Virus record (IMG/VR): IMGVR_UViG_3300024058_000001
Span: 32,001-96,000 of that record
DNA length: 64,000 nucleotides
Direction: 5' to 3' (one strand)
From: a virus
Taxonomy: Duplodnaviria; Caudoviricetes
In this document: one piece after another, positions 1-64,000 of the stretch
Layout of the letters: each line of letters starts with the position of its first letter
Numbering within the stretch: the first letter of the stretch is position 1
The notes under the pieces: generated by a model
What the model was told of the DNA's origin: nothing
What the model saw: only the letters and a program-made list of their open reading frames with translations
Database searches by the model: none
Program-made: the position numbers and the translations under genes

Positions 1-128
1 GATTACACAATCTTCTATTTCATCGTCAGGATCACGACCCTGTGCATCACACACTTTTCTAAATTCACACAATATGCTTTCTAGATTAGATTTTAAGTCA
101 GCATATTTTTGGAATTCTTCCGCCTCGC

Positions 129-449
129 TCATGGCTTCCTCGCCTTGTTTAGGGCTTGCTTGGCCTTAGTGCGTAATAAATCTGCCCATCTTTGTGCCTC
201 TTCATGCTCTGGATAAAAGACATCTCTATTTTTATCTGCTATCCACTCCAACGCCCCCTCAAGCGTAGCAATCCTAGCCTCTGCGGTGGTGAGTTTGGAT
301 TGATATTCTTCTGCTTCCGACCACGGAGGTCTGTTTGCAAACTTCTCAGCCTCGGCCAATCTCTCTCGTAGGTTGGTGCGTTGAGCTTGGAGCTTGGCAA
401 TCAAAGCCTCTTTAACATCTACCGAACCGAATGGACGCTCCTTACTCAT
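129..449 (-). CDS. Hypothetical coiled-coil protein
   Basis: 106-aa ORF; start overlaps stop of 446..628. Confidence 0.6.
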   Translation of the reverse strand: MSKERPFGSVDVKEALIAKLQAQRTNLRERLAEAEKFANRPPWSEAEEYQSKLTTAEARIATLEGALEWIADKNRDVFYPEHEEAQRWADLLRTKAKQALNKARKP

Positions 450-628
450 GATCTCACCTTTAGGGTTAGTTCATTATCAAACATAAACACTGACTTAGCT
501 TCTCCATCTAAGAAATACCTGACCTCATACTGCATTCCAATATGTTGAATCCAAATAGACACTATCCTACCAGGTCTTTCTATCTCGTCTATTACAACTG
601 TATCTCCCATTTTAAATTTAAAGTCCAT
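446..628 (-). CDS. Small SH3/KOW-like beta-barrel phage protein
   Basis: FKFKMGDTVVI...GRIVSI...YEVRY...FDNEL pattern. Confidence 0.55.
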   Translation of the reverse strand: MDFKFKMGDTVVIDEIERPGRIVSIWIQHIGMQYEVRYFLDGEAKSVFMFDNELTLKVRS

Positions 629-872
629 ATCTTATCCTTCGTGATAAATCTCTTTCAAATGTTGCTTTTACTTCAAGCCATATCTTCTCATCCATATCCA
701 TCCCAAGTTTACCATTTGTATCATTGATCTCTTTGATAATAAACCTCTTATCATCATCAGAGAGATTGGCTTCTAGTAATGCCTTGGCAATGGCTGATAC
801 AATGTAAGTGCTTCTGCCTAATGCATAACGAAATGCTGCTATATAAACTAAGTTATCTATGTCTCTAGACAT
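618..872 (-). CDS. Hypothetical phage protein
   Basis: AAFRYALGRSTY motif; AAGGAG RBS. Confidence 0.65.
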   Translation of the reverse strand: MSRDIDNLVYIAAFRYALGRSTYIVSAIAKALLEANLSDDDKRFIIKEINDTNGKLGMDMDEKIWLEVKATFERDLSRRIRYGL

Positions 873-1018
873 TGTGTTCTCCTTGTGTCTTTTACAAATC
901 TTCCACAGCTACATCGTGGTGGATATGGCCAGCCATGCTCAGGACAATTTTGGTTAGGTTCTACTGCCATAATATCACAACTACAGGTTTTATCTTCTTT
1001 GCAAATATGCGCTTCCAT
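857..1018 (-). CDS. Small Cys-rich protein (not in ORF track)
   Basis: Manual translation MEAHICKEDKTCSCDIMAVEPNQNCPEHGWPYPPRCSCGRFVKDTRRTQCLET; GGAGA RBS; first ORF after the promoter at 1078-1106. Confidence 0.6.
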   Translation of the reverse strand: MEAHICKEDKTCSCDIMAVEPNQNCPEHGWPYPPRCSCGRFVKDTRRTQCLET

Positions 1019-1077
1019 TAATTCTCCGTTTATAGCCTTAAGTTTTTTGTATATATTTTATTTATCCCTATAGTACA

Positions 1078-1106
1078 ATTATATCACAATAGACGTGATT
1101 TGTCAA
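1078..1106 (-). promoter_or_regulatory. Consensus sigma70 promoter
   Basis: Minus strand TTGACA-17nt-TATAAT, with an ATCAC-N7-GTGAT inverted repeat over the spacer. Confidence 0.9.
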
Positions 1107-1110
1107 GGGG

Positions 1111-1254
1111 TTATTTATTCCTCCGCTTGCTTTGATCCTTCCTGCCACAGGCTCTACACTTTGACCCTTTACTTACTAATGCTCTGTCGCATGAATAGCA
1201 CCAGTACTTACCTAGTTTTGGTGCTGTTTTCTTTATCCTGTTGCTTTTGTTCAT
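1111..1254 (-). CDS. Small zinc-ribbon protein (not in ORF track)
   Basis: Manual translation MNKSNRIKKTAPKLGKYWCYSCDRALVSKGSKCRACGRKDQSKRRNK (two CxxC). Confidence 0.55.
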   Translation of the reverse strand: MNKSNRIKKTAPKLGKYWCYSCDRALVSKGSKCRACGRKDQSKRRNK

Positions 1255-1432
1255 TTGAATAATCCCAGGTGTACGTATCACCATTAGTAAATGTAATCCT
1301 GCAGTCTTCCTTCTTGTCTCTATGCATAGCTCTATGTCTGGCTATCCCAAGATGATGAAATTCTTTACGACATGTATGGCAATAAGTTGTTGGAAGTGTT
1401 GGCCTGTATGTAAATTCGTTTTCTATTTTCAT
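1208..1432 (-). CDS. C2H2-like zinc finger protein
   Basis: CHTC...HRAMH. Confidence 0.55.
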   Translation of the reverse strand: MKIENEFTYRPTLPTTYCHTCRKEFHHLGIARHRAMHRDKKEDCRITFTNGDTYTWDYSNEQKQQDKENSTKTR

Positions 1433-1626
1433 TTCTTTATATCGTCCTTCTTAGCCTTTTCTGCATGAAAATGCTGCTTACATAGGCTCTTACCGTTGTA
1501 CATGAAGTGTGCAGCATTACATTCGATGCACTCTACGCATATAAACGATGTGGTTAATCGACATGGTACTGCATTATCCATATCTGAATTACCTATATTC
1601 ATACCATCTTTAGGATCAATCATCAT
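1429..1626 (-). CDS. Small Cys/His-rich hypothetical protein
   Basis: CIEC...CKQH; overlapping starts and stops with neighbours. Confidence 0.5.
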   Translation of the reverse strand: MMIDPKDGMNIGNSDMDNAVPCRLTTSFICVECIECNAAHFMYNGKSLCKQHFHAEKAKKDDIKK

Positions 1627-1958
1627 GATTTATCCATATCTTCAATTGTCTTACCCAGTGCTTCACTGCCTTCGTTAATCTCTTTATCACAATTGCGCCC
1701 ATATTCACGAAGTAACCCAACACACGGCCTAAGTGCTTCATTCTTAATAGCTATCAATTTATGCAGCCTAACAATTTCATCTTCGTATGTTTTTCTAATT
1801 TGCTCTATTTCTTCGCTCATTGCTTTCTCCTTAAGCTTGGATTTAAACCATTTGAATACATTATCCGTATCTGCCACCATTATACGTTTAACTGATTTGC
1901 TATCCAGTGTATCAGAGATAACAAACTTATCATAAAATTGCTTCTTAAGACTTTTCAT
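1623..1958 (-). CDS. Hypothetical protein
   Basis: 111-aa ORF coupled to neighbours. Confidence 0.55.
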   Translation of the reverse strand: MKSLKKQFYDKFVISDTLDSKSVKRIMVADTDNVFKWFKSKLKEKAMSEEIEQIRKTYEDEIVRLHKLIAIKNEALRPCVGLLREYGRNCDKEINEGSEALGKTIEDMDKS

Positions 1959-2434
1959 TTGTTTTTCCTCAATTGAGAGTTATATCGAATAAGTGTTTTA
2001 ATATTAACAGGCTTAAAATCCCAAACATCGACGCCTACGTTAACGATAGTGCCTTTATGCTTCCATTTCTCATGCACGTGACCACATAGTTGTAAATCAT
2101 AATATGGCTTTGAATCCGCTGGATAGTGTGCCATATGTACTTTAACACCAAATCCTTCATATACTATCTCTTTAGGGAATGACTTAAACAATTGATTCTT
2201 ATCATGATTACCCCAAATAAAAATTTTATATCCTTTGAGCCTACTAATCCAACTTGCTACATCTTTGTGAAAACAAAAGTCACCTAAGAAATAGGTTGTA
2301 TCATCTGCATCTACAAGTTTATTAAAATTTGCAATAAGAGCTTGATCCATCTCATCGGCTGACGTAAACGGCCTATCGCAATACTTTATAATGTTATCAT
2401 GACCTAGATGCCAATCAGATGTAAACCAAATCAT
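1955..2434 (-). CDS. Calcineurin-like metallophosphoesterase
   Basis: SDWHLGH, LGDF, GNHD, HYP, GHVH motifs. Confidence 0.9.
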   Translation of the reverse strand: MIWFTSDWHLGHDNIIKYCDRPFTSADEMDQALIANFNKLVDADDTTYFLGDFCFHKDVASWISRLKGYKIFIWGNHDKNQLFKSFPKEIVYEGFGVKVHMAHYPADSKPYYDLQLCGHVHEKWKHKGTIVNVGVDVWDFKPVNIKTLIRYNSQLRKNK

Positions 2435-2861
2435 TTTTTATCCCTTTCTGTTGTTTTAATATGCCATCCCCATAAACAATTAGTACATACCCAATACATG
2501 GTGTCTGGCATTTTGGCTCTCTTATCTATGCCTTCTGTTGCGCCACAATTAGGACATTTATGCTGTGGCCTTTTCTGATCGTTCATTTTATGTACAAAGT
2601 AATGCTAACAATAAAAGAAACCACCACTTTGTTCCTGAATACAGATATAATGACACAGCAAGTGCTATTGTAATCATACTAAGTAGCCAGTCTTTCATGA
2701 TCTTTTTTTTCTTTTTCTTTTTATTCTCACAAGCTCAGGTGGTGCACAAACGTTACACTGGCCACAACTATCATATTCACATTGTTTACAATGCGGTGCG
2801 CTGCATACCATACATTCATATGAAGCTATTCGCTTAGAATGTTCAATGCAATATTGTTTGT

Positions 2862-3401
2862 TCATACTTTTACCTTCTCTCCAACCTCTTTTATGAAGTA
2901 ATACCCATCTCTAATTAGCGTTACATAATCAAGCTTGCATACTTCGCGTGAATCAAAGGGAATCGTTATATAATGCCACCCACTAGGAGATTTATGAGAC
3001 TTCATTAAATTCCCCATTGGAATTCTTTTAGATATTTCGTATAATTTATTTTTGTCCTCTGTGTCGATATCAAGCATGAACTGCTTTTGTCCATAGATAC
3101 ATTCTTTTTGTAACAGGGCAGTACGCCATTGAGAATCAACATAAGAGGCCATTTCAGGATGATAAATAAGTTGCGCCATAAGAACCTTCAGGGCCTTCTG
3201 TACATCCCTTGCATTAACTGTTCGATGAATACGCCAATATCCACCCTTTTGCTTCAGGATAGCTTCCAAGCGATCTACCTCATCACCATATCCTTTATCT
3301 ACTGTGCGTATGCACTGGGATTTCTCTCCATGTGTAGGTCTTGCTAAAGCAAGTAAAATATGTACATAATCCGTTTCTATACGAACTTCTCTGTTACTCA
3401 T
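2862..3401 (-). CDS. Hypothetical protein, possible AEP (primase-polymerase) fold
   Basis: FMLDIDT and KSPSGWH resemble AEP motifs I and II. Confidence 0.4.
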   Translation of the reverse strand: MSNREVRIETDYVHILLALARPTHGEKSQCIRTVDKGYGDEVDRLEAILKQKGGYWRIHRTVNARDVQKALKVLMAQLIYHPEMASYVDSQWRTALLQKECIYGQKQFMLDIDTEDKNKLYEISKRIPMGNLMKSHKSPSGWHYITIPFDSREVCKLDYVTLIRDGYYFIKEVGEKVKV

Positions 3402-3598
3402 GACTTAAATATATCCTTTTTTAGTTTCTCTTTGTAATCGTCAAGACTAAGAGAACCATCAGGATTTAAAGAATCTTCGTACCATTCCCAATTGTCAACA
3501 CCACCAACTTCTAATCTATCAAGTTCTTCCTGGGCACATTTAAGGGAAAGGTATTCTTCCTTTGTTATTGTTATATCTTCACTCATATAATCCACCAA
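3398..3598 (-). CDS. Conserved small phage protein
   Basis: LEVGGVDNWEWY motif. Confidence 0.6.
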   Translation of the reverse strand: MVDYMSEDITITKEEYLSLKCAQEELDRLEVGGVDNWEWYEDSLNPDGSLSLDDYKEKLKKDIFKS

Positions 3599-3848
3599 AT
3601 ATGTATACCATATTACTCATGATTTATCCTTTCTTACGCTTGCAATGTAAACAATGCAAAAGCACAGCTATGTATATAACTAATGCGTGTAATATAGCAT
3701 GTGAAATAAAGCCTATGATTACTAATGCTATCCCATTCATAATTTCTCCTTTTTAGCTCTATCACTTTCTTTTCTTAGCTCTCTAAAAATATCTAAAATA
3801 CCATATGTGCCTTTAGGTAGCTTCTTAGCCTTAGTTGATAGTGTTACT

Positions 3849-4124
3849 TTAGCTTTGTTCATCTTCATCTCCAATCTTCGATATAGTTCTTTTATATTCA
3901 GATATTGGCATCTTTCGTTGTGCTTCTTTTGGCAATACATATTCTATCCATGTGCTACATCTAGAACAAGAACTATAAAATCGTTTTACTTGCCAATATT
4001 CTAATTTCTCTAAATCACATGGCCCGTCTTTACTTTGAAATCCATCAATGTTGTACTTGCAATTAGGGCACTTAATCTTAAAGTTAATATAGTCGAACAT
4101 AGACATAGTAACCACCCACCACAA
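3849..4124 (-). CDS. Zinc-ribbon protein (probable start at MSMFDY)
   Basis: CPNC...FQSKDGPC...CSRC. Confidence 0.55.
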   Translation of the reverse strand: MWWVVTMSMFDYINFKIKCPNCKYNIDGFQSKDGPCDLEKLEYWQVKRFYSSCSRCSTWIEYVLPKEAQRKMPISEYKRTISKIGDEDEQS

Positions 4125-4410
4125 TTACTATAAGGCTTACTACTTTAATTATTAACCAGAATGCTAAAACTGCAAACATTTTAGTTTTATTAGTATAATA
4201 CATGTTATAATCAGGCACTTTATACAAATTGTTTACATCTCCACTATGATAATATAATTCTGCTTTCCATTCAGGATAATCTTTTGTAACATCCCCTCGT
4301 TTACATTTGACATTTTGCACACCCCAACATGATTCTCGTTTATACCAACCCACATTAGGTAACTTTACTATATGCTTTGCGATGAACTCGTCCATCTGTT
4401 TATTATTCAT
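4084..4410 (-). CDS. Hypothetical membrane protein
   Basis: C-terminal hydrophobic helix. Confidence 0.5.
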   Translation of the reverse strand: MNNKQMDEFIAKHIVKLPNVGWYKRESCWGVQNVKCKRGDVTKDYPEWKAELYYHSGDVNNLYKVPDYNMYYTNKTKMFAVLAFWLIIKVVSLIVIVVGGYYVYVRLY

Positions 4411-4699
4411 TGTCTTTTAGCTCCCTGTATTGTGCATCTTCAACATCGACTTTATCATAAGTTTTTTCAAATATTTCGTTCTTACATGGATAAAACTCTC
4501 CCTGTATACCTTTAATAATCCACCATGTTGGAGGACAGCCCATAATCCCTTCAATAGTTTTTATAAATGTTCTAGGAGATTCTTGATAATCATAAAAGAA
4601 ACTTTCTCCTGCAAATTTTCTACATTCATCAAATGATTCTTTAGTTCCTTTAAATTGTACTGCTTCAATTACTACAGGTTTCTTTCTATATAGAGCCAT
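4403..4699 (-). CDS. Conserved phage protein (RKKPVVIEA family)
   Basis: YRKKPVVIEAVQF...WIIKGIQGEFYPCKNEIFEKTY. Confidence 0.75.
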   Translation of the reverse strand: MALYRKKPVVIEAVQFKGTKESFDECRKFAGESFFYDYQESPRTFIKTIEGIMGCPPTWWIIKGIQGEFYPCKNEIFEKTYDKVDVEDAQYRELKDNE

Positions 4700-5041
4700 T
4701 ATAGCATCTCCTCAAATAACTTTCTAAATGGTTTACACATTTTGTCCAAACGTTTTTCTATTTCTTTTCTAGCTTCTTTACCTTCTTTTACTTCGCGTTT
4801 AATATATGTATGCCCATTTTTGTATTTGATTTCTTGGCTAATAAATATAGCTTCATTTTTTATTCGTGATCGCATTTAATTCATTCTCCCCACAATTTTC
4901 TTTAGCCTAGATTTTGATAAGTTAAATTCCACATGTTTGTGATCTATGTATACAACAACAGTAACACTTTTTGGATTTTCATAGTACCAAATATCTTCAG
5001 TTATTTTCTTTGGAACTCGTCTATAATATGGCATATCTTTG

Positions 5042-5314
5042 TTATTTCTCGTCGTCATTTTGAGCCTCCACAAACAATATTTTTAAATCATTCAAAGCTT
5101 TACTAATTGCTTCTGCTTTATTCTTTTCTGATAGTATATCATCTTTGTACTTTACTAAGATTAGTCTGATTTTCTCGGTGTATTCAACGATATTAACACT
5201 TACCTTTTTATCAGATAGTTCACTTAGCCATAAAGCTAAACGATACTTATTAGTAACAGTAAGCGGAGTCCCTGTCTTTATACGATTGATTACATCCAGT
5301 ATCTTATTGTTCAT
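5042..5314 (-). CDS. Hypothetical protein
   Basis: 90-aa ORF in operon. Confidence 0.5.
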   Translation of the reverse strand: MNNKILDVINRIKTGTPLTVTNKYRLALWLSELSDKKVSVNIVEYTEKIRLILVKYKDDILSEKNKAEAISKALNDLKILFVEAQNDDEK

Positions 5315-5517
5315 TCTTGTGTACCTACAATAGTAATTAAGCCATATCTTTTGCAGTCTTCTCTTTGACAGAACATCAAAGGATTGCCAGTATAAGTATT
5401 ATTATTGACTAAGATATGGCTACATTCGATGCACTTCATTTTTATATTGTGACCGCTTAAGCCAGGTCTTATAACCTTAGTTTTAGGTAAATTTAAATGT
5501 CTATTTAGTTTCTTCAT
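5311..5517 (-). CDS. Small zinc-binding hypothetical protein
   Basis: CIEC...CQREDC. Confidence 0.5.
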   Translation of the reverse strand: MKKLNRHLNLPKTKVIRPGLSGHNIKMKCIECSHILVNNNTYTGNPLMFCQREDCKRYGLITIVGTQE

Positions 5518-5553
5518 TATTCATTATCTCCTGTTAATTGTATAGTTTCACAT

Positions 5554-6438
5554 TTAGGACAAATTATCTTGTACATGAATTTCTCCTCCATGTCCTTGTA
5601 CTTCATAGTATAAATAGTCTACTCTTACTCTATGATATTCCTTGCCCCATTTGTTTGATTCGCTTACTTCCATGAAGCGATTAAAGTTCTCTTTCGCTTC
5701 ATACACCCTAAATTGCGAAGGTGGATGTGCGCTAAAAAAGTGTATAAAATCAGGTAACTTGTCTATTGGTATTGTGGCCAATTTCTCATTATATTTTATT
5801 ACTGCTTCTGCTGGATAACCTAGCTTTGACAAATAATTCATTGCTCTACCATCTGCCTCTACTTCGGCACTTTTACTAAATTGTTGCTTAATATAAGGAG
5901 AGCTTACTTCAAAACCTGATAACATACCTGATGCTGCACCTGCAGCAGATCCTAAATATCCACCTGTTGCACTAAGTCCAATTTTTGCAATTTTGTTTAT
6001 TTTAAACTTTTTTCCCTTTTTACCTGATTGATAACGTAATGCAGTAGTATGTCCTATTTCATGAGCTAACACTGCAGCAAGCTCTGCTTTTGAATCTATA
6101 AAAGAAAATAGCCCTGTTGATATATAGATATAACCACCAGGAAAAGCAAATGCTTCTACTCTTGGTTCTTTTATTACAAAGAATTGCCAAGGTAGATGAG
6201 GGCGTTCACTTATCCTAGCGATATCTTTGCCCACTTTGGTTACATAATCATTAATTATTTCATCTTCAATAAATACGACATCTTTTTTAAATTGTTTACT
6301 TTGATCTACACCTGACCTAATTTCTTCTAAATCATACATATTAAGAGGAATATCATCACTAATAATACGCATTCTTTTATCTGTACATCCTAATAATAAA
6401 AAACTTACAATTAACATTACTAATAAAAGCATTCGCAT
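5554..6438 (-). CDS. M48-family zinc metallopeptidase lipoprotein (BepA/LoiP-like)
   Basis: Lipobox LLLGC; AFAFPGGYIYISTGL; ELAAVLAHEIGH; FSKSAEVEADG; FFSAHP. Confidence 0.9.
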   Translation of the reverse strand: MRMLLLVMLIVSFLLLGCTDKRMRIISDDIPLNMYDLEEIRSGVDQSKQFKKDVVFIEDEIINDYVTKVGKDIARISERPHLPWQFFVIKEPRVEAFAFPGGYIYISTGLFSFIDSKAELAAVLAHEIGHTTALRYQSGKKGKKFKINKIAKIGLSATGGYLGSAAGAASGMLSGFEVSSPYIKQQFSKSAEVEADGRAMNYLSKLGYPAEAVIKYNEKLATIPIDKLPDFIHFFSAHPPSQFRVYEAKENFNRFMEVSESNKWGKEYHRVRVDYLYYEVQGHGGEIHVQDNLS

Positions 6439-6440
6439 TA

Positions 6441-6701
6441 TTAGTATGCCTTATGTAATAAATCTATTAAATGTTGTATCTTTGTAAAAAAAGATGATTC
6501 TCCAGTATCTTGAATAATATAAGGACTAACCTGTCCATCTAATGTTAAATGAGAAGTAAGAGTTAATGTATATTCACCGTTAATTTCAGTTAATGTAATT
6601 GTAGGTACTAATAAGCTAGAGTCATATCGCCTACGATAATGTTCTTTTGCCTCTTCTAAAATAAAATCTGCTTTTCTTTGCATAAAAGTAATAAAATCCA
6701 T
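6441..6701 (-). CDS. Hypothetical protein
   Basis: 86-aa ORF, coupled to neighbour. Confidence 0.5.
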   Translation of the reverse strand: MDFITFMQRKADFILEEAKEHYRRRYDSSLLVPTITLTEINGEYTLTLTSHLTLDGQVSPYIIQDTGESSFFTKIQHLIDLLHKAY

Positions 6702-6913
6702 TATATAACACCCATCTCTTTGTTTAAATATTGTTCTATATCATTAAGAGTAATTAAAGAATCAGACAAATTATACCTATCATTCTGTCCAGGAATATCA
6801 AAGTCAAGACGTTCTAATTCTGCTATAGCATCGTGGAGTTGTCCCATTATCTTGAATATCTTATTACGCTTAATCCTAACAAATTTAGAAATAGATAGTT
6901 TTTTATTTTTCAT
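6701..6913 (-). CDS. Hypothetical protein
   Basis: 70-aa ORF with AGGAG RBS. Confidence 0.55.
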   Translation of the reverse strand: MKNKKLSISKFVRIKRNKIFKIMGQLHDAIAELERLDFDIPGQNDRYNLSDSLITLNDIEQYLNKEMGVI

Positions 6914-6967
6914 GATTTAGCTCCTGTAGTTTATTTTTGTAACTTATTCTACCACAATTTAGTACTA

Positions 6968-7507
6968 TCATACCTTATCCAAGCAACATTTCTTGTATTT
7001 TTTACCACTGCCACAAATACAAGGATCATTGCGTCCTATTCTTAATACATTCTTTATTGTTCCGCATATAGCATGATCAAAATAAAGAATACCATTTGTA
7101 TGATCGATCTCATGCTGTATAACAACTGCTTCTATATCTTCTACCATAGATTTATGTTCTTCTAATTCTTCGTCTTGGTATGTAAAAGTAACATGTTTAT
7201 ATCTATCTGTTTGCTTTGACTTCTTAGGAAAACTCAAACATCCTTCTTTAGAAAATACAAATGGTTCTTCTCTGCTTACTATCTGTGCATTACATGCAAA
7301 CAGCCATTGACCTGAAGGAAACTTTACTAAAAATGCTTGTCTATGTATCCCAATTTGTGGTGCAGATACTCCATATGCTCCTTCTTTAGGAAACATCCCC
7401 AGTAATGCTTCTTTTAAGTCTGTTGCTTGCTCCTTGGTTTCCACTGGTTTGCAAGTCTGTCGTAAGAATTCTTCGCTGTAAAGTGGGAACTGCTTTAGTT
7501 TTATCAC
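6968..7507 (-). CDS. def: Peptide deformylase with C-terminal SEC-C zinc motif
   Basis: AYGVSAPQIG, EGCLS, QHEIDH; C-terminus GRNDPCICGSGKKYKKCC. Confidence 0.93.
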   Translation of the reverse strand: MIKLKQFPLYSEEFLRQTCKPVETKEQATDLKEALLGMFPKEGAYGVSAPQIGIHRQAFLVKFPSGQWLFACNAQIVSREEPFVFSKEGCLSFPKKSKQTDRYKHVTFTYQDEELEEHKSMVEDIEAVVIQHEIDHTNGILYFDHAICGTIKNVLRIGRNDPCICGSGKKYKKCCLDKV

Positions 7508-7727
7508 GTATTACATCCTCGTTTTGCTGTTCATTTACTATATTCTTTACTCGTATAACGAATAATGTATTTCTAATTTGGGGATCGTTCTTTATCTTAT
7601 ATATTATTTTATTCGTCATATCTCTTATTTCATTAGCTTCTTCAAGTCTATTAAAATTAACATTGCACCCGACACACATAATGCATAATGCTAACAATAT
7701 AGTTAATACGTTAGTCTTCTTCATCAA
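7386..7727 (-). CDS. Putative lipoprotein
   Basis: Signal with lipobox-like CVGC; 3' end overlaps def by ~120 nt, so the C-terminus is uncertain. Confidence 0.5.
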   Translation of the reverse strand: MMKKTNVLTILLALCIMCVGCNVNFNRLEEANEIRDMTNKIIYKIKNDPQIRNTLFVIRVKNIVNEQQNEDVIRDKTKAVPTLQRRILTTDLQTSGNQGASNRLKRSITGDVS

Positions 7728-7913
7728 CAGAAAACTCAGTATCCAAGAACTTTTCTAAAAGCTCTTTTAAGTAATGTTGTTTTTCATATCCACAAAGTTT
7801 ATAATGCCGTCTTATATCTATCTTTAAATCATTAAGATCATTAAGATTTTTTTCCATCTTTTTTCTCCTTCACCTTTTTTTGATTAGCTTCTTCAAGTCG
7901 ATCAAAATTAACA
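7632..7913. repeat. 31-bp direct repeat (7632-7662 / 7883-7913)
   Basis: attagcttcttcaagtc(ta tt/ga tc)aaaattaaca, 2 mismatches. Confidence 0.8.
7711..7857 (-). CDS. Small hypothetical protein (not in ORF track)
   Basis: MEKNLNDLNDLKIDIRRHYKLCGYEKQHYLKELLEKFLDTEFSVDEED; AAGGAG RBS. Confidence 0.5.
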   Translation of the reverse strand: MEKNLNDLNDLKIDIRRHYKLCGYEKQHYLKELLEKFLDTEFSVDEED

Positions 7914-7930
7914 CTAATAGACTAACTAAA

Positions 7931-8485
7931 CTATGAATTAGGGTCAATCTCACATTTGCCTTTTTTATGATCCTCTTCAAACTTCTTATTGAATTTATCA
8001 AACAGCACTCTTTGGTCACGTATTTGTATGCACACATTTTTTATTACTGCATCTAAATCAATAAAATCTTCATCTGGAGGAGGTTTTGGTATTGAAGTTG
8101 CTACAAATACAATATCATTACCTTTACTTTTACGTGGTACATTCCACGCATCAAATTCTTTCATTCCTGGCAATATCTTGTAGAGTATCTTGCGTATATC
8201 TTCTAAGCTTAGATTAGCCATACCAAACTTATCCCATTTAATATCCTGTTTTAAGCATGCATCTAACCAGCCAATAACACGCTCTAAACCTTGAGGAAAT
8301 GCATAAGGAGACTGCCTAACAGCAGTCCATGCTAATGCCCCTGTAATATCTTTTCTAAAGGTAATACGTTTTTCTTTCCATGTACTGTTTTGTTGATTAG
8401 GTACATCTTTTAACACAGCTTTTATCTCCTTAAGTAAACTATCAGGATTCTTTATGTTTACAATTGGATATTTTTTTCTATTCAT
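7931..8485 (-). CDS. Hypothetical protein
   Basis: 184-aa ORF directly after the promoter at 8506-8534, with RBS. Confidence 0.7.
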   Translation of the reverse strand: MNRKKYPIVNIKNPDSLLKEIKAVLKDVPNQQNSTWKEKRITFRKDITGALAWTAVRQSPYAFPQGLERVIGWLDACLKQDIKWDKFGMANLSLEDIRKILYKILPGMKEFDAWNVPRKSKGNDIVFVATSIPKPPPDEDFIDLDAVIKNVCIQIRDQRVLFDKFNKKFEEDHKKGKCEIDPNS

Positions 8486-8505
8486 GTTTATCCTTCCTTA
8501 TTAGT

Positions 8506-8534
8506 AGTATAACACAGAAGACTGTACTTGTCAA
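8506..8534 (-). promoter_or_regulatory. Sigma70 promoter
   Basis: TTGACA-17nt-TATACT with extended -10 TG. Confidence 0.85.
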
Positions 8535-8797
8535 GCTACTATTATCCAAAAATTAGAATCTTTTGAGCTAAATCAATAGCCTGGTTTAAAAGAGTAAGTG
8601 TTATTCCCACAGCTTTTGGTGCTAACTTCAATAGTGACCATAACATGTGTAATCCTCCTTATAAAGGCTTTAATTTATCCTTGTTTGTCTTAAATTTATC
8701 TGTACGACCTGTTTTAAGCATATCTTGTATATCTTCTTTAATCATTTTAATAAGTTCTTGAATAAGTTCTTTAGGTGTATCAAAGACTATATGGCGT

Positions 8798-9166
8798 TCA
8801 TAAACTATGCGTTTCATTAGTGCCACCTTGTTTAAGCCGTATATGTGCAAATGCAGACGATTTATTATTAGACTTCGGTTTGTTATGTTTTCTTACAAAT
8901 TGCTTCGTTTTAGGCTTTTCAATAGCTTTTATATCAAGATTTGAATTCCTATATATGCTACCTTTATAGTTATCAGCACTACCACCTGGGCCATACATTA
9001 TGTCCAATGTTTGATTAAGATCCTTTGTCAAATTAAACCAATAATCAAATTTCTTTTTCCACTTCTTATAATGAGCAGGATATCTAAGCTTAATTAATTT
9101 CTCTTCTATTGCAATCCTGAGTTGATCATGTAATTGAGTATTAAATGATGTATGAGTTTTTTTCAT
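8798..9166 (-). CDS. Hypothetical basic protein
   Basis: 122-aa ORF. Confidence 0.55.
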   Translation of the reverse strand: MKKTHTSFNTQLHDQLRIAIEEKLIKLRYPAHYKKWKKKFDYWFNLTKDLNQTLDIMYGPGGSADNYKGSIYRNSNLDIKAIEKPKTKQFVRKHNKPKSNNKSSAFAHIRLKQGGTNETHSL

Positions 9167-9171
9167 AATGT

Positions 9172-11340
9172 TTATTCCACTGACCTATTTTCTAATCGAA
9201 ATCCAGTAACAGAATTTTCTACTTTAATATTACCATGTCGTATTCGTCCTAATATATTTCTAAAACATATACTACCCGAACCAAATTGAAATAATTGTAT
9301 TTTATAGTTTGTAAGAAGGAAAAATTTTATATCTTTAAAAGAAGCTATAGTTGCAACCAATGGTGTTTCATCTTCTGCGGTAGATGCAGCTAATTCTTGA
9401 CTAATGTACAAAGATTGAAATGCTTCTTCATCCCCTATCCCTGATATCTCTGAATCAACAAAAGTTGATGTAAGTACTGGCATTACTTTAACCCATGCAT
9501 TTAGCATTCTTTTAAAATCAATTTCATAATTAGGCCCTCCTAATGGAGCATCTAAGTCATCTAACAATACAATTAATGATGGTTGTAAAGTAAAATCACC
9601 TGTAGAAGGGCCAAAATTAATGGATTGGTTAAAACCCAAACCACCAAATCTATAGCCATCTTCTGTTTGAGTTACAGAGTCTTGAAATTCTGGTAAAAAA
9701 GAGTTTACAATTATATCTAATGCTGCCTGATTCTCTAAAAAAAATATTCCGATGTTTAAATTATTAGTCTGAGTATTTGCAATTGTAAAAGGAGAAGATG
9801 GATCAAGCGGTAATGTAGTAACTGATCTATCAAAACGTAATTGCATTTCTAGTATAAAAGTTCCTGCTATATCAGGATCTTCTATCTCTGTTAAACCTGC
9901 ACATACTCCTGATCCTTCTAAATCATCTGTATCACCATGTGCATAATCTTCTAATTCTTCATCAATAGTTACTTTAATGTCTTCGTGCCATTTAAAAAGA
10001 TTAAGATCAGTAATATCAAAACTAGGTTTACTTAATCCAGGAAAAACGACATCATCATGCAATTCTCTTAATGTATTACCACTTGCTGAAATTCCACCAT
10101 TTGGATCAAGTAAACTTGACACAAATACTATATTACCTTTAGGTTCTACAGGAGCTACGTTACCTTCAAGTCCTATGATAGAAAACGAATTACCTGTAGT
10201 AGTTGGAGTTCTACAAGAAAAAAGCTGTGGTTCTAATGCAGCAAAATTACCTTCTGCTAAAGAACTAGCCAAAGAAGTCATTTTAAATATTTTATTTGCA
10301 AGTGCTTTAACTGTGGGAACTGGTTCTCCTGGCAAAGTAACACCATTTAATATTTCCAGTTTTGCTTCAGTAGAATTAGTAAATTCTACAGATATTTCTG
10401 TAATAGAAGGAAAACTATCTAAACATGCTTGATTGGGATATGTTCTTTCAATTGGAATATTTAGTTTTTGAAACGTCATTAAACGCCACCACCCTTGATT
10501 TTCTTCTATTGCATCAAAGTTTACTGGCCCGTGTAATTGCTTTGCTGGTGGTTCAGCATCTAAAAGAGTTTGAATTTGTTCAGTTTCTGCTTTTACACGT
10601 ATTTGCAAATCAGTAGGAAAAATAGCTGTTCTTGTAAATACTAGACCAGGAAATTCAGGTAAAGTGGATTCAATTTCAAATCCCACATCACTAACACTAT
10701 AATACTCAAAAAATAGAGCACCAGGTACTGTATGACGTAAATCTTCAATATGAATTGCTCGTAAAGGTGTATTTGGTGGTAAAGTAGGAGAATTCGTTAC
10801 GTCTTCTTGATTCACACTATCTGGAAGTCTAAATGTTCCAATAACCGTTCCATCTTTATGTATATATGGTCTACCACGATCTATATCTGTCCATTCATCC
10901 TTAGCTTCATCATTAGGCCCAGGTTCTACAGGGTCTTGATTAGGATCAACACTAAAATAAGTAGATAATTCGGAGCCAATTACACTTAAAATCTTTTCAA
11001 CAGATTCCCGTAACTCAACTATATGTAATACTCGTACATTGTTCCCATCTATCTCTGAAAAATCTGTGAGAAATTCTCCTGCAATTCCAACCTGTATTTC
11101 TTCTAGTGTTCTTACTTGTTGTAGTTCTCGAATATGAACACCTTTAACTCTATCGGCTCCTATAAATTCAGGCCCACTAAATCCCAATGGGCCAGTCCTA
11201 AGAGGATCATCTGTCCATCGTGGTACAGGCAATCCATTATCGTCTGTCCCTAATGATCCTTGTTCAAAACCAATAGTTTCTTCTGCTATATCGCCAATTC
11301 GTGAATGACACGTAGGACAAAGTAAATCGAATGCAGCCAT
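9172..11340 (-). CDS. Tail-tip / receptor-binding protein
   Basis: Last gene of the tail module; repeated WTD...[KR]xxHIxELR motifs; acidic, beta-rich. Confidence 0.6.
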   Translation of the reverse strand: MAAFDLLCPTCHSRIGDIAEETIGFEQGSLGTDDNGLPVPRWTDDPLRTGPLGFSGPEFIGADRVKGVHIRELQQVRTLEEIQVGIAGEFLTDFSEIDGNNVRVLHIVELRESVEKILSVIGSELSTYFSVDPNQDPVEPGPNDEAKDEWTDIDRGRPYIHKDGTVIGTFRLPDSVNQEDVTNSPTLPPNTPLRAIHIEDLRHTVPGALFFEYYSVSDVGFEIESTLPEFPGLVFTRTAIFPTDLQIRVKAETEQIQTLLDAEPPAKQLHGPVNFDAIEENQGWWRLMTFQKLNIPIERTYPNQACLDSFPSITEISVEFTNSTEAKLEILNGVTLPGEPVPTVKALANKIFKMTSLASSLAEGNFAALEPQLFSCRTPTTTGNSFSIIGLEGNVAPVEPKGNIVFVSSLLDPNGGISASGNTLRELHDDVVFPGLSKPSFDITDLNLFKWHEDIKVTIDEELEDYAHGDTDDLEGSGVCAGLTEIEDPDIAGTFILEMQLRFDRSVTTLPLDPSSPFTIANTQTNNLNIGIFFLENQAALDIIVNSFLPEFQDSVTQTEDGYRFGGLGFNQSINFGPSTGDFTLQPSLIVLLDDLDAPLGGPNYEIDFKRMLNAWVKVMPVLTSTFVDSEISGIGDEEAFQSLYISQELAASTAEDETPLVATIASFKDIKFFLLTNYKIQLFQFGSGSICFRNILGRIRHGNIKVENSVTGFRLENRSVE

Positions 11341-11342
11341 AA

Positions 11343-14300
11343 TTACTCCAGATACCTAGCGAATGGCCCTGAATCTTGTGGTTGCTTAGGAAGTTCTTCT
11401 TTAGCTGATGCCAGCGCCCGTGATGCTTGTGCTAATTCGCTAGTTTCAAAATTTAATATAAATAATTTTCTTATTTTTTCTCTAGGATCAGATTGTCGTA
11501 CACCTGGTTCTTTTAGTAACGGAAGAATAACAATATTTTGAACAAATTTTTCACTTGTAAGTTGGACGATTGTAGTAAATCCATTTACAAAACTATGAGT
11601 TACTGATCCTACTTCTAATTTCAAGTTATTGACATTTACAGAAGACCGTAAATCTATAGTTTCGTCGCCTATTACTGTAATAGATCCACTAACTTGTGGG
11701 TCTTTTAAACGTGCTAGTTCCCCATCCGCTCTTGTTTGCATTCTTTTTAATATATCTTCTTCATTATTAAACCCTGTAACCGAATCCTTAAGGATAGCAT
11801 ATTGACCATCCGTGATAGACCTGCAACGTTTACCTGTACCTGCTGTTACTTTAGGTGGATCAGCATCAATAGTAAACTCTACTTCTATAGGCCCAGTTGT
11901 AAAAAAGTAATCTAGTAACACTCTAACCTTTACTAAACCTTCAGGATCTCCCTGAATACCAACACGGGATTTCAATACCCTGCCTACCTTAGTGCTAGGT
12001 GCCCAAATTTTAGGAATTTCTTCTAAACTAACTCTTACGGCATCTTTTCCTCGGTACTCTAAGGACGCACCAATCGGTTGTCTTTCAGTGCTATATCTAT
12101 TAATACTTCGTATAATAGGTCGTAGTTTTAAATCGTTTGCTGAAAAGTTTCTAGTATTTTTAAACGAAAAAGCCCGTCCTCTACTTTTGTCAAACAATGA
12201 GGTACCAAAATTAGAATTGCCAGAAGATGAATCATTAGACGTTCCTGTAAATGTTGTAGTTCGTTGACCTGTATCCTGACCTGTCAATGTTGGATTTCCA
12301 CGATCATCAAATCCTACAGTTAATTTTTCTCCTGTATCTGGATCAATAAATGTATCTCCTGATCTAGCTCTTTTCTTAATTGATCCACCCTTATTTTTAA
12401 AAGTTACTGTTTTATTAGCAGAATTAGTTTCAACTTCTATTTCTGATCCCTTACTAAATTTAAATGTACTATTTTGTTCTTTACCAAAAGAACTAGAAAA
12501 ATTTCCTAATTCTGTTATACCAAAATCATTTAAACTAACTTGAATGTTATCGTCAAATCTCACAACAGGACGTTCTTTTTGAAAACCCAAGACTTGAATA
12601 TCTCTAATATTTTTACCGCTAAGATCAAACTGCAATGCATGTCTTCCAGCTTTACCGACTGTATCAATAAAACTAGAAATACGAACAGTTTTCCGTATTT
12701 GAATAGGAGCACCAATTACTGTAATATTATCTATTGTTTCTAATTCTGTTTCTTGAACATCATAACTAATAATATTTTTTCCAAAATTAAATGTTCTTGT
12801 CGTAAACCCACCCGACCCAAAATTATATACAGATGTTATACCTGTCGACATATCATGATAAAGTTTTGCATTTCCAACTTTGTTTAATACAAGTTCGGCT
12901 GCTTCTAATGTAGTTAAATCGGTTATATCAATCAATCCAGGAAAATCTGTAGGCCCGTTGGTAATTCCTAAGTCTTTAAGAATTTGGTCTGCATTACGAA
13001 AAAATAAGATTTCTGAAGTATTAGAAGAAACATTGGGCAATCCCTTGATTTGTGCTGCTCTTAATTTACCCTCAGTAACTTGATTATCTGCTTTTACTTT
13101 TACTACGTTAAATACTGTAATTCCTTCATCTAATTCTTCTTCAAATAAAGCTTTTTCTGTTAATTCGATAATAGTACTATGACACGTATAAATAACTCTA
13201 AATCCTCCACCTTCGTCTAACGCATCTGCTTTAGTGGTAATAAATCCTCTAAAAACAAGTCTGCTATTGATTAGTACATCTATATCATCGTTTATAGCAG
13301 GATCACCACCTGGCCTAAAATCACGTGGTAAACTAAATGATGCGGTTGACAAGTTACTTCCAAAGCCTAATCTAACTTGTTCCAATATAGCAGTAGATTC
13401 AGGAGTTCCGTTTATTTTTACTACATACGTTGGACTACTGAATCTTTCTAAATCTTTATTAAACGTAGGAGTAGCCGTTGCTTCGTTTGAATTAGGACTT
13501 TCTTGTCCTAATCCGTTAATTCCTCTAACTATAAATGTAACTGCAACACCTTCCGTTTGACCTCCAACTTGATAAGATGTACCTTGTACGGGAAGGCTAT
13601 TTACTTTTACAAATGTAGGGCCTGTATCTTTTCTAAATATGTTAAAAAATGCATTGGTTGCTGTCCAAGTTAGATTAATAGTATCTGAATTTCCTCCGTC
13701 TACTGCTATTAAACCTGTAGGAGCAGAAGGAACATCATTATCTACAGTTGTTTCAATATTTTTATCAATTTCTATATTTTTATCCATTTGTATAGTTGCA
13801 AAGAAATCTAATGGTTCTTTTATAAATCCGTTAGAGTCAATTGTTTCTTCATTTGTAACAAAAATAATTGCATCAGAAAATATTTCTTGATCACCAATTA
13901 AAATGATTTTAGCATCTATACTAATATTTTGAGTAGAAGTTTCTCCTACAAATGTATCAGTAAGTATAGTTTCTTCACGTTCTATTTGTATAACACCTTC
14001 TGCAAAAATAATCTGAGTTGTAATCTCTCCTACAAATGCATCTGAAGTAATAAGCTTTGTTTGAGTTGAAGTAACAATTGCATCAGATGTAATAATTTCT
14101 TCATTAGTAACTACTTCGGCCATTAATGTAGCAAAACATAAATCTACTAATGATCCCGATATTTTAAACCAATTAATACCATCTTCTGTTTTAACTGCAT
14201 CTCCTCTTAAATAAAGTAAATCTAATGAATTTTTTGCATTTTCAAATTCATATCTGTTACTTGCGTCATGAGGAGCAGATTTAAATACAACTGCATATAG

Positions 14301-16295
14301 TACATTTTTTTGTAATAAAGGAGCTTGTGGTATTGTAGCTCTTGTAACAGGAGTACTTTTAGATGTTGCAAATTCAGATTTAGCGATAGTTGTTGATCCA
14401 ATTACTACACCATTAGGAAAACCATTTGTTGTTTCTTGTATTTCAATATCCATATCTCCTAATGTTCCACTATCTACCTTTAATACCGAAAACCATATTT
14501 GAGTAAGGGCTGCTGTTTCACTAGAAGTAAACGTTTGACCTACTTGAGCCGTACCAAGTTCATCATTTAAATCTGCTAGAGAAGATTGAAAATTAAATCT
14601 TCCCATTTGAAATTGATCAATAAATGGATTAACTTGTGCTTCCATTCTAATAACAATCGAACCATCGGCTAATGTAAGACTACTCCAAAGCCCAGGTTCA
14701 AATTTAATAAAATGATTACCTCCAGTCATTAATCCATCTGGACTAAATCCTGTTGTTACTACAAAATAACGATAAAAGTTTGAAGTACTTGCAGGAGTAG
14801 CAGATTTTAAAGTAATAACATATTCTATACCTGCAGTTAATACTGGCTTAGTAATAAAATTTACTGTAGTTTTTGGTGGTGAAGAAGTAAACGAAGTTGG
14901 TAAATCAGCAGGAGAAAATGCTACAGATTCAATTGGAATTCCATCGGGTACACCAGCTACTATTGTTTCTAGACTAATAATTAAATCAGAGGGAGCATTA
15001 CCATTTTCAGCTATTACCAAATCTACAGAATTTAATTTTCCTGTAATTGACGGAGTAAAGCTTTGACCAGCAGAAAAACCCGCATGAATTCGATGTATAT
15101 TGTTAAAGCTAAATGCTGCAAGTGCTATATTATCAATTCTAGTAGGAATTTCCAGTATCTGTGTTTGAGAAGAAACAGTATGAGTCCCTATAGGAGCAAT
15201 TTCAGCATCAGAATTTATATTTTGGGTTATTTCTACTTCTTCTGCCATAAACGTAGCAAAACCCAAATCTTGGTTAGGAAGCTCACCCCAAGATGTTCCA
15301 TCATTTGCTTGAACTGCACTTCCAGGACTATAATGGTTATCTGTACCTCTACCAAAAAATCTATAATTATTAACATCATTATGTGTTGCAGAAAATACAA
15401 TAGCATATTTGGTACCTGATGTTAATACAGGCTTTTCGGGAATAAAAACTTCGTAAACATCAGAGGGTATAACTGTTAATGTAAAGTCTTGCGGTCTAAT
15501 TTTTCCTTGTGCTTGTATAACTGATCCAATTATTGTACCATTAGGAAGACCACCTGTAGTTTCTTGAATCTCTATATTTAAATCTCCTAATGCACCTATA
15601 TTGTTTTTTATTGCAGAAAATTGAATCTTTTCAAGTTTTGCAGTTACGCTAGGCACAAAAGTTTGTCCAATTTTTCTTGTACCTGCTACATCATCTAAAC
15701 TAGTTACTGTATCAGTTCTAGTAATATTAAATTGATCTATGAATGGAGTAAAATCCACATCCATAGTAGTAACAAAACCTATATCTTCACTTTCACGTGG
15801 CGTACCTGTAAAACTTGGACTACCAAGAAATAACTCTCCATCTGGATAAATTTCGCTAGTTGTAACAGACATTTTTTTAAATCTTACCCCATAAAAAACA
15901 AAATTTGGAAATAAAGGTTGAAAAGATTTTAATGTAATTGCATATTTAACACCTTGTTGCAAAGGTATACTTGGGCTAAATACAACTGTTGTTGGAAGGT
16001 TAGCATCAATTCCAAAAAAGTTAGGATCTACAGGAACTGAAGAAGCTGATAAACTAGTACTACCTAATACAATTCCACTAGGTCTAGGAGGAATCTGACT
16101 ATCCATAGTTTCTATAGCAATTACTAAAGGAAATGTATAAAGACTCAAATTTCCTGGAAATCTAGAAATAGTCAAATCTATAGATACAAGATTACCCGTT
16201 ACTCCAGGAGTAAAACTCTGTGCAGCGCTACTACCATCATCAATATCTATTCCTCCTGATGATACAGCAATTGATATTTGATCTCTTTTTGGCAT
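11343..16295 (-). CDS. Large tail-tip/hub protein with four N-terminal beta-sandwich repeats and an FN3 domain
   Basis: Four (A/G)Q[ST]F.[PS]....L..[IV] repeat domains; FN3 signature APTGL...INLTWT...NSNEATATP; C-terminal hub-like region (VGSVTHSFVNGFTTIVQL). Confidence 0.7.
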   Translation of the reverse strand: MPKRDQISIAVSSGGIDIDDGSSAAQSFTPGVTGNLVSIDLTISRFPGNLSLYTFPLVIAIETMDSQIPPRPSGIVLGSTSLSASSVPVDPNFFGIDANLPTTVVFSPSIPLQQGVKYAITLKSFQPLFPNFVFYGVRFKKMSVTTSEIYPDGELFLGSPSFTGTPRESEDIGFVTTMDVDFTPFIDQFNITRTDTVTSLDDVAGTRKIGQTFVPSVTAKLEKIQFSAIKNNIGALGDLNIEIQETTGGLPNGTIIGSVIQAQGKIRPQDFTLTVIPSDVYEVFIPEKPVLTSGTKYAIVFSATHNDVNNYRFFGRGTDNHYSPGSAVQANDGTSWGELPNQDLGFATFMAEEVEITQNINSDAEIAPIGTHTVSSQTQILEIPTRIDNIALAAFSFNNIHRIHAGFSAGQSFTPSITGKLNSVDLVIAENGNAPSDLIISLETIVAGVPDGIPIESVAFSPADLPTSFTSSPPKTTVNFITKPVLTAGIEYVITLKSATPASTSNFYRYFVVTTGFSPDGLMTGGNHFIKFEPGLWSSLTLADGSIVIRMEAQVNPFIDQFQMGRFNFQSSLADLNDELGTAQVGQTFTSSETAALTQIWFSVLKVDSGTLGDMDIEIQETTNGFPNGVVIGSTTIAKSEFATSKSTPVTRATIPQAPLLQKNVLYAVVFKSAPHDASNRYEFENAKNSLDLLYLRGDAVKTEDGINWFKISGSLVDLCFATLMAEVVTNEEIITSDAIVTSTQTKLITSDAFVGEITTQIIFAEGVIQIEREETILTDTFVGETSTQNISIDAKIILIGDQEIFSDAIIFVTNEETIDSNGFIKEPLDFFATIQMDKNIEIDKNIETTVDNDVPSAPTGLIAVDGGNSDTINLTWTATNAFFNIFRKDTGPTFVKVNSLPVQGTSYQVGGQTEGVAVTFIVRGINGLGQESPNSNEATATPTFNKDLERFSSPTYVVKINGTPESTAILEQVRLGFGSNLSTASFSLPRDFRPGGDPAINDDIDVLINSRLVFRGFITTKADALDEGGGFRVIYTCHSTIIELTEKALFEEELDEGITVFNVVKVKADNQVTEGKLRAAQIKGLPNVSSNTSEILFFRNADQILKDLGITNGPTDFPGLIDITDLTTLEAAELVLNKVGNAKLYHDMSTGITSVYNFGSGGFTTRTFNFGKNIISYDVQETELETIDNITVIGAPIQIRKTVRISSFIDTVGKAGRHALQFDLSGKNIRDIQVLGFQKERPVVRFDDNIQVSLNDFGITELGNFSSSFGKEQNSTFKFSKGSEIEVETNSANKTVTFKNKGGSIKKRARSGDTFIDPDTGEKLTVGFDDRGNPTLTGQDTGQRTTTFTGTSNDSSSGNSNFGTSLFDKSRGRAFSFKNTRNFSANDLKLRPIIRSINRYSTERQPIGASLEYRGKDAVRVSLEEIPKIWAPSTKVGRVLKSRVGIQGDPEGLVKVRVLLDYFFTTGPIEVEFTIDADPPKVTAGTGKRCRSITDGQYAILKDSVTGFNNEEDILKRMQTRADGELARLKDPQVSGSITVIGDETIDLRSSVNVNNLKLEVGSVTHSFVNGFTTIVQLTSEKFVQNIVILPLLKEPGVRQSDPREKIRKLFILNFETSELAQASRALASAKEELPKQPQDSGPFARYLE

Positions 16296-16296
16296 A

Positions 16297-16776
16297 TTAG
16301 TTCACAACTATTCTTCCGTCTTTGTGTATTTTCATTATCCTTTTATGATTTTTTTCATTTTCGTCTGTATATTGGAATCCTAAATAATAAACATGTTCAG
16401 GTGTACCAACTTCTACTAGATTATTTCCAAATGTTCTTGTTACTTCCCTATAATAAATAAGCCGATATTTGTAAGGATTTTTCCTTAGCATATCGGCCCT
16501 GGGCTGTAATCGTTCACTAGCAGTCTTCGCTGTTTCGATTGTTCCTTTTTCTAAGTCAACAATGTAACTAAGTCCATCAGCTTCTTGTAATCCAAAAAGC
16601 TGTAACTCATCCTGCCTTTCTAGTACATCTTTAAATAGTCTCTCTTTATCGCCTTCAAATTGATTTATTGAACTTCCATCTTTAAACACTGCAAACCAAG
16701 GTAACGTTATCATGTTAACCATGTTAGCCTCCATTAAATTTGGGATATTGTATTGTATTACAAATACCCCTAGCAA
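16297..16776 (-). CDS. Hypothetical tail-module protein (probable start at MVNMITLPW)
   Basis: GGAGG RBS precedes the internal ATG near 16722. Confidence 0.6.
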   Translation of the reverse strand: MLGVFVIQYNIPNLMEANMVNMITLPWFAVFKDGSSINQFEGDKERLFKDVLERQDELQLFGLQEADGLSYIVDLEKGTIETAKTASERLQPRADMLRKNPYKYRLIYYREVTRTFGNNLVEVGTPEHVYYLGFQYTDENEKNHKRIMKIHKDGRIVVN

Positions 16777-16796
16777 CTAGCATTGAATTGCCAGGG
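16768..16796 (-). other. Intergenic stem-loop after 16802..17266
   Basis: CCCTGGCAATT-loop-AGTTGCTAGGG. Confidence 0.55.
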
Positions 16797-16801
16797 TCTT
16801 A

Positions 16802-17266
16802 TTAAGTCTCGTCGTATTTCAACGTAAACGTCTTCTGGTTAACTGCACCAGGAGGAGTTGAAACAGTTGTCTGTAACTGCAAGGTCATGTAACCCGAAAA
16901 ATCAGGATTACCTGCAGGAGCAGCAGGAGTTAAAGCTGCGCCTTCAGTTGTTGGAATATCAACCGTTGCAACAATAGACGTAGTGTCAGTAGGAGTAGCA
17001 AAAGTCGCATCAACTGCTGCTTTAATTGCTTCACCAGTAACAAACGTACCTGCTGATTTGAAAAAACGCAAATTAGCAATAGACGTAAATGTTCCAGAGA
17101 ACCTTCCACGAAGCCACTTCTCAAAGCTATTATTACCAGCCGTGATAGGGTCGTTAGTAGGTACAATGTTAACTGCATCTACACTACCGAAATTCGCATT
17201 AGCGATTCCGTTAGTTACTGTTTCAGCTACTGTATTGCTTTCACTGAATTCAAATGTTGCTGCCAT
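16802..17266 (-). CDS. Virion structural protein (tail-associated)
   Basis: Thr/Ala-rich beta protein, strong GGTGGTGA RBS, tail-module context. Confidence 0.6.
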   Translation of the reverse strand: MAATFEFSESNTVAETVTNGIANANFGSVDAVNIVPTNDPITAGNNSFEKWLRGRFSGTFTSIANLRFFKSAGTFVTGEAIKAAVDATFATPTDTTSIVATVDIPTTEGAALTPAAPAGNPDFSGYMTLQLQTTVSTPPGAVNQKTFTLKYDET

Positions 17267-17294
17267 GATTAAATCACCACCTTTCTTTTATAGG

Positions 17295-18428
17295 TTATCC
17301 TTTAAATGATACTCTTATCCGAAATCTTATATTTAAAATTCCAGATGGACTAGCACTTGTAGGAGGAGTTATACTTAAGTTAAGAAGTTTCGCATTATTA
17401 GATGGAATAGGATTTTCAAATAAATGAACGATTTCTTGTCCAATCAGTGAAAATGTCGTTTCTGCATCGTCTTCTATTTCATATTCATAATCTATTAGTA
17501 CATCTTCTGTAGCAGAAGGCAGAGCAGTTCCTAATGTAATTTCCCCTGATATTCCATCAAATGTCCCACTTGTAAAAAAGTTAGTTCCTAATCTATTAGG
17601 ATCACTATTTAAAAATACACCAACAACTGCTATAAGGGGAGTATGACTAACAGTAACAGTTGTATCTGTATCAGATGTTTGTCTTTCTAAATCTACTATT
17701 ACAGGATTACTAATAATTCCGCTTGATTGTACACCAAACCAATCTTGTGATGCAACTTCTGAACCAAAGTCTTTTACATTTGGCGAATATGTTACAGTAA
17801 TATTTTGAGTAGCTGGAGGGATTTTACCTGTTACTCCGTCCCCAAATGATAATAATCCACTTGCAAAACTAAATGTGTATATCTCATCCGTAGAACCAAA
17901 TCCTGCTAAATTATCTACCCTTGTATATACAATTCCGCCAACTCGTACAATTAAAGGGTACAATACGTCATCATCTAAAACAGGAGGAAATGCAACAGTA
18001 AAGGTTTGGCTTGCTGCTCCTGTACTAGCACCTTGCAATTCATCAATAAGTTCTAATGATAAAATTCGGAATTGAATATCTCTAGCATCTACAGATTCAA
18101 AACCTCCACCTTTATCATTAAACAATTGAAAAGGATTATCAGGATGCTGAAATTCTTCTCCAGCTATTACACCTGTAAACACTAAAGGATTGCTCTCTAT
18201 ACCTACCTCCACAGTTGGAGCCGTAGATGCAAATAGCTTTAAATCAGGTTCATTTTTAGTAATCTGTGCATCAGAAAATATAGTCTCTGTAAATTCCACT
18301 AAAACTATAGAATCTGATTCAACAGTTTGAGTAGTAATAAGCTGTATTGTTGCATCAGACAGTAAATTTTGTGTTACTGTACCAAAAATAGTTGCATCTG
18401 ATGTAACATTCTGCTGTACTGTAGGCAT
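17295..18428 (-). CDS. Baseplate/tail-tip structural protein
   Basis: SFGDGVTGKIPP..NITVTY motif; N-terminal SDAxI repeats. Confidence 0.55.
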   Translation of the reverse strand: MPTVQQNVTSDATIFGTVTQNLLSDATIQLITTQTVESDSIVLVEFTETIFSDAQITKNEPDLKLFASTAPTVEVGIESNPLVFTGVIAGEEFQHPDNPFQLFNDKGGGFESVDARDIQFRILSLELIDELQGASTGAASQTFTVAFPPVLDDDVLYPLIVRVGGIVYTRVDNLAGFGSTDEIYTFSFASGLLSFGDGVTGKIPPATQNITVTYSPNVKDFGSEVASQDWFGVQSSGIISNPVIVDLERQTSDTDTTVTVSHTPLIAVVGVFLNSDPNRLGTNFFTSGTFDGISGEITLGTALPSATEDVLIDYEYEIEDDAETTFSLIGQEIVHLFENPIPSNNAKLLNLSITPPTSASPSGILNIRFRIRVSFKG

Positions 18429-18429
18429 A

Positions 18430-18858
18430 TTAGACGTTTTGCTCCAATGTATTTGGAATTTTAATTGTTATATTGTAATCTTGTATATTACCATGTGTTT
18501 GTTCTTGAAATTGAATACCATCTGTTGCTATTTGTCCGTCATATCGTAAATGCCTAGTCGGGCTAAGTATATGCAATTGCCCTGGGCCAACTTGTATTCC
18601 ATTAATTAAATTATTTCTGAGTGTTTCCATATCATCCCAACTATTTGTTTTATTGAATAGAACACCCTTTAGTTCAATAGTACGTTCATTTACCCCAAGT
18701 TCTTGTACAATTGCGCCATCTAATAAAGGTACAATCAATCTAGCAGTTCGTTTACCAGGCGTAGGTCTAGTAATAAAAGGATTAGGAAAAAATGTAAATG
18801 TTCCTTGATCCCCATTAACACCTCTGCGCCATTCTACTGTTACTTTAACTGTGCTCAT
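18430..18858 (-). CDS. Distal tail protein-like
   Basis: Immediately after the tape measure; ERTIELKG motif; size. Confidence 0.55.
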   Translation of the reverse strand: MSTVKVTVEWRRGVNGDQGTFTFFPNPFITRPTPGKRTARLIVPLLDGAIVQELGVNERTIELKGVLFNKTNSWDDMETLRNNLINGIQVGPGQLHILSPTRHLRYDGQIATDGIQFQEQTHGNIQDYNITIKIPNTLEQNV

Positions 18859-20504
18859 TATCCAAATGTATCCTGTGCGCGTTCTTCTCTACCTGCATTA
18901 GTGGCCTCTCGTCTTATATTGTTTAGTTTCGTATTAACAGCAGCCTGTGCTCCCTCTCTAGTTGCTTCTTTAATATCTTCTGATGATATACTAAGATTTA
19001 CTATTACATTAGATAAAGGTTTCAATGCTGCTTCGATTGCACCACCTAAAAAATCTCCAATTTCTGATCCAAGCTTTAATATACCGTCTAATCTTCCTTT
19101 AAATTTTGATAAGGATATATCAGCATCAGTAATCGCCCCGTCTACCGCAAGAAATTCGTCAAAGGATTTAGTAATAAGCTTATTTGATTCTAATTGTTGT
19201 TTAATTAAAGCAAAAAAATCTTCTCCAATTTGCTTAATAGCTTCTGTAGCAGTTAAGCCACCTTGTCTAAAATCCTTAAATTGTTGTGCGATATCTCCAA
19301 ATATTCCAGTTATACCATCTGCTCCCTTTTCTCGTTGTAGCTCTTTAAGTCTTTTTTGACGTTCTTTAAACGTATCTTCTTCTGTTTCTGTTGTTGCTCT
19401 TATTTCATCTCTTATACCCTGTTGAAAAAATCTAAATTGATTGCCGAATTCCAATTGCTCTGCTGTTAATGTTGAAAGTCCCGCACGTTGAGCTTGTAAT
19501 AATAGAGCATCTGCTTTTGTAACATCTCTAGCTAATTGTTGACGTTCTATACGGGTTTTCCCTAACCTTAATGATTGTAACTCTAATGCTTTATTAAAAT
19601 CAAATATTTTGCTAGTAGTAGAACCAATAGCATCATCAACATCTTGATTTTTAAATGCATTGACTAAAGCTTGTGCAATTCCAATAGTACCCTCACCTGA
19701 AATAAGTGCTTTTGTTGCTCCTTTTATTGCTCTTGTAAATTTAAGATTAATGACATTTGATGCTATAGCAATATCTGTAGTAAACTTATTGAAAGCAAGT
19801 CCAGTTTTACCTGTTTCTTTATCTAGTTCGTCTTGAACATTAGCTAAAATTTGTAATTTAGAAGCTAAAGTGTCAGTTTCATCTGCTGCTGCTCCACCAA
19901 ATTTTTCCGCTAATTTATCCAGCAATGTACCTTGACGAATTGCTGCCTTGATGTCTGCCCGTCTTAAGTCTGTTAATTGCAGAAGAACCCGAATATTACC
20001 TTTTTGAGCAAGATTTAATATGCGAGTTGTAGTAGTTAAATCTCGACCAGTTGCTGCAGCCACATCTTGTGCTACAATAACAGTTTTTTGTGCCTTTTCT
20101 AAGTCTCTCGTAGATTGCAACGCAATGGTAGTAGCTCGTTGTACATCTTGAACAGAAAATCTAGTGGTACGGGCCGTTTGTTCCGCACCACGTGTGATTA
20201 AAGCAGCACTCTTTTCGCTTTCTTCGCCCACTAATCGTAATTGTGTGCGTAATCGTACAAACGATGCTTCTGCAGATATTGCTTGTTGATTTGTTTTAGT
20301 AAATCCAACAGCAGCTTTTGCAATTGAAGAAACAAGAAAAATACCTGCAGCAATGCCTAGCGTTTGAGCACTAAACGCAATAGACGCAAGAACACCCGCA
20401 AGCTTTAGCCCTGTGCCAATTACACCTTTAAAACCAGCTTTTGCAGCGTTAAAGCCTGAAGCATCAAATTTTGATGAAATTCTAAAAAGTAAACTACTAG
20501 CCAT
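18858..20504 (-). CDS. Tape measure protein
   Basis: Ala/Gly/Leu-rich helical protein; VAQDVAAATGRDL, EKFGGAAA; follows the frameshifted chaperone. Confidence 0.85.
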   Translation of the reverse strand: MASSLLFRISSKFDASGFNAAKAGFKGVIGTGLKLAGVLASIAFSAQTLGIAAGIFLVSSIAKAAVGFTKTNQQAISAEASFVRLRTQLRLVGEESEKSAALITRGAEQTARTTRFSVQDVQRATTIALQSTRDLEKAQKTVIVAQDVAAATGRDLTTTTRILNLAQKGNIRVLLQLTDLRRADIKAAIRQGTLLDKLAEKFGGAAADETDTLASKLQILANVQDELDKETGKTGLAFNKFTTDIAIASNVINLKFTRAIKGATKALISGEGTIGIAQALVNAFKNQDVDDAIGSTTSKIFDFNKALELQSLRLGKTRIERQQLARDVTKADALLLQAQRAGLSTLTAEQLEFGNQFRFFQQGIRDEIRATTETEEDTFKERQKRLKELQREKGADGITGIFGDIAQQFKDFRQGGLTATEAIKQIGEDFFALIKQQLESNKLITKSFDEFLAVDGAITDADISLSKFKGRLDGILKLGSEIGDFLGGAIEAALKPLSNVIVNLSISSEDIKEATREGAQAAVNTKLNNIRREATNAGREERAQDTFG

Positions 20505-20733
20505 TTGCTATCCTGTAAGTGGTTCTTCCTTTTCTTGAATTTGACGGAATATTCTCCATCTGTTTTTCTACGGTGCGTACTGCTTCTTTGTTTTGTTCTG
20601 CTAACATAGCAGTTAAAACACGCATTTGTTCAGTTGTTAAATCGTCTGTATATTCCGTTTTAAATACTTTGTATCTATAGGAGTTTGCCACGTGAAACGG
20701 AGCTAAAAAGTATGGACTCCTTATTAGTTTTTT
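20497..20733 (-). CDS. Tail assembly chaperone, -1 frameshift extension (gpGT-like C-terminal part)
   Basis: The -1 frame from the slippery site reads KKLIRSPYFLAPFHVANSYRYK... continuously into ORF 20497..20691. Confidence 0.8.
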   Translation of the reverse strand, partial: KKLIRSPYFLAPFHVANSYRYKVFKTEYTDDLTTEQMRVLTAMLAEQNKEAVRTVEKQMENIPSNSRKGRTTYRIANG

Positions 20734-21290
20734 ACTTCTTCATCCGTTAATACAAAATACTTTTCCCATCTATTATACAGATCAAAAATAGTCAATTCAT
20801 CTATTTGAGCGATTTCTTCTAAAGATTTAAAGTACCGAATCGTTTTATCATTTTTTTGTTTCAAGGCACAAAAAACCGTCATATATCGTTCTTCAGCAGC
20901 TATGCGAATTAATTGCACATCAGGATCAAATTTATATCGACTGAAATGCACAATTGCTTCAGTAATAGCAGCCTTGACATCATTTAAATCACGCCAAGTC
21001 ATAGGAAGTAAAATACCTTCTATTTTATCTTTCTCAAATTCTGCTAGTTGTTCTTCAGCAAATTGCTTTTTTTCGTTAAGGATTTTAATTTGTTTTTCGT
21101 CCTTAACTTCGCTTAACTGCTCGTCTATGCGTATAGCATTATCTTGCAATGTTTCGACGGACGATGTATGACGGTAAACACTAACCTCCAACGGAGGATT
21201 GTTTAATTTTTGATACGCTTTTGTTGCAACCTTCTCTTTAACTAAACTATCTACTAATTTCTTAGAATTAACTTTTTCTTCAGTATTCAT
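20724..21290 (-). CDS. Tail assembly chaperone (gpG-like)
   Basis: Between tail tube and tape measure; ends GTA AAA AAC TAA. Confidence 0.8.
   Translation of the reverse strand: MNTEEKVNSKKLVDSLVKEKVATKAYQKLNNPPLEVSVYRHTSSVETLQDNAIRIDEQLSEVKDEKQIKILNEKKQFAEEQLAEFEKDKIEGILLPMTWRDLNDVKAAITEAIVHFSRYKFDPDVQLIRIAAEERYMTVFCALKQKNDKTIRYFKSLEEIAQIDELTIFDLYNRWEKYFVLTDEEVKN
20727..20733 (-). promoter_or_regulatory. Programmed -1 ribosomal frameshift heptamer A AAA AAC
   Basis: X XXY YYZ heptamer immediately before the stop; -1 frame open into the next ORF. Confidence 0.85.
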
Positions 21291-21310
21291 TGTAGCCTCC
21301 CGATTTATTT

Positions 21311-21355
21311 TGAAGGGGGGAATAGCAAGGCAATTAGCCCTGCTATGCCCCTTCA
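21311..21355 (-). other. Long stem-loop after the tail tube gene (no U-tract on coding strand)
   Basis: TGAAGGGG..ATAGCA.GG / CC.TGCTAT..CCCCTTCA. Confidence 0.7.
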
Positions 21356-21375
21356 GTATGTATACTGATTATTTT

Positions 21376-22137
21376 TTAAGAATCAATATATGTAGTAAAA
21401 GCTTCAAAAACGTCATCTGTAGAAAAATCAGCTTCAGGAATTGTAATAGTACTACCTACTAAAGTAGCATTATCAAATTTGTCACCATTTTTCAATACAA
21501 GAATTAACGCTTTGCCATTTAAATCTGCATCCGCAGCTTCAACAGCCTGTGGAGTATTGTCTGTATCTGCCTCAAAATTACCTGACACAAGTGCAGCAAC
21601 TTTATCAGCTTGTGAATTTGAATTGCCTTGAGCAAAAGCACTAGAACCTGATCTCAAAAGTCGACTATATTCTAAAGCCACACCTTTAAGTCTTAGTACG
21701 TTTGTAGACGTACCATCACGGGTAATAGCACCTTCTTCTCTTACAGGTTCACCTGTAGCAGAACCTCTAATCCTTGTAAACTTACAAAGAACCGACTGAA
21801 AAATAACACTATCAGAAGGTCTACGAATATTTAACATAATCGTAATTTCTTTATAATTAGCAGGATCATCCACTGTAGCAACTGCACTTGGATCTAAATC
21901 ATTAATAGACGTATCCACTAGTTTACTATCAGTATCAAAATAATTAAAACTAATTTCTACGCCATCAAAATTTGTCACAATAGCAACTGCTTCGGCTGAA
22001 TCAAATTCAAAAATTCTTCGTTCATCAAATGCTGGAGTATAGTCAAAATTCTGCGCCAACGGCACACGAACTGCACCATGACTCTGACTTACTAATTCCA
22101 GCAGTGTATTTGTTCCAACAACTGTTTCAATGCCCAT
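21376..22137 (-). CDS. Major tail (tube) protein
   Basis: Position between terminator-like gene and chaperone; strong RBS; downstream hairpin. Confidence 0.7.
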   Translation of the reverse strand: MGIETVVGTNTLLELVSQSHGAVRVPLAQNFDYTPAFDERRIFEFDSAEAVAIVTNFDGVEISFNYFDTDSKLVDTSINDLDPSAVATVDDPANYKEITIMLNIRRPSDSVIFQSVLCKFTRIRGSATGEPVREEGAITRDGTSTNVLRLKGVALEYSRLLRSGSSAFAQGNSNSQADKVAALVSGNFEADTDNTPQAVEAADADLNGKALILVLKNGDKFDNATLVGSTITIPEADFSTDDVFEAFTTYIDS

Positions 22138-22152
22138 TTATTTCACCATCCT

Positions 22153-22785
22153 TTAATTTATCTCTGTATCTGAGTTTAGATTTTGTGTTACGTTTAACTG
22201 TTGACCTAATTCGTTCCAAAACACTCTAATCAGGAGTATGTATCTTTTTACATTTTGGTTTTCTTGATCTACAATAAACTTTTCGTTAATTGAGTTACTT
22301 TCTTTATCAAGCTCTATAAACCCTATTACGGGTTTATTAGGATTGCTATAATCCCTTAATTGAATTGTCGACACATCGGGAGTACTAGTGTGACCAGCAT
22401 TTGTAAGTGCAAAAATAACTCTATCACGCAAATTTCTTACTACGCGAGTTGAACCTGTAAATGTTTCACTATCTTGCGAAATACAGGTTATTTCAATAAG
22501 TGTTTGATTACGAACACCAAAAATTGGAGAGCCATCGGGAGAATGACCAATCAATTTATCAAACGCTCGTTCCCCTAAGTTAAATAATCCTCTTTCTGTT
22601 GTGCTAATTGCAGGAAACTGTTGGGGAGCAATTGGATAGTCGAACACCCAAAAAAATTCTTCGCCACTGGGTAATGGTGGACTACCCAAATGCCCTCCGT
22701 CTATATTTTCAATAAGCCAATTGTTAAAAGAGGCCATCAGGTTTTCTTTTCCTGAACTATGTACGAAACCTTTTGGAACTGGCAT
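22153..22785 (-). CDS. Tail terminator / neck protein
   Basis: Position; FPAIS motif. Confidence 0.55.
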   Translation of the reverse strand: MPVPKGFVHSSGKENLMASFNNWLIENIDGGHLGSPPLPSGEEFFWVFDYPIAPQQFPAISTTERGLFNLGERAFDKLIGHSPDGSPIFGVRNQTLIEITCISQDSETFTGSTRVVRNLRDRVIFALTNAGHTSTPDVSTIQLRDYSNPNKPVIGFIELDKESNSINEKFIVDQENQNVKRYILLIRVFWNELGQQLNVTQNLNSDTEIN

Positions 22786-23396
22786 TATATGTCAATCTCC
22801 GTAACCTTTGGAGGGCGCACAACTTTTCCCTCTTTTTCCATCTTCTTTAACCATTCTCCATAAAATTTAGTAAACCATAATTCCCCTGCATAACGTGCTC
22901 TTGTAGTAAAATGTACACCTTTACCAAAATCCATTGCATCTTTATATGGTACTTGATTATCAACTGCTATCTCTTGTACTGCAGGAGTTTTATCTTCTGC
23001 AACACTAGATGCTTTCCCTTCTGCAACCGAACTTGCACTAAAATGATATTCTTTATGATAAGGAGTTTTATTGGATTTTTTAAATGGATCATATAACGAT
23101 GTATCTTTAATTTGTCTACTATAATCTATTGTGTATTTATCTAAAATAGCAGTCCAACCACCGCGCAATTTTCCTGTATCCATAGGAGTTACTCTTATTA
23201 AATATTTATGTATTTCAAATACTAAATTTCTGTATAATTCTAAATTATATTTAGAAAATCTTTTAATAGATTTTTCAATTTCTTTTGTTTCTTTAATGTT
23301 CTCTATAGTAAGAGTAACTTTAAGGGGGCCACTTCTTTGTCTAGAACGTTGTTCCGCTTCTGATTTTATATTTACACCAAAAACTGTTTCACCCAT
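22785..23396 (-). CDS. HK97 gp10-like tail completion protein
   Basis: TPMDTGKLRGGW...NQVPY motif. Confidence 0.75.
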   Translation of the reverse strand: MGETVFGVNIKSEAEQRSRQRSGPLKVTLTIENIKETKEIEKSIKRFSKYNLELYRNLVFEIHKYLIRVTPMDTGKLRGGWTAILDKYTIDYSRQIKDTSLYDPFKKSNKTPYHKEYHFSASSVAEGKASSVAEDKTPAVQEIAVDNQVPYKDAMDFGKGVHFTTRARYAGELWFTKFYGEWLKKMEKEGKVVRPPKVTEIDI

Positions 23397-23827
23397 TATG
23401 CATTCCCCACTTTTCTAAATATATATCCAAATAAAACTTCTTTACCTATAATTGAATGAGTATGAGATTTACCTACTATACGATATTCATGCTTTTCATA
23501 AATAATTCTATCGCCTTCACTTTGCCCGCCAATTTGCTCAGTAGTATCTATAATATTAAGTTTTTCTGTAAGAGTAACAGAAATATCGCCTAATTGATAA
23601 AGTCCACCAGAATATAATACATCTTGTTGACTAACACTATTAATAACTGCTTTTGCAGGTTTTCTACTAAATCCTAGCTTGGGTTGTATTCCTCTTGCAG
23701 GATCGCCTGGATCAGCTATACCAGTAAACTTTTTAATGATAATAGGCTCTCCATAAGGTACATTAGTACTTGCTAATGCATCATCAATAAATTTCCTATC
23801 TTTATCACTAAACTGTTCACCAGCCAT
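23396..23827 (-). CDS. Head closure / head-tail joining protein
   Basis: GDRIIYEKHEYRIV motif; position. Confidence 0.6.
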   Translation of the reverse strand: MAGEQFSDKDRKFIDDALASTNVPYGEPIIIKKFTGIADPGDPARGIQPKLGFSRKPAKAVINSVSQQDVLYSGGLYQLGDISVTLTEKLNIIDTTEQIGGQSEGDRIIYEKHEYRIVGKSHTHSIIGKEVLFGYIFRKVGNA

Positions 23828-23829
23828 AT

Positions 23830-24600
23830 TTAAACCTTCTCATCTGTTTCAGGTTGTTGATATTCTTCTTCTTCTTTTTTTTCTTCTTTTTTTGGTTCTT
23901 TAGGATCGTTTTTTCTAATTTCATCTTTCCTTGTAAGCATAGTTTTTTTAGTCTCCCTAATTTTTTGTTCTAATGCAACTCTATCTCCGCCAGTAGTTTT
24001 TAATCTTTCATTAGATAACATTTCTTGTTCTTCTGCATATTTACTGGATATAGCTGACGATTTAATAGCATTTCCATCATATTGATAATTGCAACAATTA
24101 TTCCAATCAACATCATCTGTAATAATTTTGCAAGTACTTGGTTGTTGAAATCTTATACAACGTATGCATCCAAAACCTTCATCTCTCTCATCGTATCCAG
24201 CTTCTTCTTTTAATAATCTAAAAGGATTTGTTTGACTAGGTTTTGCATTTGGCCCCGTCATACGTAATTGACAAGTACCTTCTGGTTCTATATGTCCTAG
24301 AACATTAGTGCATTCGCCTGTTTCTGGAATGTACATACTACAAGTTACACATTGATATTTTCCTTCTATATCATCTGTAACTAAGACAACCATTTTGCCA
24401 TCGCCTAACATAATATTTCTTTTTTCAATTGCTTTTTCAAACTCTTCTTTTAAAATAGATACTGATTCATTCTTAACAAACAAATGGACAAATCTTCTAC
24501 CACCATCTGTTACTGTTGTACCTTTTCTAATTGTGTTTAATTGTTCTTCCGTAACATCAATACGATAACCTTTAATTATAACTGAATATATTTTGCTCAT
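23830..24600 (-). CDS. Protein with shared N-terminal domain and two HiPIP-like Cys4 repeats
   Basis: CVTCSMY...CTNVLGHIEPEGTC and AGY...CIRCIRFQQPSTCKIITDDVDWNNCC; N-terminus homologous to 45814..48114. Confidence 0.55.
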   Translation of the reverse strand: MSKIYSVIIKGYRIDVTEEQLNTIRKGTTVTDGGRRFVHLFVKNESVSILKEEFEKAIEKRNIMLGDGKMVVLVTDDIEGKYQCVTCSMYIPETGECTNVLGHIEPEGTCQLRMTGPNAKPSQTNPFRLLKEEAGYDERDEGFGCIRCIRFQQPSTCKIITDDVDWNNCCNYQYDGNAIKSSAISSKYAEEQEMLSNERLKTTGGDRVALEQKIRETKKTMLTRKDEIRKNDPKEPKKEEKKEEEEYQQPETDEKV

Positions 24601-25346
24601 TAGCTTATCTCCGCATCAGATAATATTGCTTGAATAGTTTGTTCACCTATAAATGCATCGTTTGATATTGTTTCAATATTTATTATCTTAGGTAAAATTC
24701 GATTAGTCTTATTGTAATGCCGAAGCATTTGTAAATCAGATAATAATTGTGCTTCATTATCTTGAATTATTTGATTTGTTTGACTAACAATATTAGATTT
24801 ATTAATTGTACGTCCACCAACACTTACACTAAAGAAATCTTTTGATTCTAAAATTAAAGCTCTTAGTACATTAGTATAAAAACGTTTACAAATAGCAGGT
24901 CTATAATCTTCAGGAATATTATCTTGATCAACAGGTCTATATATTAAAACTGATATTTCACTAGCAGAATGACTAGCTATTTGGAATAACTGTGGATCAG
25001 TAAAAGGAAAGAATGTATATGTTGCTATCAAGGATTCATCGGTAGTTAGTGGAGTAAGTAATACAACACGTCCACCAATAAAATCAATAATATAATCATC
25101 TGTTTCAAATAGCAATTCTGATACACCAGTAATATTATTAAGTTTCTTTATCTTTGGTTTGGGAACAGCTTGCCAGTTACCGTTCTTTGCATCAAAAACA
25201 CCATTAGATGAATCAAACGGACATAATTCTTCGTCCACTACGCTACATAACAGTTTAGTTAATAGCACATCTTTACACAATTGTGTAATCTCTGTTATAT
25301 CATCAGGAATTGCTATTGATGGATCTAAAAAGATAACGTCAGACAT
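24600..25346 (-). CDS. Head-tail connector/neck structural protein
   Basis: DYIIDFIGGRVVL motif; FSVSVGGRTINKS adaptor-like C-terminus. Confidence 0.5.
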   Translation of the reverse strand: MSDVIFLDPSIAIPDDITEITQLCKDVLLTKLLCSVVDEELCPFDSSNGVFDAKNGNWQAVPKPKIKKLNNITGVSELLFETDDYIIDFIGGRVVLLTPLTTDESLIATYTFFPFTDPQLFQIASHSASEISVLIYRPVDQDNIPEDYRPAICKRFYTNVLRALILESKDFFSVSVGGRTINKSNIVSQTNQIIQDNEAQLLSDLQMLRHYNKTNRILPKIINIETISNDAFIGEQTIQAILSDAEIS

Positions 25347-25356
25347 TTGTTACTCC

Positions 25357-25938
25357 TTAATTTCCTATGACGTTGTGTGTTCCGTTAGCGAACACCACAA
25401 GATCATGTGTTTCTCTAATAATACCTGTCTTAAAAAATTCTATTAAATACAATGCAGCATCTAAAAACACAGTTGCATTCCCTGAAGCATCTGTTTGTGC
25501 AACAGCAATAGCAACTGCAGGATTGGATTTGTCAAATATTCTAATTTGAGCATTGGGAATAGGAACAAGTGTAACTGAATTCTTTACAGTTACTGTAACT
25601 GCAAATGCTCCAGAACCTGTCGTACCATCAACTGGCACAACTCTGTATTCTTCTGTTGCCACAGTTGGAATTCCATCTATAGTAGTATTAAACGTAGTTA
25701 AATATTTTGTAAAAGATGCATTAGATGCAATAGGAAATTTAAAAAACCACCTGTTAGTGGCACCAATTCTAGTCATAGCAGTTGATGCTAAATCTTCTTC
25801 TTCAGGCCCCCCATTAATATGAGAGATCCTAACAGTAGGCGTAGTATAATCTGCAGGAAATGTTGGTTCACTTCCTGACAGTCTTAGCACTGTTAAGAGT
25901 ATAGTATTTTCTTGACTTTGATTAAATTCAAATCCCAT
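25357..25938 (-). CDS. Structural protein with C-terminal carboxypeptidase-regulatory/Ig-like domain
   Basis: VTVKN...PIPNAQIRI...TDASGNATVFL..ALYLIEFFKTG. Confidence 0.55.
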   Translation of the reverse strand: MGFEFNQSQENTILLTVLRLSGSEPTFPADYTTPTVRISHINGGPEEEDLASTAMTRIGATNRWFFKFPIASNASFTKYLTTFNTTIDGIPTVATEEYRVVPVDGTTGSGAFAVTVTVKNSVTLVPIPNAQIRIFDKSNPAVAIAVAQTDASGNATVFLDAALYLIEFFKTGIIRETHDLVVFANGTHNVIGN

Positions 25939-25960
25939 TAGTTATCACCTTTACTTTATT

Positions 25961-26392
25961 TTAGACTATTTCTGCTCCAGCTTGAATAAACTTAAATTTG
26001 CTAATATCATCTAGTACACATTGATGCTTGATCAAATCAGCAAGGGTAGTTGCGTCTATAACACCCTGTTTTGCTTCGTTAACGTATTGCTCTGTTAAAT
26101 CTTTAGCAATTTTTACAGGATTAGGTGCATTAGTATCAACCCATACAATTTCTTTTGATCCATCGTTCTTCTGTCTCCATTGTTCTCTATCTGTTCGATC
26201 TGTGGGGATATCGGCTAATTCCACATCTTCATATGGTAAATCCTTTTGGGGAGTACCGTCAATAGGATGATTTAACTTAGCTGTTTGTCTAGTCATTAAA
26301 TCTGCATCAGTTTCTCCTGGTAGTCTAGCTTTCTCTGCAAATTGGGTAATTAGCACTGATCCATCTGGTTTTTTAAATATGCGTATTTTCAT
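25961..26392 (-). CDS. Tail fibre assembly chaperone-like protein
   Basis: DIPTDRTDREQW motif; directly downstream of a fibre gene. Confidence 0.55.
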   Translation of the reverse strand: MKIRIFKKPDGSVLITQFAEKARLPGETDADLMTRQTAKLNHPIDGTPQKDLPYEDVELADIPTDRTDREQWRQKNDGSKEIVWVDTNAPNPVKIAKDLTEQYVNEAKQGVIDATTLADLIKHQCVLDDISKFKFIQAGAEIV

Positions 26393-26414
26393 AAATACTC
26401 CTTTTTAATGTTTA

Positions 26415-27746
26415 TTAATGATTTCCTACAGCCATTACACCAACGTTATCTCTGTCTGATTCACTACCATTATTGTCACGAATTGAAACATCTACACTAT
26501 CTGTAAATATGCCAAACCCTCCGGTACTATCAATAGTAACATAACCAACAGCCTTTCCTGTTCCAGCTATTACGTAATTTGCATCAGCAAAATCAATGTC
26601 CCAGTTTATTGTAGCTTCCCCTGTTCCTCTGTCCGTTATACTAGATACATTATAACTATCTACTAAAGTTGCTGTACCTGATGCTTGATCGTAATGAATC
26701 CATCCTTGTATTAACTGCTTTGCAACTGATTCATATGGATGTTGTGCATACGATATTGCTGTATCACCGTCTACTATACACATACCATCAAAGTAAACAG
26801 TTGTAGTATTTCCATCATTTGTCAATCGTAGGTTTATATTCGTCGCAGATGCATCAATAGTACGTGTCACAGAAATAAATTCCCATGCACCGCCACCAGT
26901 ATGATACGGAGAATTTGAACTTCCTCCACTATCACCTAATAATAAACGTCCTGCATTTGCAGCAGTTGCTCTTATCCAACACGAAAAAGTTAGATCACGA
27001 CCTCTGAAAATCGTGTTCTCCGAAGTAGTAATAACGGGTATAAAAAAACGACTTAGAGAGTTCCCACTTGCATCTGATAGCAACGCAAGAGAAAATTCAC
27101 CAAATAGAACATTCCCTGCACCAGATTCCTGAGAAACTGATCCACCATCAAGCAACGTCCACGCATTAAGCGCATCTGGTGGAACACTTGTCCCATTTCC
27201 CCATTGACTGAAATTTCCGTTTTCTATTAAATTTGTAAATTGTTGGGTTTCTCCACCTGATAATCCCGCAGCAGGTGCATCTTTAAATATTGCATTACCT
27301 GTGCCAGTGTCTTTTGTTAATATTTGTTCATTAGTAGCACCAGCTACATCTGTAATCTTATTTACTGCTGTTTGTCTAGCATCGTTTATCCAAACTGATC
27401 CGTTAAATCTTAAGAAATCATCAGTAGTAACGGATGTTAGAGTAACATCAGATAAGTCATTAAATGCTGACGCACCTGATACATCAATAGTAACTACACC
27501 TCCACCATCATCTGTTAGCTTTCCGTTTGTAACATTAATTGTAGTGACATTCGATACATTTGGTGCGCCGTCTGTCTCTTTAACTGTTAATGGTGTTCCA
27601 GTAAGATCAAGTGATACTTGTCCCCCACTTTGATCCGTAAGCTTCCCGTTAGTTACACGAATAACCGAAACATTGCTTACTACAGGACTGCCATCTTCTT
27701 CTCTTACTGTAACAAATTGTGTTGAACCTGTAAAACCTTGTGACAT
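26415..27746 (-). CDS. Tail fibre protein with carbohydrate-binding-like domain
   Basis: Two N-terminal TVxExDGxPxVSNV repeats; NLIENGNFSQW CBM-like domain; SYNVSSITDRGTG C-terminal fibre domain. Confidence 0.7.
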   Translation of the reverse strand: MSQGFTGSTQFVTVREEDGSPVVSNVSVIRVTNGKLTDQSGGQVSLDLTGTPLTVKETDGAPNVSNVTTINVTNGKLTDDGGGVVTIDVSGASAFNDLSDVTLTSVTTDDFLRFNGSVWINDARQTAVNKITDVAGATNEQILTKDTGTGNAIFKDAPAAGLSGGETQQFTNLIENGNFSQWGNGTSVPPDALNAWTLLDGGSVSQESGAGNVLFGEFSLALLSDASGNSLSRFFIPVITTSENTIFRGRDLTFSCWIRATAANAGRLLLGDSGGSSNSPYHTGGGAWEFISVTRTIDASATNINLRLTNDGNTTTVYFDGMCIVDGDTAISYAQHPYESVAKQLIQGWIHYDQASGTATLVDSYNVSSITDRGTGEATINWDIDFADANYVIAGTGKAVGYVTIDSTGGFGIFTDSVDVSIRDNNGSESDRDNVGVMAVGNH

Positions 27747-27937
27747 GATTTATCTCTCCAATTTTGTCTATTTATTAAGACCTAGAATTTTTTCAAGAAT
27801 TTCCAAACGAGCACGTATATCTTGACTTAAATCTGAATTTTTATCAATAACATCATATGCAATTTGAGCTTCAGTTTGAATTTGTTGTATTGTTTTTTTA
27901 TTTGTAATCTTTTTAATAGTCATAATTATACTCCAGT

Positions 27938-28267
27938 TTAAGTAACTTCTACTCCAAATAAATTAAAAGATAGAGTAGCCAAAGTTGCTAATACTCTAAC
28001 AACATCGGTTGCTGCCAAAGTAATTCCTAATGTAGCAGTAAACGTCTCATTACCAGGAATTGCAATATCGTAATAAATATACTGTTCATCTGAATCTACT
28101 GCTCCAGCAACTGCTATAGAAATTCTAAAAGACGTAGCAGTAGAACTACGATTTGCAACTGTTATTGAACTTCCTGTAACAGATGTACTACCAGGCACTG
28201 TATAAATATCTGTAAGCGTAGCTGCCAAAGGGTTTGATTGTCCTAAAACTTTAAGTGTGTCAGCCAT
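27938..28267 (-). CDS. Virion structural protein
   Basis: KVLGQSNP...YTVP...GITLAATDVVRV...FGVE pattern of small fibre-associated proteins. Confidence 0.6.
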   Translation of the reverse strand: MADTLKVLGQSNPLAATLTDIYTVPGSTSVTGSSITVANRSSTATSFRISIAVAGAVDSDEQYIYYDIAIPGNETFTATLGITLAATDVVRVLATLATLSFNLFGVEVT

Positions 28268-28268
28268 A

Positions 28269-28664
28269 TTATCCTCCCATTGTTAGAAATAGTCTTCCAA
28301 AACTTGCAGGTGCTGCCACAGGAGTATCACTAGTTCCTGTATTAATCCATACACGTTTATCAGTAACACTAGAAATAGATCCACCTGATGTAACAACCTC
28401 TGCAATAGGAATCCGTCCAGACGTAAAGCCTGATGTATTAGTCGAAGCAACTCCAACAGACGTTATCTCCACAAAATTTGTAGTATTATTAGTTAATACA
28501 ACATTTTGAGAAGACGCATTTGTAATAACATTGTCATCACGTATACGGCCAGCTTTAACAGTTAAATTTAAACCTGATGCAGCTAGGGGCCCAAAGTCTC
28601 TAAGATCATCAATTAAAACATCTAAATCTCTAATTTGTCCTGAACGAACTTCTGTACGTGCCAT
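28269..28664 (-). CDS. Virion structural protein, paralogous to a domain of 29092..31257
   Basis: AGRIRDDNV...FVEI...SGFTSGRIPIAEV..DKRVW. Confidence 0.65.
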   Translation of the reverse strand: MARTEVRSGQIRDLDVLIDDLRDFGPLAASGLNLTVKAGRIRDDNVITNASSQNVVLTNNTTNFVEITSVGVASTNTSGFTSGRIPIAEVVTSGGSISSVTDKRVWINTGTSDTPVAAPASFGRLFLTMGG

Positions 28665-28669
28665 TTATA

Positions 28670-29017
28670 TCATCCTTTTTTCTTAAATTTCTTCTTGAAT
28701 TCGTCTTTAGTAATCTTTTTATCAACATCTTTCTTAAGGGCTACTTTTTGTGCAATAATTCTGTCTTTGTTTCTTTGTTCTTTCATTCTAAGTATATTAG
28801 TATCGTTTTGATATAATGCCCATTCTCGCATAGTTCTTTTTAAATAATCTTTAGCACCTTGTAACTTTAATACTTGTTCTTTGTAACGAGCAGCGTCATC
28901 TTCTGCTTCTACTAGTTTTATTACTGCACTTCTATAATCTTTATCTAATTTTTCTAATTTATCGTTTGCAAATTCCCCAAAATTCCATCTTCGAGCTTCA
29001 TTAATATTGTCAGACAT
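28670..29017 (-). CDS. Coiled-coil hypothetical protein
   Basis: GGAGG RBS; heptad-like composition. Confidence 0.6.
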   Translation of the reverse strand: MSDNINEARRWNFGEFANDKLEKLDKDYRSAVIKLVEAEDDAARYKEQVLKLQGAKDYLKRTMREWALYQNDTNILRMKEQRNKDRIIAQKVALKKDVDKKITKDEFKKKFKKKG

Positions 29018-29046
29018 TGTATTGTCCTCCAGCTTTTAGTTTTTGT

Positions 29047-29070
29047 GGGGTAGGGCCGAAGCCCTACCCC
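29047..29070 (-). other. GC-rich hairpin with C(UUCG)G tetraloop
   Basis: GGGGTAGGGC-TTCG-GCCCTACCCC on the minus strand, followed by an A-rich tract. Confidence 0.8.
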
Positions 29071-29091
29071 GTATTAATTAAATTTTAGCTA

Positions 29092-31257
29092 TTATGGTTT
29101 TCTGTAAGAAACAAGCACTTCGTCGCCAGATAAAGGAGCAGAATTAAATGTAATCGTAGCTCCAGAGATGGTGTAGTCGTCAGACCCACCCTCATTCTGA
29201 AGAATACCATTCAAGTATACTTCCTCTGTTCCAGCAGTAGGTGTGTTCGCAAGAACACCAGTAGTATCTGCGCCATCAAAATCAAACGCCACGTCTTCAC
29301 GTGTAATAAAGTTTGATTCCGTAAGACCTCCACTACCAGCACTTTCTGCGTCCAACCATGCTCGTCTGTCAACAATTGCCGTAATGTCGCCTGAAGCAGC
29401 AGTAACTTCTGCAAGCGGAATGCGTCCAGCCGTAAAGCCAGAAACATTATTCGATACAGTACCGCTACCGTCTACTTCGACAAATGACACGTCATCATCA
29501 GCTACAGTGGTAGTACCAGCACTTACTGCGGTAACAACGTTATCATTTCTAACGGTGCCTGCAGCAAAATCAGCAACTAGTCCTGTACCTTCTGTAACTT
29601 GAAGATCACTAAGATGGTCTACATCAACTGCACCAGACACAATTTCGTCTGAATCGACAGAATCAGTAGCCAGTTCATTAGCTGTAATACCACTAGCTTT
29701 AATACGAAGAGTATCCGCATTAATTTCTATTGTGGAGTCATCAACATTTACGTCAAGTTCTCCGCCAGCAGCTTGGCCTAAACCAAGACCAGCAATATCG
29801 GCATTAATAGCATCCTTATCTACTGAGTCAGGAGCGTAATGCTCTGCATCAATAGAATCTGCTACGTAATGCTCACTGTCAATTTGGTCGTCGCCAATCT
29901 TTGCGCTAGTAACCGCATCAGCAGCCAGTTGAGCCGTATCAATACCTAAATTTTTAACATTCAAGGTATCGGTAGTAATCTCAATAGTGGTATCATCAAC
30001 ATTTACGTCGAGTTCGCCACCAGCAGCTTGACCTAAGCCAAGACCTGCGATATCAGCATTGATTGCATCTTTATCAACTGAATCAGGAGCATAATGTTCG
30101 GCATCAATAGAATCAGCCACATAATGTTCGCTGTCAATTTGATCATCAGCAATCTTCGCACCAGTCACAGCATCAGCAGCTAATTGAGCAGTGTCAATAC
30201 CTAAATCTTTAACATTTAGGATATCAGCAGAAATCTCAATAGTAGAATCATCTACTCTAACACTAAGTGTGTTACCAGACTTTAGAAGACCATCACCAGC
30301 AGTAATTTGGCCTGCACCAGAAAACTGGGCAAACTCCAAAAACTTGTTAGCTTTGCTACTAGTTAGTGTAATAGGATCATTGGCAGTAAGAACAAAACCA
30401 TTATCCTTATTAACTGTACCTTCCTCAATGAAGGTAAACAAACCAGCAGTGACTTCAGCATCAGTATCGGCATCGGTAGTACGAGTAAGAGTCAACGTAG
30501 TTGACGTTCCACCAGTAACTTCCCAAAGACCATTGTAAACACCGCGAGTAGCTTCTGTGCCACCTGCATCGGTTGTTTCATCTGAAGCCGTTTCAGCATC
30601 TTTAATGAGAATTCTATTTCCAGAAACAGGCTCTACCCCGTCAATAAGACCAAGGGAGGCACCTGCACTTAAACTAGAAATCGTCATAACCCCAGTAGCA
30701 CTGACAACATCAATAGTAACACTTGAAGTCCAGTTGGAATCAGAATCTGTAGCCATACGAGCAGAAAGTTTAACATCTAAACCTTGTGCAACGCCATCTA
30801 CATAAAGTTTGTTAGCTGCGTCAGTGTCAACCAACGGAGTTTTAACTCTAATTGTACCACTAGGAGAAAAATCATACGTTGCCGTAAGATCAAGCTCCGA
30901 AGCAGTAACAGCATCAGTCGCAATTTCATTTGACGTAATGCCACTAGCTTTAACCTGCAATGTATCAGCAGAGATTTCAATAGTAGAATCATCGACGTTA
31001 ACCGATAAAGCACTACCTCCACCACCACCTAAGCCATCGCCAGCTACAGAAGAGTTAAGCTGTGTTCCAGTAATACCTGCGTCTTTGACTTTGAGTACAT
31101 CTGTATCAATCGTCAGTGTACTATCATCGTCATTAACTTCTAAAGCAGCGCCACCGCCACCAACTAAACCATTACCAGCTACAGAAGTGTTAAGTTCTGT
31201 CTCTGTAACAGTTGCAGCTTTAATTTGTACATTTCCTCTAATTTGTGTAACAGCCAT
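29092..31257 (-). CDS. Abundant fibre/decoration protein with internal repeats
   Basis: Repeated VDDSTIEI..D.L.VK units; AANKLYVD motif; 85-aa tandem duplication. Confidence 0.7.
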   Translation of the reverse strand: MAVTQIRGNVQIKAATVTETELNTSVAGNGLVGGGGAALEVNDDDSTLTIDTDVLKVKDAGITGTQLNSSVAGDGLGGGGGSALSVNVDDSTIEISADTLQVKASGITSNEIATDAVTASELDLTATYDFSPSGTIRVKTPLVDTDAANKLYVDGVAQGLDVKLSARMATDSDSNWTSSVTIDVVSATGVMTISSLSAGASLGLIDGVEPVSGNRILIKDAETASDETTDAGGTEATRGVYNGLWEVTGGTSTTLTLTRTTDADTDAEVTAGLFTFIEEGTVNKDNGFVLTANDPITLTSSKANKFLEFAQFSGAGQITAGDGLLKSGNTLSVRVDDSTIEISADILNVKDLGIDTAQLAADAVTGAKIADDQIDSEHYVADSIDAEHYAPDSVDKDAINADIAGLGLGQAAGGELDVNVDDTTIEITTDTLNVKNLGIDTAQLAADAVTSAKIGDDQIDSEHYVADSIDAEHYAPDSVDKDAINADIAGLGLGQAAGGELDVNVDDSTIEINADTLRIKASGITANELATDSVDSDEIVSGAVDVDHLSDLQVTEGTGLVADFAAGTVRNDNVVTAVSAGTTTVADDDVSFVEVDGSGTVSNNVSGFTAGRIPLAEVTAASGDITAIVDRRAWLDAESAGSGGLTESNFITREDVAFDFDGADTTGVLANTPTAGTEEVYLNGILQNEGGSDDYTISGATITFNSAPLSGDEVLVSYRKP
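29746..30255 (-). repeat. 255-bp (85-aa) tandem intragenic duplication
   Basis: ATTTACGTC recurs at 29746 and 30001; near-identical amino acids. Confidence 0.85.
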
Positions 31258-31320
31258 TATTAAATCACCCCATATTTTATTTTTATTTTTGTTTCATTTT
31301 CATGTTCGGGTGAATTTTCA

Positions 31321-31599
31321 TTACGCTTTCACTTGCTTGTTCACATAGCCAGCCCCGTGACACTTGGAGCATTTGGAATATCCATGTCTCAAATTCGCTT
31401 TACATTCGCATCGTTCAATCACATTATCAGTTTCTAAGTTTTTAAAACATTCTCTAAGGTTATTATAAAATGCATCCATAACCTGTTTTTTAAAATACCT
31501 GTATTCATCGGAGCTTTTCCCGAACTTAAACTCTCCGATTCCTAATATTTCTTTCATTTGTGTTAAATTATTTAAAAATATACATTCAGATATGTTCAT
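31321..31599 (-). CDS. Zinc-finger hypothetical protein
   Basis: CECK...CSKCHGAGY. Confidence 0.6.
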   Translation of the reverse strand: MNISECIFLNNLTQMKEILGIGEFKFGKSSDEYRYFKKQVMDAFYNNLRECFKNLETDNVIERCECKANLRHGYSKCSKCHGAGYVNKQVKA

Positions 31600-31603
31600 A
31601 TGA

Positions 31604-31858
31604 TTATAACCTTTGATAAACCACAGTAATACGATCAGGATCTACTCCACCTGTAGGAGAATTTATAAATTCAAATGATTGATTTGTCAATATATTATAA
31701 TCTTCATTTACTAATAATTCCAAACCATTCAATTGAACTTGTAAAGAAGCACCAACAAACGTGAAGCTTGTGGTAAATGTTTTATTTGCTCCATCAATTG
31801 TTCCAAATGCTTCTTCTTTAAATATTAATATTCCACCACGTAATACGGCCATATTCAA
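31604..31858 (-). CDS. Small structural protein, paralogous to the C-terminal domain of 29092..31257
   Basis: IDGANKTFT...VQLNGL...DY...P...DRITVVY. Confidence 0.65.
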   Translation of the reverse strand: MNMAVLRGGILIFKEEAFGTIDGANKTFTTSFTFVGASLQVQLNGLELLVNEDYNILTNQSFEFINSPTGGVDPDRITVVYQRL

Positions 31859-31873
31859 TCCTCACGTTCAGTT

Positions 31874-32734
31874 TTAAACCCTAATTCGTTTATACGGGGA
31901 TAAACTCGTAAGTGCCCCCTCCGTTAGAGATTTTACATGTGCGCTATACGGAAAATCTCCATATGATTTAGGAAATCCTTCAGATGTTAACGACATCGCA
32001 CTTGATCCAGCAAATATTCCTTTTGTAGATAGAACAGCAGCAGCTACAATTCTTGCACATGCACTTCTTATTTCCCTTGGCAAAGATTCTAGATTTTCAT
32101 ATCCATAATCGTACTCAAGTTCGATATTTTGAAATCCTCTTAAAAATGTATAATTCCAAAAAGGTACTGCTTGATTTTCTAAGAATAAGATTCTAGGCGG
32201 GATAATCACAGTCCCTTTTGCCATATCAACAAATAAATCTGCTCTTTCGTATTGTAAAGTCGTATTATTAAAATTTGCTGTGTTACCACTTGCAACTTTT
32301 ACATCATCTGGAACAGTATCCGTTTCAGGAAATGTAAAAGGAGGCACTACTACATCATCAATAGGTTCTACTCCGCCCCTATTACCTACGTCTGTGCCTA
32401 GTGTGTCTATATTGTTTAAATGAAAAGGTCTTTTAAATTCAAACCATTGTACGGCTGGAATTAATCTTAAAATAGCTTTCCTTATAAATCTTATGGGTCT
32501 GTGGCGTAATACCATATTAGGCGTACCACTACCGTCATAAAATTCATTAGTAGTGGTCAGGTCAAAGTTCTCTCCAATGTATCTATCTATCTCTCTCTTA
32601 GCCCAAGGAATAAATTCAGTTTCTATAATCTTGTCTAGAGTAGTAGGCATATCTGAAACGTCTAATCCTGCCATCCACATTTTTGCGTCATCAATTGTGC
32701 AGTAATTAAAACCCATATCATTTTCCTTTTTCAA
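31874..32734 (-). CDS. Head-tail adaptor (gp6/gp15-like)
   Basis: Follows the capsid gene; YCTIDDAK...REIDRYIG...YDYGYENL..LPREIRSAC. Confidence 0.75.
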   Translation of the reverse strand: MKKENDMGFNYCTIDDAKMWMAGLDVSDMPTTLDKIIETEFIPWAKREIDRYIGENFDLTTTNEFYDGSGTPNMVLRHRPIRFIRKAILRLIPAVQWFEFKRPFHLNNIDTLGTDVGNRGGVEPIDDVVVPPFTFPETDTVPDDVKVASGNTANFNNTTLQYERADLFVDMAKGTVIIPPRILFLENQAVPFWNYTFLRGFQNIELEYDYGYENLESLPREIRSACARIVAAAVLSTKGIFAGSSAMSLTSEGFPKSYGDFPYSAHVKSLTEGALTSLSPYKRIRV

Positions 32735-32746
32735 ATTAGTTTTTTA

Positions 32747-32776
32747 GCGGGGAAAAGGTTTTACCCTTTCCCCCGC
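32747..32776 (-). other. Stem-loop after the capsid gene
   Basis: GCGGGG..AAAGG / CC.TTT.CCCCGC, followed by an A-tract on the coding strand. Confidence 0.75.
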
Positions 32777-32822
32777 ATTAAAACTTATGTATTATTCCAA
32801 TGTTATCATTAACGTAAAGCTA

Positions 32823-33833
32823 TTAGGCTCCGACGTTTATGATTTTTCCCTGGAACGCCTCTGCGGTCAACTGCAGAACGGTAAACTCAGCAACTAAAGT
32901 ACGATAAGCGGATTGAAGTAAAGCAAGATCAATCGAAGATAGTGGCATTAAATCCACCATCTGGATTGCATTACCATCTTCAAGAACTGTCTTGTCATCA
33001 ATAACAAGAATAAAAGCATTACCCGCATCGGGAGTGATGTATCTTGAACCGATTACATCAACAACACCGAAAGGAGACAGCCAACGAGTAACCGAAATTC
33101 CCGCAGGAATATCAGCCATCGTGCCTGCACCAGCCTGGAAGAGTCTGTAAAAAGAACCCAACACAAGCTCGTTAAACTTCTGTAAGTCACGATAAGACAT
33201 GACTACAGCTTGAGGCTTACCACCCACCGTTACAATATTTTGTTCGACTGTAGTAATGTCGGACAGAGCTAAAGGAGAACCAGTATTATCAAGCACGTTA
33301 TCCGTGATTTGCTTTGCTAATCCATCGAATTGAAGACCAGTACCAGTGGAAGAATCTCCATTGATAATAGCCCATTCCTCCATGAGAGCAACGTTAAGCA
33401 TCTTTACTTTTACTTGATGTTTCTTAATGTCAGTGTAAGTTCCACCAGCCATTTGCTCGAAGAACGAAACATTAACGGTATCACCAAGAGAAGTATACGG
33501 AGCCGACCTAAACTTATAGTTAGGCTGACTTGCTTGAGGTAGTCCACCCTTTTCAAAAAATCCCTGTTCTGGAGCAGTACCACCCAAAAACAAATGTCCA
33601 GCAGAATCGGCTCCCGTTGAAACTGTGGGAGTCAATTGATACCAAGCATGGGCTTTTCCATTACCAGCGATTCGATTAAAACGATTACGTAAGGGAGTAT
33701 CAGTAGGAGCCATAATTGCCATTTCAGCCTGCAAGTCTTCACGGACTAGCAAAAGACCGCTAACATCTGTGGAAGAAATTGCTTTCTGAATGTCATTAAT
33801 AGCTTGCTCTACTATTTGCGCGTTATAATTCAT
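32823..33833 (-). CDS. Major capsid protein (HK97 fold)
   Basis: After the protease-scaffold; DTPLRNRF, EEWAIINGDS...FDGLAKQI; strong RBS; 336 aa. Confidence 0.9.
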   Translation of the reverse strand: MNYNAQIVEQAINDIQKAISSTDVSGLLLVREDLQAEMAIMAPTDTPLRNRFNRIAGNGKAHAWYQLTPTVSTGADSAGHLFLGGTAPEQGFFEKGGLPQASQPNYKFRSAPYTSLGDTVNVSFFEQMAGGTYTDIKKHQVKVKMLNVALMEEWAIINGDSSTGTGLQFDGLAKQITDNVLDNTGSPLALSDITTVEQNIVTVGGKPQAVVMSYRDLQKFNELVLGSFYRLFQAGAGTMADIPAGISVTRWLSPFGVVDVIGSRYITPDAGNAFILVIDDKTVLEDGNAIQMVDLMPLSSIDLALLQSAYRTLVAEFTVLQLTAEAFQGKIINVGA

Positions 33834-33889
33834 TGTATATATTCACCACCTTTCTTTTATAGGATACGCCTAGCCTTTAACGTTCTATG

Positions 33890-35821
33890 TTAAAGGGCTT
33901 TACCGAACTTAGCATCAAGCATCTTATTGACAACATTGTCTTTAAAACGCTCTTGATCGGGGGTCAACTTTGTTCCTTCTACACGCCATTTGGTTACAGT
34001 ATCAATATCTTTCTGTAGAGTATTATCTACTTTACCATCAGCATCTAGACTTTTTTCAATCTTGAACTTTCTCGGCTTAGGTTGACGCATTTGCTGTTCT
34101 ATCCCATCGAATCGCTTTCTCAGCGAATCCACTGCATCTACTACTTTTGATAGATCGTTCTGTGATCCATCGGCTTTCCTACTTCTTCCTGCTAAATAAC
34201 CTGCACCAGCAGCAGCGCCAACTTGGGCGCGACGACTACGAACTGCACGACCTGCAATATGCGTCATAGCTGCACGTGAACGTGCTACGTCTTTTACTCT
34301 AGATGCACCAGTTTTTACTTTCCCTGCCACACTTCTCGCTTGGCCTGGAACTTTACTAGCTGCACTACGAACTGCACCAACTGCGCGTTGTCCTACTGTG
34401 CGTCCTGCACTAATTGCGCGTTGTCCTAATTTACGACCTGCTCTAAGAGCTGCCATTGCAGCACTGCCTAAAGCTTTTTCTGTTGCTTCATCATCATCTT
34501 CATAATTCTTTTCTGTATCCTCATCGCCTTCTGGTTCCGTATCTTCATACGGATATGCACCTTCAGGATCTTGAGTTTGAGCATCTACAGTAGCGGGATG
34601 TTTACCAGGATATTTATCACCTTCGGAATCATGGCCATCTTTTTCGACCTCTTCTTCCGTTTCATCGTGATCTTCCTTTTCAAATTCTCCCTCTACTTCT
34701 ACATAATCAGCCTTTTCTGGATCGTCATCACCATATGGATAGTTGCCTTCGGCGTGTTGATTTTGTGGATCAACATCCGCAGCAGCTCCTGAATCTAAGG
34801 GATCAGTCTCCCCCAGGTCTGGATCTGATGTCGAACCTTTAGGCGTTCCTTTTGAACCCTCAATGGGTTTATAAGCACCTTCATATGCTTTGTCGATAAT
34901 ATCGGCAAGATTTGTGACAACCTCTACCAATGCATCGACTTTCTTATTCAATTCATCTATTTTCACGTTATTCCCTCCTCGGTAAACGTCTTTTACATGC
35001 GATTCAAATGCAGAACCTAATACTTCTTGAGCTTTGTCAAGTACTGCATCTGTTTCTTCAGTTACTAAATTATACTTCTCCATAGTTTCTAATGCCCGAA
35101 CTGCATGAACTTTATCTGGCATTGGAATTAATCTTTCCTTTGTTACTACTGAATCTTTAACAGACTTTCTAATAACACCAAAGTCGTCATCACTCAGTTT
35201 TTCTAATTGTTCTGTGTTTAATACTTTTCTAACCAACGAATCTGCTTTTTCTCTATGTTCCTTAACTTCTGTAAAAAGTGGATCGGTAGCTTCTGTTATA
35301 ACAACTTTCTTGATATCCTCAACAATTTCTGTTTGATAAGGTATACCATTAATGCTTTTTATTAAAGAAAAAGAACATCCAGGATTTGCAGGATTATCTA
35401 CTAGAGATAATTCATTAAGCTTATACTTGGTAATTCTACTAATATTTCTTGAACTACCAGTATCTAAGTCTTTAATTACTTCTTGTACCTTATTTACTGT
35501 TTGTCCACCAATAGAAAAACCATTCAAAATCCCTTCTTTAATCTTTTCCCATGTGTCACCTGCACCCTTCGATATATAGGCTTCTATCCAAATTTTCTTA
35601 GTATCATCATTTGGAGTAATTTCTATAGCCTTGCCTACCGCTTTGGCTTCGTGCATCTCACGGATATTTCCTTGCCATTTACTAAATGCTTCCTTGCTAC
35701 CATTATAGTCAACTATCTCGTTTTGTTTATCAATTTCCTCAGTAGTTGCCCAACCAGCGACTGTACGCTTTTCTGTATCTATTTTCTCAATAGGTACGTA
35801 CAAATTAAACTTAGTGCTCAT
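33890..35821 (-). CDS. Prohead protease (HK97/XkdF type) fused to scaffold, with a cationic insert
   Basis: NIREMH..KAVGK, GFSIGG, ELSLVDNPANP; acidic middle; coiled-coil C-terminus. Confidence 0.9.
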   Translation of the reverse strand: MSTKFNLYVPIEKIDTEKRTVAGWATTEEIDKQNEIVDYNGSKEAFSKWQGNIREMHEAKAVGKAIEITPNDDTKKIWIEAYISKGAGDTWEKIKEGILNGFSIGGQTVNKVQEVIKDLDTGSSRNISRITKYKLNELSLVDNPANPGCSFSLIKSINGIPYQTEIVEDIKKVVITEATDPLFTEVKEHREKADSLVRKVLNTEQLEKLSDDDFGVIRKSVKDSVVTKERLIPMPDKVHAVRALETMEKYNLVTEETDAVLDKAQEVLGSAFESHVKDVYRGGNNVKIDELNKKVDALVEVVTNLADIIDKAYEGAYKPIEGSKGTPKGSTSDPDLGETDPLDSGAAADVDPQNQHAEGNYPYGDDDPEKADYVEVEGEFEKEDHDETEEEVEKDGHDSEGDKYPGKHPATVDAQTQDPEGAYPYEDTEPEGDEDTEKNYEDDDEATEKALGSAAMAALRAGRKLGQRAISAGRTVGQRAVGAVRSAASKVPGQARSVAGKVKTGASRVKDVARSRAAMTHIAGRAVRSRRAQVGAAAGAGYLAGRSRKADGSQNDLSKVVDAVDSLRKRFDGIEQQMRQPKPRKFKIEKSLDADGKVDNTLQKDIDTVTKWRVEGTKLTPDQERFKDNVVNKMLDAKFGKAL

Positions 35822-35842
35822 TTTTACCTCCTAGATTTAAAT

Positions 35843-35867
35843 CGGGAGGGGTATAAATCCCCTCCCG
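35843..35867 (-). other. Stem-loop upstream of the protease gene
   Basis: CGGGAGGGG-7nt-CCCCTCCCG. Confidence 0.75.
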
Positions 35868-35881
35868 TTGGAACTGTTAAA

Positions 35882-36073
35882 TTACGTAACAGTAATAGCT
35901 TTGGTCACGCCATCAACACGGACTTGCAAAACATCAGTGTCACCGCGATACCACATATCACCATCCCGAAGATCATCTGGATCAGCATCCAACGGGATCA
36001 AGTGCATCTGTTGCACATTTACTTTATTCCACTCTTGCTGAAGTTGCGGATTCTCTTGTGAATTCTCGGCCAT
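35882..36073 (-). CDS. Small capsid decoration/fibre-like protein
   Basis: Very strong AAGAGGAGGA RBS; DPDDLRDGDMWYRGDT motif. Confidence 0.55.
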   Translation of the reverse strand: MAENSQENPQLQQEWNKVNVQQMHLIPLDADPDDLRDGDMWYRGDTDVLQVRVDGVTKAITVT

Positions 36074-36111
36074 TTTGGTTTCCTCCTCTTTCTAGTATAC
36101 TATAGTATATT

Positions 36112-36411
36112 CTATTTGCATTTCACACAAATAGATTTACCGTTTGAAACGGTAATTCTGTGTACTACTTCTTTACAAACATCACAAACTAACGGTCTTT
36201 TTTCTCCAATACCTGAAAATATTAAACCGCTTCCTATTGCAGTTGAAGATTCGGCCCTTCTTATAAGTTCTGGATTATCAGATTTACATTCAAACTTTGA
36301 ACCGTCATCATGTTCAACAACAAAAGTCTTTTCGCCTGTACGTCTAACTTTCTTTGCTACTGAATCTTCTTTAATTTTACCTGTAGTATTTGTATTACGA
36401 ATAAAACTCAT
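36112..36411 (-). CDS. Zinc-ribbon (FmdB-like) protein
   Basis: CDVC...CVKC. Confidence 0.5.
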   Translation of the reverse strand: MSFIRNTNTTGKIKEDSVAKKVRRTGEKTFVVEHDDGSKFECKSDNPELIRRAESSTAIGSGLIFSGIGEKRPLVCDVCKEVVHRITVSNGKSICVKCK

Positions 36412-36641
36412 TTTATCTTTCCGTGAGCCTTTAAATTATACCATGCATTAAATAAGCCTCTTACACTTGCAAAACCACTACCCATAGATTTACTACTTAA
36501 TGTTACTGCCTTGCCTATTTTTCCCAAGTCCTGTGGTCTTTCTACATAATCCAGCAATCCGTTTTCTACAGATTCTGTAACAAATCTTCGGATTACGGGC
36601 TGCCAATCTAAATCTTGTTCTTCTACTACAAAGTATTCCAT
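36408..36641 (-). CDS. Hypothetical protein
   Basis: Coupled ORF. Confidence 0.55.
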   Translation of the reverse strand: MEYFVVEEQDLDWQPVIRRFVTESVENGLLDYVERPQDLGKIGKAVTLSSKSMGSGFASVRGLFNAWYNLKAHGKIK

Positions 36642-37525
36642 TATCTTCTCGCAGTCGTGTCATGATCACAACGACAGTTACCTAAACAATCGTTAGTTCC
36701 CCACTCATCATCAAAATCCTGTATAGTCATCCATCTTCCTGAATTTTCTAAGCAACCTTCGCAAACTGGACCACCTTTACCTTCATTAGGATGAATCGTC
36801 CATACCCCGCCTATAGGTTTAAAATGTCCTAGTTTTGGATCAGCTATAGCAAATGCAGCAACAGTTCCAGAAACAACTAACCCGAATGCAGCTAATGCAT
36901 ACATTTTTGCTCTAGCACGTTTAGGTTCTTGTATTTTTTCTTCTATTGCTTCTTCTAATTCCTCAAAGCTGTGATATTCTCTATCCATTAGTATGTCTAA
37001 TGCCTCTTCTAGATTAGTAGCAAATGCAACTAAATAAACTTCGTTTTCGTCTAACCGTTCCTCAATTATTTCTTCATCTGTTTTAGAAAAACTATCGTCT
37101 AATTCTTGATTGCTAATTACTTGACCACGAAGTTTACCAAGTCTAAAACCATCTTCAAATCTATTACGTGCTTCATTACTTAATCGTCTTCTTAATTCTC
37201 CGATTCTTCCTCTAGCAATTAATTTGCGTCTATCACTTATAGTAACTTGTTTTTCTAGTCCTTCTTTAAGATCTTCTTTAACTTTATCAAATATATAATC
37301 CCAAATATTTTCAATTGTACTTCTATATCTACTAACTATTTTATCAGCTTGCTTTGTAACTTTTGGAGCAATAAGTTTTCTCTTAAAAATATCTCTAGGA
37401 TCATTATCAAATTCGATGGATGATATGCTAGGGTAAGAATCAATAGTAGTTATAAACTTTACATTATCATTATAAATCTCTCTGGCTTCTACTAAAGTTA
37501 TCGGGGAATCAAATTTTAATATCAT
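36641..37525 (-). CDS. Mu gpF-like minor head morphogenesis protein
   Basis: C-terminal VCEGC...CLGNCRC. Confidence 0.7.
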   Translation of the reverse strand: MILKFDSPITLVEAREIYNDNVKFITTIDSYPSISSIEFDNDPRDIFKRKLIAPKVTKQADKIVSRYRSTIENIWDYIFDKVKEDLKEGLEKQVTISDRRKLIARGRIGELRRRLSNEARNRFEDGFRLGKLRGQVISNQELDDSFSKTDEEIIEERLDENEVYLVAFATNLEEALDILMDREYHSFEELEEAIEEKIQEPKRARAKMYALAAFGLVVSGTVAAFAIADPKLGHFKPIGGVWTIHPNEGKGGPVCEGCLENSGRWMTIQDFDDEWGTNDCLGNCRCDHDTTARR

Positions 37526-37575
37526 GGCATTCCATTATCTTTTTTCATTAGATTATAAGAATCATTTAAATTTCC

Positions 37576-38748
37576 TTACTTTATGCTTTCTCGTAACAAT
37601 TTAATTTCGTTTAGTGTTGCACCCGTATTTTTAGCAATTGCCTCTAAAAGTTTGAGTGTAAGGATATCCACATTTCCTGTGTTAACTCCTATGGAACCTG
37701 GATTTGGTTTATTTACTTCCGTATCCTTTTTCTCTACCTTTTCAACTTTCTTCTTAGTCATAATATTTTCCTTTAGCGTTAAAATAGTGTATTATATTGC
37801 CACTCATACTTTATATTATCATACTCCATCTTCCGTATCCCATATATATCCTAAATCCGTCAAATTAGTACGAAAATTTGTTTTACAAACACTATCTGTA
37901 ACTGTATCTTCTTCGATTACATTAAGATCAATAGGTTTTAAATCAAGAGTTGCAGTTACACGCTTAGTGGTTTCATTGACACCATCATAATCTGCTTCAG
38001 TGATAGTAGTAATAGTAATAACTAAATCAGACATTTCTCCCCCTCGAAATCACAGTAACTTCTATTGATCCACTAAATTTTGTTTTAACTCTAAATTTAG
38101 CATTTGTTTTTGTAACTATTTGTTTATAAACAGGAAAAATACCAGAATCTTCCATTGTTAGTTGAACAGCAGGGACTCTATCAAAAGGAACCGAAAACGT
38201 TATAGTGGCAGTTTTTGTATTATTAAACGTTAACGTGTAGTGCTGTATATCTGTATTAATAGCTAAATGTTGTGGCATTATATTATCTCCTCGTCTGTCT
38301 TTAATTTAGTTGTTACAAGAGATCCAGCAGAATCAGGCAAAACATTCCAATATTCGCCATCAGGTGCAATTTGAAAATTCTGTTTCAATTTGTTTAGTAA
38401 TTCTGAACAATTTTTTAAAAACTCATCTCTTTCTATTTGTGTATATAGCAAATCGAGATTAGCCGTAGTTTCTGTAGAGGGCCATACATAATGCTGTATT
38501 AATTTTTTCTTATCATCATCGGAATACGTTGCCCAGTTGGAAAATATAGATATTAGTTCATTTCTGAAATTCTTGTAATTACTAACAGCTTTCATTCCAT
38601 GATTACACCAATCAGAAATACTCGTAAGTTCTGTATATCCTGCTGAAACAGTAACTTCGTGTTTAAATCTTGGATTAGATTCTTGTGCAGAATCATAAGT
38701 AAGAACTTCTCCTGAAAAGTCTACATCATTTCTTTTAGTTAGTTTCAT
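37576..38748 (-). CDS. Four small hypothetical/structural ORFs (37576..37761, 37819..38034, 38027..38278, 38278..38748)
   Basis: Tightly coupled ORFs; 38027..38278 has an H-type-lectin-like ITFSVPFDRVPAVQLT. Confidence 0.5.
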
Positions 38749-38750
38749 AA

Positions 38751-39662
38751 TTACGCTCCTATACTAAACATTGTACAGATTATTGATGGAGTAGCTGGTA
38801 TTGTGGGTGGGCCAACTTCTAATGCTGTGAATTTTAATCCTAATCCTACTGAAGTACTTGTAACTCTTTGCATCAGCCTTACTTTATCACCAGCATCTAA
38901 TACTATTGTGATTCCTAAAACAATCACATCAGTAGCCGTGTTATCGCTAACCGATACGATAATATTAGAGTTAGGTTCATCTACAAACCCGCTACCACGA
39001 TCTACTTGTAAAAACATATTCAATGCCTGTGAAGATCCTCCAGAGGACTTTCCGACTTGAGGTTGTGGCAACATAAAGTACTTTCCAGCCGTATCTATTG
39101 TAATTTCACCTGGATTAACGGTTGTGCTATGAGTCATTCCTGCTATATCATCTTGAGTATTATATGTAATAACAACAGGGGTTGTTACAGTTGGTTCTTG
39201 ATCTACACTGCTACTTAATTGTGCAAATATACCAGAACCACCGCCACCGCCCAAATCTGCTATTGATTGCACCGTAACTTTCTTTATATTGAACGAATCT
39301 GATGCATCAGCAATCAGAACTTCATCTGTTGGGGCTGCTGTAACCGATGCTTCAGGGTTGATAGCCACATCAAACGTTCGATTGACTGAAATATCCCCGC
39401 CTCCTACAAGCCCATCTCCTGCGATAAGAGTAACTGCTGTATGATCAATGTGCTCATTGGGGATAAAGTTCAACAATAGATCATGGTCAATACTTGTTTG
39501 GTCAACATCAAGCGTAAGGTCTTCATCTCCACCGTCATTTGTTTCAACAACGGTCAACTTAGTACTACCCGCAACGATCTTACTAAGTAAAAAATCGGGT
39601 GTGGAATCGTTAGACGTAACCCTTACCTTATTTGATTCCTTTTTACTAAGTGTAATAGCCAT
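38751..39662 (-). CDS. Fibre protein with C1q/BclA-like C-terminal beta-sandwich
   Basis: AGDGLVGGGDI; ITIDTAGKY...LDAGDKVRL. Confidence 0.6.
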   Translation of the reverse strand: MAITLSKKESNKVRVTSNDSTPDFLLSKIVAGSTKLTVVETNDGGDEDLTLDVDQTSIDHDLLLNFIPNEHIDHTAVTLIAGDGLVGGGDISVNRTFDVAINPEASVTAAPTDEVLIADASDSFNIKKVTVQSIADLGGGGGSGIFAQLSSSVDQEPTVTTPVVITYNTQDDIAGMTHSTTVNPGEITIDTAGKYFMLPQPQVGKSSGGSSQALNMFLQVDRGSGFVDEPNSNIIVSVSDNTATDVIVLGITIVLDAGDKVRLMQRVTSTSVGLGLKFTALEVGPPTIPATPSIICTMFSIGA

Positions 39663-40486
39663 TATACTGTTACCAACATTTCAAATGGAACTGTTGCAGC
39701 AGACGACGAAACGGCAACCGCACTGTGATTTGCCTCAATACTTAGAGATTGTCCAGGAAGAACTGTTTTTGTGTTCGCTCCACCGTCAAAACTCACAAGT
39801 AGATTATTTGATGCATCGAGATTATCTATTAGGATTGCCTTTGAGGTTCCAGTAAATGTTACGTTAGCGGGAGTTGTCGTAGCGGTTCCGTTATGATGCT
39901 CTGCGACTCCTGCAGTACCAGCACCACCAGCACTATCCACCACCTTAAGATCATCTCCAGTAAAGATTAGTTTATCAGTCTGCGCCTTAATAGCTGCAAG
40001 AGTAATTTCTGTCGCTCTCGTAGCTAACGTTACTTCACTGGCTCTTGTCGCTAGTGTTGTCTCACTTGCCCTCGTAGCTAATGTTGTTTCGCTTGCCCTC
40101 GTAGCTAATGTTGTTTCAGTTGCAAAATCTACAGCTAGTAATGCAGCTAAAGTTGTTTCTGTTGAAAAATCTGTGGTTAATAAAGTAGCTAATTTACCAT
40201 CAATCAATAGAAGTGTATCGTCTGTAGCAGGATTAATAATTGCAGCAGCAATATTTTTTAAGCCAACTGGATCAACACCACCGCCACCGCCACCAGATAC
40301 ATCTAAACTAGCAGTCCCATCACCATTATCTGTTGCAGACGCTGGCAAATAGCCCACAACTTCGTTACTTTCTACAATAGGGAAGACTAATACTGAAGAT
40401 GATTTTCTATTTTCATCGTATGGAAACGCTGGTAATTTTTTACTTACGTTTTTCTTTGGATCAATCGCCATATTTATTTCCTCCAA
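39662..40486 (-). CDS. Fibre/decoration protein with ETTLATR repeats
   Basis: Tandem A[ST]E[TVI]TLATR; small beta C-terminal domain. Confidence 0.6.
   Translation of the reverse strand: MEEINMAIDPKKNVSKKLPAFPYDENRKSSSVLVFPIVESNEVVGYLPASATDNGDGTASLDVSGGGGGGVDPVGLKNIAAAIINPATDDTLLLIDGKLATLLTTDFSTETTLAALLAVDFATETTLATRASETTLATRASETTLATRASEVTLATRATEITLAAIKAQTDKLIFTGDDLKVVDSAGGAGTAGVAEHHNGTATTTPANVTFTGTSKAILIDNLDASNNLLVSFDGGANTKTVLPGQSLSIEANHSAVAVSSSAATVPFEMLVTV
39992..40123 (-). repeat. 27-bp coding tandem repeat (about 5 units)
   Basis: ATETTLATR ASETTLATR ASETTLATR ASEVTLATR ATEITLAAI. Confidence 0.85.
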
Positions 40487-40933
40487 TTAATTTCATTAAA
40501 TTTTTTATCCAATTTGTTTTTAAATTCTTATTATGAACCAAAATAAATCCGTCTCTTTTTAAAAGTTCTTTTGCAATATTTTCTGAAACAAGGACTATAT
40601 TTTTACCATCATTGTTATGCGCTGCAAAATTAATAATTTTTCCATTAATTTTTATAGCTGATATTCCACTAGTACATTTAATGCGCTTCATTATTTAACT
40701 CTCCTATCTAACGTCATAGCATCATCACGAAAATCCATTTCAAATCCTGACTTTACATTTTTAATCTTATAAACTTCTGTATGAAGTTCATCTTTAAGAA
40801 ACTCTAAAACTTCGTATATTGCTGTATTATCACTACTAAGAATTACTAAATCTCCTTTATTGAACTTATGAGATTTAATTCGTTTCGTAGATTTCCGAAA
40901 TAATCCCTGCTCTATACTTCGTATCGATTTCAT
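40461..40933 (-). CDS. Two small hypothetical ORFs (40461..40691; 40691..40933 SH3-like)
   Basis: KFNKGDLVIL...YEVL...YKIK in the latter. Confidence 0.5.
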
Positions 40934-41468
40934 TATAAGCCTCTTTTAGCGATTTATGCTTAGTCTGAAGTTGAAATAAATTTGTCGTAATTTGCGCCAT
41001 TGCTTCATTATTATGCGCGTTTCTCATATGATTATAAAAAAAATGAACTAATTCGTGAAATAACACCCATTCGTCCCCATTATAAATAATGATATCTTTA
41101 CCTATTAATTTATCTAAATTTACTCCTGCATGATATCTACCGTTATAAAATTTTCCGATAGCCGTAGGTGGATCATCTAAGGTCTCGGCTAAATAAATTC
41201 TAACCTTACTATTTACTTTATCAGCCGAAAAGAATTTCTTAAGAACTCCGTACATCTGTTCTGCCGTTTCTGCATCTGCTGCATACGAAATAATATGGTC
41301 TGTTTCTTGAGTAACTTTTGTACTAACTAGATTATAATCTTTAAGTTCTATTCTAAATCTTTTACCTGGATTAATATACAATAATATAGAATAGCAAAAT
41401 AATATAACTAAAATAACTCTAATTACTATTTTTCTTAACTTAACCACTATCGTCCTCATCAAATCCAA
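40875..41468 (-). CDS. Membrane-anchored HEXXH zinc metallopeptidase-like protein
   Basis: N-terminal TM helix; VLFHELVH...NEAMA. Confidence 0.65.
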   Translation of the reverse strand: MDLMRTIVVKLRKIVIRVILVILFCYSILLYINPGKRFRIELKDYNLVSTKVTQETDHIISYAADAETAEQMYGVLKKFFSADKVNSKVRIYLAETLDDPPTAIGKFYNGRYHAGVNLDKLIGKDIIIYNGDEWVLFHELVHFFYNHMRNAHNNEAMAQITTNLFQLQTKHKSLKEAYNEIDTKYRAGIISEIYETN

Positions 41469-43230
41469 TTCTTAAATCTGCGTCTATTCCTTGTTTTCTT
41501 AATTCTTTTACAGTTTTATCTACTAATTTATTTTGTTCTTTATATTTCTTTTTTCTATTAACCGAAACTTTTATAGTATTAGTACCATCTGAAATAGAGG
41601 GAGGTACCGCATTTTCCATTGTAGGACGACCTGCATCGCCATCAACTTGTTGTTCAGGTTCAGGCCCTGGTTGCAATCCAAAAGGATCGGTTCTCTCATT
41701 TTGTTGAAATCCTCGATTAGGCATACCGCCTAATTCATCAAGTTTATCAATATCTTTAACTGGAACCATACCAACACCAGTTTTAATCATTTGTTCATCT
41801 CCGCCCTCAATGGGCTTCTTACCAAGTTTCTTTCTTCTTTCATTAATTGAAATAACACCAGAATCCATGTCAAGTCTGTCAACCTGCGATTGCTGGATAT
41901 CGTCTTTTAGCTCTGCACTTTGCCATTCAAATTTTACATCCTGAAAACCAAACTCTGCCTTTACAATCTCTTCATTAAAAAAAGAAGCTAACAAATTTAA
42001 AAGTGTTTTAACTCCTCTTGCTTGTGATAGCTTTGCTTGAACTTCAGCGGTAGTACGGTGAAAGTCTAAGACAAACCCTATGTCCTGTGGGCTTATTCCG
42101 TATACCGCGCATTTAATGGCAACTGTCCATTTTAAATATTCCATCATTTGCATGTCTCTATTAGACTGCACACGCATAGGAATAAAATCTAATTTGTCAG
42201 ATCCTGATGTAATTAATAGTTTATGAAGACCACCTCGACCTTGTACTTCTTGTTCCCATAAATTTTGAAACATCTGTCGTTGGTCTTCAGATACATTTTC
42301 TCCAAGATTTAGCACACCAGGAGGAACATTAGAATTTTTAAAATAATCAATATTATATTCATCTGCATATAAACTTGCAGTAATAATATACGCAGCTACT
42401 TCTAATGGAGAAACACCATAGCCAGTTTGTTGAGGATTTTGAGATATATATAGTAATTCGTCATTTGTAAATTCTGCACGAATTACTCCTTTATCTTCCC
42501 ATACATATGCAGGTTCTGGTGCTTTAGGTATCGTTCTATCTTCATTTCTATAAATCTTTACTTCTTGTCCTGGTAATGGATAAATCTCCGCCAAATTTCC
42601 AAGATAATCATAATTTTTTACAATAACACCAGAATCGTAAATTAAAATATCATCTAAAACTAACTCTAATAATGTTCTAAATGTTGTTTCTGTTTGATTT
42701 GGATGCTCTAAAATACACTTAACTTTGTATTTATGTTCTTCTGCATTCTGTTTAACTCGTTTTGCCCACGCCTTAAAAAACCATCTAACGGCTTCTCTTT
42801 TTGCTTTTTCATCTATAGCCTTTTCAATAATTGGAGGAAGACTACTTCGTATTTCATCTTGTATTTCTTCTGGTAAAATTTGAGATTTAAACGGAGGAAG
42901 ATCATATCCATAAGGATTAAGAGAAGTTAAAATAGATTCTTCCCACCTATCCAATTCAGCCTCTAAATTATCGGTATCAGGGACTATATCCCATTTAGTC
43001 TGACTAATAAATCCTTTTATTACTCTGCGAATAGCCCAAGTAACTGGATCAGTATTCGCTAATCGCCCTAATGTTGCAGCACTCAGAGTAAATTGTCGCT
43101 GAACTTTTTTACCAGTGGTATTATTAAGAAATCTAAACATACCTTTGCGAGGTACGGGTTCACCACGACCTGGATCAAGCTTTAGTGCTTTACTAAAGGT
43201 ATTCTGAATTTTCTTAATTAAGTTTGCCAC
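41440..43230 (-). CDS. Portal protein
   Basis: GYGVSPLE, YFKNSNVPPGVL, CAVYGISPQDIG, SINERRKKLGKKPIEGGD. Confidence 0.93.
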   Translation of the reverse strand: MANLIKKIQNTFSKALKLDPGRGEPVPRKGMFRFLNNTTGKKVQRQFTLSAATLGRLANTDPVTWAIRRVIKGFISQTKWDIVPDTDNLEAELDRWEESILTSLNPYGYDLPPFKSQILPEEIQDEIRSSLPPIIEKAIDEKAKREAVRWFFKAWAKRVKQNAEEHKYKVKCILEHPNQTETTFRTLLELVLDDILIYDSGVIVKNYDYLGNLAEIYPLPGQEVKIYRNEDRTIPKAPEPAYVWEDKGVIRAEFTNDELLYISQNPQQTGYGVSPLEVAAYIITASLYADEYNIDYFKNSNVPPGVLNLGENVSEDQRQMFQNLWEQEVQGRGGLHKLLITSGSDKLDFIPMRVQSNRDMQMMEYLKWTVAIKCAVYGISPQDIGFVLDFHRTTAEVQAKLSQARGVKTLLNLLASFFNEEIVKAEFGFQDVKFEWQSAELKDDIQQSQVDRLDMDSGVISINERRKKLGKKPIEGGDEQMIKTGVGMVPVKDIDKLDELGGMPNRGFQQNERTDPFGLQPGPEPEQQVDGDAGRPTMENAVPPSISDGTNTIKVSVNRKKKYKEQNKLVDKTVKELRKQGIDADLRIGFDEDDSG

Positions 43231-43633
43231 TTTTTATCACCAGTTCTATAAGGGCTATTATATTTTTATGCTCTAATAGTTCCATTTGATTTCTATATGT
43301 TTTTCTAGCTTTCTCATCTTTGACATATGTCTTAATCAAAAAATGAACAAATTCATCTAGTTCATTAAATCTTACATGTAATAATTCATGAGCAATCGTA
43401 CTATCTAATTCTTTCGGAGATTCTAATAAAAGTTTTTTGTTTAGTTCTATGTCTGCGGTACGGGTTTCTTCATCCACGTACACCGTTGCGTATGATCCGC
43501 TAATTTTATCTTTCTTTTTTATCTTGGATGGTAATACAATATCAACCTCAAATTTGTAATCACTAATCCCAAGAAGTTTAGCGTATCGCACAACTTTCTT
43601 TTTTATATCGCTTTTTAATCTTTTTTTTATCAT
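43214..43633 (-). CDS. SprT-like HEXXH zinc metallopeptidase
   Basis: LDSTIAHELLH...LEH. Confidence 0.7.
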   Translation of the reverse strand: MIKKRLKSDIKKKVVRYAKLLGISDYKFEVDIVLPSKIKKKDKISGSYATVYVDEETRTADIELNKKLLLESPKELDSTIAHELLHVRFNELDEFVHFLIKTYVKDEKARKTYRNQMELLEHKNIIALIELVIKSGKLN

Positions 43634-43895
43634 CTCTTTTGAAATATTTCCTGCTCTTTATTTTTTTATCTTTATTCTTTTTTATTTCTTTTTCTGCAAG
43701 ATACATATCAATTAATAAATCATGAATCTCTTCTTTTGTAATTGCAGGCTTTTTAGATGCAATTTTATCAGCAATTTCCATAAGTTCACCAGGAAGTTTT
43801 TTTCTTTCGCGTGGATGAAAATAGTCACTATACATAAATATCATCTGCCTTATCACAAAGATTACCGTTACACATGTCAACGGCCACATTTCCAT
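43578..43895 (-). CDS. Hypothetical protein
   Basis: N-terminal hydrophobic stretch; basic C-terminus overlapping the next gene. Confidence 0.45.
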   Translation of the reverse strand: MEMWPLTCVTVIFVIRQMIFMYSDYFHPRERKKLPGELMEIADKIASKKPAITKEEIHDLLIDMYLAEKEIKKNKDKKIKSRKYFKRDDKKKIKKRYKKESCAIR

Positions 43896-43897
43896 AA

Positions 43898-44179
43898 TTA
43901 TATAATTCGTTCAGGCAACCAGGCTGAATATGCAGGTCTAACTCTTGGTGTATCTGATGCAATTTCGTTATCAGGTTGAGTAACCCTATTAGTCATCTGA
44001 TTTTGTTGGTGCTTTTGGCCGTGAACGATGTCCTCATTTTTCTTTTTTGGTCGTTTAATTCCTAAATCTTCTCTAACAAGTAAAAGTCCAGGAACATCTA
44101 TAGAAGTTATTTCTTTTCTAATAGTTTGAAGTTTTCCTAAATAATCTCTAAGTTGTTCTATGAATTCCAATTTGTTCAT
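43898..44179 (-). CDS. Small protein carrying a copy of the capsid protein N-arm
   Basis: IRKEITSIDVPGLLLVREDL vs capsid IQKAISSTDVSGLLLVREDL. Confidence 0.7.
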   Translation of the reverse strand: MNKLEFIEQLRDYLGKLQTIRKEITSIDVPGLLLVREDLGIKRPKKKNEDIVHGQKHQQNQMTNRVTQPDNEIASDTPRVRPAYSAWLPERII

Positions 44180-44183
44180 TTTA

Positions 44184-44501
44184 TTATCCTGTAAAATGGC
44201 TTATTACTCTAATTATAGTCCAACCTAGTCCTATAATTATAACTAATACTTTTAGTACAATAGACAAAAATTCCGAAGCCCCTTGAACTTTCAATGACTT
44301 AGTTTCTAATGGCTCTAATCTCTTACCATAAGCTTTAATAGCGTTACCATTTTCTTCTATTAAATGAGGCAAATGATTTGTAACATGAGTATTTACTTCA
44401 GTAACAAGTTTGCCTAATTCAGTAACCTCATATTTAAGACCATCTACTTCATTTTCAATATGTTTTATTCTACCTTCGTATCTATCATCTGCCATATTCA
44501 A
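44184..44501 (-). CDS. XhlA/holin-like coiled-coil membrane protein
   Basis: Coiled coil, TNHLPH motif, single C-terminal TM helix. Confidence 0.5.
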   Translation of the reverse strand: MNMADDRYEGRIKHIENEVDGLKYEVTELGKLVTEVNTHVTNHLPHLIEENGNAIKAYGKRLEPLETKSLKVQGASEFLSIVLKVLVIIIGLGWTIIRVISHFTG

Positions 44502-44504
44502 ACC

Positions 44505-44837
44505 TCACCTTGTTTCCAAAACAAATTTATATTGCTGTAAAAAATTATCCCAATCTGTAAATTTAAAAGCTTCATTATCTAACATTACATCGTATTTTGG
44601 TTTTCCAAACATTATGCTATCATATTTTATATTGTTTTTTTGAAGCCATACTTCTGTATCCATACCTAAACTAACATCTCGTTTAGAATATATTAAAATT
44701 GTATGATTTAATTGTTTCAATTTATCTAAAGCTTCTTTAGCCCCAGGTAATACTTCACACTTTGAAACTTGATCAAGTGCATGCCAATTGGATATAGGAG
44801 TACAAATAATTTTATCTAGCTCTAACGCAATAATCAT
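44505..44837 (-). CDS. HAD-like (capsule-biosynthesis phosphatase-like) protein with degenerate motif I
   Basis: IIALELDKIIC...HTILIYSKR...TEVWLQKNNIKYDSIMFGKP.YDVMLD. Confidence 0.7.
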   Translation of the reverse strand: MIIALELDKIICTPISNWHALDQVSKCEVLPGAKEALDKLKQLNHTILIYSKRDVSLGMDTEVWLQKNNIKYDSIMFGKPKYDVMLDNEAFKFTDWDNFLQQYKFVLETR

Positions 44838-44846
44838 CGCTCACCT

Positions 44847-45803
44847 CTATTTAAAATAATCAAAACTAAAACGTCTACGTCCTTCTCTTGGGCGTATTTG
44901 ACGGCCATTAACTAAATAATTTCTATATGTTGCTGTATTAAGAACTTGATAAGTATTTGCTACTCTGCTAGAAACAATTTTTCCCTCATCAAATGCCCCT
45001 AACTTAGAATCAAAATAATAAACTAAATCGCCTGGTTTAAATCGACGAAATATTCTAAACTGTTTATCTATAGCATTATCTCTCTTACTTGTCTTTGAAC
45101 GTCTTTTACCAGCAGCATAGCCTGCTGCAGGCAATGCACTTATACCTGCTATACGCGCTGTTTTACCTGCAATTCTTCTTTTACCTGCACGTGTACCCAT
45201 ACTTTGTCTAAATGTTTCTGCTTTATACCTTTGTTTACGTCCTATATTACGTACCTTAACTCCTACTGAACCTAATTTACGTCCTATTGTAGAGACTGCA
45301 CTAGCTATTCCTTTTTTTGTATTTACATTTGCAGTTGTTTCAATTCCTCTTTCATCTGACATTACAACAGGAACCTTTTCATAGCCAAGTTCTTTAAGAG
45401 CTACAAATCTATGATGACCATCTGTTACCATTTTACCAGGTTTTCCATCATGGTCAATTTCGGTATAAACTAATGGTTTAATATCTCCACTAATTTTAAT
45501 AGCGTGTTTTATTTTGTCTACCTTGTTTCGGTCTAATGTTCTATTATATGGATTTGGAAGCAACTCAGAAATGTTAATTTCTTCTATTTTTATCTTTACC
45601 ATTCTTCCCCATTGACTATTTCCGCGATGCTCACTTCTAGGGCCAATGGCAGAAGATCCTTCACTCGAAGGATTAAAATTAAAACCTTCTGCTTCAGGCG
45701 GATTAGTGCTAATAGCAGGAAATCTATATTCCCGTGTTTCAGCCTTATTTATCTGCCTAGTTAAATCTCTTAGTTGAGTCCATGTTTTCATATTTGTTAT
45801 CAT
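44847..45803 (-). CDS. Multi-module protein: QLRD leader + ParB/Srx-like domain + cationic cassette + SH3/Tudor-like domain
   Basis: LLPNPYNR...IKPL...VTDGHHRFVALKELGYEKVPV; TKK-GIASAVSTIGRKL; FKPGDLVYY. Confidence 0.7.
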   Translation of the reverse strand: MITNMKTWTQLRDLTRQINKAETREYRFPAISTNPPEAEGFNFNPSSEGSSAIGPRSEHRGNSQWGRMVKIKIEEINISELLPNPYNRTLDRNKVDKIKHAIKISGDIKPLVYTEIDHDGKPGKMVTDGHHRFVALKELGYEKVPVVMSDERGIETTANVNTKKGIASAVSTIGRKLGSVGVKVRNIGRKQRYKAETFRQSMGTRAGKRRIAGKTARIAGISALPAAGYAAGKRRSKTSKRDNAIDKQFRIFRRFKPGDLVYYFDSKLGAFDEGKIVSSRVANTYQVLNTATYRNYLVNGRQIRPREGRRRFSFDYFK

Positions 45804-45813
45804 CTTGTAATCT

Positions 45814-48114
45814 TTAAATTATTCGTGTTTTAGTTCTAGCAGCAAGATTTCTAACCCTTCCCAAATCTCGATATGTTTTGGATCTTGTAGCTGCCTGTGC
45901 TCTGCCAATTTGTTTAATTCTTCCTAATTGTTGAACCTGCTGTCCCATCATTTGCCCAATTTGTTTTCTTTCTCTAACTATTCTATTGTATTGTGCATTA
46001 AGTGAAGGCTTCTTTATTTTTTGTCCTATTGAACGTATTTTACGTCCTACTGCACGTGCTGCACTGCCTATACCTTTTTCTGTATCTTCTGTAATACCAT
46101 TCCAACCGCATCGTTTTCTTAAATTCTTTAATTCCTTTTTAATATTTTGTAATTCCATTACCTTTTTTCTTTTCTTACGTCCGTATGCTGACTTCATCCT
46201 ATATCCCATCATTCTAGCTCCTGCAGTTCCTACCTTTATACCCAAATTTCTTCTACGAGCACCTTTTGGCAATTTTCCTGCTGCGATACGAGACAAAGCT
46301 CCACCAGGACGTTTTAGTTCCGCTTTAGCACCAGCGTCAAGACCTATATTTATTAATTTATTACCTACACGTCTAACAACAGATCCCACTTTAGATCGTA
46401 AACCTTTTTCTGTATCACCATTTTTCAAATTATCTAGTTTCTTTTTAACATCTGTAATAGATACTACCTTATAACTTTTCTTAGGTTTACCAAACGCGCC
46501 TAAACTATGTGCAAGATAACTACCTTCTGCAACAGGAAGGGCCACTCTTGCTACTCGTCCCACACGTGTTCTTCCAAATTTAGCTCCTGCACGTTGGGCT
46601 GATAATCCTGCTCTACTTCTTACTCCGCGTGTTCCTTTCCATCCTGCTTTTGTTCCTGAAATTAACTTAGGAGCTAACTTTCTGCCTATTGCTAACGCTC
46701 CACGTCCTGCAGCTACCAAAGCAGCTCCATATTTTTCTACATCCTCTGTATCATCCATATCTTTTTCTATATCTGCCATTTGGTCAACTTTATCAAAAAG
46801 CTCCATAATATCATTTAGTTCTTCAGGAACTAAATACTTTATCAGTTCCTGTTGTTCTACTGGAGATGCAAATTCCAACATGTCAATGATCTCAGCAATA
46901 CTAAAATCTTTAGATAAATCCTTTGTTTGTGCACTTTTTTCTCTAAATACTCTGCCTAACAATCCTGATCCAGGTGTGTGAGCAACTGTTGTTACAGGTT
47001 TTGATGCACCAATGGCATCTCTTATTTTGCCAGTTCTAAAATCTTTAATTCCTCCACCTAAAGTTTGAGTTGTATATACTCTGTTTACTGGAATTTTTCC
47101 TACGTAAGTCTTTATTTTACCTCCAAGTTGCCTTAGCCTCTTTATACCAGCACGTCTAGTCGCTGGATGTGCTAACGCAGCAATAGCACCAAGACCTGCA
47201 GCAGCACCCGCAATACGGCCAGCTTTACCACGTTTAGAACCTTGCTCTGCTTTATTAATAATTTCCATATGACCTTTAGGATCGTCACACCATATTTTTT
47301 GTAATGAACCATCTGAACTTACCTTAGTAACAGAAACACCTTTCATTGCAGGTAAACCAAATGTTGGCTCAACTGGTTGTCCTGGTTGTCTTAATGGCCC
47401 AGGCACTTGCGCTTCTTCTGGTTCTACAGGTGCTTCAGGTACTTCAGGAACACCACCAGGTTCAACACTAGTATCTACTTGTCCTTTACAATGTGGACAA
47501 ACTACTTGTAAGGGTTTTGCTTCTTCTGGAGTTTCCGCAGATTCCTCAACATCTTCTTGAGGTTCCTCTTCTGGAAGTTCTTCTTCTCCTTCAGATCCAC
47601 CAAATTCTCCTGTTTCTAAATCTTCAGGAACTTCCTCTGCAGATTCGTCTTGAGGCTCTTCAATTACTTCCCCATTTTCATCAACAACATCTTCTTCTTT
47701 TTCTTCCTCTTCGGGCAAACGCTCTTGTGGGTCATTAGCGTTAGTTGTAGCTATTTGTTCACCAGGTTGTTCAGCTTGTCCTTGCATTTCTTGATCTGTC
47801 TGAGGATTTATATTATCTTCTACAGGTTTATCTAATACCTGTTCAGCCGTAGATTCTACCACTTCTTTTTCTTTAGGTGGTAACGCATTTTCTAATTCTT
47901 CTAACTCTTCTGGAGACATATTAGCCAATATGCCCTTTTTAATTTCATTATCAAACTCTTGTTTGCCAACATCGATTCTACCCTTGCTCGTAAATACATG
48001 AACGATTTTCTTTTGGGTTTCAGTTGTAACTTCACCCTTTTTAATAGCGTCCAAGTCAGCTTGGGTAAAGTCAAATCGTTGACCCTTTACCACGATTGTA
48101 TACACTTTACTCAT
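45814..48114 (-). CDS. Putative internal head polyprotein (acidic region + four cationic cassettes)
   Basis: Glu/Pro-rich N-half; cassettes after IINK, DVEK, DTEK, DTEK. Confidence 0.7.
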   Translation of the reverse strand: MSKVYTIVVKGQRFDFTQADLDAIKKGEVTTETQKKIVHVFTSKGRIDVGKQEFDNEIKKGILANMSPEELEELENALPPKEKEVVESTAEQVLDKPVEDNINPQTDQEMQGQAEQPGEQIATTNANDPQERLPEEEEKEEDVVDENGEVIEEPQDESAEEVPEDLETGEFGGSEGEEELPEEEPQEDVEESAETPEEAKPLQVVCPHCKGQVDTSVEPGGVPEVPEAPVEPEEAQVPGPLRQPGQPVEPTFGLPAMKGVSVTKVSSDGSLQKIWCDDPKGHMEIINKAEQGSKRGKAGRIAGAAAGLGAIAALAHPATRRAGIKRLRQLGGKIKTYVGKIPVNRVYTTQTLGGGIKDFRTGKIRDAIGASKPVTTVAHTPGSGLLGRVFREKSAQTKDLSKDFSIAEIIDMLEFASPVEQQELIKYLVPEELNDIMELFDKVDQMADIEKDMDDTEDVEKYGAALVAAGRGALAIGRKLAPKLISGTKAGWKGTRGVRSRAGLSAQRAGAKFGRTRVGRVARVALPVAEGSYLAHSLGAFGKPKKSYKVVSITDVKKKLDNLKNGDTEKGLRSKVGSVVRRVGNKLINIGLDAGAKAELKRPGGALSRIAAGKLPKGARRRNLGIKVGTAGARMMGYRMKSAYGRKKRKKVMELQNIKKELKNLRKRCGWNGITEDTEKGIGSAARAVGRKIRSIGQKIKKPSLNAQYNRIVRERKQIGQMMGQQVQQLGRIKQIGRAQAATRSKTYRDLGRVRNLAARTKTRII

Positions 48115-48250
48115 TTTAGTTCTCCTTTAGATTTTTCTTCAATTTTTGGACAAATTCGATGTTGCCAACCAATTGTTTGACCATCTTTTATTATTGGTAA
48201 AATATTTTCATCATTAATATCAAAAGTGTCTTTACACTTCAGACATACAA

Positions 48251-48454
48251 TCATTTTTTAATTCGCCTCTTAGCCAGCATATGCCCATGCAATCTGTTTG
48301 ATATATCATTGCTTATAGGAATTATTTCATAGCCTTTATCTTCTAATTCAAAAATTAATTCAGCAGTGAAACATTGGAATTCATCACCGTTAACTATATC
48401 TCTAAAAAGCTTAACTATTTTAGCTTTTTCGTTAATTTCCAGACGTATTTTCAT
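48251..48454 (-). CDS. Hypothetical protein
   Basis: 67-aa ORF in operon. Confidence 0.45.
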   Translation of the reverse strand: MKIRLEINEKAKIVKLFRDIVNGDEFQCFTAELIFELEDKGYEIIPISNDISNRLHGHMLAKRRIKK

Positions 48455-48818
48455 TTTTCTTAATTACTCTTTTCTTATTTGTATAAGGATTAACTAAACC
48501 TTTTTCTATCATTATATCATTAACAGATTTTTTGCTGTTATCTAAATATAAAAATGCAATATAACGGTCATGATATTTTCCTGGCTTCAAAGATTTCAAC
48601 ATGATTTCTTTATTTAGTATTGTTTCTTCTAAATATTTTTTTGCAGCTAAAGCCTTTTCTAAATTCTTTTTATCTTTTAATTCGTATGAATCAATACCTG
48701 CAAATCGAATTTTAATAGTACGAACAATCCTAAATCCTAAATCTACGGCTACTACAACTGTATCTCCATCAACAATTCTAGTGACCATCGCGTTATATTT
48801 AAACATTTTTTCCTCCAT
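48432..48818 (-). CDS. Thermonuclease (SNase-like)
   Basis: RIVDGDTV..VDLGF...IRFAGIDSYE...GKYHDRYIA...VNDIMIEKGL. Confidence 0.88.
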   Translation of the reverse strand: MEEKMFKYNAMVTRIVDGDTVVVAVDLGFRIVRTIKIRFAGIDSYELKDKKNLEKALAAKKYLEETILNKEIMLKSLKPGKYHDRYIAFLYLDNSKKSVNDIMIEKGLVNPYTNKKRVIKKNENTSGN

Positions 48819-50121
48819 TAGCTAGTTTTACAGCAGCAGGAATATCTATAATTCCTCTTCCTTGTTCACGATCAGCATATCCTATACCTTTAGCTGTTGC
48901 CCTTAAAAACATTTTTACCTTTTCGCCTCTATTCCTAGACTTCGGTAATTTTGCAGCTTCTATTAATAAGGCAGCAGCACCTGCAACATGAGGAGTTGCC
49001 ATAGAAGTTCCAGACATTTTTTGAAACATTGTATTATTACTGTCCACAACAGTACATTTATCTACTTTTTGATCTGCTGTTTTAACAGATGTAATACCAT
49101 CTCCATAAGGACATCCATGTTCCGCTTTAATACCACCACCAGGAGCTACAACATCAGGCTTACTTAAATTTCGGTTCCTATCTATAACAGGGCCACGTGA
49201 ACTATACGTTGGTATCCTGTTTATTTGATCAACCGAACCTACTGTTATAACTTTTTCTGCCACACCTGGAGATGATATTGTGTCGGGTCTTGGCCCTTCA
49301 TTACCTGCAGCAACAACTACAACAATTCCTTCTTCTGCTAATCTGTTGGCTTCCCGTGACATGGCATCATTTGCATGACCACCGCCACCAAGACTCATGG
49401 AAATAACATCTGCGCCCTGACTAGCTGCCCAAGACATACCTCTAATTATTCTATCTGTTGTATTGCGTCCTGATGCAGCAAGAACTTTTGCATCAATTAA
49501 CGCAACTTTTGGAGCTACACCTTTATAGGTAGAATCATTACTTGCGACTATACCCGCGCAATGCGTACCATGCCCAACTTCGTCTAATTTCCTTGGATAT
49601 AATTTGTTTTTAATTTGATTAAATAATGGAAAATAACTTTTACCTGTAAAATCTTGCCTTGCTACTACTTTTCCTTTTAAACTTGGATGATTATCATTTA
49701 TACCAGTATCTATGATAGCTACTTTTACGCCTTCACCTTCGTATCCAGCACCATGAAGATTAAAAGCACCGCATTGATTCACAGCTTTGTTCATCATAGT
49801 GTGTACTTCGACTACTTGTTCTATTTCTACATTTAAAGAATTGCTAATTCGTAGAATTTGTTTTTCTGATAAATAAGTAGGGAATTCAACAACTATGGCA
49901 TTAATACGTTTATGAACTTGAAGTATCTTCCCGCCTAATTCTTTTAATTGTTTAAAATCGAAACCAATCTTTTTAAGATATCGATAAACAAGAAATAATA
50001 GAACAAACCCCAATATAGGATGATCTGCAAAAACAGTTTTTGCTATTTTACCTACTTTTAGATAAAAAAAATATCTATTTGTAAGTAACTTTTTATCGAG
50101 GGGTTGTTGATATAAACTCAT
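48799..50121 (-). CDS. Subtilisin-like S8 serine protease with N-terminal TM and propeptide
   Basis: AIIDTGI, GHGTHCAGIVA, AAGNEG, SGTSMATPHVAGAAALL. Confidence 0.95.
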   Translation of the reverse strand: MSLYQQPLDKKLLTNRYFFYLKVGKIAKTVFADHPILGFVLLFLVYRYLKKIGFDFKQLKELGGKILQVHKRINAIVVEFPTYLSEKQILRISNSLNVEIEQVVEVHTMMNKAVNQCGAFNLHGAGYEGEGVKVAIIDTGINDNHPSLKGKVVARQDFTGKSYFPLFNQIKNKLYPRKLDEVGHGTHCAGIVASNDSTYKGVAPKVALIDAKVLAASGRNTTDRIIRGMSWAASQGADVISMSLGGGGHANDAMSREANRLAEEGIVVVVAAGNEGPRPDTISSPGVAEKVITVGSVDQINRIPTYSSRGPVIDRNRNLSKPDVVAPGGGIKAEHGCPYGDGITSVKTADQKVDKCTVVDSNNTMFQKMSGTSMATPHVAGAAALLIEAAKLPKSRNRGEKVKMFLRATAKGIGYADREQGRGIIDIPAAVKLANGGKNV

Positions 50122-50197
50122 TTATTTGTCCTCATTTTAGACAAAACAGTCTCCTCCCGCACATGAATATATTGTGCGCGGTCAAATGCTTTATCTT

Positions 50198-50971
50198 TTA
50201 TATTTTTTTTAAACGTTCAACAGAAGCTTTTAGAGACTTGATACTTTTCTTTTTAACAGGAGGAGAAACGTATTCATCCTCTGTTTTTTTTGCTTTTCCA
50301 GCTTTTTCTACTGGTCTAAGCACTTGCAAATTTGAAACTAGTTCGTGATTAAACGTGCCATTTGCCCATTTAACCATAGCAGCTTGATTACCATCCACAG
50401 CAGAATACACTTTCAATACCTGACCAACTAGTTTATTTCCACTGCGTAAAATCTTAATGACTACATCATGTACGCGAATAGAATCACTATAGTTATGTTG
50501 ACCTTGTATCTGATCAGAAAGTCGATCTTCTTCATAATAAGGTTTGTATGCCTTATTATCTGTATCAGCATATTCTTCTTTAAGATAATCACCCTTAATG
50601 GTTCCAGAATTATCTTCCGTAGGAACCTTTTCTTCTTTATTATCGGTTGTATGACGATTATCTTTGCGTGTAGGATCACCAGTACCTTGACTTTTATCAC
50701 CCGTTGCTACCACACGTTCTGGTACATCAGACATTCTGCTATATCCACCACGAAACTGATCATTTTTAAAAGCGGGTGTATTCTTAAGATCAACCCCTTT
50801 TCTAATTTCTTCAGCCGTAGTGGCTTCAAACTTCATTCCACCATATTTCATTTCAGCAAGCTTATCATACATTTCATCAACGAAAGTTTCTTCTACTTTA
50901 GTCAAAGGAATGCACTTACTACGTTTTTCAAGTATCGTATCTAACTTCTGTTTTAGCTCTTTATTGTCCAT
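50198..50971 (-). CDS. Putative internal head protein with SH3-like domain
   Basis: ILEK/IRK/VEK sites; VGQVLKV...AMVKWANGTF; C-terminal amphipathic helix. Confidence 0.5.
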   Translation of the reverse strand: MDNKELKQKLDTILEKRSKCIPLTKVEETFVDEMYDKLAEMKYGGMKFEATTAEEIRKGVDLKNTPAFKNDQFRGGYSRMSDVPERVVATGDKSQGTGDPTRKDNRHTTDNKEEKVPTEDNSGTIKGDYLKEEYADTDNKAYKPYYEEDRLSDQIQGQHNYSDSIRVHDVVIKILRSGNKLVGQVLKVYSAVDGNQAAMVKWANGTFNHELVSNLQVLRPVEKAGKAKKTEDEYVSPPVKKKSIKSLKASVERLKKI

Positions 50972-51182
50972 TTTCTATATCCTCATTCTTATTTGTACTA
51001 GCGTTTTCTCTAGTACTTTCATCCAATTTTACTATATCACGATATAAATCCCAAGTGTAGTCGCATATTGCGTCTACTTGTTCGGGTGTAATATTTTTAG
51101 TATGAATCCTTGAAGTTGCTTCGCAAACATCACGCCATTGTTCTGGAGCTTTTTCTGGTAAATTATTAAGATCAATTCTCAT
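50961..51182 (-). CDS. Hypothetical protein
   Basis: 73-aa coupled ORF. Confidence 0.55.
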   Translation of the reverse strand: MRIDLNNLPEKAPEQWRDVCEATSRIHTKNITPEQVDAICDYTWDLYRDIVKLDESTRENASTNKNEDIENGQ

Positions 51183-53038
51183 TATTTGCGCCTCAAACTT
51201 CTAAGAGTTTTAATACCTTTAAGTTTTCGTCCCATTTTAAACAATGCTATGGAAATAGGACGTTCAATTGGTTTTAAAAATTTTAATTTTGGTAATTTAG
51301 TAATTCCTCTTAATACTCTAGACGCACTAAATAAACCAACACCTAAAATTTCATTAGGTTTAATACCCAATGCTGCTAAAGTAAAAGCACTTCCTATTAC
51401 TCCTATAGCAGCATCAGAACCAAGATCGCCAAATATGCCTACTGTAGAACTAACAACTTTTGCAGTATTTCCTGCCGTACCTCTTACTATTCCTTTACCA
51501 ATATTAGTCAACTTTCTTTCGGCTCTATTAACAGAATTATTAGCCTGTGCATTAACCGATGCATCTGATAATCTAGATATGCGTTGTTCACGCCGTTGGC
51601 TTTGTCTCTGCTGTCGTCGTGTAGCAGGTTCAGGAGCTTTAGGAATTGTATCTTGTTTTTTACCTCCGCGCCCTGCCCAACCTCGACGTGCAGCTTCTGC
51701 ATGTCTAACGGCATCTCCAATCCAACCTTTTTCTACAGTTAATTTATCTAGTTTATCATAAATAATCTCAAAACTTTTTTTATGTTTAAAATATTGAATT
51801 TGACGTTCTCTGTTTTCTGCTGCACCTCTAGTAGCAAATTTTTCTTTGCGTCCATCAGAGAAATGTAATGCATATCCACTATCTTCTCTACGTATTACTT
51901 TGTCTACTCTAAGAAGTTGTTGTTCAGAATCGGATGCTTTTCTGGAAGGGTCAATAGAAGACAAAAGATGTTGTGCTTCTTCTAAGATAGGAGTAACTAA
52001 TTCGTCTGTATCTCTCTCCGTAATGATTCCCTGAATCTGACCTCTTGTTTGTAATTCTTCTAAATTATGAATAAGTTCTACTAATTCTTGTACTACTTGT
52101 CCAAGCCGTATTTTTTCTGTAGAAGCTTCGTTGCCAGGAAGTCCATCAGGAGGATTACTGTGCATATTGGGATAATCTGTAAGATTTTGACCACTATACT
52201 CTTTCCTTACTTTTTCTTTACCTTTTTCTCTAGGATTTACTGCAGACGCTGCTGCATCTTTTTTAGTTTCTTGTTCCTGATCTCCCTTGACTGACGGAAT
52301 AACATCTAAAATATTATTTAATTCTTTCTTTTCTTTGTCATTCAATGAATCAGATAATTTTTTCTTTTCTTTTTCAGATAGTTGGCCCAATTCTCTTAAA
52401 ACATTTGCAACATAATTGCCATCATCTTCAGGAGTACTAATTTGTTTCAAAAATTTTTGTGGGGGTTCTGGCTGTCTACCCTTAGGTTTAGCCCGCCTTA
52501 ACCTAGAAAGTAATATACCACTAGCAGCAATTCCAACCGCCCATTTCATTCGTGGGCTTTTAACAGCATGTACGACTCGCTGACCAGCACGACCAACACT
52601 TTCTGCAGCCTTAATTCCTCTTTGAACAACTTTCGCGCCTGCTTTTACACCTCTAATTCCCGCTGCAACTGTACGAATAACAGGCTTTGCAATTTGTATA
52701 GCTGTCGCTGCACCTAATGATAAAAGCGCAGTTCGACCTACCCAAGCTGTTCCTCGCGCTCCTCTTGCAGCTTCTGCATGTCTAGCATTATCTCCAAACC
52801 AACCACGTTCTTTTTGTACTTTTAATGATTTACTTTGACTTAAAGAATATTGAATACTTGTATTTGCAACATTACGAGTGCCTCTAGGTTTTTTGTTAGA
52901 ACTTGTCACTTGTTTGTTTTCTCTTGTATCCACAAGAATCTTATTAATTTCATCTCGCGTTACAATCTTCACGCTCTTAGTATACTTTTTACTAAGTGCG
53001 ATATCTAATTGTTTATTTCTTTCATCATCAATAAGCAT
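51182..53038 (-). CDS. Putative internal head polyprotein with two GWxGDxxRHAEAAR cationic cassettes
   Basis: VQK-ERGWFGDNARHAEAARG and VEK-GWIGDAVRHAEAARRGW; RERQIQYFKH mini-domain. Confidence 0.65.
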   Translation of the reverse strand: MLIDDERNKQLDIALSKKYTKSVKIVTRDEINKILVDTRENKQVTSSNKKPRGTRNVANTSIQYSLSQSKSLKVQKERGWFGDNARHAEAARGARGTAWVGRTALLSLGAATAIQIAKPVIRTVAAGIRGVKAGAKVVQRGIKAAESVGRAGQRVVHAVKSPRMKWAVGIAASGILLSRLRRAKPKGRQPEPPQKFLKQISTPEDDGNYVANVLRELGQLSEKEKKKLSDSLNDKEKKELNNILDVIPSVKGDQEQETKKDAAASAVNPREKGKEKVRKEYSGQNLTDYPNMHSNPPDGLPGNEASTEKIRLGQVVQELVELIHNLEELQTRGQIQGIITERDTDELVTPILEEAQHLLSSIDPSRKASDSEQQLLRVDKVIRREDSGYALHFSDGRKEKFATRGAAENRERQIQYFKHKKSFEIIYDKLDKLTVEKGWIGDAVRHAEAARRGWAGRGGKKQDTIPKAPEPATRRQQRQSQRREQRISRLSDASVNAQANNSVNRAERKLTNIGKGIVRGTAGNTAKVVSSTVGIFGDLGSDAAIGVIGSAFTLAALGIKPNEILGVGLFSASRVLRGITKLPKLKFLKPIERPISIALFKMGRKLKGIKTLRSLRRK

Positions 53039-53148
53039 TTAATAACCCATCCTATAATCATAAAATAATATCCACATATAATCAGTGCTAAATTTTTTGA
53101 AGATATGCAGCATAGTAAATCCTAAAATTATTCCTAATATAAATTTTC

Positions 53149-53451
53149 TTATGTCCAATACGATCCACCAGTGGAACTCCCTGGATAAATACTACCACCG
53201 CTACCATGTGAAGTGTTTCCTGTAATGCGTAAAGGTTGTTTTTCTTTATCTTTTAATCCACTTAATTGCGGTGGATAGGGATGTTTGGTTCTATTATCAA
53301 AAACACGTCCTCTAATATCCGCAGGATTTTTATACGGCGGAGAATAAACATCTCGTTCTACAAACATATCATATTCCGACATATGAGTTTTTTGTCGATT
53401 AATTTTAACCATCAAATCTCGTAATTGTTCTATTTTTAAAAGTCCAGGCAT
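53149..53451 (-). CDS. Small protein with QLRD leader
   Basis: MPGLLKIEQLRDLMVKINRQK. Confidence 0.55.
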   Translation of the reverse strand: MPGLLKIEQLRDLMVKINRQKTHMSEYDMFVERDVYSPPYKNPADIRGRVFDNRTKHPYPPQLSGLKDKEKQPLRITGNTSHGSGGSIYPGSSTGGSYWT

Positions 53452-53637
53452 TATTCTGTATCCAGTTTATTTTTTATTCTAACAGTATTATGTTTATGTC
53501 TACGCCGTTCAATTGTTGCTTTACAAATTTCGCAATGTTCCACAATAGCTTCGTAACCTTGGCTGGTTATGCGGATAGTAGTATTAGATGAACATGTAAT
53601 TTCGTCACAAAAATCACAATACATTGTAGCTCCTTTG

Positions 53638-55512
53638 TTAAGGTCGTTCGCCGTAACGTACTAGTTTATCTCTATCTTTTTCAGAAGGGCCAGTACCAAA
53701 ATTGCCTGTTCCTTTGAATGAAGCAAATCCAACACTAAATGTATTTTTGGAATGTTCTATACATAGTTTGGTACATCCCGCTGCTGCATCTGATACATCC
53801 TTAGAACCTTCTTTTCGACCTTCCATCATTGACCGTCTATATGATAAATCTGGATGATCTACTTTTCCATTGGACTTTCTGATTAATTCTTCACATTCCC
53901 TAATGAATATGGGGTGTTTATAGATATCAAAAAGTCCTTTGTATATCTGTTCTTTTAACGTATCATAAGCTTGGGTATTTCTATCTACAGACAATATTTC
54001 AGCGTTAATTCCCGCTTTCTTTAATATCTGTATACTATCAAGGCTTTGCCAGCCGTCAAAAGTAACCATCTTGATATTGAACCCGATGTGACTAAGACTT
54101 TGTAGAAATTCTCGAATTTCATCAAAAATAATTTCTTGTCCTGGTCTGGCTTTAATTTGTAGAATTAAATCTATAATGACAGAAGTCTGTTTCTGTCCTG
54201 TTAACCCTGATATTTGAAATCCTTCTGCTTTTGCTAAATCCTGAATATAAGATTCACTAAGTTTTACATTTTGATTGCGTAAAGCATGACCTAACGCAAG
54301 GCCACAATAATCTCCAGATTCTTTACCCTTTGCCAAATCAACATGAACAAAATATTGCTGTCCTCTTAAAGGACGAAAAAAATCTTTAAATCTTAAACCT
54401 AAAATATCATCAGTCGAAATATGATCCCCAATTACGGGATTCACTCTATTTGCATTGATGGATTCGGTAATTCTTGATTTATATTTGAAATAACCGCCTT
54501 CAGCAGTAGTGCCTTCACACTCATAAATTCTTTGAGCATCTTCAGGATTCCGTATGTAATCATCTAAAAAATCTTCTTTTGTACGTTTAGGATTCCATTC
54601 CCATGTAGCTGCTTTAACCCTATATGTTTTTTCTTCGTTCTCTGATTCAGCATATCGTATCATCATAAAATCATTGTCGTCTCTTTTGTATGAAAACATC
54701 AACGTTTTACGTTTACCGCCAAATCTTGTTTTTTGAGTTGTTGTTAAAGCCTGATGAAGCTCAGACGCTTTTTTCGGTTCAAATCCGCCCACTTCGTCAT
54801 AGGCCACTAATAAAAGATTTAATCCCTCACCTGTATACTCAACACTATCTAAGGAATACGCGGTGATGCCCTTTGGAAATATAATTTCTCTTTTCTGAAT
54901 ATCGTTCTTTAAACTAACTCCATGCTTTTCAAACCAATTATCCTTTGTGCCAGGAATTGTACAACATTTTACCATACTGGCAAAATTCTTAAAAAACACA
55001 TCTTTGGCCAATCTAGCATTAAGAGAAACATTTCCTATGTCTATCGCGGATTCGGGGCCTGTAAGATCCGTATCGTTTAGCCCCAAAAATTTCTGAGGGT
55101 TCTTCATGCAAAGAAGCCAGTAACAACAATAGGTAAAAATCTTAGCAATTGTTCGATCCTTGCCTCCGCCCTTACCAATCAATGCAATTCCTTCACTATA
55201 TTTCTCACTCCACTTAGTCGGGTCAGTTCCTAGCATTTTATCTACAAAATCTTGTTGTGCTGGATAACAAGCTTCATTCAAAAATGTTTCAAAGAACTCT
55301 CTAGAGCTAACAGGAAATTCTTCCCATATTAAATCTTTATTAGCTACTGAACCAATTCCTCCATGCGATCTACAAAATCCTGTTCCTGCATGGTCTGTAC
55401 GCCATCCAGCCGATCTTTTGCAATATTTGCCATTTTCAAGCTTGCCATTGCATCGACTTTCTACAGGGCCTGATACATTAGATTTTTGTGGAATATCCTT
55501 GTTTTCAGTCAT
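53638..55512 (-). CDS. terL: Terminase large subunit with N-terminal Cys/His (HGG-type) domain
   Basis: Walker A GKGGGKD, Walker B VAYDEVGG, nuclease HVDLAKG...SKDVSDA. Confidence 0.92.
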   Translation of the reverse strand: MTENKDIPQKSNVSGPVESRCNGKLENGKYCKRSAGWRTDHAGTGFCRSHGGIGSVANKDLIWEEFPVSSREFFETFLNEACYPAQQDFVDKMLGTDPTKWSEKYSEGIALIGKGGGKDRTIAKIFTYCCYWLLCMKNPQKFLGLNDTDLTGPESAIDIGNVSLNARLAKDVFFKNFASMVKCCTIPGTKDNWFEKHGVSLKNDIQKREIIFPKGITAYSLDSVEYTGEGLNLLLVAYDEVGGFEPKKASELHQALTTTQKTRFGGKRKTLMFSYKRDDNDFMMIRYAESENEEKTYRVKAATWEWNPKRTKEDFLDDYIRNPEDAQRIYECEGTTAEGGYFKYKSRITESINANRVNPVIGDHISTDDILGLRFKDFFRPLRGQQYFVHVDLAKGKESGDYCGLALGHALRNQNVKLSESYIQDLAKAEGFQISGLTGQKQTSVIIDLILQIKARPGQEIIFDEIREFLQSLSHIGFNIKMVTFDGWQSLDSIQILKKAGINAEILSVDRNTQAYDTLKEQIYKGLFDIYKHPIFIRECEELIRKSNGKVDHPDLSYRRSMMEGRKEGSKDVSDAAAGCTKLCIEHSKNTFSVGFASFKGTGNFGTGPSEKDRDKLVRYGERP

Positions 55513-55525
55513 ATAAGCCTAGTTG

Positions 55526-55560
55526 TGTATCGTTTTGATACAATTTTGGGAATTATACCA
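55526..55560 (-). promoter_or_regulatory. Candidate late promoter (extended -10) and inverted repeat upstream of terminase
   Basis: TGG-TATAAT at 55552-55560 without a canonical -35; TGTATC-N5-GATACA at 55526-55542. Confidence 0.5.
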
Positions 55561-55621
55561 TGAAAAACAATAGTGTCTCCCATACTATGTGCCAAAAACG
55601 GGCAAAATGACTACACTTTTG

Positions 55622-56011
55622 CTACTTTTTTTTAATTTTTTTGATTACAGACTCATTAAGGCTTATGCGCTTGTATAGGCTTCTTATCGCACGTTTTCGG
55701 AGGGTTAATACGGTTGTTCTAGCTATACCTAGCTTTTCACCTATCTCACCTTCGGTATGCTTAAAACCCCCGTCTAAGCCAAAATATAGCGTTAATACCT
55801 TCTGTTGTCTTAGGGTAAGCTCTTTTATAGCTTCTAACAAAAGGTCTATTCTAGCTTGTTGTGCATTATCAGGTTTTAGAACTTTATTCTTATTTAATGA
55901 TATTTCTATCATTTTATCTATGATTGATTTTCCAGTTTTATTTAATGTTTTATAAGGCCGTCTTTCTAACTCCTGAAAATCTACTTTAATTAATCTCTTA
56001 AGTTTTCCCAT
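55622..56011 (-). CDS. Sigma70 region-4 HTH protein (candidate late-gene regulator)
   Basis: LTLRQQKVLTLYFGLDGGFKHTEGEIGEKLGIARTTV...RAIRSL. Confidence 0.8.
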   Translation of the reverse strand: MGKLKRLIKVDFQELERRPYKTLNKTGKSIIDKMIEISLNKNKVLKPDNAQQARIDLLLEAIKELTLRQQKVLTLYFGLDGGFKHTEGEIGEKLGIARTTVLTLRKRAIRSLYKRISLNESVIKKIKKK

Positions 56012-56576
56012 GCTCCTTTACCTTTTTACTTTCATTCCACGTGTCCTCGTCGTGAACTGCAATTTTGTTGAACCCATCCATAATCCAAACCTGTTCAACA
56101 AGTTTGTAAATTTTTATAAAAATAAGTCTATTAATATTTGCTCGGAATCTTAGCGATAAAAGTAAATTAGAAACTTCTTTTAATGCAAGATGTTTTGTTA
56201 CATGTGAATTGATTAAATTAATCATCTCATTGTTTAAAGAACTAGATGCCAATTCATCAACAAATAAACTAAAAAATTTAGATTTTATATCTACTGTTGT
56301 ATAATTATCATTAGCTGTTCCTTTGTCTTCTAAATGATATCCAAATTTCAGCCACATGATAAACATATAACACGCGATCTTTAATAAATCTTTTTCTCGG
56401 TTAAGATTTTGGTATCTGTAAACATATTTGTTAATGGTTCCCAACAGCCAGTTAAACCCGTAATTATCTACCAATTCATCGGTAACTTCTTTCTTATCAT
56501 CTTTTGCATACTTCTTCCCACCATATAAAAATTGATCCTTCACAAGCTGTAAAAACGTATCTGATGATTCGGACAT
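55998..56576 (-). CDS. DUF3310/SaV-like protein
   Basis: GFNWLLGTINKYVYRY...KDLLKIACY. Confidence 0.55.
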   Translation of the reverse strand: MSESSDTFLQLVKDQFLYGGKKYAKDDKKEVTDELVDNYGFNWLLGTINKYVYRYQNLNREKDLLKIACYMFIMWLKFGYHLEDKGTANDNYTTVDIKSKFFSLFVDELASSSLNNEMINLINSHVTKHLALKEVSNLLLSLRFRANINRLIFIKIYKLVEQVWIMDGFNKIAVHDEDTWNESKKVKEHGKT

Positions 56577-56607
56577 AATTGTACGTCTCCTTTTATATAT
56601 TTTATTG

Positions 56608-56931
56608 TTAAGTGTGTGATACTGTTGCTGAAATTATCTTTCTTAATCTATTAGCTGCCTCAGTTATATCATAATCGCCTTGTTTAAAAAGTTGCAATAC
56701 TTCGTATTCATCACACGGAACTTTCTCAACCCAGTTTGTATTATTTAGTATATTCTCAAGTTGCTCATTCTCAAATTTTTTAAATGTTCTAATTCCATTG
56801 TGTGAAATACCACCTTGGACATAGTGAGTTTCGCCTTGGTCAACACCAAAGCCACCACCTGCCCATGAGCCAAGACCAAATACTTCTCCCGCTTTAATAA
56901 ACGGTAAATCATGCAACATTTTGTACCTCAT
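56608..56931 (-). CDS. Hypothetical phage protein
   Basis: YKMLHDLPFIKAGEVF motif; AAGGAG RBS. Confidence 0.6.
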   Translation of the reverse strand: MRYKMLHDLPFIKAGEVFGLGSWAGGGFGVDQGETHYVQGGISHNGIRTFKKFENEQLENILNNTNWVEKVPCDEYEVLQLFKQGDYDITEAANRLRKIISATVSHT

Positions 56932-56953
56932 AACTTCTCCTTAGTTTATATTT

Positions 56954-58270
56954 TTATTCAAAGACGGATGGATGATGATAATCTTCGTCATCATCTTTTG
57001 GTGCTCCAAATCCAACTGGCTTAATATCTTTATCTTTTACTTTGTCAAAATTTGCGTCAAACTGCTCATTTGTTAAAAGTACTTTACTACCCGATTTGGA
57101 ATCCGAATCAATAGCTTCAATAAGGGCAGCAGTAACTAATTCTCGCATATGAGCACCTGTATAACCTTGGCTATATTTAGCAATCTTATCAAAATCTACA
57201 TTCTTTACATCAAAATCTTTTGTGTAAAGTTCCAATAATTTTTTCCTTTCTTTAGCATTAGGTTTAGGTATTTCTATAACCCTGTCAAATCTACCTGGTC
57301 TATTTCTTATAGCTGATTCGATATGTTTTACATTGTTTGTTGTTGCAATAACAACTACGTATTCATTTTCAATAAGTCCATCTAATTGATTCATTAATTC
57401 CCCTAATATACCTCGATTATCCGACTCATTTCTGCTACCTCCGTATAAATCAATATCTTCTAAAAATAGAATAGTCGGTGATAGGGAACGGGCTAACGTA
57501 CAAACTTGGGCCACATGATCAGACCTAGTTAAAAATCTAGGAGTAACCCATATAAAAGAACATTTTGCCGTATGACATAAGATTTTTCCAATCATTGTTT
57601 TTCCAGTGCCAGGAACACCTTGTAAAATGATTCCTCTTTTAAACTTGACTCCCGCATCTTTATATTTATTAATATTATTAAATAGATTGTCTACGTTAGT
57701 TTTAATTTCCTTAATAAGTTTATTAGGTAAAACAATATCATCCCAAGAATATACGGTTTTTAAATCCATATGAGATAAATCTGGACTAATTTTTGCATTC
57801 TTTAAATAGTTATTATCTTCTGCATATTTTTCTAAATTGTTTAAAAATGACAATGTTTTTCCTTCATCTTTAGGAGCATAAAATAAATTCATTCCCCATT
57901 TGTCATGGCCATATAGTCCATCAAATTCTAAAACAAATTTATAATCCTCATGAGTTATAAACATATATCCTTCTGTGATACAGCGTTTAAATTTTCCTGG
58001 GCTTATTTCTATATCCTGCTTCTTTAAAGCATAATAATCATTCTCGACAATACCTATGCATTTTTCTATTTTATAATTATGCTTATTTAAAAAATCCTCA
58101 AATATTATAGCGATAAGATTTTTGTGATATGTAGATTCATAGGTTTTGCTACTAGATAGTATATCCTTAGAGGAAATACCAAGAAAATCACTGATTAAAG
58201 AAATTTGAAGGGAATTATGCCATCGTGCTTTACGATGTATATTTATCCAATCATCTTTAGTAAAATTCAT
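56954..58270 (-). CDS. AAA+ ATPase (FtsH/Cdc48-like clade, no protease domain)
   Basis: GVPGTGKT, ILFLEDID, ATTN, RPGRFDR, GYTGAHMREL. Confidence 0.92.
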   Translation of the reverse strand: MNFTKDDWINIHRKARWHNSLQISLISDFLGISSKDILSSSKTYESTYHKNLIAIIFEDFLNKHNYKIEKCIGIVENDYYALKKQDIEISPGKFKRCITEGYMFITHEDYKFVLEFDGLYGHDKWGMNLFYAPKDEGKTLSFLNNLEKYAEDNNYLKNAKISPDLSHMDLKTVYSWDDIVLPNKLIKEIKTNVDNLFNNINKYKDAGVKFKRGIILQGVPGTGKTMIGKILCHTAKCSFIWVTPRFLTRSDHVAQVCTLARSLSPTILFLEDIDLYGGSRNESDNRGILGELMNQLDGLIENEYVVVIATTNNVKHIESAIRNRPGRFDRVIEIPKPNAKERKKLLELYTKDFDVKNVDFDKIAKYSQGYTGAHMRELVTAALIEAIDSDSKSGSKVLLTNEQFDANFDKVKDKDIKPVGFGAPKDDDEDYHHPSVFE

Positions 58271-58271
58271 A

Positions 58272-58526
58272 TTACTTGACCTTTCGTTTACGTTTAGAAG
58301 GATTCAGCCATCCTTTTAGACATCTGTTTAAAGTATTTATAAATTTCCCGTTCCATTCTATTAAATCATCTATAAAGTCCAATTTAAATCCAATTTCATA
58401 CATTAATATAACTAATATACCTATTTCTAAAATGTAATAGTCGAACATGAACGTCATTAAAGAAAATAAACCAATTATAGTTGCAAAATGTATTAAAGAT
58501 GCTATAGCTTTAGATTTGAAAGTCAT
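58272..58526 (-). CDS. Small membrane protein
   Basis: Two hydrophobic segments. Confidence 0.5.
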   Translation of the reverse strand: MTFKSKAIASLIHFATIIGLFSLMTFMFDYYILEIGILVILMYEIGFKLDFIDDLIEWNGKFINTLNRCLKGWLNPSKRKRKVK

Positions 58527-58670
58527 TTCGGTTCCATCATCTTCTTTCTACGGACAACAATAACCTTATCACCTTTGATTAGATTAAACGCTTTACCATC
58601 CTTAGTAAGTATTCGCCCAATAAATTTTGTTCCATCGATTACTTCAAGAGTTTTTACCGTATGCGCTCTT

Positions 58671-59360
58671 TTATTTATGCTCTGTTTTATCATTAGATGA
58701 TACTTCTTTCTTGGTATCTTTGGCAGAATGTTTCTTTGCAGATTCTGTCATCTCTTTTTTTACTTTTTCTTCTATTTCCTTCTTAGTTTTTTCTTCTTCC
58801 TTCTTAGTTTTTTCTTCTTCCTTCTTTAAAAATTCGGCGTATTCTTTGGCATAACTGCTGTATTCTTTGGAAATAAAATCCATTAGTTGCTTGTAGTTAG
58901 GGAAAATCTTTCCTCCACAATTAAAATTTTGTCTAAGTCTTGCCAATACCCAATCATTAAATTCCACAATAGGAGCATAACTAACAGTATAAATAGGTAT
59001 ATTCTTATGATGGGCTTCTACAATTTCTTCTATAGTTCCACCGATTGGAATTTTAGGATCATAAGAAACAATAATAAATTTGGAATTATTCACACAAGTT
59101 ATATCAGCTTGTTGAATATCTCCCATTACTTGATCCCATAACTCCCATGCTCCCCCGCGCTTAAGGTTATAAAGTTTTGTTTTTTGATCCTCAATGTTAT
59201 CTGCTAGACTATTGTTACATTCCGCTGTAGTAGGATCTTGTACATGAAATTGTAATTCTACTAACTTTGAAGTTAAATCTTCACGCCATTTTACTCCGCT
59301 ATCCTTAGCAGCTTGTATTGAACCAACTAAATAACATTTTAGTTTATTCATGGTTAACAA
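58671..59360 (-). CDS. Nucleoside 2-deoxyribosyltransferase-like protein
   Basis: CYLVGSI...WRE...DP...DITCVNNS...GGTIEEI..A; KKEEEKT repeats in the tail. Confidence 0.65.
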   Translation of the reverse strand: MLTMNKLKCYLVGSIQAAKDSGVKWREDLTSKLVELQFHVQDPTTAECNNSLADNIEDQKTKLYNLKRGGAWELWDQVMGDIQQADITCVNNSKFIIVSYDPKIPIGGTIEEIVEAHHKNIPIYTVSYAPIVEFNDWVLARLRQNFNCGGKIFPNYKQLMDFISKEYSSYAKEYAEFLKKEEEKTKKEEEKTKKEIEEKVKKEMTESAKKHSAKDTKKEVSSNDKTEHK

Positions 59361-59557
59361 TGCCTCCCATTACCAGGATTTTTTTAATATATCTACTACA
59401 TCCCATACATTTTTTTCTAAATTTTTTAATCTTCGTCTAGTATTAGACCCTTCAACAACCACAACAATAAGACAAATAAAAAGTATACATTCGGTTAATG
59501 TCAATATCATTGTTTTTAAGCTCTATATGCCCTTTCTTTTAGAAACTTTCTCCCATT

Positions 59558-59824
59558 TCATTCAACAAACTCTGTTCCAGTCCACACCTTAACCTCAACA
59601 TGTGTAATTCCCAAATACCTAGCCACTGACAGCCTATGATTACCGTCAATAATAAACCAATTTACATGAATCGTAAGTGGTTCCAATATCCCCTGCTTCT
59701 TTATGCTTTCAAAAAGCTCATCGAATATTTTGTCTCCCGCCAATACGCCTGGATTTGGGGGGTATTCACACTTAATCAATTTTACAGGAACTTTCATTTT
59801 TACCGTCCTTCGTTTTTCTATCAA
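59558..59824 (-). CDS. ParB/Srx-like nuclease domain protein
   Basis: SIKKQGILEPL...IIDGNHRL..ARYLG. Confidence 0.85.
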   Translation of the reverse strand: MIEKRRTVKMKVPVKLIKCEYPPNPGVLAGDKIFDELFESIKKQGILEPLTIHVNWFIIDGNHRLSVARYLGITHVEVKVWTGTEFVE

Positions 59825-60802
59825 TTAAGAAACATACGTCTTCCCAAACGGTATAATTAATTTTCCTCTGATAATTCGGTGTATTGAAGGAAAGAAATTA
59901 CCGCTTTCATCAAAATCCACAGTTGCGAATGCATGGTCATGAGAATTTGGTTTTCCACGTTGCCACTCTGGATTAACATCTGCTAGACACCCAATAGAAG
60001 CTGCATATACAGGCAATTCTCTAACAGGTGACGGGTGCGTATAAATTTGAACTTGATGAGTATGGCCATACATTACATTCTTTCCATATTTTACTGCGTG
60101 TTGCTTTGCATGTGCATCATTGTAAAATGATCCATGAGTAAAATATAAATGGCCTAATGCAATATTATCGTTATATTGTAAAACTTTCCAACCACTTTTT
60201 GTAAGACCTAATCGACTATCAATGTCTATATGTTTCTTCCAGTAATCTCCATCCTTTTTCTCCATCAGTTTATTCGCTCTATCTTCATGGTTTCCTTTTA
60301 GAAAAACTTTAACGCAATTTGAAGGTAACACTTTTTCAATTTCAGCTAAAATCTTTGAAGCTTCTAAAAACTCTAAATCTAATTCCTTTAATTCATCCGT
60401 AGAAATATCGGGACGTTTTTGTTTGTCTTTTCCTAAAAGAGGATGATAATCCATAAAATCTCCGATAACAATACAATGTGTTGGTTTATAATCTTTACAT
60501 ACTTGAAGTGCAATATTAACTGCGGATTTACTATGATATGGAATTTGAAAATCAGAGAACACAAAGCATCGCTTTAAAGGTTGTGGCTTGGTGCTTCTAA
60601 GTACCTTGCGCTTGGGCAGAGTAACAATAGACTCGTACTCCGTTAGCATCTTTTTCTTTTCAAACTGAGTATCAATATCATACTGCCTACACCATCTTCG
60701 TATAGTCTTTTCGTCTATACTAAGAATCTCAGCTACTCGCTGTTTTGTATAGTCATGCTTTTTCAATAAATCCAGTAAACGTTTTTTAGTTGGTTTTTTC
60801 AC
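59825..60802 (-). CDS. HTH + calcineurin-like metallophosphoesterase
   Basis: N-terminal HTH; SDFQIP, GDFMD, GNHE, THG, GHTH. Confidence 0.85.
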   Translation of the reverse strand: MKKPTKKRLLDLLKKHDYTKQRVAEILSIDEKTIRRWCRQYDIDTQFEKKKMLTEYESIVTLPKRKVLRSTKPQPLKRCFVFSDFQIPYHSKSAVNIALQVCKDYKPTHCIVIGDFMDYHPLLGKDKQKRPDISTDELKELDLEFLEASKILAEIEKVLPSNCVKVFLKGNHEDRANKLMEKKDGDYWKKHIDIDSRLGLTKSGWKVLQYNDNIALGHLYFTHGSFYNDAHAKQHAVKYGKNVMYGHTHQVQIYTHPSPVRELPVYAASIGCLADVNPEWQRGKPNSHDHAFATVDFDESGNFFPSIHRIIRGKLIIPFGKTYVS

Positions 60803-60844
60803 TACTAAACCTCCTGTATTTAAGTATCTTCTGCCTATGTTCTA

Positions 60845-60873
60845 ATTGTACCACATAAGACTACATTTGTCAA
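60845..60873 (-). promoter_or_regulatory. Sigma70 promoter
   Basis: TTGACA-17nt-TACAAT with extended -10 TG. Confidence 0.85.
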
Positions 60874-62561
60874 GTTTTTACTACAGATATCTCATCGTCC
60901 TTAGTTAACTCTATACAATGGTTTAGATACTGCTTAGCTTCTGTATGGGTTATAAGCACTATCCGTTTAAACCGTGAAGTAAGCAATTCTAAAGTCTTTA
61001 TAAAGTTATGTTGCTTTGCTTCATCTAAACTTCCTAATCCTTCGTCTATTATTAAAGTTTCTACTTTAAAATTATTACGTCTAGATAGTAATTCCGACAA
61101 TCCTAGTCTAATAGCTAAATCGATAATCATACGTTCTCCACCACTATAGTTAAAATATGATCTAACTTCCAATCCATCTTGTATCGTTATTTTAAACGTA
61201 TCAACCAAATCTCCATTAACTGATTCCCGCTGAGTAACAAATTTGATAGAAATGGGTAAATCAGATAATAATTTTAGATTTTCATTTACTAAAAGGTCTA
61301 ATTCATTAATCAAATTGTCAATAATTAACAAAGGTATACCTTTATGACTAAAAGCTTGAGATAAACTAGAATATATTTCTTGTTCTTTAATTAATTGATT
61401 AATAATAACTCGGTGATCACTTAGTTTAGAAATTATATCTTTTAATTCCTTAGCGGGATTCTTTAAACTTTCTAGTTCACCTTCTAACTTGGATGCTTCG
61501 CCATGTAACCCAGTAATTTTATTCTTGTGAGATTTAATAACAAAATTCATTGTTATTAGCTTTTTGTTTGTATCCTTAAACTTTACGATTATTATTTTTT
61601 TAGAATCATCAATATGCATCTTTTTATCTAGTATATCTTGATATTCTTTTCTCAGGTTCTCTTTAATAATGTCCTTATTTGATTTATCTATATTAGAATA
61701 ACAAATTGGGCATTTTTCATTAAGTAAGTCTAATGCTGCAGCTTGGCTAGATAATCTACTAATATTTTGGTCAATGTTTCTAAGTTCCATATCTAGTTCT
61801 TTAATACGCAATACATAAGAATTATATTCTTCTTGAATACTGCTACACTTGGATTCCATCTTTTTATAATCTTTTTTAGTATTTTCATAATCTTTTAAAA
61901 TTTTACTTAATTCTGTTTGTTTAGATTTTTGTATAGACTTAACATCTGAAATCTGATGAAGGCGTTCTTCCAGATAACCACAGGCTATATCTAATTTATC
62001 TTTCTGAGTATTACTTTGCATAAATTTATCTATGCATTCCTTTTTATATTTGTCATACATATTTAATTGCAAAATATCTAGCATAACTTGAGCAGCTTCT
62101 TTTGGAGAAAGCTTAGAAAAACTGTCTGCTTCTCCTTGCTCTATACAACAACTATTTCTAAAGGTATCATAATTCATACCTAATACTTTATTAATTTCTT
62201 CTTGTGTATTCTTTAATACGGGCCTAGATAATTCCTTAGTAACCATACCACTAGAATTAAGAATATGAAAAGAAAGCTCTGTCTTTTTTCCAAGAGTTCT
62301 TTTCCTTAAAACCTTAAAGATTTTTCCATTTACATCAAATTTTATCACAGCCGTACAACTACTTTCTCCGTAATGTATCAAATCGTCACCTGCACCTCCA
62401 ATCCTTGATTTACCCCACAAAGCCCATGTAACGGATTCCTTTACTAAAGCCGACTTACCACTTCCGTTTAATCCAACTAATCCAATTAATCCTTCAGGAA
62501 AGTCTACATGAGTAAGCTTGTGAGATAAAAAATTATTTAACGATACACTTAATAAATTCAT
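60870..62561 (-). CDS. sbcC: SbcC/Rad50-like ATPase (gp46-like recombination nuclease subunit)
   Basis: GLNGSGKS, zinc hook CPIC, YSGGE, IIDEGLGSLD, LITH. Confidence 0.93.
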   Translation of the reverse strand: MNLLSVSLNNFLSHKLTHVDFPEGLIGLVGLNGSGKSALVKESVTWALWGKSRIGGAGDDLIHYGESSCTAVIKFDVNGKIFKVLRKRTLGKKTELSFHILNSSGMVTKELSRPVLKNTQEEINKVLGMNYDTFRNSCCIEQGEADSFSKLSPKEAAQVMLDILQLNMYDKYKKECIDKFMQSNTQKDKLDIACGYLEERLHQISDVKSIQKSKQTELSKILKDYENTKKDYKKMESKCSSIQEEYNSYVLRIKELDMELRNIDQNISRLSSQAAALDLLNEKCPICYSNIDKSNKDIIKENLRKEYQDILDKKMHIDDSKKIIIVKFKDTNKKLITMNFVIKSHKNKITGLHGEASKLEGELESLKNPAKELKDIISKLSDHRVIINQLIKEQEIYSSLSQAFSHKGIPLLIIDNLINELDLLVNENLKLLSDLPISIKFVTQRESVNGDLVDTFKITIQDGLEVRSYFNYSGGERMIIDLAIRLGLSELLSRRNNFKVETLIIDEGLGSLDEAKQHNFIKTLELLTSRFKRIVLITHTEAKQYLNHCIELTKDDEISVVKT

Positions 62562-62890
62562 TGTTTGTTTTCTTTATCTTTTTTATTAACCAAATCAGCG
62601 ACCATATTAGCTAAACTTTCTTTAGATACAACTTCACCCTTTGCAGCCTTAAACACTGCATCTGCATCTTCAGGATTAGTAATAGGTTCTCCAAAGGCAA
62701 CTTTAACTCCCTTCTTGTCCAATCTAGCAGTTACACTACGAATTTCATTAAGAAGATTTTTTACAAAAGCTGCCATAACATCATCGTATTTCTTGGCATC
62801 ATCCACCATTGCAGTAATTTTTAAAGGAATAATCCACGTCTTTTCTTCAGTCCAATTACGTTTATCGTCTAACGGATTTACATCGCTCAT
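62558..62890 (-). CDS. Hypothetical protein
   Basis: 110-aa ORF with GAGG RBS. Confidence 0.6.
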   Translation of the reverse strand: MSDVNPLDDKRNWTEEKTWIIPLKITAMVDDAKKYDDVMAAFVKNLLNEIRSVTARLDKKGVKVAFGEPITNPEDADAVFKAAKGEVVSKESLANMVADLVNKKDKENKQ

Positions 62891-63204
62891 AATTTTTTCC
62901 TCTCTTTTGGTTTATTTTTATTTATTTTGTCGTTCTACGTTATCCATGTAATAGGTTACTAAAAAACTAAGAACAGGTACATATACAAAGATCCATTCTA
63001 GAATTTCAGTTTTTGCAGCTAAATACCCAGGTAAAACTAGTATTACAAAAACACACATAAATAGAAGTATTCTTGTCAATGTATTATTCATCTTCTGTTT
63101 TCTCTCTAATCCAATCTTTTTTCTTGTTTATTTGATTTTTCTTTTTATTAGGTTTAACTCTAGTTCTTGGATTTATTTTCCATGTATGCCTGGGCTTAGG
63201 TTTT

Positions 63205-63921
63205 TTATTGTTTGTTGGCATGCTCTATACCTTGTAAAATAATCTTAAAAACTCCAGGATTAAAATAATCGTTATGATCATAATCTGTGCTATGACTGTT
63301 ATGGATTTCTAAACCTGAAAATGGCATAATCCTTGGAGTTATTCTATCTGTCTCGTCGTCTGTTAAAAATCCCCAATATCCTAAATGCCCAAACGGTGGG
63401 GGAGACATCCGTACTACTGTATCACCATGACTAGAAAAATTAAAACAAGCCTTAATTTGTTTATTTTTTAGTAGATTGTCTATCTTACTTTTTTTAATAT
63501 GGGCTGAAACCACTGAACCAATTAAAGTAATAGATTGAACACGTAACGCACGATTTCTACGCAACATTTTAATTGTAACCCAGGTACCATAAGAATGACC
63601 AACAATATGTATACGGGCACCAGGATTTGCCTTTTTTAACTTTAATAGATACTTCTCAAACTTACTAATTGCCCAATTATCAGGTAGATGGTCTAATTTT
63701 AGTTTTTCAAGCAAAGGAACAAGCCATCTTCGTATCCATGATTTAACTGGCGTTAGATATCCAAAACTAAACAAACGATATTCCATTATTTTTTCATCGA
63801 ATTCATCTAGATAATGCTCCTTTATCCAGTTGCCAAATACATGTTGCCAAACGTCTGTATTCTTAGCATCAGTTAATATTCCATGTATACTTACAATAAT
63901 AGTTTTCTTAACCATTGCCAT
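63205..63921 (-). CDS. Alpha/beta hydrolase
   Basis: SIHGI, VGHSYG nucleophile elbow, D..V, HNDYF. Confidence 0.85.
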   Translation of the reverse strand: MAMVKKTIIVSIHGILTDAKNTDVWQHVFGNWIKEHYLDEFDEKIMEYRLFSFGYLTPVKSWIRRWLVPLLEKLKLDHLPDNWAISKFEKYLLKLKKANPGARIHIVGHSYGTWVTIKMLRRNRALRVQSITLIGSVVSAHIKKSKIDNLLKNKQIKACFNFSSHGDTVVRMSPPPFGHLGYWGFLTDDETDRITPRIMPFSGLEIHNSHSTDYDHNDYFNPGVFKIILQGIEHANKQ

Positions 63922-64000
63922 TAACCTCCGAAATAAGTTTTAAACCCGCATTAATTATATCTTCTTTTTCAGTTTCGTCCATTTGTTTGTCCTTAAAATA

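Follow-up and report, generated by a model that had tools for sequence, protein, structure and literature searches.

A shared N-terminal domain in two accessory genes of an uncultured phage and its possible role as a virion-docking handle

In tail fibres and receptor-binding proteins, a conserved N-terminal anchor (e.g. that of T7 gp17) docks interchangeable C-terminal parts at one site of the particle. The phage T4 proteins IPI, IPII, IPIII and Alt have an N-terminal capsid-targeting sequence (CTS) of about 10 residues, which ends in a gp21 cleavage site (Mullaney and Black; PMC9024508, PMC3012670). In T4, the CTS alone suffices for the loading of any protein into the prohead, and its cargo includes basic internal proteins (PMC9024508, PMC3012670). 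DarB of phage P1 has an N-terminal packaging signal of 30 residues, the function of which was shown by experiment (PMC9024508), and the P1 Dar proteins include a head-packaged ParB-domain protein, DdrB (PMC5512222). The MuF domain (Mu gp30, SPP1 gp7; PF04233) is known from fusions with effector domains, and the polyvalent proteins of phages combine several effector or enzyme domains in a single chain that is encoded among virion genes (Iyer et al. 2017, PMC5512222).

The two genes discussed here, A and B, share an N-terminal element which, like the T4 CTS, occurs on proteins that have no further sequence in common and are encoded alongside head genes. They belong to an uncultured phage with a complete virus record of 104,771 bp (~105 kb). 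The window, i.e. the whole stretch of DNA that was analysed, comprises 64,000 nt. All features given below with coordinates of the window lie on the minus strand.

The shared domain and its architecture

Gene A (23830..24600, 256 aa) encodes the N-terminal domain, a Cys-rich core and a helical tail rich in charge. The start codon of A (ATG) and the stop codon of an upstream 248-aa gene overlap (TAATG). Gene B (45814..48114, 766 aa) encodes the N-terminal domain, an acidic disordered linker, a CPHC motif and a basic Gly/Ala-rich region. The first-pass annotation had claimed that the two proteins have about 60 N-terminal residues in common, without gaps, and are otherwise unrelated, and the BLASTP comparison bears this out. 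Residues 1-60 of A (24421..24600) align without gaps to residues 1-60 of B (47935..48114) with 22/60 identical (37%) and 39/60 positive positions (E 9e-13), whereas all other segments of the two proteins give E > 2. A plus-strand reading at the domain positions was rejected, its translation being riddled with stops. When 295 ORFs of the window were compared all-against-all, only five pairs fell below 1e-3, and A with B was among them (E 4e-11). The domain occurs twice in the complete record, in A and B only, and profile and unit HMMs run over the genome and its relatives found no copies beyond these two and a carrier in a related locus (L004 332-907). Judged by the identity of only about 55% between the domain-coding DNA of A and B, and by the unrelated upstream regions, the sharing is due to old duplication or shuffling, not to recent gene conversion. 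Scans for promoters and terminators around both genes stayed at chance level.

Two units of about 26 residues, each a beta-hairpin plus a helix, make up the domain in tandem. Unit 1 covers residues 2-27 in both proteins (24520-24597 in A, 48034-48111 in B), and unit 2 residues 35-61 (24418-24498 in A, 47932-48012 in B). In the AF2 model of the A domain (pLDDT 68), strands at 4-9 and 12-17 are followed by a helix at 18-26, and strands at 36-42 and 45-50 by a helix at 51-62. The I-x-K motif noticed earlier at two matching positions is indeed present: in A as in B, it occupies residues 24-26 and 58-60. It forms the helix ends of both repeated units, and it occurs twice because the domain consists of two such units. 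A one-unit form is present in relatives of A as well as in relatives of B. At each of the positions K3, Y5, G11, R13, D15 and L21, at least 90% of 14 domain sequences agree. Conservation relative to the cargo differs between the families. In the B family, the domain is the best-conserved part, with 80% identity (the value between B and its relative P0015) versus 50% in the linker, whereas in the A family the core (about 75%) is better conserved than the domain (about 50%).

The domain could not be assigned to a described family or fold. Neither A nor B matches a Pfam or PHROG family at E <= 0.01, and the domain alone finds nothing relevant in Pfam even at E <= 10, so that no known non-virion family emerged that would speak against a targeting or assembly role. 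Fold searches with the domain model gave a best Foldseek PDB E of 0.28, a VIA Z of 3.3, a best BFVD E of 0.019 at an rmsd of 12, and Atlas TM values of at most 0.45; the best match of the full A model had a Z of only 4.1. The sequence pattern may resemble that of the AbrB/MazE/SpoVT domain, a looped-hinge-helix or swapped-hairpin barrel. This family has no Pfam match at E <= 10 and is absent from the fold-search lists of the domain, which were obtained with a monomer model that cannot show a swapped dimer.

Cargo, carriers and gene neighbourhood

Gene A has 11 homologues with 54-88% identity. According to the alignments, its core (24061..24411, aa 64-180) contains nine nearly invariant cysteines in two CxxC...C...C motifs. 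In a profile search of PDB sequences, both halves of the core gave weak matches to high-potential iron-sulfur proteins (HiPIP; 3h31, E 0.4; PioC 6xyv, E 1.2) among only three hits, and the cysteines are aligned. The Pfam HIPIP model has no match anywhere in the genome, and AF2 gives no reliable model of the core (pLDDT ~30).

The cargo of B consists of an acidic linker (47395..47934, aa 61-240, pI 4.05) and a basic region (45817..47364, aa 251-766, pI 10.8). The linker holds a conserved KPLQVVCPHCKGQV motif (Cys 206/209, about 47488-47499), and the region of this motif is kept in P0015 and in L004 332-907. The basic cassettes resemble those of the protease-scaffold protein and of the ParB-like protein of the same phage (z 3.3 and 3.7 against local-composition shuffles), and the combination of acidic spacer and basic cassette is common to B and the protease-scaffold protein. 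No enzyme domain is recognisable in B in Pfam, PHROG or an index of 5.8 billion proteins. The same index yielded no homologue of B, with either the whole protein or residues 251-766 as the query, and a full-length homologue was not found in GenBank phages or IMG/VR.

An exhaustive profile search of 1.84 billion representative proteins for other fused cargos identified about eight further true members, which brings the family to about 10 representatives. True matches start at residue 1-4, except for P0022 (residue 7) and P0020 (residue 14). The members are of A type, of B type (P0015), a fusion to a Tudor-like cargo (P0022), and core-less or nearly stand-alone forms (P0016, P0017, P0018), which include A-type proteins without the Cys-rich core. 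P0016 is found on three contigs and P0018 on two, the longest measuring 19 and 28 kb, respectively, and both are therefore real genes. The Tudor-like cargo of P0022 is homologous to the C-terminus (aa 250-306, E 1e-10) of the ParB-like protein encoded next to B. The earlier suggestion of a modular domain with different cargo is thus supported, in that the domain heads three unrelated cargo families (Cys-rich in A, acidic/basic in B, Tudor-like in P0022), occurs nearly alone, has one or two units, and always stands at the extreme N-terminus. The N-domains cluster by cargo type, so each fusion is old and maintained.

Several candidates were rejected. A 95-aa ORF of a relative (G003; L003 5416-5703) was considered as a one-unit member, but was not recovered once it was left out of the model. 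P0019 and P0023, from the exhaustive search, are false positives, being repeats of a bacterial surface protein, and P0014 was excluded as an apparent chimeric short contig (DUF655 plus a fragment of A). Viral, metagenome and genome scans for loci of the A-type, B-type, stand-alone and Tudor-fusion members gave nothing new, and a search of the relatives G001-G004 for comparable shared N-termini found nothing clearly alike.

Both genes lie in the morphogenesis block. Like the carrier in L004, B is located between terminase and portal. Directly downstream of B is the gene for the ParB-like nuclease-domain protein (44847..45803, 318 aa; Pfam ParB_N, E 6.9e-7), followed at a distance by the portal gene (41440..43230; Pfam Phage_portal, E 1.8e-33) and by a prohead protease with a scaffold-like tail (33890..35821, 643 aa; PHROG head maturation protease, E 9.5e-39; Pfam S78, E 1.3e-4). 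A 128-aa neighbour matches an endonuclease family (PHROG, E 4e-27), and an S8 subtilase is encoded nearby (Pfam E 1.1e-60). Gene A is translationally coupled to the 248-aa gene upstream (24600..25346), which has no family match, and is directly followed by a gene similar to Hc1 head-closure proteins (23396..23827; phrog_161). The description of A as a neck-region gene holds only as far as these downstream genes, with weak matches to Hc1 (E 0.0068) and to Neck1/tail completion (E 6e-4), allow. The carriers that could be read in their context, in the window and in L004, are all in the terminase-to-neck block, and none was seen among non-structural genes. Together with the Tudor/ParB gene, B forms a variable cassette, found in the window and in L004 but missing from the same spot in L007 and L014. 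Relatives of this phage carry giant ParB-fusion proteins at this place (965 aa in L003, 1503 aa in L014). Since the B cassette varies among relatives, and A and B are both missing from the complete relatives G001 and G002, the two genes represent accessory cargo encoded within the morphogenesis block and do not belong to the core structure.

Proposed role of the domain and alternatives

A tentative but plausible reading is that the domain is a portable virion-docking handle for accessory proteins. Tied to the cargo through a linker that is flexible or charged, the folded two-unit domain of 60 residues would bind a single partner encoded by the phage while the particle is being assembled, at the prohead core, the portal or the neck. 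Unrelated accessory proteins, namely A, B and, in relatives, the Tudor-like protein, would thereby be built into the particle. We infer the binding to a virion partner and the identity of this partner, as well as any later removal of the domain; the portal protein is a candidate for the partner. The first-pass annotation had the cargo carried into the head. In view of the translational coupling of A to neck genes, and of the existence of core-less and stand-alone forms, the destination could instead be the portal or neck. A and B may even be bound for different places, because A is located among neck genes and lacks basic cassettes. The domain may also be more than a passive tag: the core-less and stand-alone forms P0016-18 suggest that it probably acts by itself. 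The modularity is thin, since a genome has only two carriers and the cargo families number three in total.

The hairpin units could alternatively pair between chains, so that the domain would merely turn its carriers into dimers or higher oligomers. Such self-association would account for function in near isolation and for a changing number of units, as seen in the stand-alone and core-less forms and in the gain or loss of hairpin-helix units in register, and a monomer model of only moderate confidence is expected if the oligomer completes the fold. It is nevertheless somewhat unlikely, as no swapped-hairpin family (AbrB/MazE) was matched in Pfam at E up to 10 or in the fold searches, and oligomerisation alone leaves the restriction to genes of the morphogenesis module unexplained. 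A basic beta-beta-alpha unit, comparable to the small modules with which homing endonucleases bind DNA, might also tether the carriers to phage DNA, e.g. to a genome end near the portal. The domain has a pI of 9.1-9.4, and among its structural neighbours are the N-terminus of I-HmuI (Z 3.3), several phage HNH/homing endonucleases and an AP2 protein in BFVD (E 0.09-0.3), HNH_3 and GIY-YIG clusters in the Atlas (TM 0.28-0.40), and Tudor, Sac7d and Hfq proteins in the PDB (E 0.3-1.2). Moreover, neighbouring genes encode nucleases (the ParB-like protein and the 128-aa endonuclease family member). All these structural matches, including those to NUMOD/AP2-like modules, are below significance and of mixed folds, though, NUMOD, AP2 and other DNA-binding Pfam models do not match at E up to 10, and the six conserved residues are mostly of the structural type. 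Nucleic acid binding therefore appears unlikely.

The prohead protease and the S8 subtilase encoded nearby raise the thought that the domain is a removable pro-domain, which would keep the cargo inactive or soluble until one of them cuts, perhaps at I-x-K, and would have no addressing role. The motif ends both units, and a similar I-x-K is found in the N-arm of the capsid protein. Yet a cut at residue 26 would fall inside the fold, and the stand-alone forms contain nothing that could be kept inactive. A pro-domain is thus very improbable. The same applies to the idea that the domain is an evolutionary leftover, an exon-like piece copied by illegitimate recombination and kept as a working start and soluble N-terminus. 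Phage genomes are mosaic and there are only two copies per genome, but selection has retained the domain in each of three separate lineages of cargo, and the domain exceeds the linker in conservation in the B family and retains its six conserved positions.

A more specific version of the docking handle is rather doubtful. The beta-beta-alpha repeat would be a new virion-loading ticket in an uncultured clade of phages of about 100 kb, which docks interchangeable accessory proteins at one portal-proximal site, one of them a tandem Cys4 protein that may hold iron-sulfur clusters, another basic and scaffold-like. The number of units (one or two) would change jointly in all cargo families of a given genome, since all have to fit one receptor.

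Comparison with described systems

If the domain is a docking handle, a folded, repeat-built module joins the few known means by which tailed phages direct accessory proteins to the particle, namely the T4 CTS, the P1 DarB signal and MuF. A, B and the Tudor/ParB protein would then be particle-borne, and possibly injected, in a group without a cultured member, and the domain could be used as a tag for loading. The family is tiny (about 10 among 1.8 billion proteins) and has only two carriers per genome, which limits its general reach.

In contrast to the T4 CTS of about 10 residues, the element comprises 60 residues with predicted strands and helices, and is not a short peptide. Also unlike in T4 with its gp21, the protease is of the HK97/S78 type, and one carrier is found among neck genes. 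As in the P1 Dar system, a ParB-like protein is present, here encoded by the gene adjoining B, and its Tudor-like part is fused to the domain in P0022. The DarB signal, however, is shorter and has no sequence similarity to the domain, and the P1 Dar proteins do not have a common N-terminal sequence. Tail fibre anchors belong to trimeric fibres, whereas A and B lack fibre-like features and are encoded in head and neck modules. In comparison with polyvalent proteins, B has no recognisable enzyme domain; the genes around it are of the ParB-like, endonuclease and S8 types, and in relatives ParB is part of very large fusion proteins. The domain differs from MuF in the absence of a PF04233 match (A and B in Pfam/PHROG at E <= 0.01; the domain alone at E <= 10), in being much smaller and built of repeats, and in its occurrence on a gene of the neck module. 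With MuF, a head-incorporation domain, it shares the combination of a folded domain with swappable cargo, and a gene between terminase and portal. The likeliest of the readings, a common handle by which accessory proteins are attached to the particle, would be a known strategy in the form of a new, rare and uncatalogued domain.

Homology and anatomy of the common domain

The proteins encoded by genes A (23830-24600, minus strand, 256 aa) and B (45814-48114, minus strand, 766 aa) begin with a common domain, which the first-pass annotation had correctly placed at 24418-24600 and 47935-48114. Both genes are on the minus strand, and a plus-strand reading is ruled out, as its frames are full of stops. 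Residues 1-60 of the two proteins align without gaps (22 identities, 39 positives, E 9e-13 in BLASTP). Outside these residues no segment scores better than E 2, which confirms that the downstream sequences are unrelated. In an all-against-all comparison of the 295 window ORFs, the A/B pair has an E-value of 4e-11, and the complete virus record (104,771 bp, with terminal repeats) contains exactly two copies of the domain, those of A and B. The relationship is old, since identity of the domain-coding DNA is only about 55% and the two genes have dissimilar sequences upstream.

AlphaFold2 predicts the same secondary structure for the domain in the model of full-length A and in the domain-only model (pLDDT 68), in the order strand (residues 4-9), strand (12-17), helix (18-26), strand (36-42), strand (45-50) and helix (51-62). 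On this prediction the domain comprises two beta-hairpin-plus-helix units of about 26 residues, with some 8 linker residues between them. Aligned with each other, the two units are in register, and the I-x-K motifs, reported earlier at the same two positions in A and B, mark the helix end of each unit. The internal repeat is most apparent in the homologue P0007 (shuffle z 8.0), followed by the homologues P0020 (4.0) and P0018 (3.4) and by B (3.0), and has faded in A itself (1.0). In the A-family proteins P0008-P0013, exactly one repeat period is lost and a single unit is left. One unit is likewise found in a relative's B-family protein (L004 332-907, 191 aa), where the acidic linker and KPLQVVCPHCKGQV motif of B come next.

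Neither A nor B nor the domain alone matches a Pfam or PHROG family, and the sequences of solved structures gave nothing better than E 0.16. Fold searches found no convincing match either (best E 0.28 in Foldseek against the PDB; best Z 3.3 in VIA; best E 0.019, at an rmsd of 12, in BFVD; TM at most 0.45 in the Atlas).

Carriers of the domain and their cargo

Searching 1.84 billion representative proteins with a profile built from the A and B copies gave 12 matches. Of these, two are A and B themselves, two are false hits to a surface-protein repeat, and the remainder are true members. Among the homologues, the B-type protein P0015 (276 aa) ends after the acidic/CPHC part. In P0016 (93 aa, on three contigs of up to 19 kb) and P0017 (75 aa), an A-type domain is joined directly to an A-type charged tail, without the Cys-rich core. 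P0018 (65 aa, on two contigs of up to 28 kb) is a stand-alone domain, P0020 has an odd hydrophobic tail, and P0021 and P0024 are fragments. P0022 (148 aa) combines the domain with a Tudor/Agenet-like C-terminus, whose homologues are the C-terminal part of the ParB-like protein next to B (E 1e-10) and a 108-aa gene adjoining the B-like gene of L004 (E 8e-9). In the relative that encodes P0022, the putative handle is thus found on B's neighbour. Domain sequences cluster according to their cargo, with the A-type domains in one group, B and P0015 in a second, and P0022 and P0020 in a third. The domain is the best conserved part in the B family (80% versus 50% in the linker), and is less conserved than the core in the A family (about 50% versus 75%).

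The core of A (aa 64-180; 24061-24411, minus strand) contains nine nearly invariant cysteines, with two CxxC-x8/9-C-x11/12-C motifs that hardly vary among 11 homologues. When PDB sequences were searched with a profile, three matches came back in all, two of them weak ones to high-potential iron-sulfur proteins (HiPIPs), one per core half and with cysteines aligned (3h31, E 0.4; PioC, E 1.2). Judging from its sequence, this core, encoded among neck genes, may belong to an iron-sulfur or a zinc protein. The HiPIP identity stays a lead, because the Pfam HIPIP model has no match anywhere in the genome and the AlphaFold2 model of the core is unreliable.

In B, the linker is acidic (pI 4.05) and a Gly/Ala-rich region is basic (pI 10.8). 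The cassettes of this basic region resemble those of the protease-scaffold and ParB-like proteins more than local composition accounts for (z 3.3 and 3.7 against shuffles that keep local composition, p < 0.01). In all three proteins, acidic spacers ending in D/E-T-E-K precede basic Gly/Ala-rich cassettes (B aa ~448-563 and ~676-763; protease-scaffold aa ~430-545; ParB-like aa ~160-238).

Genome setting

All genes listed here are on the minus strand. In transcription order, an SbcC-like gene and an AAA ATPase are followed by the large terminase (53638-55512), a 618-aa protein (51182-53038), a 257-aa protein, an S8 subtilase that has a hydrophobic segment at its N-terminus (48799-50121; Pfam E 1.1e-60), a 128-aa endonuclease (48432-48818; PHROG endonuclease family, E 4e-27), a 67-aa gene and B. 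Next come the ParB-like protein (44847-45803), small genes, the portal (41440-43230), a prohead protease fused to a scaffold-like tail (33890-35821), the SU10-type capsid protein (32823-33833), an Ig-like/decoration-like 721-aa protein (29092-31257) and several unassigned genes. A follows, its ATG overlapping the stop of the upstream gene (TAATG), and then weak Hc1-like and Neck1-like genes and the tail genes. Portals of cultured phages share only 25-30% identity with this one (the closest come from Bacillus CP-51-like phages and other large myoviruses), and GenBank phages gave no DNA match.

Between the endonuclease and a conserved 110-aa gene, the window and L004 have a variable cassette made up of B and the Tudor/ParB gene. 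The related loci L007 and L014 lack this cassette at the corresponding spot; there ParB belongs to a giant protein of 1503 aa (L014 489-5000), and the relative L003 has a 965-aa ParB fusion (5872-8769). A and B are both absent from the complete relative genomes G001 and G002. The variability and the absence show the carriers to be accessory genes inside the morphogenesis block.

Several further features of the region were observed. L014 keeps the subtilase-endonuclease pair between terminase and portal, and L007 does so in part. The ParB-like protein has a mosaic make-up: the L004 108-aa protein (910-1236) has the same N- and C-terminal parts, without the ParB domain or basic cassette, and the ParB domain heads the giant proteins of L003 and L014, which resemble polyvalent proteins. 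A stretch of 23 residues (65% identity, E 1.6e-4; ...D-V-x-G-L-L-L-V-R-E-D-L) is common to the capsid N-arm (aa 12-34) and aa 17-39 of a 93-aa protein whose gene lies shortly before that of the portal (43898-44179, minus strand), and this protein and its motif are conserved in L004, L005, L007 and L014. A 131-aa gene (28269-28664, minus strand) is a copy of the aa 529-636 domain of the neighbouring 721-aa protein (37% identity over 108 aa, E 1.4e-19). A motif spotted by eye, with pairwise scores that are not significant, G-W-[FI]-G-D-x-x-x-H-A-E-A-A-R plus a Gly/Ala-rich hydrophobic stretch, occurs twice in the 618-aa protein (aa ~78-96 and ~450-470); this motif is also found twice in the L003 ParB fusion and, in degenerate form, in B (aa ~274-283, W-C-D-D-P-K-G-H ... 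A-L-A-H-P-A-T-R-R).

Possible role of the domain

The reading that fits these features best, put forward tentatively, is that the domain is a portable docking handle for accessory proteins, which would bind one phage-encoded partner while head or neck assembles. This reading is suggested by the strict N-terminal position of the domain, the three unrelated cargo families, the maintenance of each fusion over long divergence, its confinement to accessory genes within the terminase-to-neck block, the scaffold-like cassettes of B, and the ParB-type neighbour, a kind of protein that phage P1 packages in its head (PMC5512222). It is weakened by the position of A among neck genes, by the low number of carriers, only two per genome, and by the existence of near stand-alone forms of the domain. 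The latter leave room for a module that serves self-association, which we consider unlikely. Binding of nucleic acids would agree with the weak structural neighbours of the domain, which include small beta-rich nucleic-acid binders and homing-endonuclease N-termini, but appears quite improbable. We attach little probability to a removable pro-domain, and equally little to a leftover of recombination. The first-pass annotation had proposed a modular domain that loads cargo into the head. Its modularity is borne out by the three cargo families, but the head interior as destination is not, since A sits among neck genes; the target of the putative docking handle may be the portal or neck instead.

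Precedents for such addressing are known. The domain is too long and too folded for a capsid-targeting sequence of the T4 type, has no MuF match that would place it with the MuF fusions, and lacks similarity to P1 DarB, in which a 30-residue signal provides a precedent for virion addressing (PMC9024508). By analogy, it would putatively work like these known N-terminal virion-addressing elements while belonging to none of their families, and would thus represent a new and rare element of this kind.

Follow-up and report, generated by a model that had tools for sequence, protein, structure and literature searches.

Why does an uncultured phage with a genome of 104,771 bp (~105 kb) carry eight Arg/Lys/Gly/Ala-rich modules, or cassettes, in four proteins of its head region, and what becomes of them? 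The window, the whole stretch of DNA that was analysed, comprises 64,000 nucleotides, and the four proteins, P0001-P0004, are all encoded on its minus strand and are known here from sequence alone:

33890..35821, minus strand: P0001, S78 prohead protease fused to a scaffold, 643 aa
44847..45803, minus strand: P0002, ParB_N nuclease-like domain, cassette c2 and a small C-terminal domain (Pfam PF02195, 6.9e-07)
45814..48114, minus strand: P0003, 766 aa, an N-terminal 60-aa domain, an acidic disordered half (net -51) and four cassettes
51182..53038, minus strand: P0004, 618 aa, a conserved middle domain between two type-B cassettes (homologues P0006-P0009)

Translation of these ORFs and of the capsid gene reproduced all strings and coordinates quoted in an earlier note on this DNA, and the eight cassettes were found with every junction quoted there. 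An acidic spacer, said to precede most cassettes, is present before about five of the eight. The cassettes are as follows, a slash marking the junction:

34145..34474, minus strand: c1, type A, P0001 aa 450-559; 110 aa, K+R 23, D+E 3, net +20
45063..45311, minus strand: c2, type A, P0002 aa 165-247; 83 aa, K+R 22, D+E 3, net +19
46909..47250, minus strand: c0, P0003 aa 289-402; 114 aa, K+R 23, D+E 5; follows IINK/ and ends with DLSK/
46459..46731, minus strand: c3, type A, P0003 aa 462-552; 91 aa, K+R 19, D+E 1; follows DVEK/
46147..46404, minus strand: c4, type A, P0003 aa 571-656; 86 aa, K+R 24, D+E 3; follows DTEK/
45817..46074, minus strand: c5, type A, P0003 aa 681-766; 86 aa, K+R 22, D+E 2; follows DTEK/
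52454..52810, minus strand: c6, type B, P0004 aa 77-195; 119 aa, K+R 24, D+E 5; follows VQK/
51185..51727, minus strand: c7, type B, P0004 aa 438-618; 181 aa, K+R 37, D+E 11; follows TVEK/

Two cassette families can be distinguished by their starts, EK/G-[IL]-G-S-A...G-R-K in type A and K/..G-W-[FI]-G-D..R-H-A-E-A-A-R in type B. Type-A paralogues of the scaffold cassette are present in P0002 and P0003 (alignments A1, A2). In the 104,771-bp genome, minus-strand ORFs other than those of P0001-P0004 contain hardly any acid-free stretches of at least 40 aa that are rich in both K/R and G/A/S. One weaker stretch of this kind lies in ORF 5554-6438. In a search of 1.84 billion proteins, a type-A profile matched P0001, P0002 and P0003 only and nothing outside the phage, and cassette relatives elsewhere were seen only in three to four closely related contigs. 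P0003 has no family match in Pfam or PHROG, and its AF2 model (pLDDT 46) places helices in the cassettes at low confidence. Its N-terminal 60 aa share homology with the start of a tail/neck-module protein (E=6e-15).

Between close relatives, entire cassettes have been gained or lost in the protease-scaffold, ParB_N, 766-aa and 618-aa proteins, and each of these changes falls at a hydrophobic/Thr-x-Lys junction. Within P0001, c1 is flanked by ATEK/ and DLSK/ and is an insertion relative to seven orthologues, all of which lack the cassette and keep D-[LI]-x-K at that position. In P0002, c2 lies between NTKK/ and AIDK/ and is a clean 84-column insertion, present in two of six orthologues, and the IDK following it is invariant. 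The homologue of P0003 in the related contig L033 has an extra cassette after DMEK/, and the C-terminal half of c0 is replaced in it. Among the P0004 homologues, P0006 is longer by one cassette, which follows RVDK/, and P0008 carries a type-B cassette after RVEK/ and is missing c6. ParB_N is fused with P0004-type modules in P0009 (978 aa, from a relative), and three unrelated modules follow ParB_N domains, each after [TVI]-x-K/[GA]. The examined head-region DNA of five complete relatives (G001-G005) and of other MCP relatives yielded no such cassettes, which are therefore dispensable for assembly.

The protease family of P0001 bears directly on the Lys junctions. P0001 matches Pfam PF04586 at 22.6 bits (cut-off 21) and PHROG 9427 'head maturation protease' at 9.5e-39, and neither His57 nor Ser103 varies among eight orthologues. 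The gene at 33890-35821, named earlier as the protease, is thus supported as an S78-type prohead protease with a fused scaffold. Cleavage after Lys is reported for the S78 members HK97 gp4 and T5 pb11 (PMC13517437), which agrees with what had been stated for the HK97 protease. Further features with related sites are:

34475..34861, minus strand: acidic linker of P0001, aa 321-449, net charge -38, several xEK sites; a 33-nt-spaced repeat duplicates a TEK site
32823..33833, minus strand: major capsid protein (MCP), SU10_MCP family (Pfam PF17236, 1.4e-14)
43898..44179, minus strand: 93-aa protein with a copy of the capsid N-arm (IRK-E..GLLLVREDL; BLASTP against the capsid, E=5e-7)
50198..50971, minus strand: 257-aa protein with PVEK/AGKAKK near its C-terminus (homologues in L032, L033 and G001)

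Small ORFs resembling the 93-aa protein are found in G005 and G002. The capsid N-arm does contain DIQK/A, to which the earlier note had drawn attention, but the motif is non-discriminating here because 17 relatives conserve the N-arm in its entirety.

The loose motif [ILVT]-x-K, proposed earlier as the release site, is not enriched genome-wide (800 observed vs 759 +/- 21 in shuffles). This would be expected if the cassettes were never excised and acted in cis as disordered or helical basic regions, the x-K junctions being inherited linker. By attaching to the acidic scaffold core or to DNA, such regions would recruit their neighbouring domains to the head and hold them there; otherwise they would engage nucleic acid in the cell. 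Strongly acidic partner regions are available (scaffold net -38, P0003 net -51), the cassettes are conserved in composition and not in sequence, and paralogous junctions share short DNA identities, so cassettes and junctions may be inherited together. A cis-acting role nevertheless appears rather unlikely, as it leaves unexplained why one and the same x-K junction precedes unrelated modules and why, in repeats only 17-36% identical, the Lys preceding the cassette is one of just two invariant columns. It also does not account for the avoidance of Lys, and not Arg, after aliphatic-x within cassettes, with Lys favoured in the spacers.

Narrower motifs and residue counts document this pattern. [TV]EK[GAY] occurs eight times against 3.6 expected, six of these being in head-region proteins. 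D-[ILVTM]-[EQSDNK]-K, a motif framed post hoc after the data had been seen, occurs 14 times in eight head-region proteins (2.0 +/- 1.4 expected) and 21 times in the remaining proteome (18.6 expected), with the paralogous cassettes not being fully independent observations. In P0003, all six matches coincide with cassette borders. The cassettes themselves contain 12 phi-x-K and 38 phi-x-R (phi = I/L/V/T/M; Fisher odds 0.34, P=0.0024, this test too being framed post hoc). Type-A cassettes taken together with c0 give odds of 0.23 (P=0.0027), and the L033 cassettes give 0.09 (P=0.006); type-B cassettes have a weak Lys bias only (0.54, P=0.21) and the P0006 cassettes none (1.12). The non-cassette parts of P0001-P0004 have the opposite bias (63 phi-x-K vs 14 phi-x-R, odds 2.4), and the other proteins of the phage are neutral (odds 0.93). 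The share of Arg among basic residues is 0.58 in the cassettes, 0.29 in the rest of P0001-P0004 and 0.35 in the proteome. Taken with the gains and losses at junctions, the depletion of phi-x-K in cassettes and its enrichment in spacers fit a protease that would degrade the spacers and spare the cassettes.

The reading that we favour, with a probability of roughly 0.5, is that P0001-P0004 are precursors loaded into the prohead and trimmed by the maturation protease, with basic peptides left with the DNA; packaging, cleavage, and the fate and function of the peptides are what we infer from the patterns above. Precursors from the four genes would share the prohead with the scaffold, one of them being the protease-scaffold itself. 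As c1 is inside that protein, which by definition is in the prohead, it is counted as support for this location. Prior to processing, the basic cassettes are likely to associate with the strongly acidic linker of the scaffold, which would recruit cargo to the core by charge. The S78 protease would cut after Lys, at sites of the form aliphatic/Thr - polar - Lys, where Asp is frequent at P4 and Gly/Ala is frequent at P1'. The site-rich acidic spacers would be chopped to small pieces able to exit the shell, and the Arg-rich cassettes, having few sites, would survive as basic peptides of 80-180 aa with a net charge of +18 to +26 each. Passenger domains (the ParB_N nuclease-like domain, the P0004 middle domain and the small C-terminal domains) would be freed concurrently. 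The surviving peptides may stay on the packaged DNA, serving as counter-ions or retention elements, and would probably be ejected along with it. T4 packs ~1000 internal proteins by means of a capsid-targeting sequence (PMC3012670), and packaging and injection have been predicted for DdrB-like ParB domains adjoining virion genes (PMC5512222). Counted against the favoured reading are the degenerate motif and the two other proteases encoded nearby.

These two proteases lie among the following genes:

41440..43230, minus strand: portal protein (Pfam PF04860, 1.8e-33)
43214-43633: small HExxH protein
48799..50121, minus strand: subtilase S8 with an N-terminal hydrophobic anchor (Pfam PF00082, 1.1e-60)
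53638..55512, minus strand: large terminase (PHROG terminase large subunit matches)

The TerL-to-portal interval includes plainly non-structural genes (SNase, the membrane-anchored subtilase and a HAD-like protein), and position alone is therefore no proof of packaging. Processing could take place outside the capsid, by the subtilase or by the protein at 43214-43633, for which an HExxH motif and a weak SprT-like match were found; the products would then be active in the infected cell or at lysis, and not in the virion. Subtilases process peptide precursors in other systems. The S8 gene, SNase and the P0004 family are syntenic across four related contigs, and neither S8 nor the P0004 family was matched in the five complete, more distant relatives G001-G005. 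Extra-capsid processing is nonetheless quite improbable, given that one cassette is within the prohead protease-scaffold, made and consumed inside the prohead, and that Lys at P1 agrees with the S78 precedent. Furthermore, the subtilase has a propeptide-like region which, with the anchor, suggests an extracytoplasmic or membrane location, and its predicted site is thus away from cytoplasmic substrates.

The cassettes, released or attached, might alternatively be membrane-active ejection proteins that insert into the host envelope at infection, their amphipathic cationic and Gly/Ala-rich hydrophobic helices permeabilising it or building a DNA conduit. The earlier description of the cassettes as amphipathic holds in three of the five type-A cassettes when their first 18 residues are considered (c1, c2 and c5; hydrophobic moment 0.43-0.69, reached by <=1.2% of shuffles), with the strongest N-terminus in c5, but over the whole cassette helical periodicity is significant in only three of eight. 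A periodicity of 11 residues is seen in c1, which also contains a 33-nt (11-aa) tandem duplication, and a hydrophobic Gly/Ala helix is predicted in c6 and hydrophobic helices in c7. Borderline transmembrane-like segments occur in P0003 (301-319) and P0004 (103-121 and 539-561). However, there are none in P0001 and P0002, and the hydrophobicity of the cassettes is under typical transmembrane values. SU10, a distant relative by capsid family, has five ejection proteins in its head (PMC9509320), but the examined close relatives without cassettes must deliver DNA too, and a membrane-active role is judged unlikely.

Prohead-loaded precursors can be compared with several known systems. The likeness to amphibian prepropeptides (magainin, PGLa, bombinin) that had been drawn earlier, in which an acidic spacer and a basic processing site precede a Gly-started cationic amphipathic helix, stands as an analogy, but signal peptide, dibasic site and homology are lacking; the units here are of 80-180 aa with a monobasic site, against ~20-30 aa and a dibasic site there. 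Adenovirus pVII and pX/mu are Arg-rich DNA-condensing peptides freed from precursors in the capsid by the maturation protease. This parallel concerns function alone: the virus is one of eukaryotes, its cysteine protease is unrelated and homology is absent. HK97 gp4 and T5 pb11 (MEROPS S78) belong to the same family as P0001, with conserved His and Ser and scaffold removal by multiple cuts. In HK97 and T5 these enzymes act chiefly on the delta domain of the capsid protein itself, whereas here the substrates would be the protease-fused scaffold and the proposed extra cargo precursors. In the phiKZ-like phage SPN3US, many head-internal proteins are cut by gp245 at a short consensus (PMC7411985, PMC10052503). 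The phiKZ-like giant phages have head-module paralogue families, as here, but the protease and cleavage signal are different, their paralogues are folded while the modules here are basic and of low complexity, and the present phage has a genome of just 105 kb. Polyvalent proteins and DdrB-like ParB DNases (Iyer et al. 2017, PMC5512222) also have ParB_N beside virion genes, and their shuffled modules, with predicted packaging and injection, are comparable to the ParB_N fusion of P0009. P0002 differs in having a single recognised enzymatic domain and no metallopeptidase autoprocessing domain, and basic cassettes with K junctions as linking elements are not described in that work. The proposed cargo is likened to T4 IPI, IPII, IPIII and Alt, which are basic, core-loaded, trimmed by gp21, retained in the head and injected (PMC3012670; PMC9024508). 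There is no sequence homology to the T4 internal proteins, the protease here is S78 (HK97-like) and not of the gp21 type, P1 is Lys instead of Glu, several cassettes share one polypeptide with one embedded in the protease-scaffold, and signs of a common N-terminal targeting helix are weak. Like the cassettes, however, the T4 internal proteins are a diverse, fast-evolving set, conserved only in their targeting/cleavage signal.

Eight modules of 83-181 aa that are basic and almost free of acidic residues, with net charges of +18 to +26, are found in four proteins: the protease-scaffold P0001 (cassette c1), the ParB_N protein P0002 (c2), P0003 (c0 and c3-c5) and P0004 (c6 and c7). These are the cationic cassettes described in the earlier note, and translation of the ORFs reproduces all of the peptide strings quoted there. 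In the genome as a whole, long stretches without acidic residues that are rich in both K/R and G/A/S are almost confined to these four proteins. The phage record is 104,771 bp with direct terminal repeats (IMG/VR), of which the window covers bases 32001-96000, and nearly all genes of the phage are carried on the minus strand. The cassette genes lie on this strand in the interval from terminase to capsid, which they share with non-structural genes.

Head-region genes, in order from the terminase
53638-55512, minus strand: large terminase, first in the head-region gene order
between terminase and P0004, minus strand: zinc-finger ORF and 100-aa ORF
51182-53038, minus strand: P0004 (618 aa)
between P0004 and S8 subtilase, minus strand: two small ORFs
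48799-50121, minus strand: S8 subtilase
48432-48818, minus strand: SNase
45814-48114, minus strand: P0003 (766 aa)
44847-45803, minus strand: P0002, ParB_N protein (PF02195 at 6.9e-07)
between P0002 and portal, minus strand: five small ORFs
41440-43230, minus strand: portal
between portal and P0001, minus strand: several genes
33890-35821, minus strand: P0001, S78 protease fused to scaffold (643 aa)
32823-33833, minus strand: SU10-type capsid protein

A 274-aa protein in the portal-scaffold interval (39662-40486, minus strand) consists in part of several tandem TTLATRASE-like repeats of about 9 aa. The putative cargo genes are accompanied by one for a coiled-coil protein of 105 aa (44184-44501, minus strand) that has a transmembrane helix at its C-terminus and may be a lysis or membrane protein.

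The cassettes c1-c5, from the scaffold, the ParB_N protein and P0003, form a group (type A) with the opening [TV]-[EK]-K and then G-[IL]-G-S-A...G-R-K; the end is frequently a Gly/Ala-Tyr motif and then basic residues. In a seven-sequence alignment of type A (17-36% identity), only two columns are invariant, and the Lys preceding the cassette is one of them. Both P0004 cassettes are of a second type (type B), in which K is followed by G-W-[FI]-G-D..R-H-A-E-A-A-R. The header of c0, which follows IINK/ in P0003 (a slash marks the proposed cut site), matches neither type, although this cassette is also basic and Gly/Ala-rich. Arg makes up 58% of the basic residues in the cassettes, versus 29% in the rest of P0001-P0004 and 35% proteome-wide, in a genome that is AT-rich. 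An AF2 prediction of P0003 made without an alignment has a pLDDT of 46, and look-ups in the ESM Atlas returned no usable match. Within c1 there is a 33-nt (11 aa) tandem duplication (34372-34437), and in the acidic linker of the scaffold (34476-34532) a TEK site is doubled by a 33-nt-spaced repeat; cassettes and spacers seem to grow via in-frame 11-codon duplications.

The loose motif [ILVT]-x-K, proposed earlier as the release site, is not enriched genome-wide (800 observed vs 759 +/- 21). With the tighter [TV]EK[GAY], six of eight sites fall in head-region proteins. D-[ILVTM]-polar-K is found 14 times in eight head-region proteins, where 2.0 +/- 1.4 are expected, compared with 21 vs 18.6 in the other 157 proteins, and all six of its sites in P0003 are at cassette borders; these tighter motifs were, however, refined after the sites had been seen, and the paralogous repeats are of common ancestry. 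Therefore, evidence independent of the motif definition was sought. Further D-phi-x-K sites (phi being I, L, V, T or M) are present in folded regions of the capsid protein and the protease domain, where they are probably uncut. The capsid N-arm is conserved throughout, so that conservation does not bear on its N-terminal cleavage.

Relatives were collected through the capsid protein (25 loci) and through searches with P0004 and P0002, and four natural cases of cassette gain or loss were found among them, in the scaffold, the ParB_N protein, P0003 and the P0004 family. None of the seven aligned orthologues has the scaffold cassette, which in the window is bordered exactly by ATEK/ and DLSK/; at this point they retain the acidic linker, then D-[LI]-x-K and the C-terminal region, which is conserved. 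Among six ParB_N orthologues with flanks that are 51-85% identical, the cassette is present in two and missing in four. Its absence is a clean gap of 84 columns followed by an invariant ..IDK, and in the second cassette-bearing orthologue the cassette begins at NTEK/G. A close homologue of P0003 on an ENA contig is near-identical across the first 300 residues, and carries one additional cassette following DMEK/ and a further one beginning EVEK/A. In one member of the P0004 family, a type-A cassette is inserted after RVDK/; a second member lacks c6 and carries a type-B cassette following RVEK/. A 978-aa relative of P0004 (P0009) has a ParB_N domain fused to type-B headers, each of which follows ..EK/. 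In the ParB_N protein of G001, a complete and more distant relative, an unrelated module follows SIDK/A. Together, the gain and loss cases and the G001 module indicate that junctions of the form aliphatic/Thr - polar - Lys are points of module exchange, and that the cassettes are dispensable add-ons.

In the G001 protein (508 aa, L027:14834-16360, minus strand), from a relative without cassettes, a K-H-[SP]-R...G-[KR]-F motif occurs twice, both times a short distance after an x-K/A junction. A transposon-like origin of the cassettes is unsupported, as there is no DNA-level signature of a mobile element: neither target-site duplications nor inverted repeats were found at the cassette borders, the cassette starts are linked only by short DNA identities of 15-26 nt, and the duplications present are the internal 33-nt ones.

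If a protease acts on phi-x-K, that context should be avoided in the products that survive cleavage, while discarded spacers would be free of this constraint. Lys and Arg were compared in the same context (Fisher odds, one-sided P).

Lys and Arg after phi-x
all eight cassettes: phi-x-K 12, phi-x-R 38, odds 0.34, P=0.0024
type A plus c0: phi-x-K 5, phi-x-R 23, odds 0.23, P=0.0027
cassettes of the homologue on the related contig L033: phi-x-K 1, phi-x-R 16, odds 0.09, P=0.006
non-cassette parts of P0001-P0004: phi-x-K 63, phi-x-R 14, odds 2.4
all other proteins: phi-x-K 794, phi-x-R 433, odds 0.93

The bias is weaker in the type-B cassettes (odds 0.54) and is not seen in one homologue (odds 1.12). 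An amphipathic pattern would treat Lys and Arg alike, so the bias is the strongest indirect evidence for the proposed cleavage after Lys, to which the junction motif also points.

The proposed protease is P0001 itself. Residues 5-157 match head maturation proteases (PHROG 9427 at 9.5e-39), and the protein belongs to the S78 family by its profile, scoring just above the cut-off for PF04586 (22.6 bits, cut-off 21). His57 (REMH) and Ser103 (GFSIGG), which we take from knowledge of the family to be the catalytic residues, are invariant in eight P0001 orthologues. The S78 proteases HK97 gp4 and T5 pb11 cut after Lys, according to a 2026 paper (PMC13517437). Two other nearby proteases remain rivals for processing of the cassette proteins, the S8 subtilase and a small HExxH protein. 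The subtilase has an N-terminal hydrophobic anchor and a propeptide-like region, adjoins the SNase (48432-50121, minus strand) and is co-inherited with the P0004 family, the subtilase-SNase pair being syntenic with it in the related contigs L032 and L033 and in a 62-kb ENA contig; no match to the subtilase was found in the five complete, more distant relatives. The HExxH ORF (139 aa, 43214-43633, minus strand) overlaps the portal start and has a weak SprT-like match under the Pfam cut-off, and G001 has no homologue of it at the corresponding place.

The cassette within the scaffold is necessarily a component of the prohead, and its paralogues are most simply placed in the same compartment. Packaging, cleavage and function of the cassette proteins are inferred, and the proposed course of events is as follows. 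The basic cassettes would bind the strongly acidic linker of the scaffold (net -38) as well as the acidic half of P0003 (net -51), and the precursors would be enclosed together with the core. The protease would then cleave at the junctions and throughout the spacers, so that acidic fragments exit the shell, Arg-rich cassettes remain on the DNA, and ParB_N and other passenger domains are set free. The cassettes may also be membrane-active, given the strongly amphipathic N-termini of three of them, borderline hydrophobic helices in P0003 (one) and P0004 (two), and the 11-residue period of c1 with its internal duplication, but periodicity over the full length reaches significance in just three of the eight cassettes.

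Candidate targeting elements are found as well. An N-terminal ..QLRD..IN.K helix is weakly common to P0002 and the ORFs at 53149-53451 and 43898-44179 (E 0.003-0.011), and the orthologue P0016 has a 44-aa insertion right after it; the element may be a removable N-terminal signal. In the ORF at 43898-44179 (93 aa, minus strand), upstream of the portal, the N-arm of the capsid protein is found in copy, with identity at 15 of 23 residues (GLLLVREDL among them; E=5e-7), and small ORFs with a terminal ..GL.L.REDLG-like motif occur in the corresponding interval of two complete relatives (G005 and G002). The 93-aa ORF may mimic the N-arm or may serve in capsid targeting. Residues 1-60 of P0003 (47935-48114, minus strand) are homologous to the N-terminus of a 256-aa Cys-rich neck/tail-module protein (24421-24600, minus strand; 37% identity, E=6e-15), which suggests that the two share a docking domain.

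A more far-reaching reading, to which we give a probability of roughly one in five, is that the cassettes are "self-erasing" insertion modules. They would come with, or land at, two-sided Lys sites and be removed by the maturation protease after assembly, so that they could colonise any prohead-resident protein without harm, even the essential protease-scaffold, and allow fast gain and swapping of cargo. Once released, the cationic helices, which start with Gly, would have the host envelope or host nucleic acids as their targets at infection, and would not serve only as DNA counter-ions.

The distribution of the cassettes is narrow. In a phage collection, DNA and protein searches with the capsid/protease region and P0003 found nothing, and a word-based search with P0003 gave a self-match only. 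No relatives were seen in IMG/VR scans with P0003 and P0004 or in JGI metagenome scans with P0003 and a P0004 alignment, and the type-B header pattern had no match in IMG/VR. When a type-A cassette profile was run against 1.84 billion representatives, the only matches were the three proteins of the window itself, and thus the cassette family appears to be lineage-restricted and not a known domain. Beyond three or four closely related contigs, none of these searches yielded any relatives. The practical weight of the system is limited, the family being restricted to a single lineage that is rare and uncultured. Among the earliest phage products to meet the host are head-internal and ejected proteins, which to our knowledge are poorly known outside T4, P1 and phiKZ-like phages. 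If the proposed processing is true, the specificity of an HK97-type protease could be inferred from sequence alone, through junction indels and Lys avoidance within surviving products. Modules bounded by protease sites would also be a simple route of capsid-cargo acquisition, and a compact tag-and-release design for loading HK97-fold capsids with proteins or peptides.

In T4, about 1000 internal protein molecules enter the head via a capsid-targeting sequence and make contacts with the phosphates of the DNA (PMC3012670). The mechanism proposed here is parallel to this, but homology to the T4 internal proteins or gp21 is not seen: neither P0003 nor P0004 falls in a Pfam or PHROG family or has a recognised domain, and the head protease is of the S78 family. 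DdrB-like ParB domains are predicted to be packaged (PMC5512222), as is proposed here for the ParB_N passenger. As in polyvalent proteins (Iyer et al. 2017), a ParB-like domain is encoded next to virion genes, with P0002 located between terminase and portal. Those proteins combine at least two disparate enzymatic domains, whereas P0002 has ParB_N only, and P0009 consists of ParB_N and regions without domain assignment. The likeness to amphibian antimicrobial prepropeptides, offered earlier as an analogy, does not go far, as the cassette proteins have no N-terminal signal and no match to an antimicrobial peptide family was found for them. The amphibian precursors release peptides of 20-30 aa at a dibasic convertase site, while here the sites are xEK rather than KR and the units are 83-181 aa. 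The principle of basic internal proteins processed by a head protease is already known, and the present case stands apart by an S78 protease with a predicted Lys at P1, polypeptides with multiple cassettes, a cassette within the protease-scaffold itself, and exchange of cassettes at the junctions.

Follow-up and report, generated by a model that had tools for sequence, protein, structure and literature searches.

Basic proteins packed together with phage DNA have been well studied in few phages, T4 being the clearest case, and their evolution and route to high copy number are poorly understood. In adenovirus, a eukaryotic virus with a different capsid lineage and a cysteine protease, the Arg-rich DNA-condensing peptides pVII and pre-mu are made as precursors that are not fused to a scaffold, and are freed in the capsid by the viral maturation protease. 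Antimicrobial peptide precursors carry an acidic propiece of near-matching charge directly before the cationic peptide, with a basic-residue processing site between the two. The internal proteins of T4 are cut at L/I-x-E by the gp21 protease, which is unrelated to S78. These proteins (IPI, IPII and IPIII) are basic, enter the prohead via the scaffold core and are trimmed by the prohead protease; about 1000 copies stay within the packaged DNA, where they contact its phosphates, and they are injected (PMC3012670).

The locus described here lies in a window of 64,000 nucleotides (IMGVR_UViG_3300024058_000001:32001-96000), the whole stretch of DNA that was analyzed, taken from the 104,771-bp (about 105 kb) contig of an uncultured phage with nearly all genes on the minus strand. 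The protease-scaffold gene and its surroundings comprise the following features.

33890..35821, minus strand: prohead protease-scaffold fusion gene, ORF of 643 aa (Pfam Peptidase_S78, PHROG 9427)
35342..35821, minus strand: S78 serine protease domain, aa 1-160 (PHROG match, invariant residues, AlphaFold2)
34475..34861, minus strand: hyper-acidic disordered linker, approximately aa 321-449 (composition; AlphaFold2 coil, pLDDT about 30-36)
34175..34474, minus strand: cationic cassette, aa 450-549, 100 residues (composition scan; disordered in AlphaFold2)
34458..34483, minus strand: junction box T-E-K↓A-L-G-S-A-A, common to the cassettes of a 766-aa protein and of a ParB protein (here and below the arrow marks the junction)
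34366..34446, minus strand: 33-nt tandem repeat in the cassette, 2.5 copies (TRF score 106, 79% matches)
33890..34174, minus strand: conserved helical scaffold tail, aa 550-643 plus the stop codon (alignment; AlphaFold2)
32823..33833, minus strand: major capsid protein gene, SU10_MCP family, directly downstream of the protease-scaffold gene

The 643-aa protein passed the curated threshold of PF04586 (Peptidase_S78; 22.6 bits, cutoff 21), and its residues 5-157 matched the head maturation protease PHROG 9427 at 9.5e-39. H57 and S103 (the latter in GFSIGG) are invariant in 15 homologues and are, from the sequence alignment alone, the candidate catalytic His and Ser. AlphaFold2, run on a 15-sequence alignment, predicted a beta-rich fold of moderate confidence for the protease domain (pLDDT 64-76), a helical region after it that ends at residue 316, an extended stretch lacking structure at residues 317-555 (pLDDT about 30-42) and tail helices at 558-579, 600-615 and 621-639 (pLDDT up to 82). 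The tail begins after an invariant Lys, K549, with the conserved start xxGSENDLSK. The conservation of this helical C-terminal tail in homologues and the capsid protein gene next to it indicate that the gene is a protease-scaffold fusion; the portal and large terminase genes lie 6 kb and 18 kb upstream, respectively. The same N-terminal protease, acidic linker and helical tail are found in the S78 protease-scaffold fusions of PHROG 9427 and its relatives, a layout common to more than 100 metagenomic homologues and to Streptomyces phage capsid maturation proteases. All of these but one, however, lack a 100-aa cationic cassette, and their linkers are much less acidic.

The acidic linker of the window protein (129 aa) contains D23, E24, K9 and no R, giving a net charge of -38. 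The cassette, which lies between this linker and the helical scaffold tail, contains R16, K6, D1, E0, G14 and A26, with a net charge of +21. The initial annotation had described a tract with about 22 K/R and one D between an acidic stretch and a coiled-coil tail, and both its count and its placement agree with these results. AlphaFold2 gave no confident structure for the linker and the cassette, and the latter is predicted to be disordered (pLDDT 30-42). A Lys closes the junction on both sides (TEK↓ALGS... and ...GRSRK↓ADGS). The unit of the 33-nt repeat encodes 11 residues, AGRxxGQRAxx, and is present as a direct repeat (D1) at 82%.

T4 internal proteins are encoded by separate small genes and carry a short N-terminal capsid targeting sequence, whereas the cassette is embedded inside the protease-scaffold; it is a disordered Arg/Gly/Ala tract bounded by Lys and has no sequence similarity to them. 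In place of an N-terminal targeting sequence, L/I-x-E sites and a gp21-type U9 protease, the locus has an internal position, Lys-Gly/Ala junctions and an S78 protease. The cassette may, by analogy, work like the T4 internal proteins, but it is not a member of that family. Its likeness to the adenovirus core peptides lies in release from an Arg-rich precursor, which is predicted for the cassette, and involves no homology, and the likeness to antimicrobial peptide precursors is one of analogy only, the setting here being the inside of a virus head. We found no description of a scaffold-borne polycationic module in the literature. The cassette is a variant on a known theme, that of protease-processed internal head proteins and protease-scaffold fusions, limited to a small uncultured clade.

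The distribution of the cassette was determined among 124 homologues of the protease-scaffold found in a search of 5.8 billion proteins. It is present only in the window protein (P0001) and in P0002, and absent from 55 of the 57 closest homologues. P0002 is encoded on the 4.8-kb contig L001, is 77% identical to the window protein and has its cationic tract at the same site. None of 80 related IMG/VR loci has a comparable cassette in the protease ORF. The homologue in the cultured Streptomyces phage Teutsch has the acidic linker only, and in the remaining aligned sequences the acidic linker runs directly into the invariant Lys equivalent to K549, which in relatives is mostly preceded by [T/V/I]-[K/Q] (VKK↓, IKK↓, TKK↓, IQK↓). 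Since the other homologues pass from the acidic linker to the invariant Lys without a cassette, the latter is, as judged from the alignment, a derived, lineage-specific insertion bounded by Lys on both sides. This is the clean indel between Lys sites that the initial annotation had proposed to look for among the closest homologues, and the region is missing from nearly all relatives rather than constant among them. Because only two phages carry it, the scaffold cassette is evidently dispensable for this scaffold family.

Searches of Pfam, PHROG and the ESM Atlas with the cassette and its sister proteins returned nothing usable (best weak scores: PF03566, E 0.26; LPD14, E 0.058; Atlas, 0.81-0.84). 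Residues 280-766 of the 766-aa protein, used as query in a word-indexed search, returned only the self-match. An exhaustive search with a profile of six aligned cassettes, covering 1.84 billion representatives, returned only the three window proteins themselves and two eukaryotic repeat proteins that are unrelated. Among cultured phages, megablast with 20 kb gave no match. By these searches, the cassette family is undetectable outside a narrow phage lineage. Four distant protease-scaffold homologues (P0074, P0076, P0079 and P0080) have an Arg-rich patch of 25-30 aa after an Asp-rich run and before the scaffold helices, hinting that other lineages, too, have an acid/base dipole at this position.

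The acidic linker has a net charge of -38 in the window protein and -41 in P0002, whereas the whole linkers of five close cassette-less relatives range from -7 to -15, and all those measured from -7 to -23. The total linker charge of the two carriers stays within the family range, which from these counts is charge compensation. These features fit best with a protease-released polycationic head peptide that would neutralize DNA and be supplied in scaffold copy number, a reading to which we give a probability of roughly 40%. Through its scaffold tail the whole protein would enter the procapsid at the copy number of a scaffold, and the adjoining acidic linker, enlarged to about -38, would mask the +21 cassette until assembly. 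At each end of the cassette, the S78 protease encoded in cis would then cleave behind the Lys of the [T/V]-[E/K]-K↓[G/A] junction. As the acidic and scaffold fragments left the head, an Arg-rich peptide of about 10 kDa would remain on the incoming DNA as counter-ion and would probably be co-injected. Cleavage, retention and DNA binding are what we infer here, over and above the observed anatomy, indel status, edge homology, rapid turnover and charge compensation.

Cutting after Lys or Arg is known for HK97-type proteases, as at K103/S104 in HK97 (PMC10275583), and a positive P1 residue has been reported for phi12 (PMC8569155); by this precedent the Lys junctions are putative protease sites. 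For the fate of the peptide the precedent is T4, with its basic, scaffold-targeted internal proteins that are trimmed by the prohead protease and touch DNA phosphates (PMC3012670). Several points count against this reading. Lys-Ala is all that the right-hand junction, S-R-K↓A-D-G, has in common with the left-hand motif; a protease with Lys or Arg at P1 might shred a peptide with 22 K/R; and a few hundred cassette copies would, on our estimate, neutralize only a few per cent of about 210,000 DNA phosphates. The presence of the scaffold cassette in just two phages and the marginal similarity of whole cassettes weigh in the same direction. If the peptide is retained on DNA, it would be a compact, testable phage counterpart of the adenovirus core peptides, and could also be a simple tag to load polycations or cargo into heads. 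In this phage the most abundant internal head protein appears to have received a copy of a disordered Arg-rich module together with an acidic mask of its own, and the close cassette-less relatives provide a natural comparison.

A wider version of the released-peptide reading, to which we would give little credence as yet, holds that this lineage loads its head by electrostatic exchange. Disordered Arg-rich cassettes, each masked by acidic residues, would dock cargo on the acidic scaffold linker; cleavage at the Lys junctions would let the acidic pieces exit, with incoming DNA replacing them as counter-ion, and the cassettes would end as a protamine-like coat on the packaged, later injected, genome. 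A cassette copied into the scaffold would then have reached hundreds of copies per head by an evolutionary shortcut.

The charge distribution could also reflect an electrostatic assembly or cargo-loading element which acts within the scaffold and is then degraded and expelled with it, although we consider this unlikely. Such a cassette would, rather doubtfully, pair with the acidic linkers of neighbouring scaffolds and with cargo that is both acidic and cationic, for example the 766-aa protein; the supposed outcome, condensation of the scaffold core or co-recruitment of cargo, is equally doubtful. Acidic and cationic blocks indeed adjoin both in the scaffold and in the 766-aa protein (N-terminal part -49, C-terminal part +66), the two blocks are both predicted to be disordered, the acidic linker is kept in all relatives, and the Arg-rich patch of the four distant homologues likewise follows an acidic run. 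Most relatives, however, assemble without the cassette, and charge is almost fully compensated along one and the same chain, which speaks for masking rather than for pairing between molecules.

The second carrier allows the turnover of the cassette to be followed. Over 4.8 kb, the window and L001 show DNA identities of 0.85-1.0 in 60-nt windows; only within approximately 34199-34495, that is, over the cassette, does identity fall to 0.13-0.52, before returning to 0.95. Third-codon-position identity is 0.86-0.88 and amino-acid identity 88-96% in the flanks, compared with 0.40 and 33%, with 37 gap columns, in the cassette. The divergence is thus extreme and indel-rich between phages that are otherwise 94% identical. 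The L001 copy holds different repeats, with 12-nt units, one of them at 95% matches. As each copy holds its own tandem repeats, much of the divergence can, on the sequence, be put down to slippage-driven turnover; an alternative source may be replacement by a different copy of the cassette. Both copies keep the start TEK↓G/A-I/L-G-S and the end GY[LF]AGR..[RK]K. L001 also has about 400 extra bases (approximately 3800-4384) between the capsid gene and the next, forming part of a 194-aa ORF, and the window counterpart (approximately 32717-32762) is without them.

Such turnover raises the possibility, itself quite improbable in our judgement, that the cassette is a tolerated low-complexity expansion, a functionless Arg/Gly/Ala tract produced by replication slippage in a disordered linker and offset by acidic substitutions. 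The 33-nt repeat of the window copy, the different 12-nt repeats of L001 and the indel-rich divergence are what such an origin would leave, and the cassette is rare, unstructured and matches no known family. The composition of the two copies, however, argues against it. Both remain strongly cationic (+21 in the window, with R:K 16:6, and +28 in L001, with R:K 23:6) despite a third-position identity of 0.40 against 0.88 in the flanks, whereas the proteome contains 8.5% K and 4.7% R; an Arg/Gly/Ala-rich composition has been kept in both diverged copies against an AT mutational bias. Slippage at this site should give a Lys-rich tract, since relatives' linkers rely mostly on K (18-23 residues) and have few R or none (0-4). 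In-situ growth of the small Lys patch of the relatives is unlikely too, the cassette being Arg-based and carrying the junction box of the 766-aa gene. A foreign origin, considered on GC content, was rejected: the cassette has a GC content of 0.51 and a GC3 of 0.16, the same GC3 as the rest of the genome. Because of this match the cassette is, on codon usage, native, with GC-rich codon positions 1 and 2 held by selection on Arg, Gly and Ala. Even a merely tolerated expansion would show a scaffold linker absorbing and charge-compensating a +21 insertion.

The edges of the cassette also speak against slippage alone, their start and end motifs being conserved, common to the cassettes of other head genes and excessively identical in codons. 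In a whole-genome scan, comparable tracts were confined to head-module genes, namely a ParB_N fusion, the 766-aa protein (four) and a 618-aa protein (one or two).

45093..45311, minus strand: ParB cassette, aa 165-237 of a 318-aa protein, between ParB_N and the C-terminal domain
45817..46074, minus strand: cassette b4 of the 766-aa protein, which comes nearest to the start of the scaffold cassette
46162..46404, minus strand: cassette b3 of the 766-aa protein, which starts DTEK↓GLRS
46477..46731, minus strand: cassette b2 of the 766-aa protein, which starts DVEK↓YGAAL and contains GRKL
46936..47241, minus strand: cassette b1 of the 766-aa protein, the most weakly related one, which resembles a 334-aa protein of locus L006
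52475..52795, minus strand: cationic Gly/Ala-rich segment of the 618-aa protein, a possible distant member with more hydrophobic stretches

An extra candidate at 5932-6033 was rejected as part of a 294-aa predicted lipoprotein with a HEIGH zinc-metalloprotease motif (5554-6438, minus strand), which had been flagged by the charge scan and has no cassette.

At the start of the scaffold cassette, the 26-mers 34458-34483 and 46058-46083 are identical at 23 of 26 positions, and 8 of the 9 codons for identical residues shared with b4 are the same (4.0 expected from phage codon usage, p=0.006). The L001 cassette start is closer to b4 (33 of 36 nt; 10 of 11 codons, p=0.002) than to its own orthologue, and the ParB and b4 starts have 62 nt in common at 79%. 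The 18-nt junction box occurs four times. The scaffold cassette has the start block [D/E]-x-[T/V]-[E/K]-K↓G/A-[IL]-[GA]-S-A ... G-R-K-[LI] of the in-genome cassette family. Motifs were counted in the proteome of 174 genes (32,653 aa). GRK[LI] occurs 5 times, always in cassette carriers, and 4 of these lie 11-16 residues past the junction Lys; [TVI][EKQ]K[GA][ILV] occurs 10 times, 4 of them directly preceding cassettes and one within the capsid protein, at residues 15-19; and G[YF]xAG[RK] occurs 3 times, two of which close the scaffold and ParB cassettes. The resemblance of the start at the DNA level and of the end to that of the ParB-gene cassette, both noticed in the initial annotation, are thus borne out.

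Over the whole cassette the evidence is thinner. Smith-Waterman z values against composition-matched shuffles were 3.8 for the scaffold with ParB, 3.5 with b1, 3.2 with b2 and 3.4 with b4, that is, 3.2-3.8 for four of its six partners, 1.6 for b3 and 2.35 for the 618-aa segment; most other cassette pairs were below significance. Composition-corrected BLASTP ranked the other cassette carriers first, yet at E 0.12-0.6, and hidden Markov models of the first 35 cassette residues, built leaving one out, never recovered the left-out cassette. The kinship with the ParB-fusion and 766-aa cassettes is, by these comparisons, real but restricted to the edges, and the similarity of whole cassettes is marginal. 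The similarity proposed earlier therefore survives the shuffles only marginally over full length, where BLASTP and the profiles fail, and is clear at the edges, where codon identity exceeds expectation. The further proposal that a cassette family has spread between genes is weakened: the edge motifs are common to several genes, but there is no match outside the lineage, and much of each cassette comes from local tandem duplication and not from transfer. On the reading favoured here, the module was inserted at the conserved Lys that divides the hypervariable acidic linker from the scaffold tail; its ends derive from the same module as the ParB-fusion and 766-aa cassettes, and its interior then grew by tandem duplication of the 11-codon unit.

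The related locus L006 bears on the order of these events. Its scaffold (P0009) has no cassette, and its ParB_N protein, only 124 aa long, has none either; Gly/Ala/Arg tracts are nonetheless present in its 334-, 849- and 203-aa proteins, between terminase and portal. Since L006 has cationic tracts elsewhere though its scaffold is without one, the cassettes in other head genes are, from this comparison, older than the scaffold insertion. In these three L006 proteins (4661-10612) there are four cationic stretches, each after K↓GGPGSG(R/P), a junction that differs from the DTEK↓GIGS of the window phage and is also Lys-Gly. Modules are shuffled among head-module proteins of the two phages (51182-53038, minus strand, in the window; 4661-7210 and 10001-10612 in L006). 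The block FSDGRKE.F..RG.AENRERQIQYFKH is internal in the 618-aa protein of the window and forms the N-terminus of the separate 203-aa protein in L006, and the motif GW.GD..(R/G)HAEAAR occurs in two copies in the window phage and one in the L006 849-aa protein. In the window, the region 48432-50121 (minus strand), between the terminase and portal genes and among cassette-bearing proteins, holds genes for a subtilisin-like S8 peptidase (PF00082, 1e-60) whose N-terminal segment is hydrophobic and for a homologue of staphylococcal nuclease (PF00565) that carries the motif IEK↓GL.

A peptide released in the head, ejected ahead of or with the DNA and perturbing the host envelope, on the analogy of an antimicrobial peptide freed from its anionic propiece, is very improbable: the order of acidic propiece and cationic peptide, the 11-residue repeat, the hydrophobic Gly/Ala-rich stretches of the 618-aa protein and of some sister cassettes, where they lie at the ends, and a hydropathy periodicity peaking at 100 degrees (power 59.8, where shuffles reach a maximum of 33.9 ± 11.4) would suit it, but this signal exceeds shuffles by only about 2 SD and is missing from the P0002 copy (37.4 against 31.4 ± 10.6). 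AlphaFold2 predicts coil, the hydrophobic face would consist mostly of Ala, Gly and Ser, large hydrophobic residues being few, and the Arg spacing is irregular.

Some further observations concern the capsid protein gene. The motif at residues 15-19 of its product, of the form [TVI]-x-K↓A, is conserved in the relative L002. A 93-aa ORF at 43898-44179 (minus strand) repeats the N-terminal arm of the capsid protein, including nine identical residues, GLLLVREDL, which are preceded by a Lys-containing motif in both (IRK↓EITS in the 93-aa ORF and IQK↓AISS in the capsid protein). In the relative L005 (9769-11746), the capsid gene is shortened (297 aa) and is separated from a 42-aa ORF by a LAGLIDADG homing-endonuclease gene, suggesting that a mobile element has inserted in or beside the capsid gene.

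Follow-up and report, generated by a model that had tools for sequence, protein, structure and literature searches.

The proteins that phages pack into their heads often counter host defences or help to take over the host, entering it together with the DNA, and, to our knowledge, how tailed phages beyond T4 and P1 choose proteins for head packaging is largely unknown. In T4, the internal proteins IPII and IPIII carry a capsid-targeting sequence (CTS), which is removed by the prohead protease gp21 (PMC9958956), and P1 DarB carries an N-terminal capsid signal (PMC9024508). Encapsulin cargo is loaded into an HK97-fold shell by short, mostly C-terminal targeting peptides, such as NTGGDLGIRK of T. 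maritima, through a hydrophobic-Gly-hydrophobic pattern and basic residues (PMC7925596). In phage P74-26, the portal-vertex protein (PVP) has an N-terminal arm that, within the aperture, forms a sheet together with the P-domain of the major capsid protein (MCP) and inserts Lys2 into the groove of the DNA (PMC12407722). In 80alpha, a single protease, Prp, cuts the capsid protein, the scaffold protein and ribosomal protein L27, which have an N-terminal motif in common (PMC5744158).

Here we analysed a 93-residue protein encoded in the head-gene block of a phage that has no close relative among the GenBank phages. An earlier note on this DNA had read the protein as carrying a copy of the N-terminal arm of the MCP, and had proposed that this mimic docks in the capsid lattice, with the portal vertex as a possible location, and acts to regulate size or assembly or to anchor cargo. 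We compared the genome (G000) with eight near-complete relatives (G001–G007 and G009; nine genomes in all, 80–105 kb). The comparison leads us to favour, with about an even chance of being right, a reading in which the first ~48 residues of the protein are a portable tag for head targeting and docking, with a copy of the MCP arm at its core and a probable cleavage site after a conserved Lys.

Head-gene block and capsid protein

The genome is a single 104,771-bp record with 34.7% G+C, classed as a virus, and the window, the whole 64,000-nucleotide stretch analysed here, comprises its bases 32001–96000. All of the genes discussed belong to one head-gene block on the minus strand, and coordinates refer to the window unless another record is named. 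At the upstream end of the block are genes for a subtilisin-like S8 protease (48799–50121; phrog_3677, 1.7e-72) and a phrog_452 endonuclease (48432–48818). The block further encodes a charge-segregated 766-residue protein (45814–48114), a ParB_N-domain protein (44847–45803; Pfam PF02195), which is untagged in this phage, a HAD-like protein (44505–44837), an XhlA-like membrane protein (44184–44501), the tag-bearing 93-residue protein (43898–44179), a 105-residue protein (43578–43895) and, directly upstream of the portal gene, a 139-residue SprT/YgjP-like HExxH metallopeptidase (43214–43633). The portal protein is encoded at 41440–43230 (PF04860, 1.8e-33). A SprT-like gene is also present in G001, G004–G007, L083, L091, L100 and L101. 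The gene at 33890–35821 encodes a prohead protease, S78-like over residues 5–157 (phrog_9427, 9.5e-39; PF04586), whose long C-terminal part is acidic and basic and resembles a scaffold, and the 336-residue MCP is encoded at 32823–33833; these two genes are ~10 kb from the tag gene and the portal module.

The MCP belongs to the SU10_MCP family, scoring 54.7 bits against a gathering cut-off of 24.1 (PF17236, E = 1.4e-14; also phrog_752), and its best matches among GenBank phages are the MCPs of Thermus phiYS40-like and Staphylococcus Twort-like phages, at <30% identity. An AF2 model built with 20 sequences reached a pLDDT of 56 and was not used, whereas the model built with 69 diverse homologues has a mean pLDDT of 86 and an HK97-type fold. 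A Foldseek search with this model matched SPO1 (9vel, 5e-19), SU10 (7z48) and HK97 (1ohg), and the closest solved folds are those of SPO1, Pa223, family 2 encapsulins, SU10 and HK97.

Residues 1–40 of the MCP have pLDDT values of 56–67 in the monomer model, with a helix at residues 5–15; an arm that becomes ordered only in the lattice is the usual picture for such low-confidence N-terminal residues. The segment copied in the 93-residue protein (residues 12–34; 33732–33800, minus strand) lies within this arm and includes K17 and G26–L34. Residue 17 is Lys in 64 and Arg in 4 of the 69 diverse MCPs, and within the motif L29-x-R31-E32-D33-L34 the terminal Leu is retained in 56 of the 69, followed by R31 (44), E32 (41) and D33 (39). 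Among 20 closer MCP relatives, V24, G26, L27, L29, R31, D33 and L34 are invariant. The phiYS40 MCP has SLEREDLEPEL near its N terminus; the motif might, as a guess, correspond to GALRREILDD of Twort-like MCPs or to LTIRDLL of HK97. In a profile search of PDB sequences, the N-arm was left unaligned and the motif was not placed on a solved capsid.

In two relatives, the MCP gene is split directly after the REDL motif by insertions of ~0.9 kb, with exons at record positions 87535–87624 and 85747–86637 in G005 (L057) and at 26401–26514, 25377–25445 and 24331–25167 in G007 (L065). G007 has a second insertion 23 codons further on, of 209 nt, which Rfam identifies as a group I intron (RF00028, 65.9 bits). 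The end of the copied segment is therefore near an intron insertion site.

The 93-residue protein and its copy of the capsid arm

The open reading frame at 43898–44179 starts with an ATG that is preceded by in-frame stop codons, has an AGGA 10 nt upstream of the start and is spaced 4 nt and 2 nt from its two neighbours; it is a real gene. Homologues in the protein collection are 96%, 74% and 61% identical, and remoter ones in L017/G007, L100 and L101 occupy the same slot, between the XhlA-like and the SprT-like/portal genes. The protein has no Pfam or PHROG match; a tblastn search of the GenBank phages gave a sole chance match (E = 3), a protein-based IMG/VR scan gave no match and the ESM Atlas gave no usable match. 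Longer fused forms were absent at E ≤ 10 among 5.8 billion proteins, a database for which the tag is too short. The protein is basic (pI 9.4), and its Atlas model, with a pLDDT of 0.38, predicts that it lacks a stable fold of its own.

The protein can be divided into four parts, all on the minus strand. An amphipathic helix (approximately residues 3–16; 44132–44173), delineated by the alignment of 16 tags described below, is common to the tags but not to the MCP. It is followed by the copy of the MCP arm (residues 17–39; 44063–44131), which consists of a hydrophobic-x-Lys element ending at K22, an eight-residue linker and GLLLVREDL. A tag-specific extension, G-I-K-R-P-K-K-K-N (residues 40–48; 44036–44062), follows the copy, and the carrier-specific C-terminal body (residues 49–93; 43898–44035), delineated by tblastn with same-position ORFs in relatives, contains HGQKH and SDTPRV motifs.

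Residues 17–39 match MCP residues 12–34 without gaps, with 15 of the 23 residues identical (BLASTP, E = 5e-7). As the earlier note had recognized, the IRK segment of the small protein and the IQK segment of the capsid protein share the run of nine identical residues GLLLVREDL, and the putative cleavage Lys lies within the copy. This Lys proves near-invariant across the MCP family. The codon differences that the note quoted also hold exactly: the two DNA segments are 64% identical, and the codon is the same for just 6 of the 15 shared residues, which argues for conservation at the protein level and against recent gene conversion. A six-frame search of the 104,771-bp genome with the loose motif [LIVM]x[LIVMT]R[EQ][DE][LIVM] hits two sites only, one in the tag and one in the MCP, and the match is well beyond chance even when the implicit all-against-all comparison behind its discovery is allowed for. 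On the sequence comparison, the copy is genuine and under selection as a protein sequence; the tag core is paralogous to the N-terminal arm of the MCP itself and reproduces exactly the two features that the arm conserves best, the Lys (K17) and L-x-L-V-R-E-D-L. The possibility that the 93-residue protein as a whole is an MCP paralogue or fragment was rejected, since the similarity is confined to 23 residues, the protein matches no Pfam or PHROG family and the Atlas pLDDT is 0.38.

A family of tags on different carriers

Records of related phages and metagenomes scanned with a degenerate DNA pattern yielded a set of 16 tags, which align over ~50 residues. Their layout comprises an amphipathic helix (...L-R-D/N-x-x-G-K-L...), a hydrophobic-x-Lys element 8–10 residues ahead of the core in every tag, and the core V-x-G-L-x-L-[VT]-R-E-D-L, followed in most tags by G-[IV]-R-[RKH] and a Lys/Arg cluster. 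An HMM of the 16 tags finds exactly one tag in each of G000, G001, G004, G006, G007 and G009, and none in G002, G003 and G005. It also hits the MCP N terminus in every one of the nine genomes (E = 3e-6 to 3e-11); across these genomes, nothing besides tags and MCP N termini scores below E ~1. The motif singled out in the earlier note is thus retained, in the close homologues, in the 16-tag family and in six of the nine genomes.

The degenerate pattern V-x-G-L-x-L-x-R-E-D-L-G matched 3 IMG/VR and 52 metagenome stretches, mostly by chance. A recurrent false family of 11 bacterial ORFs with ...GLKLIREDLGDCTRCKL was ruled out by context. In 10 of these look-alikes, on metagenome contigs L078, L085, L093, L097, L103, L109, L112, L116, L118 and L125, V-x-G-L-[KQ]-L-I-R-E-D-L-G is followed by DCTRCKL, and the eleventh has I for A/V; they presumably resemble family-4 uracil-DNA glycosylases. 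The match in L076/L113 was likewise ruled out by context as chance.

The tags are found on at least five types of carrier across the relatives, with only one tag per genome. The tag is N-terminal in proteins of 91–99 residues (G000, G007, P0001–3, L100 and L101) and in a 354-residue protein of G006, in which the copy continues to ...REDLQEDMAIGGP and is identical to that genome's own MCP at 17 of 27 residues (E = 1e-6); this longer copy argues that the tag descended from the MCP gene. It is C-terminal in proteins of 62, 76, 114 and 137 residues (L129, G004, L083 and G001, respectively) and in ParB_N proteins of 294–317 residues (L080, L092 and L128), which tblastn and Pfam identify as homologues of the protein encoded at 44847–45803. 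It lies near the C terminus of a 762-residue ParB_N protein, identified in the same way (L091:2309–4594, minus strand), and is internal in a very basic 830-residue protein encoded just upstream of the portal gene (G009 and L018–L021). The 762-residue carrier has, besides ParB_N, sub-threshold matches to PGDYG (24.6 bits) and S-adenosylmethionine lyase (22.9 bits), and is possibly anti-restriction cargo. Wherever enough flanking DNA is available, the carrier genes belong to the head-gene cluster, on the same strand and upstream of the portal gene, the tag gene always a few genes away from it.

In G001, G004 and G005, an orthologue of the 93-residue protein is encoded at the same gene position, but its arm copy is replaced by a different sequence, while the helix, the basic patch, YGQK and the C-terminal motif are kept. 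Together with the differing carriers, these untagged orthologues argue that the arm copy is a module that moves between carriers and is not fixed to one gene. The presence of the copy on ParB-like enzymes, the 830-residue basic protein and other carriers strengthens the cargo-anchor option of the earlier note. Its proposal of a size or assembly regulator has fared worse: three of the nine genomes have no tag and the orthologue of the small protein is untagged in three, and the dispensability of the tag in close relatives and its fusion to enzymes make a size-regulating role unlikely.

The modular distribution bears on two readings that we consider improbable to different degrees. The 93-residue protein could be an unpackaged assembly chaperone or inhibitor, capping the site on the scaffold or the MCP to which the MCP arm binds and so preventing premature or aberrant polymerization. 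The protein is small and predicted to be unfolded, and it copies residues that the MCP itself uses; a parallel can be drawn with SaPI1 CpmB, which reportedly competes by mimicry for a capsid–scaffold contact. However, the fusion of the tag to enzymes and very large basic proteins fits delivery better than inhibition, and the tag is missing from close relatives, so that we regard this role as very unlikely. The copy could also be a functionless relic of a partial duplication of the 5′ end of the MCP gene, perhaps through intron or homing-endonuclease activity at that site, given that the MCP genes of G005 and G007 are interrupted directly after the motif and that the second insertion in G007 contains a group I intron. 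The divergence of synonymous sites, combined with core residues that stay the same in all 16 tags and on five or more kinds of carrier, makes such a relic almost certainly the wrong explanation.

The middle residue of GLxL is L, N, E, G, S, H or M in the tags, compared with L or M in the MCPs. This freedom suggests that the tag would bind as an extended strand contacted on one face, whereas the MCP arm would be buried on both faces in the lattice. An L-x-L strand with a free middle residue is also what an added strand would have in a lattice reading that develops the proposal of the earlier note, in which the tag would fill vacant N-arm sites on MCP P-domains or E-loops around the portal, where a penton is missing, with few copies at the portal vertex and the basic tail on the DNA. 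The adjacency of the gene to the portal module, the basic cluster after the copy and the precedent of the P74-26 PVP (PMC12407722) all agree with this placement. Against it, carriers as large as 762–830 residues, and ParB enzymes, are hard to accommodate at 5–10 portal sites, and three of nine relatives do without the tag; we consider it quite unlikely.

Putative head-targeting mechanism

The tag invariants V, G, L, L, R, E, D and L, together with a Lys at −9 (±1), are the best-conserved residues of the MCP N-arm. Because the two sets of invariants coincide, the tag and the arm are expected to have the same partner, the same enzyme or both. On this basis, we infer the binding, cleavage, packaging and partner of the tag as follows. 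During prohead assembly, the tag would make the contact of the MCP arm through V-x-G-L-x-L-V-R-E-D-L, with either the core formed by the protease-scaffold protein or the inner face of a neighbouring MCP as its partner, and this contact would carry the fused protein into the head. The prohead protease would then cut after the conserved hydrophobic-x-Lys, as is presumed for the MCP. In this phage, the product would be a basic, unfolded peptide of ~71 residues that starts like the mature MCP, with the arm copy followed by KRPKKK, and it may stay in the head beside the DNA as an internal protein. The S78-like protease-scaffold protein is a candidate both for the enzyme that cuts after the Lys and for the partner of the tag, and the SprT-like metallopeptidase, encoded beside the tag gene, is a second candidate processing enzyme.

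Together with a hydrophobic residue at position −2, the Lys resembles a processing site. The pattern [ILVTM]-x-K-[AGE]-[ILVM]-[GSTA]-[ST] has six occurrences in the genome, of which head proteins account for five, although the pattern was derived from the sites themselves and exceeds expectation only modestly. Three of the sites, with x-[TI]-x-K followed by [AG]-[IL]-[GSA]-S (compare DIQK/AISS in the MCP), begin Arg/Gly/Ala-rich basic cassettes in the 766-residue protein (46083), the ParB-like protein (45320) and the protease-scaffold protein (34483), all on the minus strand. Common processing at these Lys residues is possible, and the pattern gives only a hint of it.

The conservation around the Lys raises the alternative that the segment is only a shared protease-recognition element, for the prohead protease or another enzyme, so that the 93-residue protein would be co-processed, or would act as a decoy that times MCP maturation, with no docking involved. 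The near-invariance of the Lys in the MCPs and the hydrophobic-x-Lys 8–10 residues ahead of the motif in every tag fit such a site, the conserved core of 8–9 residues is the size of a protease subsite footprint, and a SprT-like metallopeptidase gene lies beside the tag gene here and in relatives. The common N-terminal motif of the 80alpha capsid protein, scaffold protein and L27 is shared only by way of one protease (PMC5744158). However, the strongest conservation (GLxLVREDL) lies 9–18 residues past the Lys, beyond the usual reach of subsites; REDL-type motifs persist as part of the arm in very distant MCPs, such as that of phiYS40; and a bare cleavage site would have no need of the tag's own conserved helix and basic tail. 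We rate a shared protease site without docking as unlikely.

Several points count against the tag as a head-targeting and docking element. The tag is dispensable, being absent from three of the nine related genomes. The tags do not detectably track their own MCPs and are no closer to them than to others, in a comparison of little power, since only 7 of the 21 MCP positions vary. Finally, no one simple rule fits all carriers, because a cut at the Lys would leave the arm copy on an N-terminally tagged product and remove it from C-terminally tagged cargo.

Comparison with known systems

As a head-targeting element, the tag would act in the manner of the T4 CTS, to which it has no sequence similarity, and of the N-terminal signal of P1 DarB. 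In T4, a short amphipathic leader in front of a protease site brings unrelated proteins into the prohead; the corresponding elements here would be the helix at residues 3–16 and the conserved hydrophobic-x-Lys. As with the CTS, several unrelated carriers bear the tag (at least five types across the relatives), and small basic internal head proteins, the products of CTS processing in T4, are also predicted here. However, the CTS is ~10 residues long, strictly N-terminal and thought to bind the scaffold core, whereas the tag is ~50 residues long, may be N-terminal, C-terminal or internal, and has a core copied from the arm of the MCP itself. Cleavage here would probably have Lys at P1, as opposed to Glu in T4, and the protease here is S78-like and fused to a scaffold-like region. 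The P1 DarB signal is N-terminal, whereas the tag varies in position, differs in length and copies the shell protein.

Two other systems share single features with the tag. Both here and in 80alpha, a conserved N-terminal motif is common to the capsid protein and a second head protein, but the 80alpha motif is purely a host-protease site of ~10 residues that is removed from both proteins, unlike the tag. The P74-26 PVP, an accessory protein of small size, contributes a strand from its N-arm to the MCP P-domain at the inner face of the capsid and places a Lys on the DNA; it has a globular domain outside the capsid and is described neither as a copy of the MCP arm nor as a portable tag.

The closest parallel is T4 gp61.1, a 54-residue protein annotated as hypothetical (L130:4967–5131). 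Residues 2–38 match residues 57–93 of gp23 (L131:6946–8511) with 46% identity over 37 residues (E = 6e-9), and the match runs from a leader across the cleavage junction, the gp23 maturation site, into the first residues of the mature MCP; a PKKKK patch comes next. The 93-residue protein has its parts in this same order. Unlike the latter, gp61.1 is encoded in an unrelated phage lineage, by a gene that adjoins the primase gene and not a head cluster, and the two proteins have no sequence similarity. A literature search found no paper studying gp61.1.

The end of the tag, EDLG[IV]R[RK], resembles the ...GGDLGIRK end of the encapsulin peptide, and DLG[IV]R[RKH] is present in 13 of the 16 tags, in several of them at the C terminus; the resemblance to NTGGDLGIRK covers six residues, too few for statistical weight, and serves as a lead only. 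Among the folds most similar to that of the MCP are those of family 2 encapsulins. In contrast to the tag, the rest of which copies the shell protein, encapsulin peptides do not copy theirs. An encapsulin operon has a shell gene without portal, tail or packaging genes, whereas the shell protein here is a phage MCP, accompanied by portal, protease and tail genes and encoded 10 kb away from the tag. In an encapsulin-like scheme, which we would hold only as a doubtful speculation, a portable copy of the MCP arm with a DLGIR-type end would clip onto the inner face of the HK97-fold shell, anchoring ParB-like enzymes and basic DNA-binding peptides until they are cut free, and the similar design of gp61.1 would make this a general, unrecognized principle. 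Such a scheme, if true, might link phage cargo loading and encapsulin targeting in evolution.

If the head-targeting reading is correct, a search for copies of the MCP N-arm would provide a readable rule that could predict packaged proteins from sequence alone, pointing in these phages to ParB-like proteins and basic peptides, and the tag would be a compact ~50-residue handle for loading foreign proteins into phage heads. Capsid-targeting tags as such are already known; beyond T4 gp61.1, the present case extends the design to another capsid lineage, to 16 related tags and to ParB-like cargo, and the parallel with gp61.1 makes the arm-copy idea testable in a model phage.
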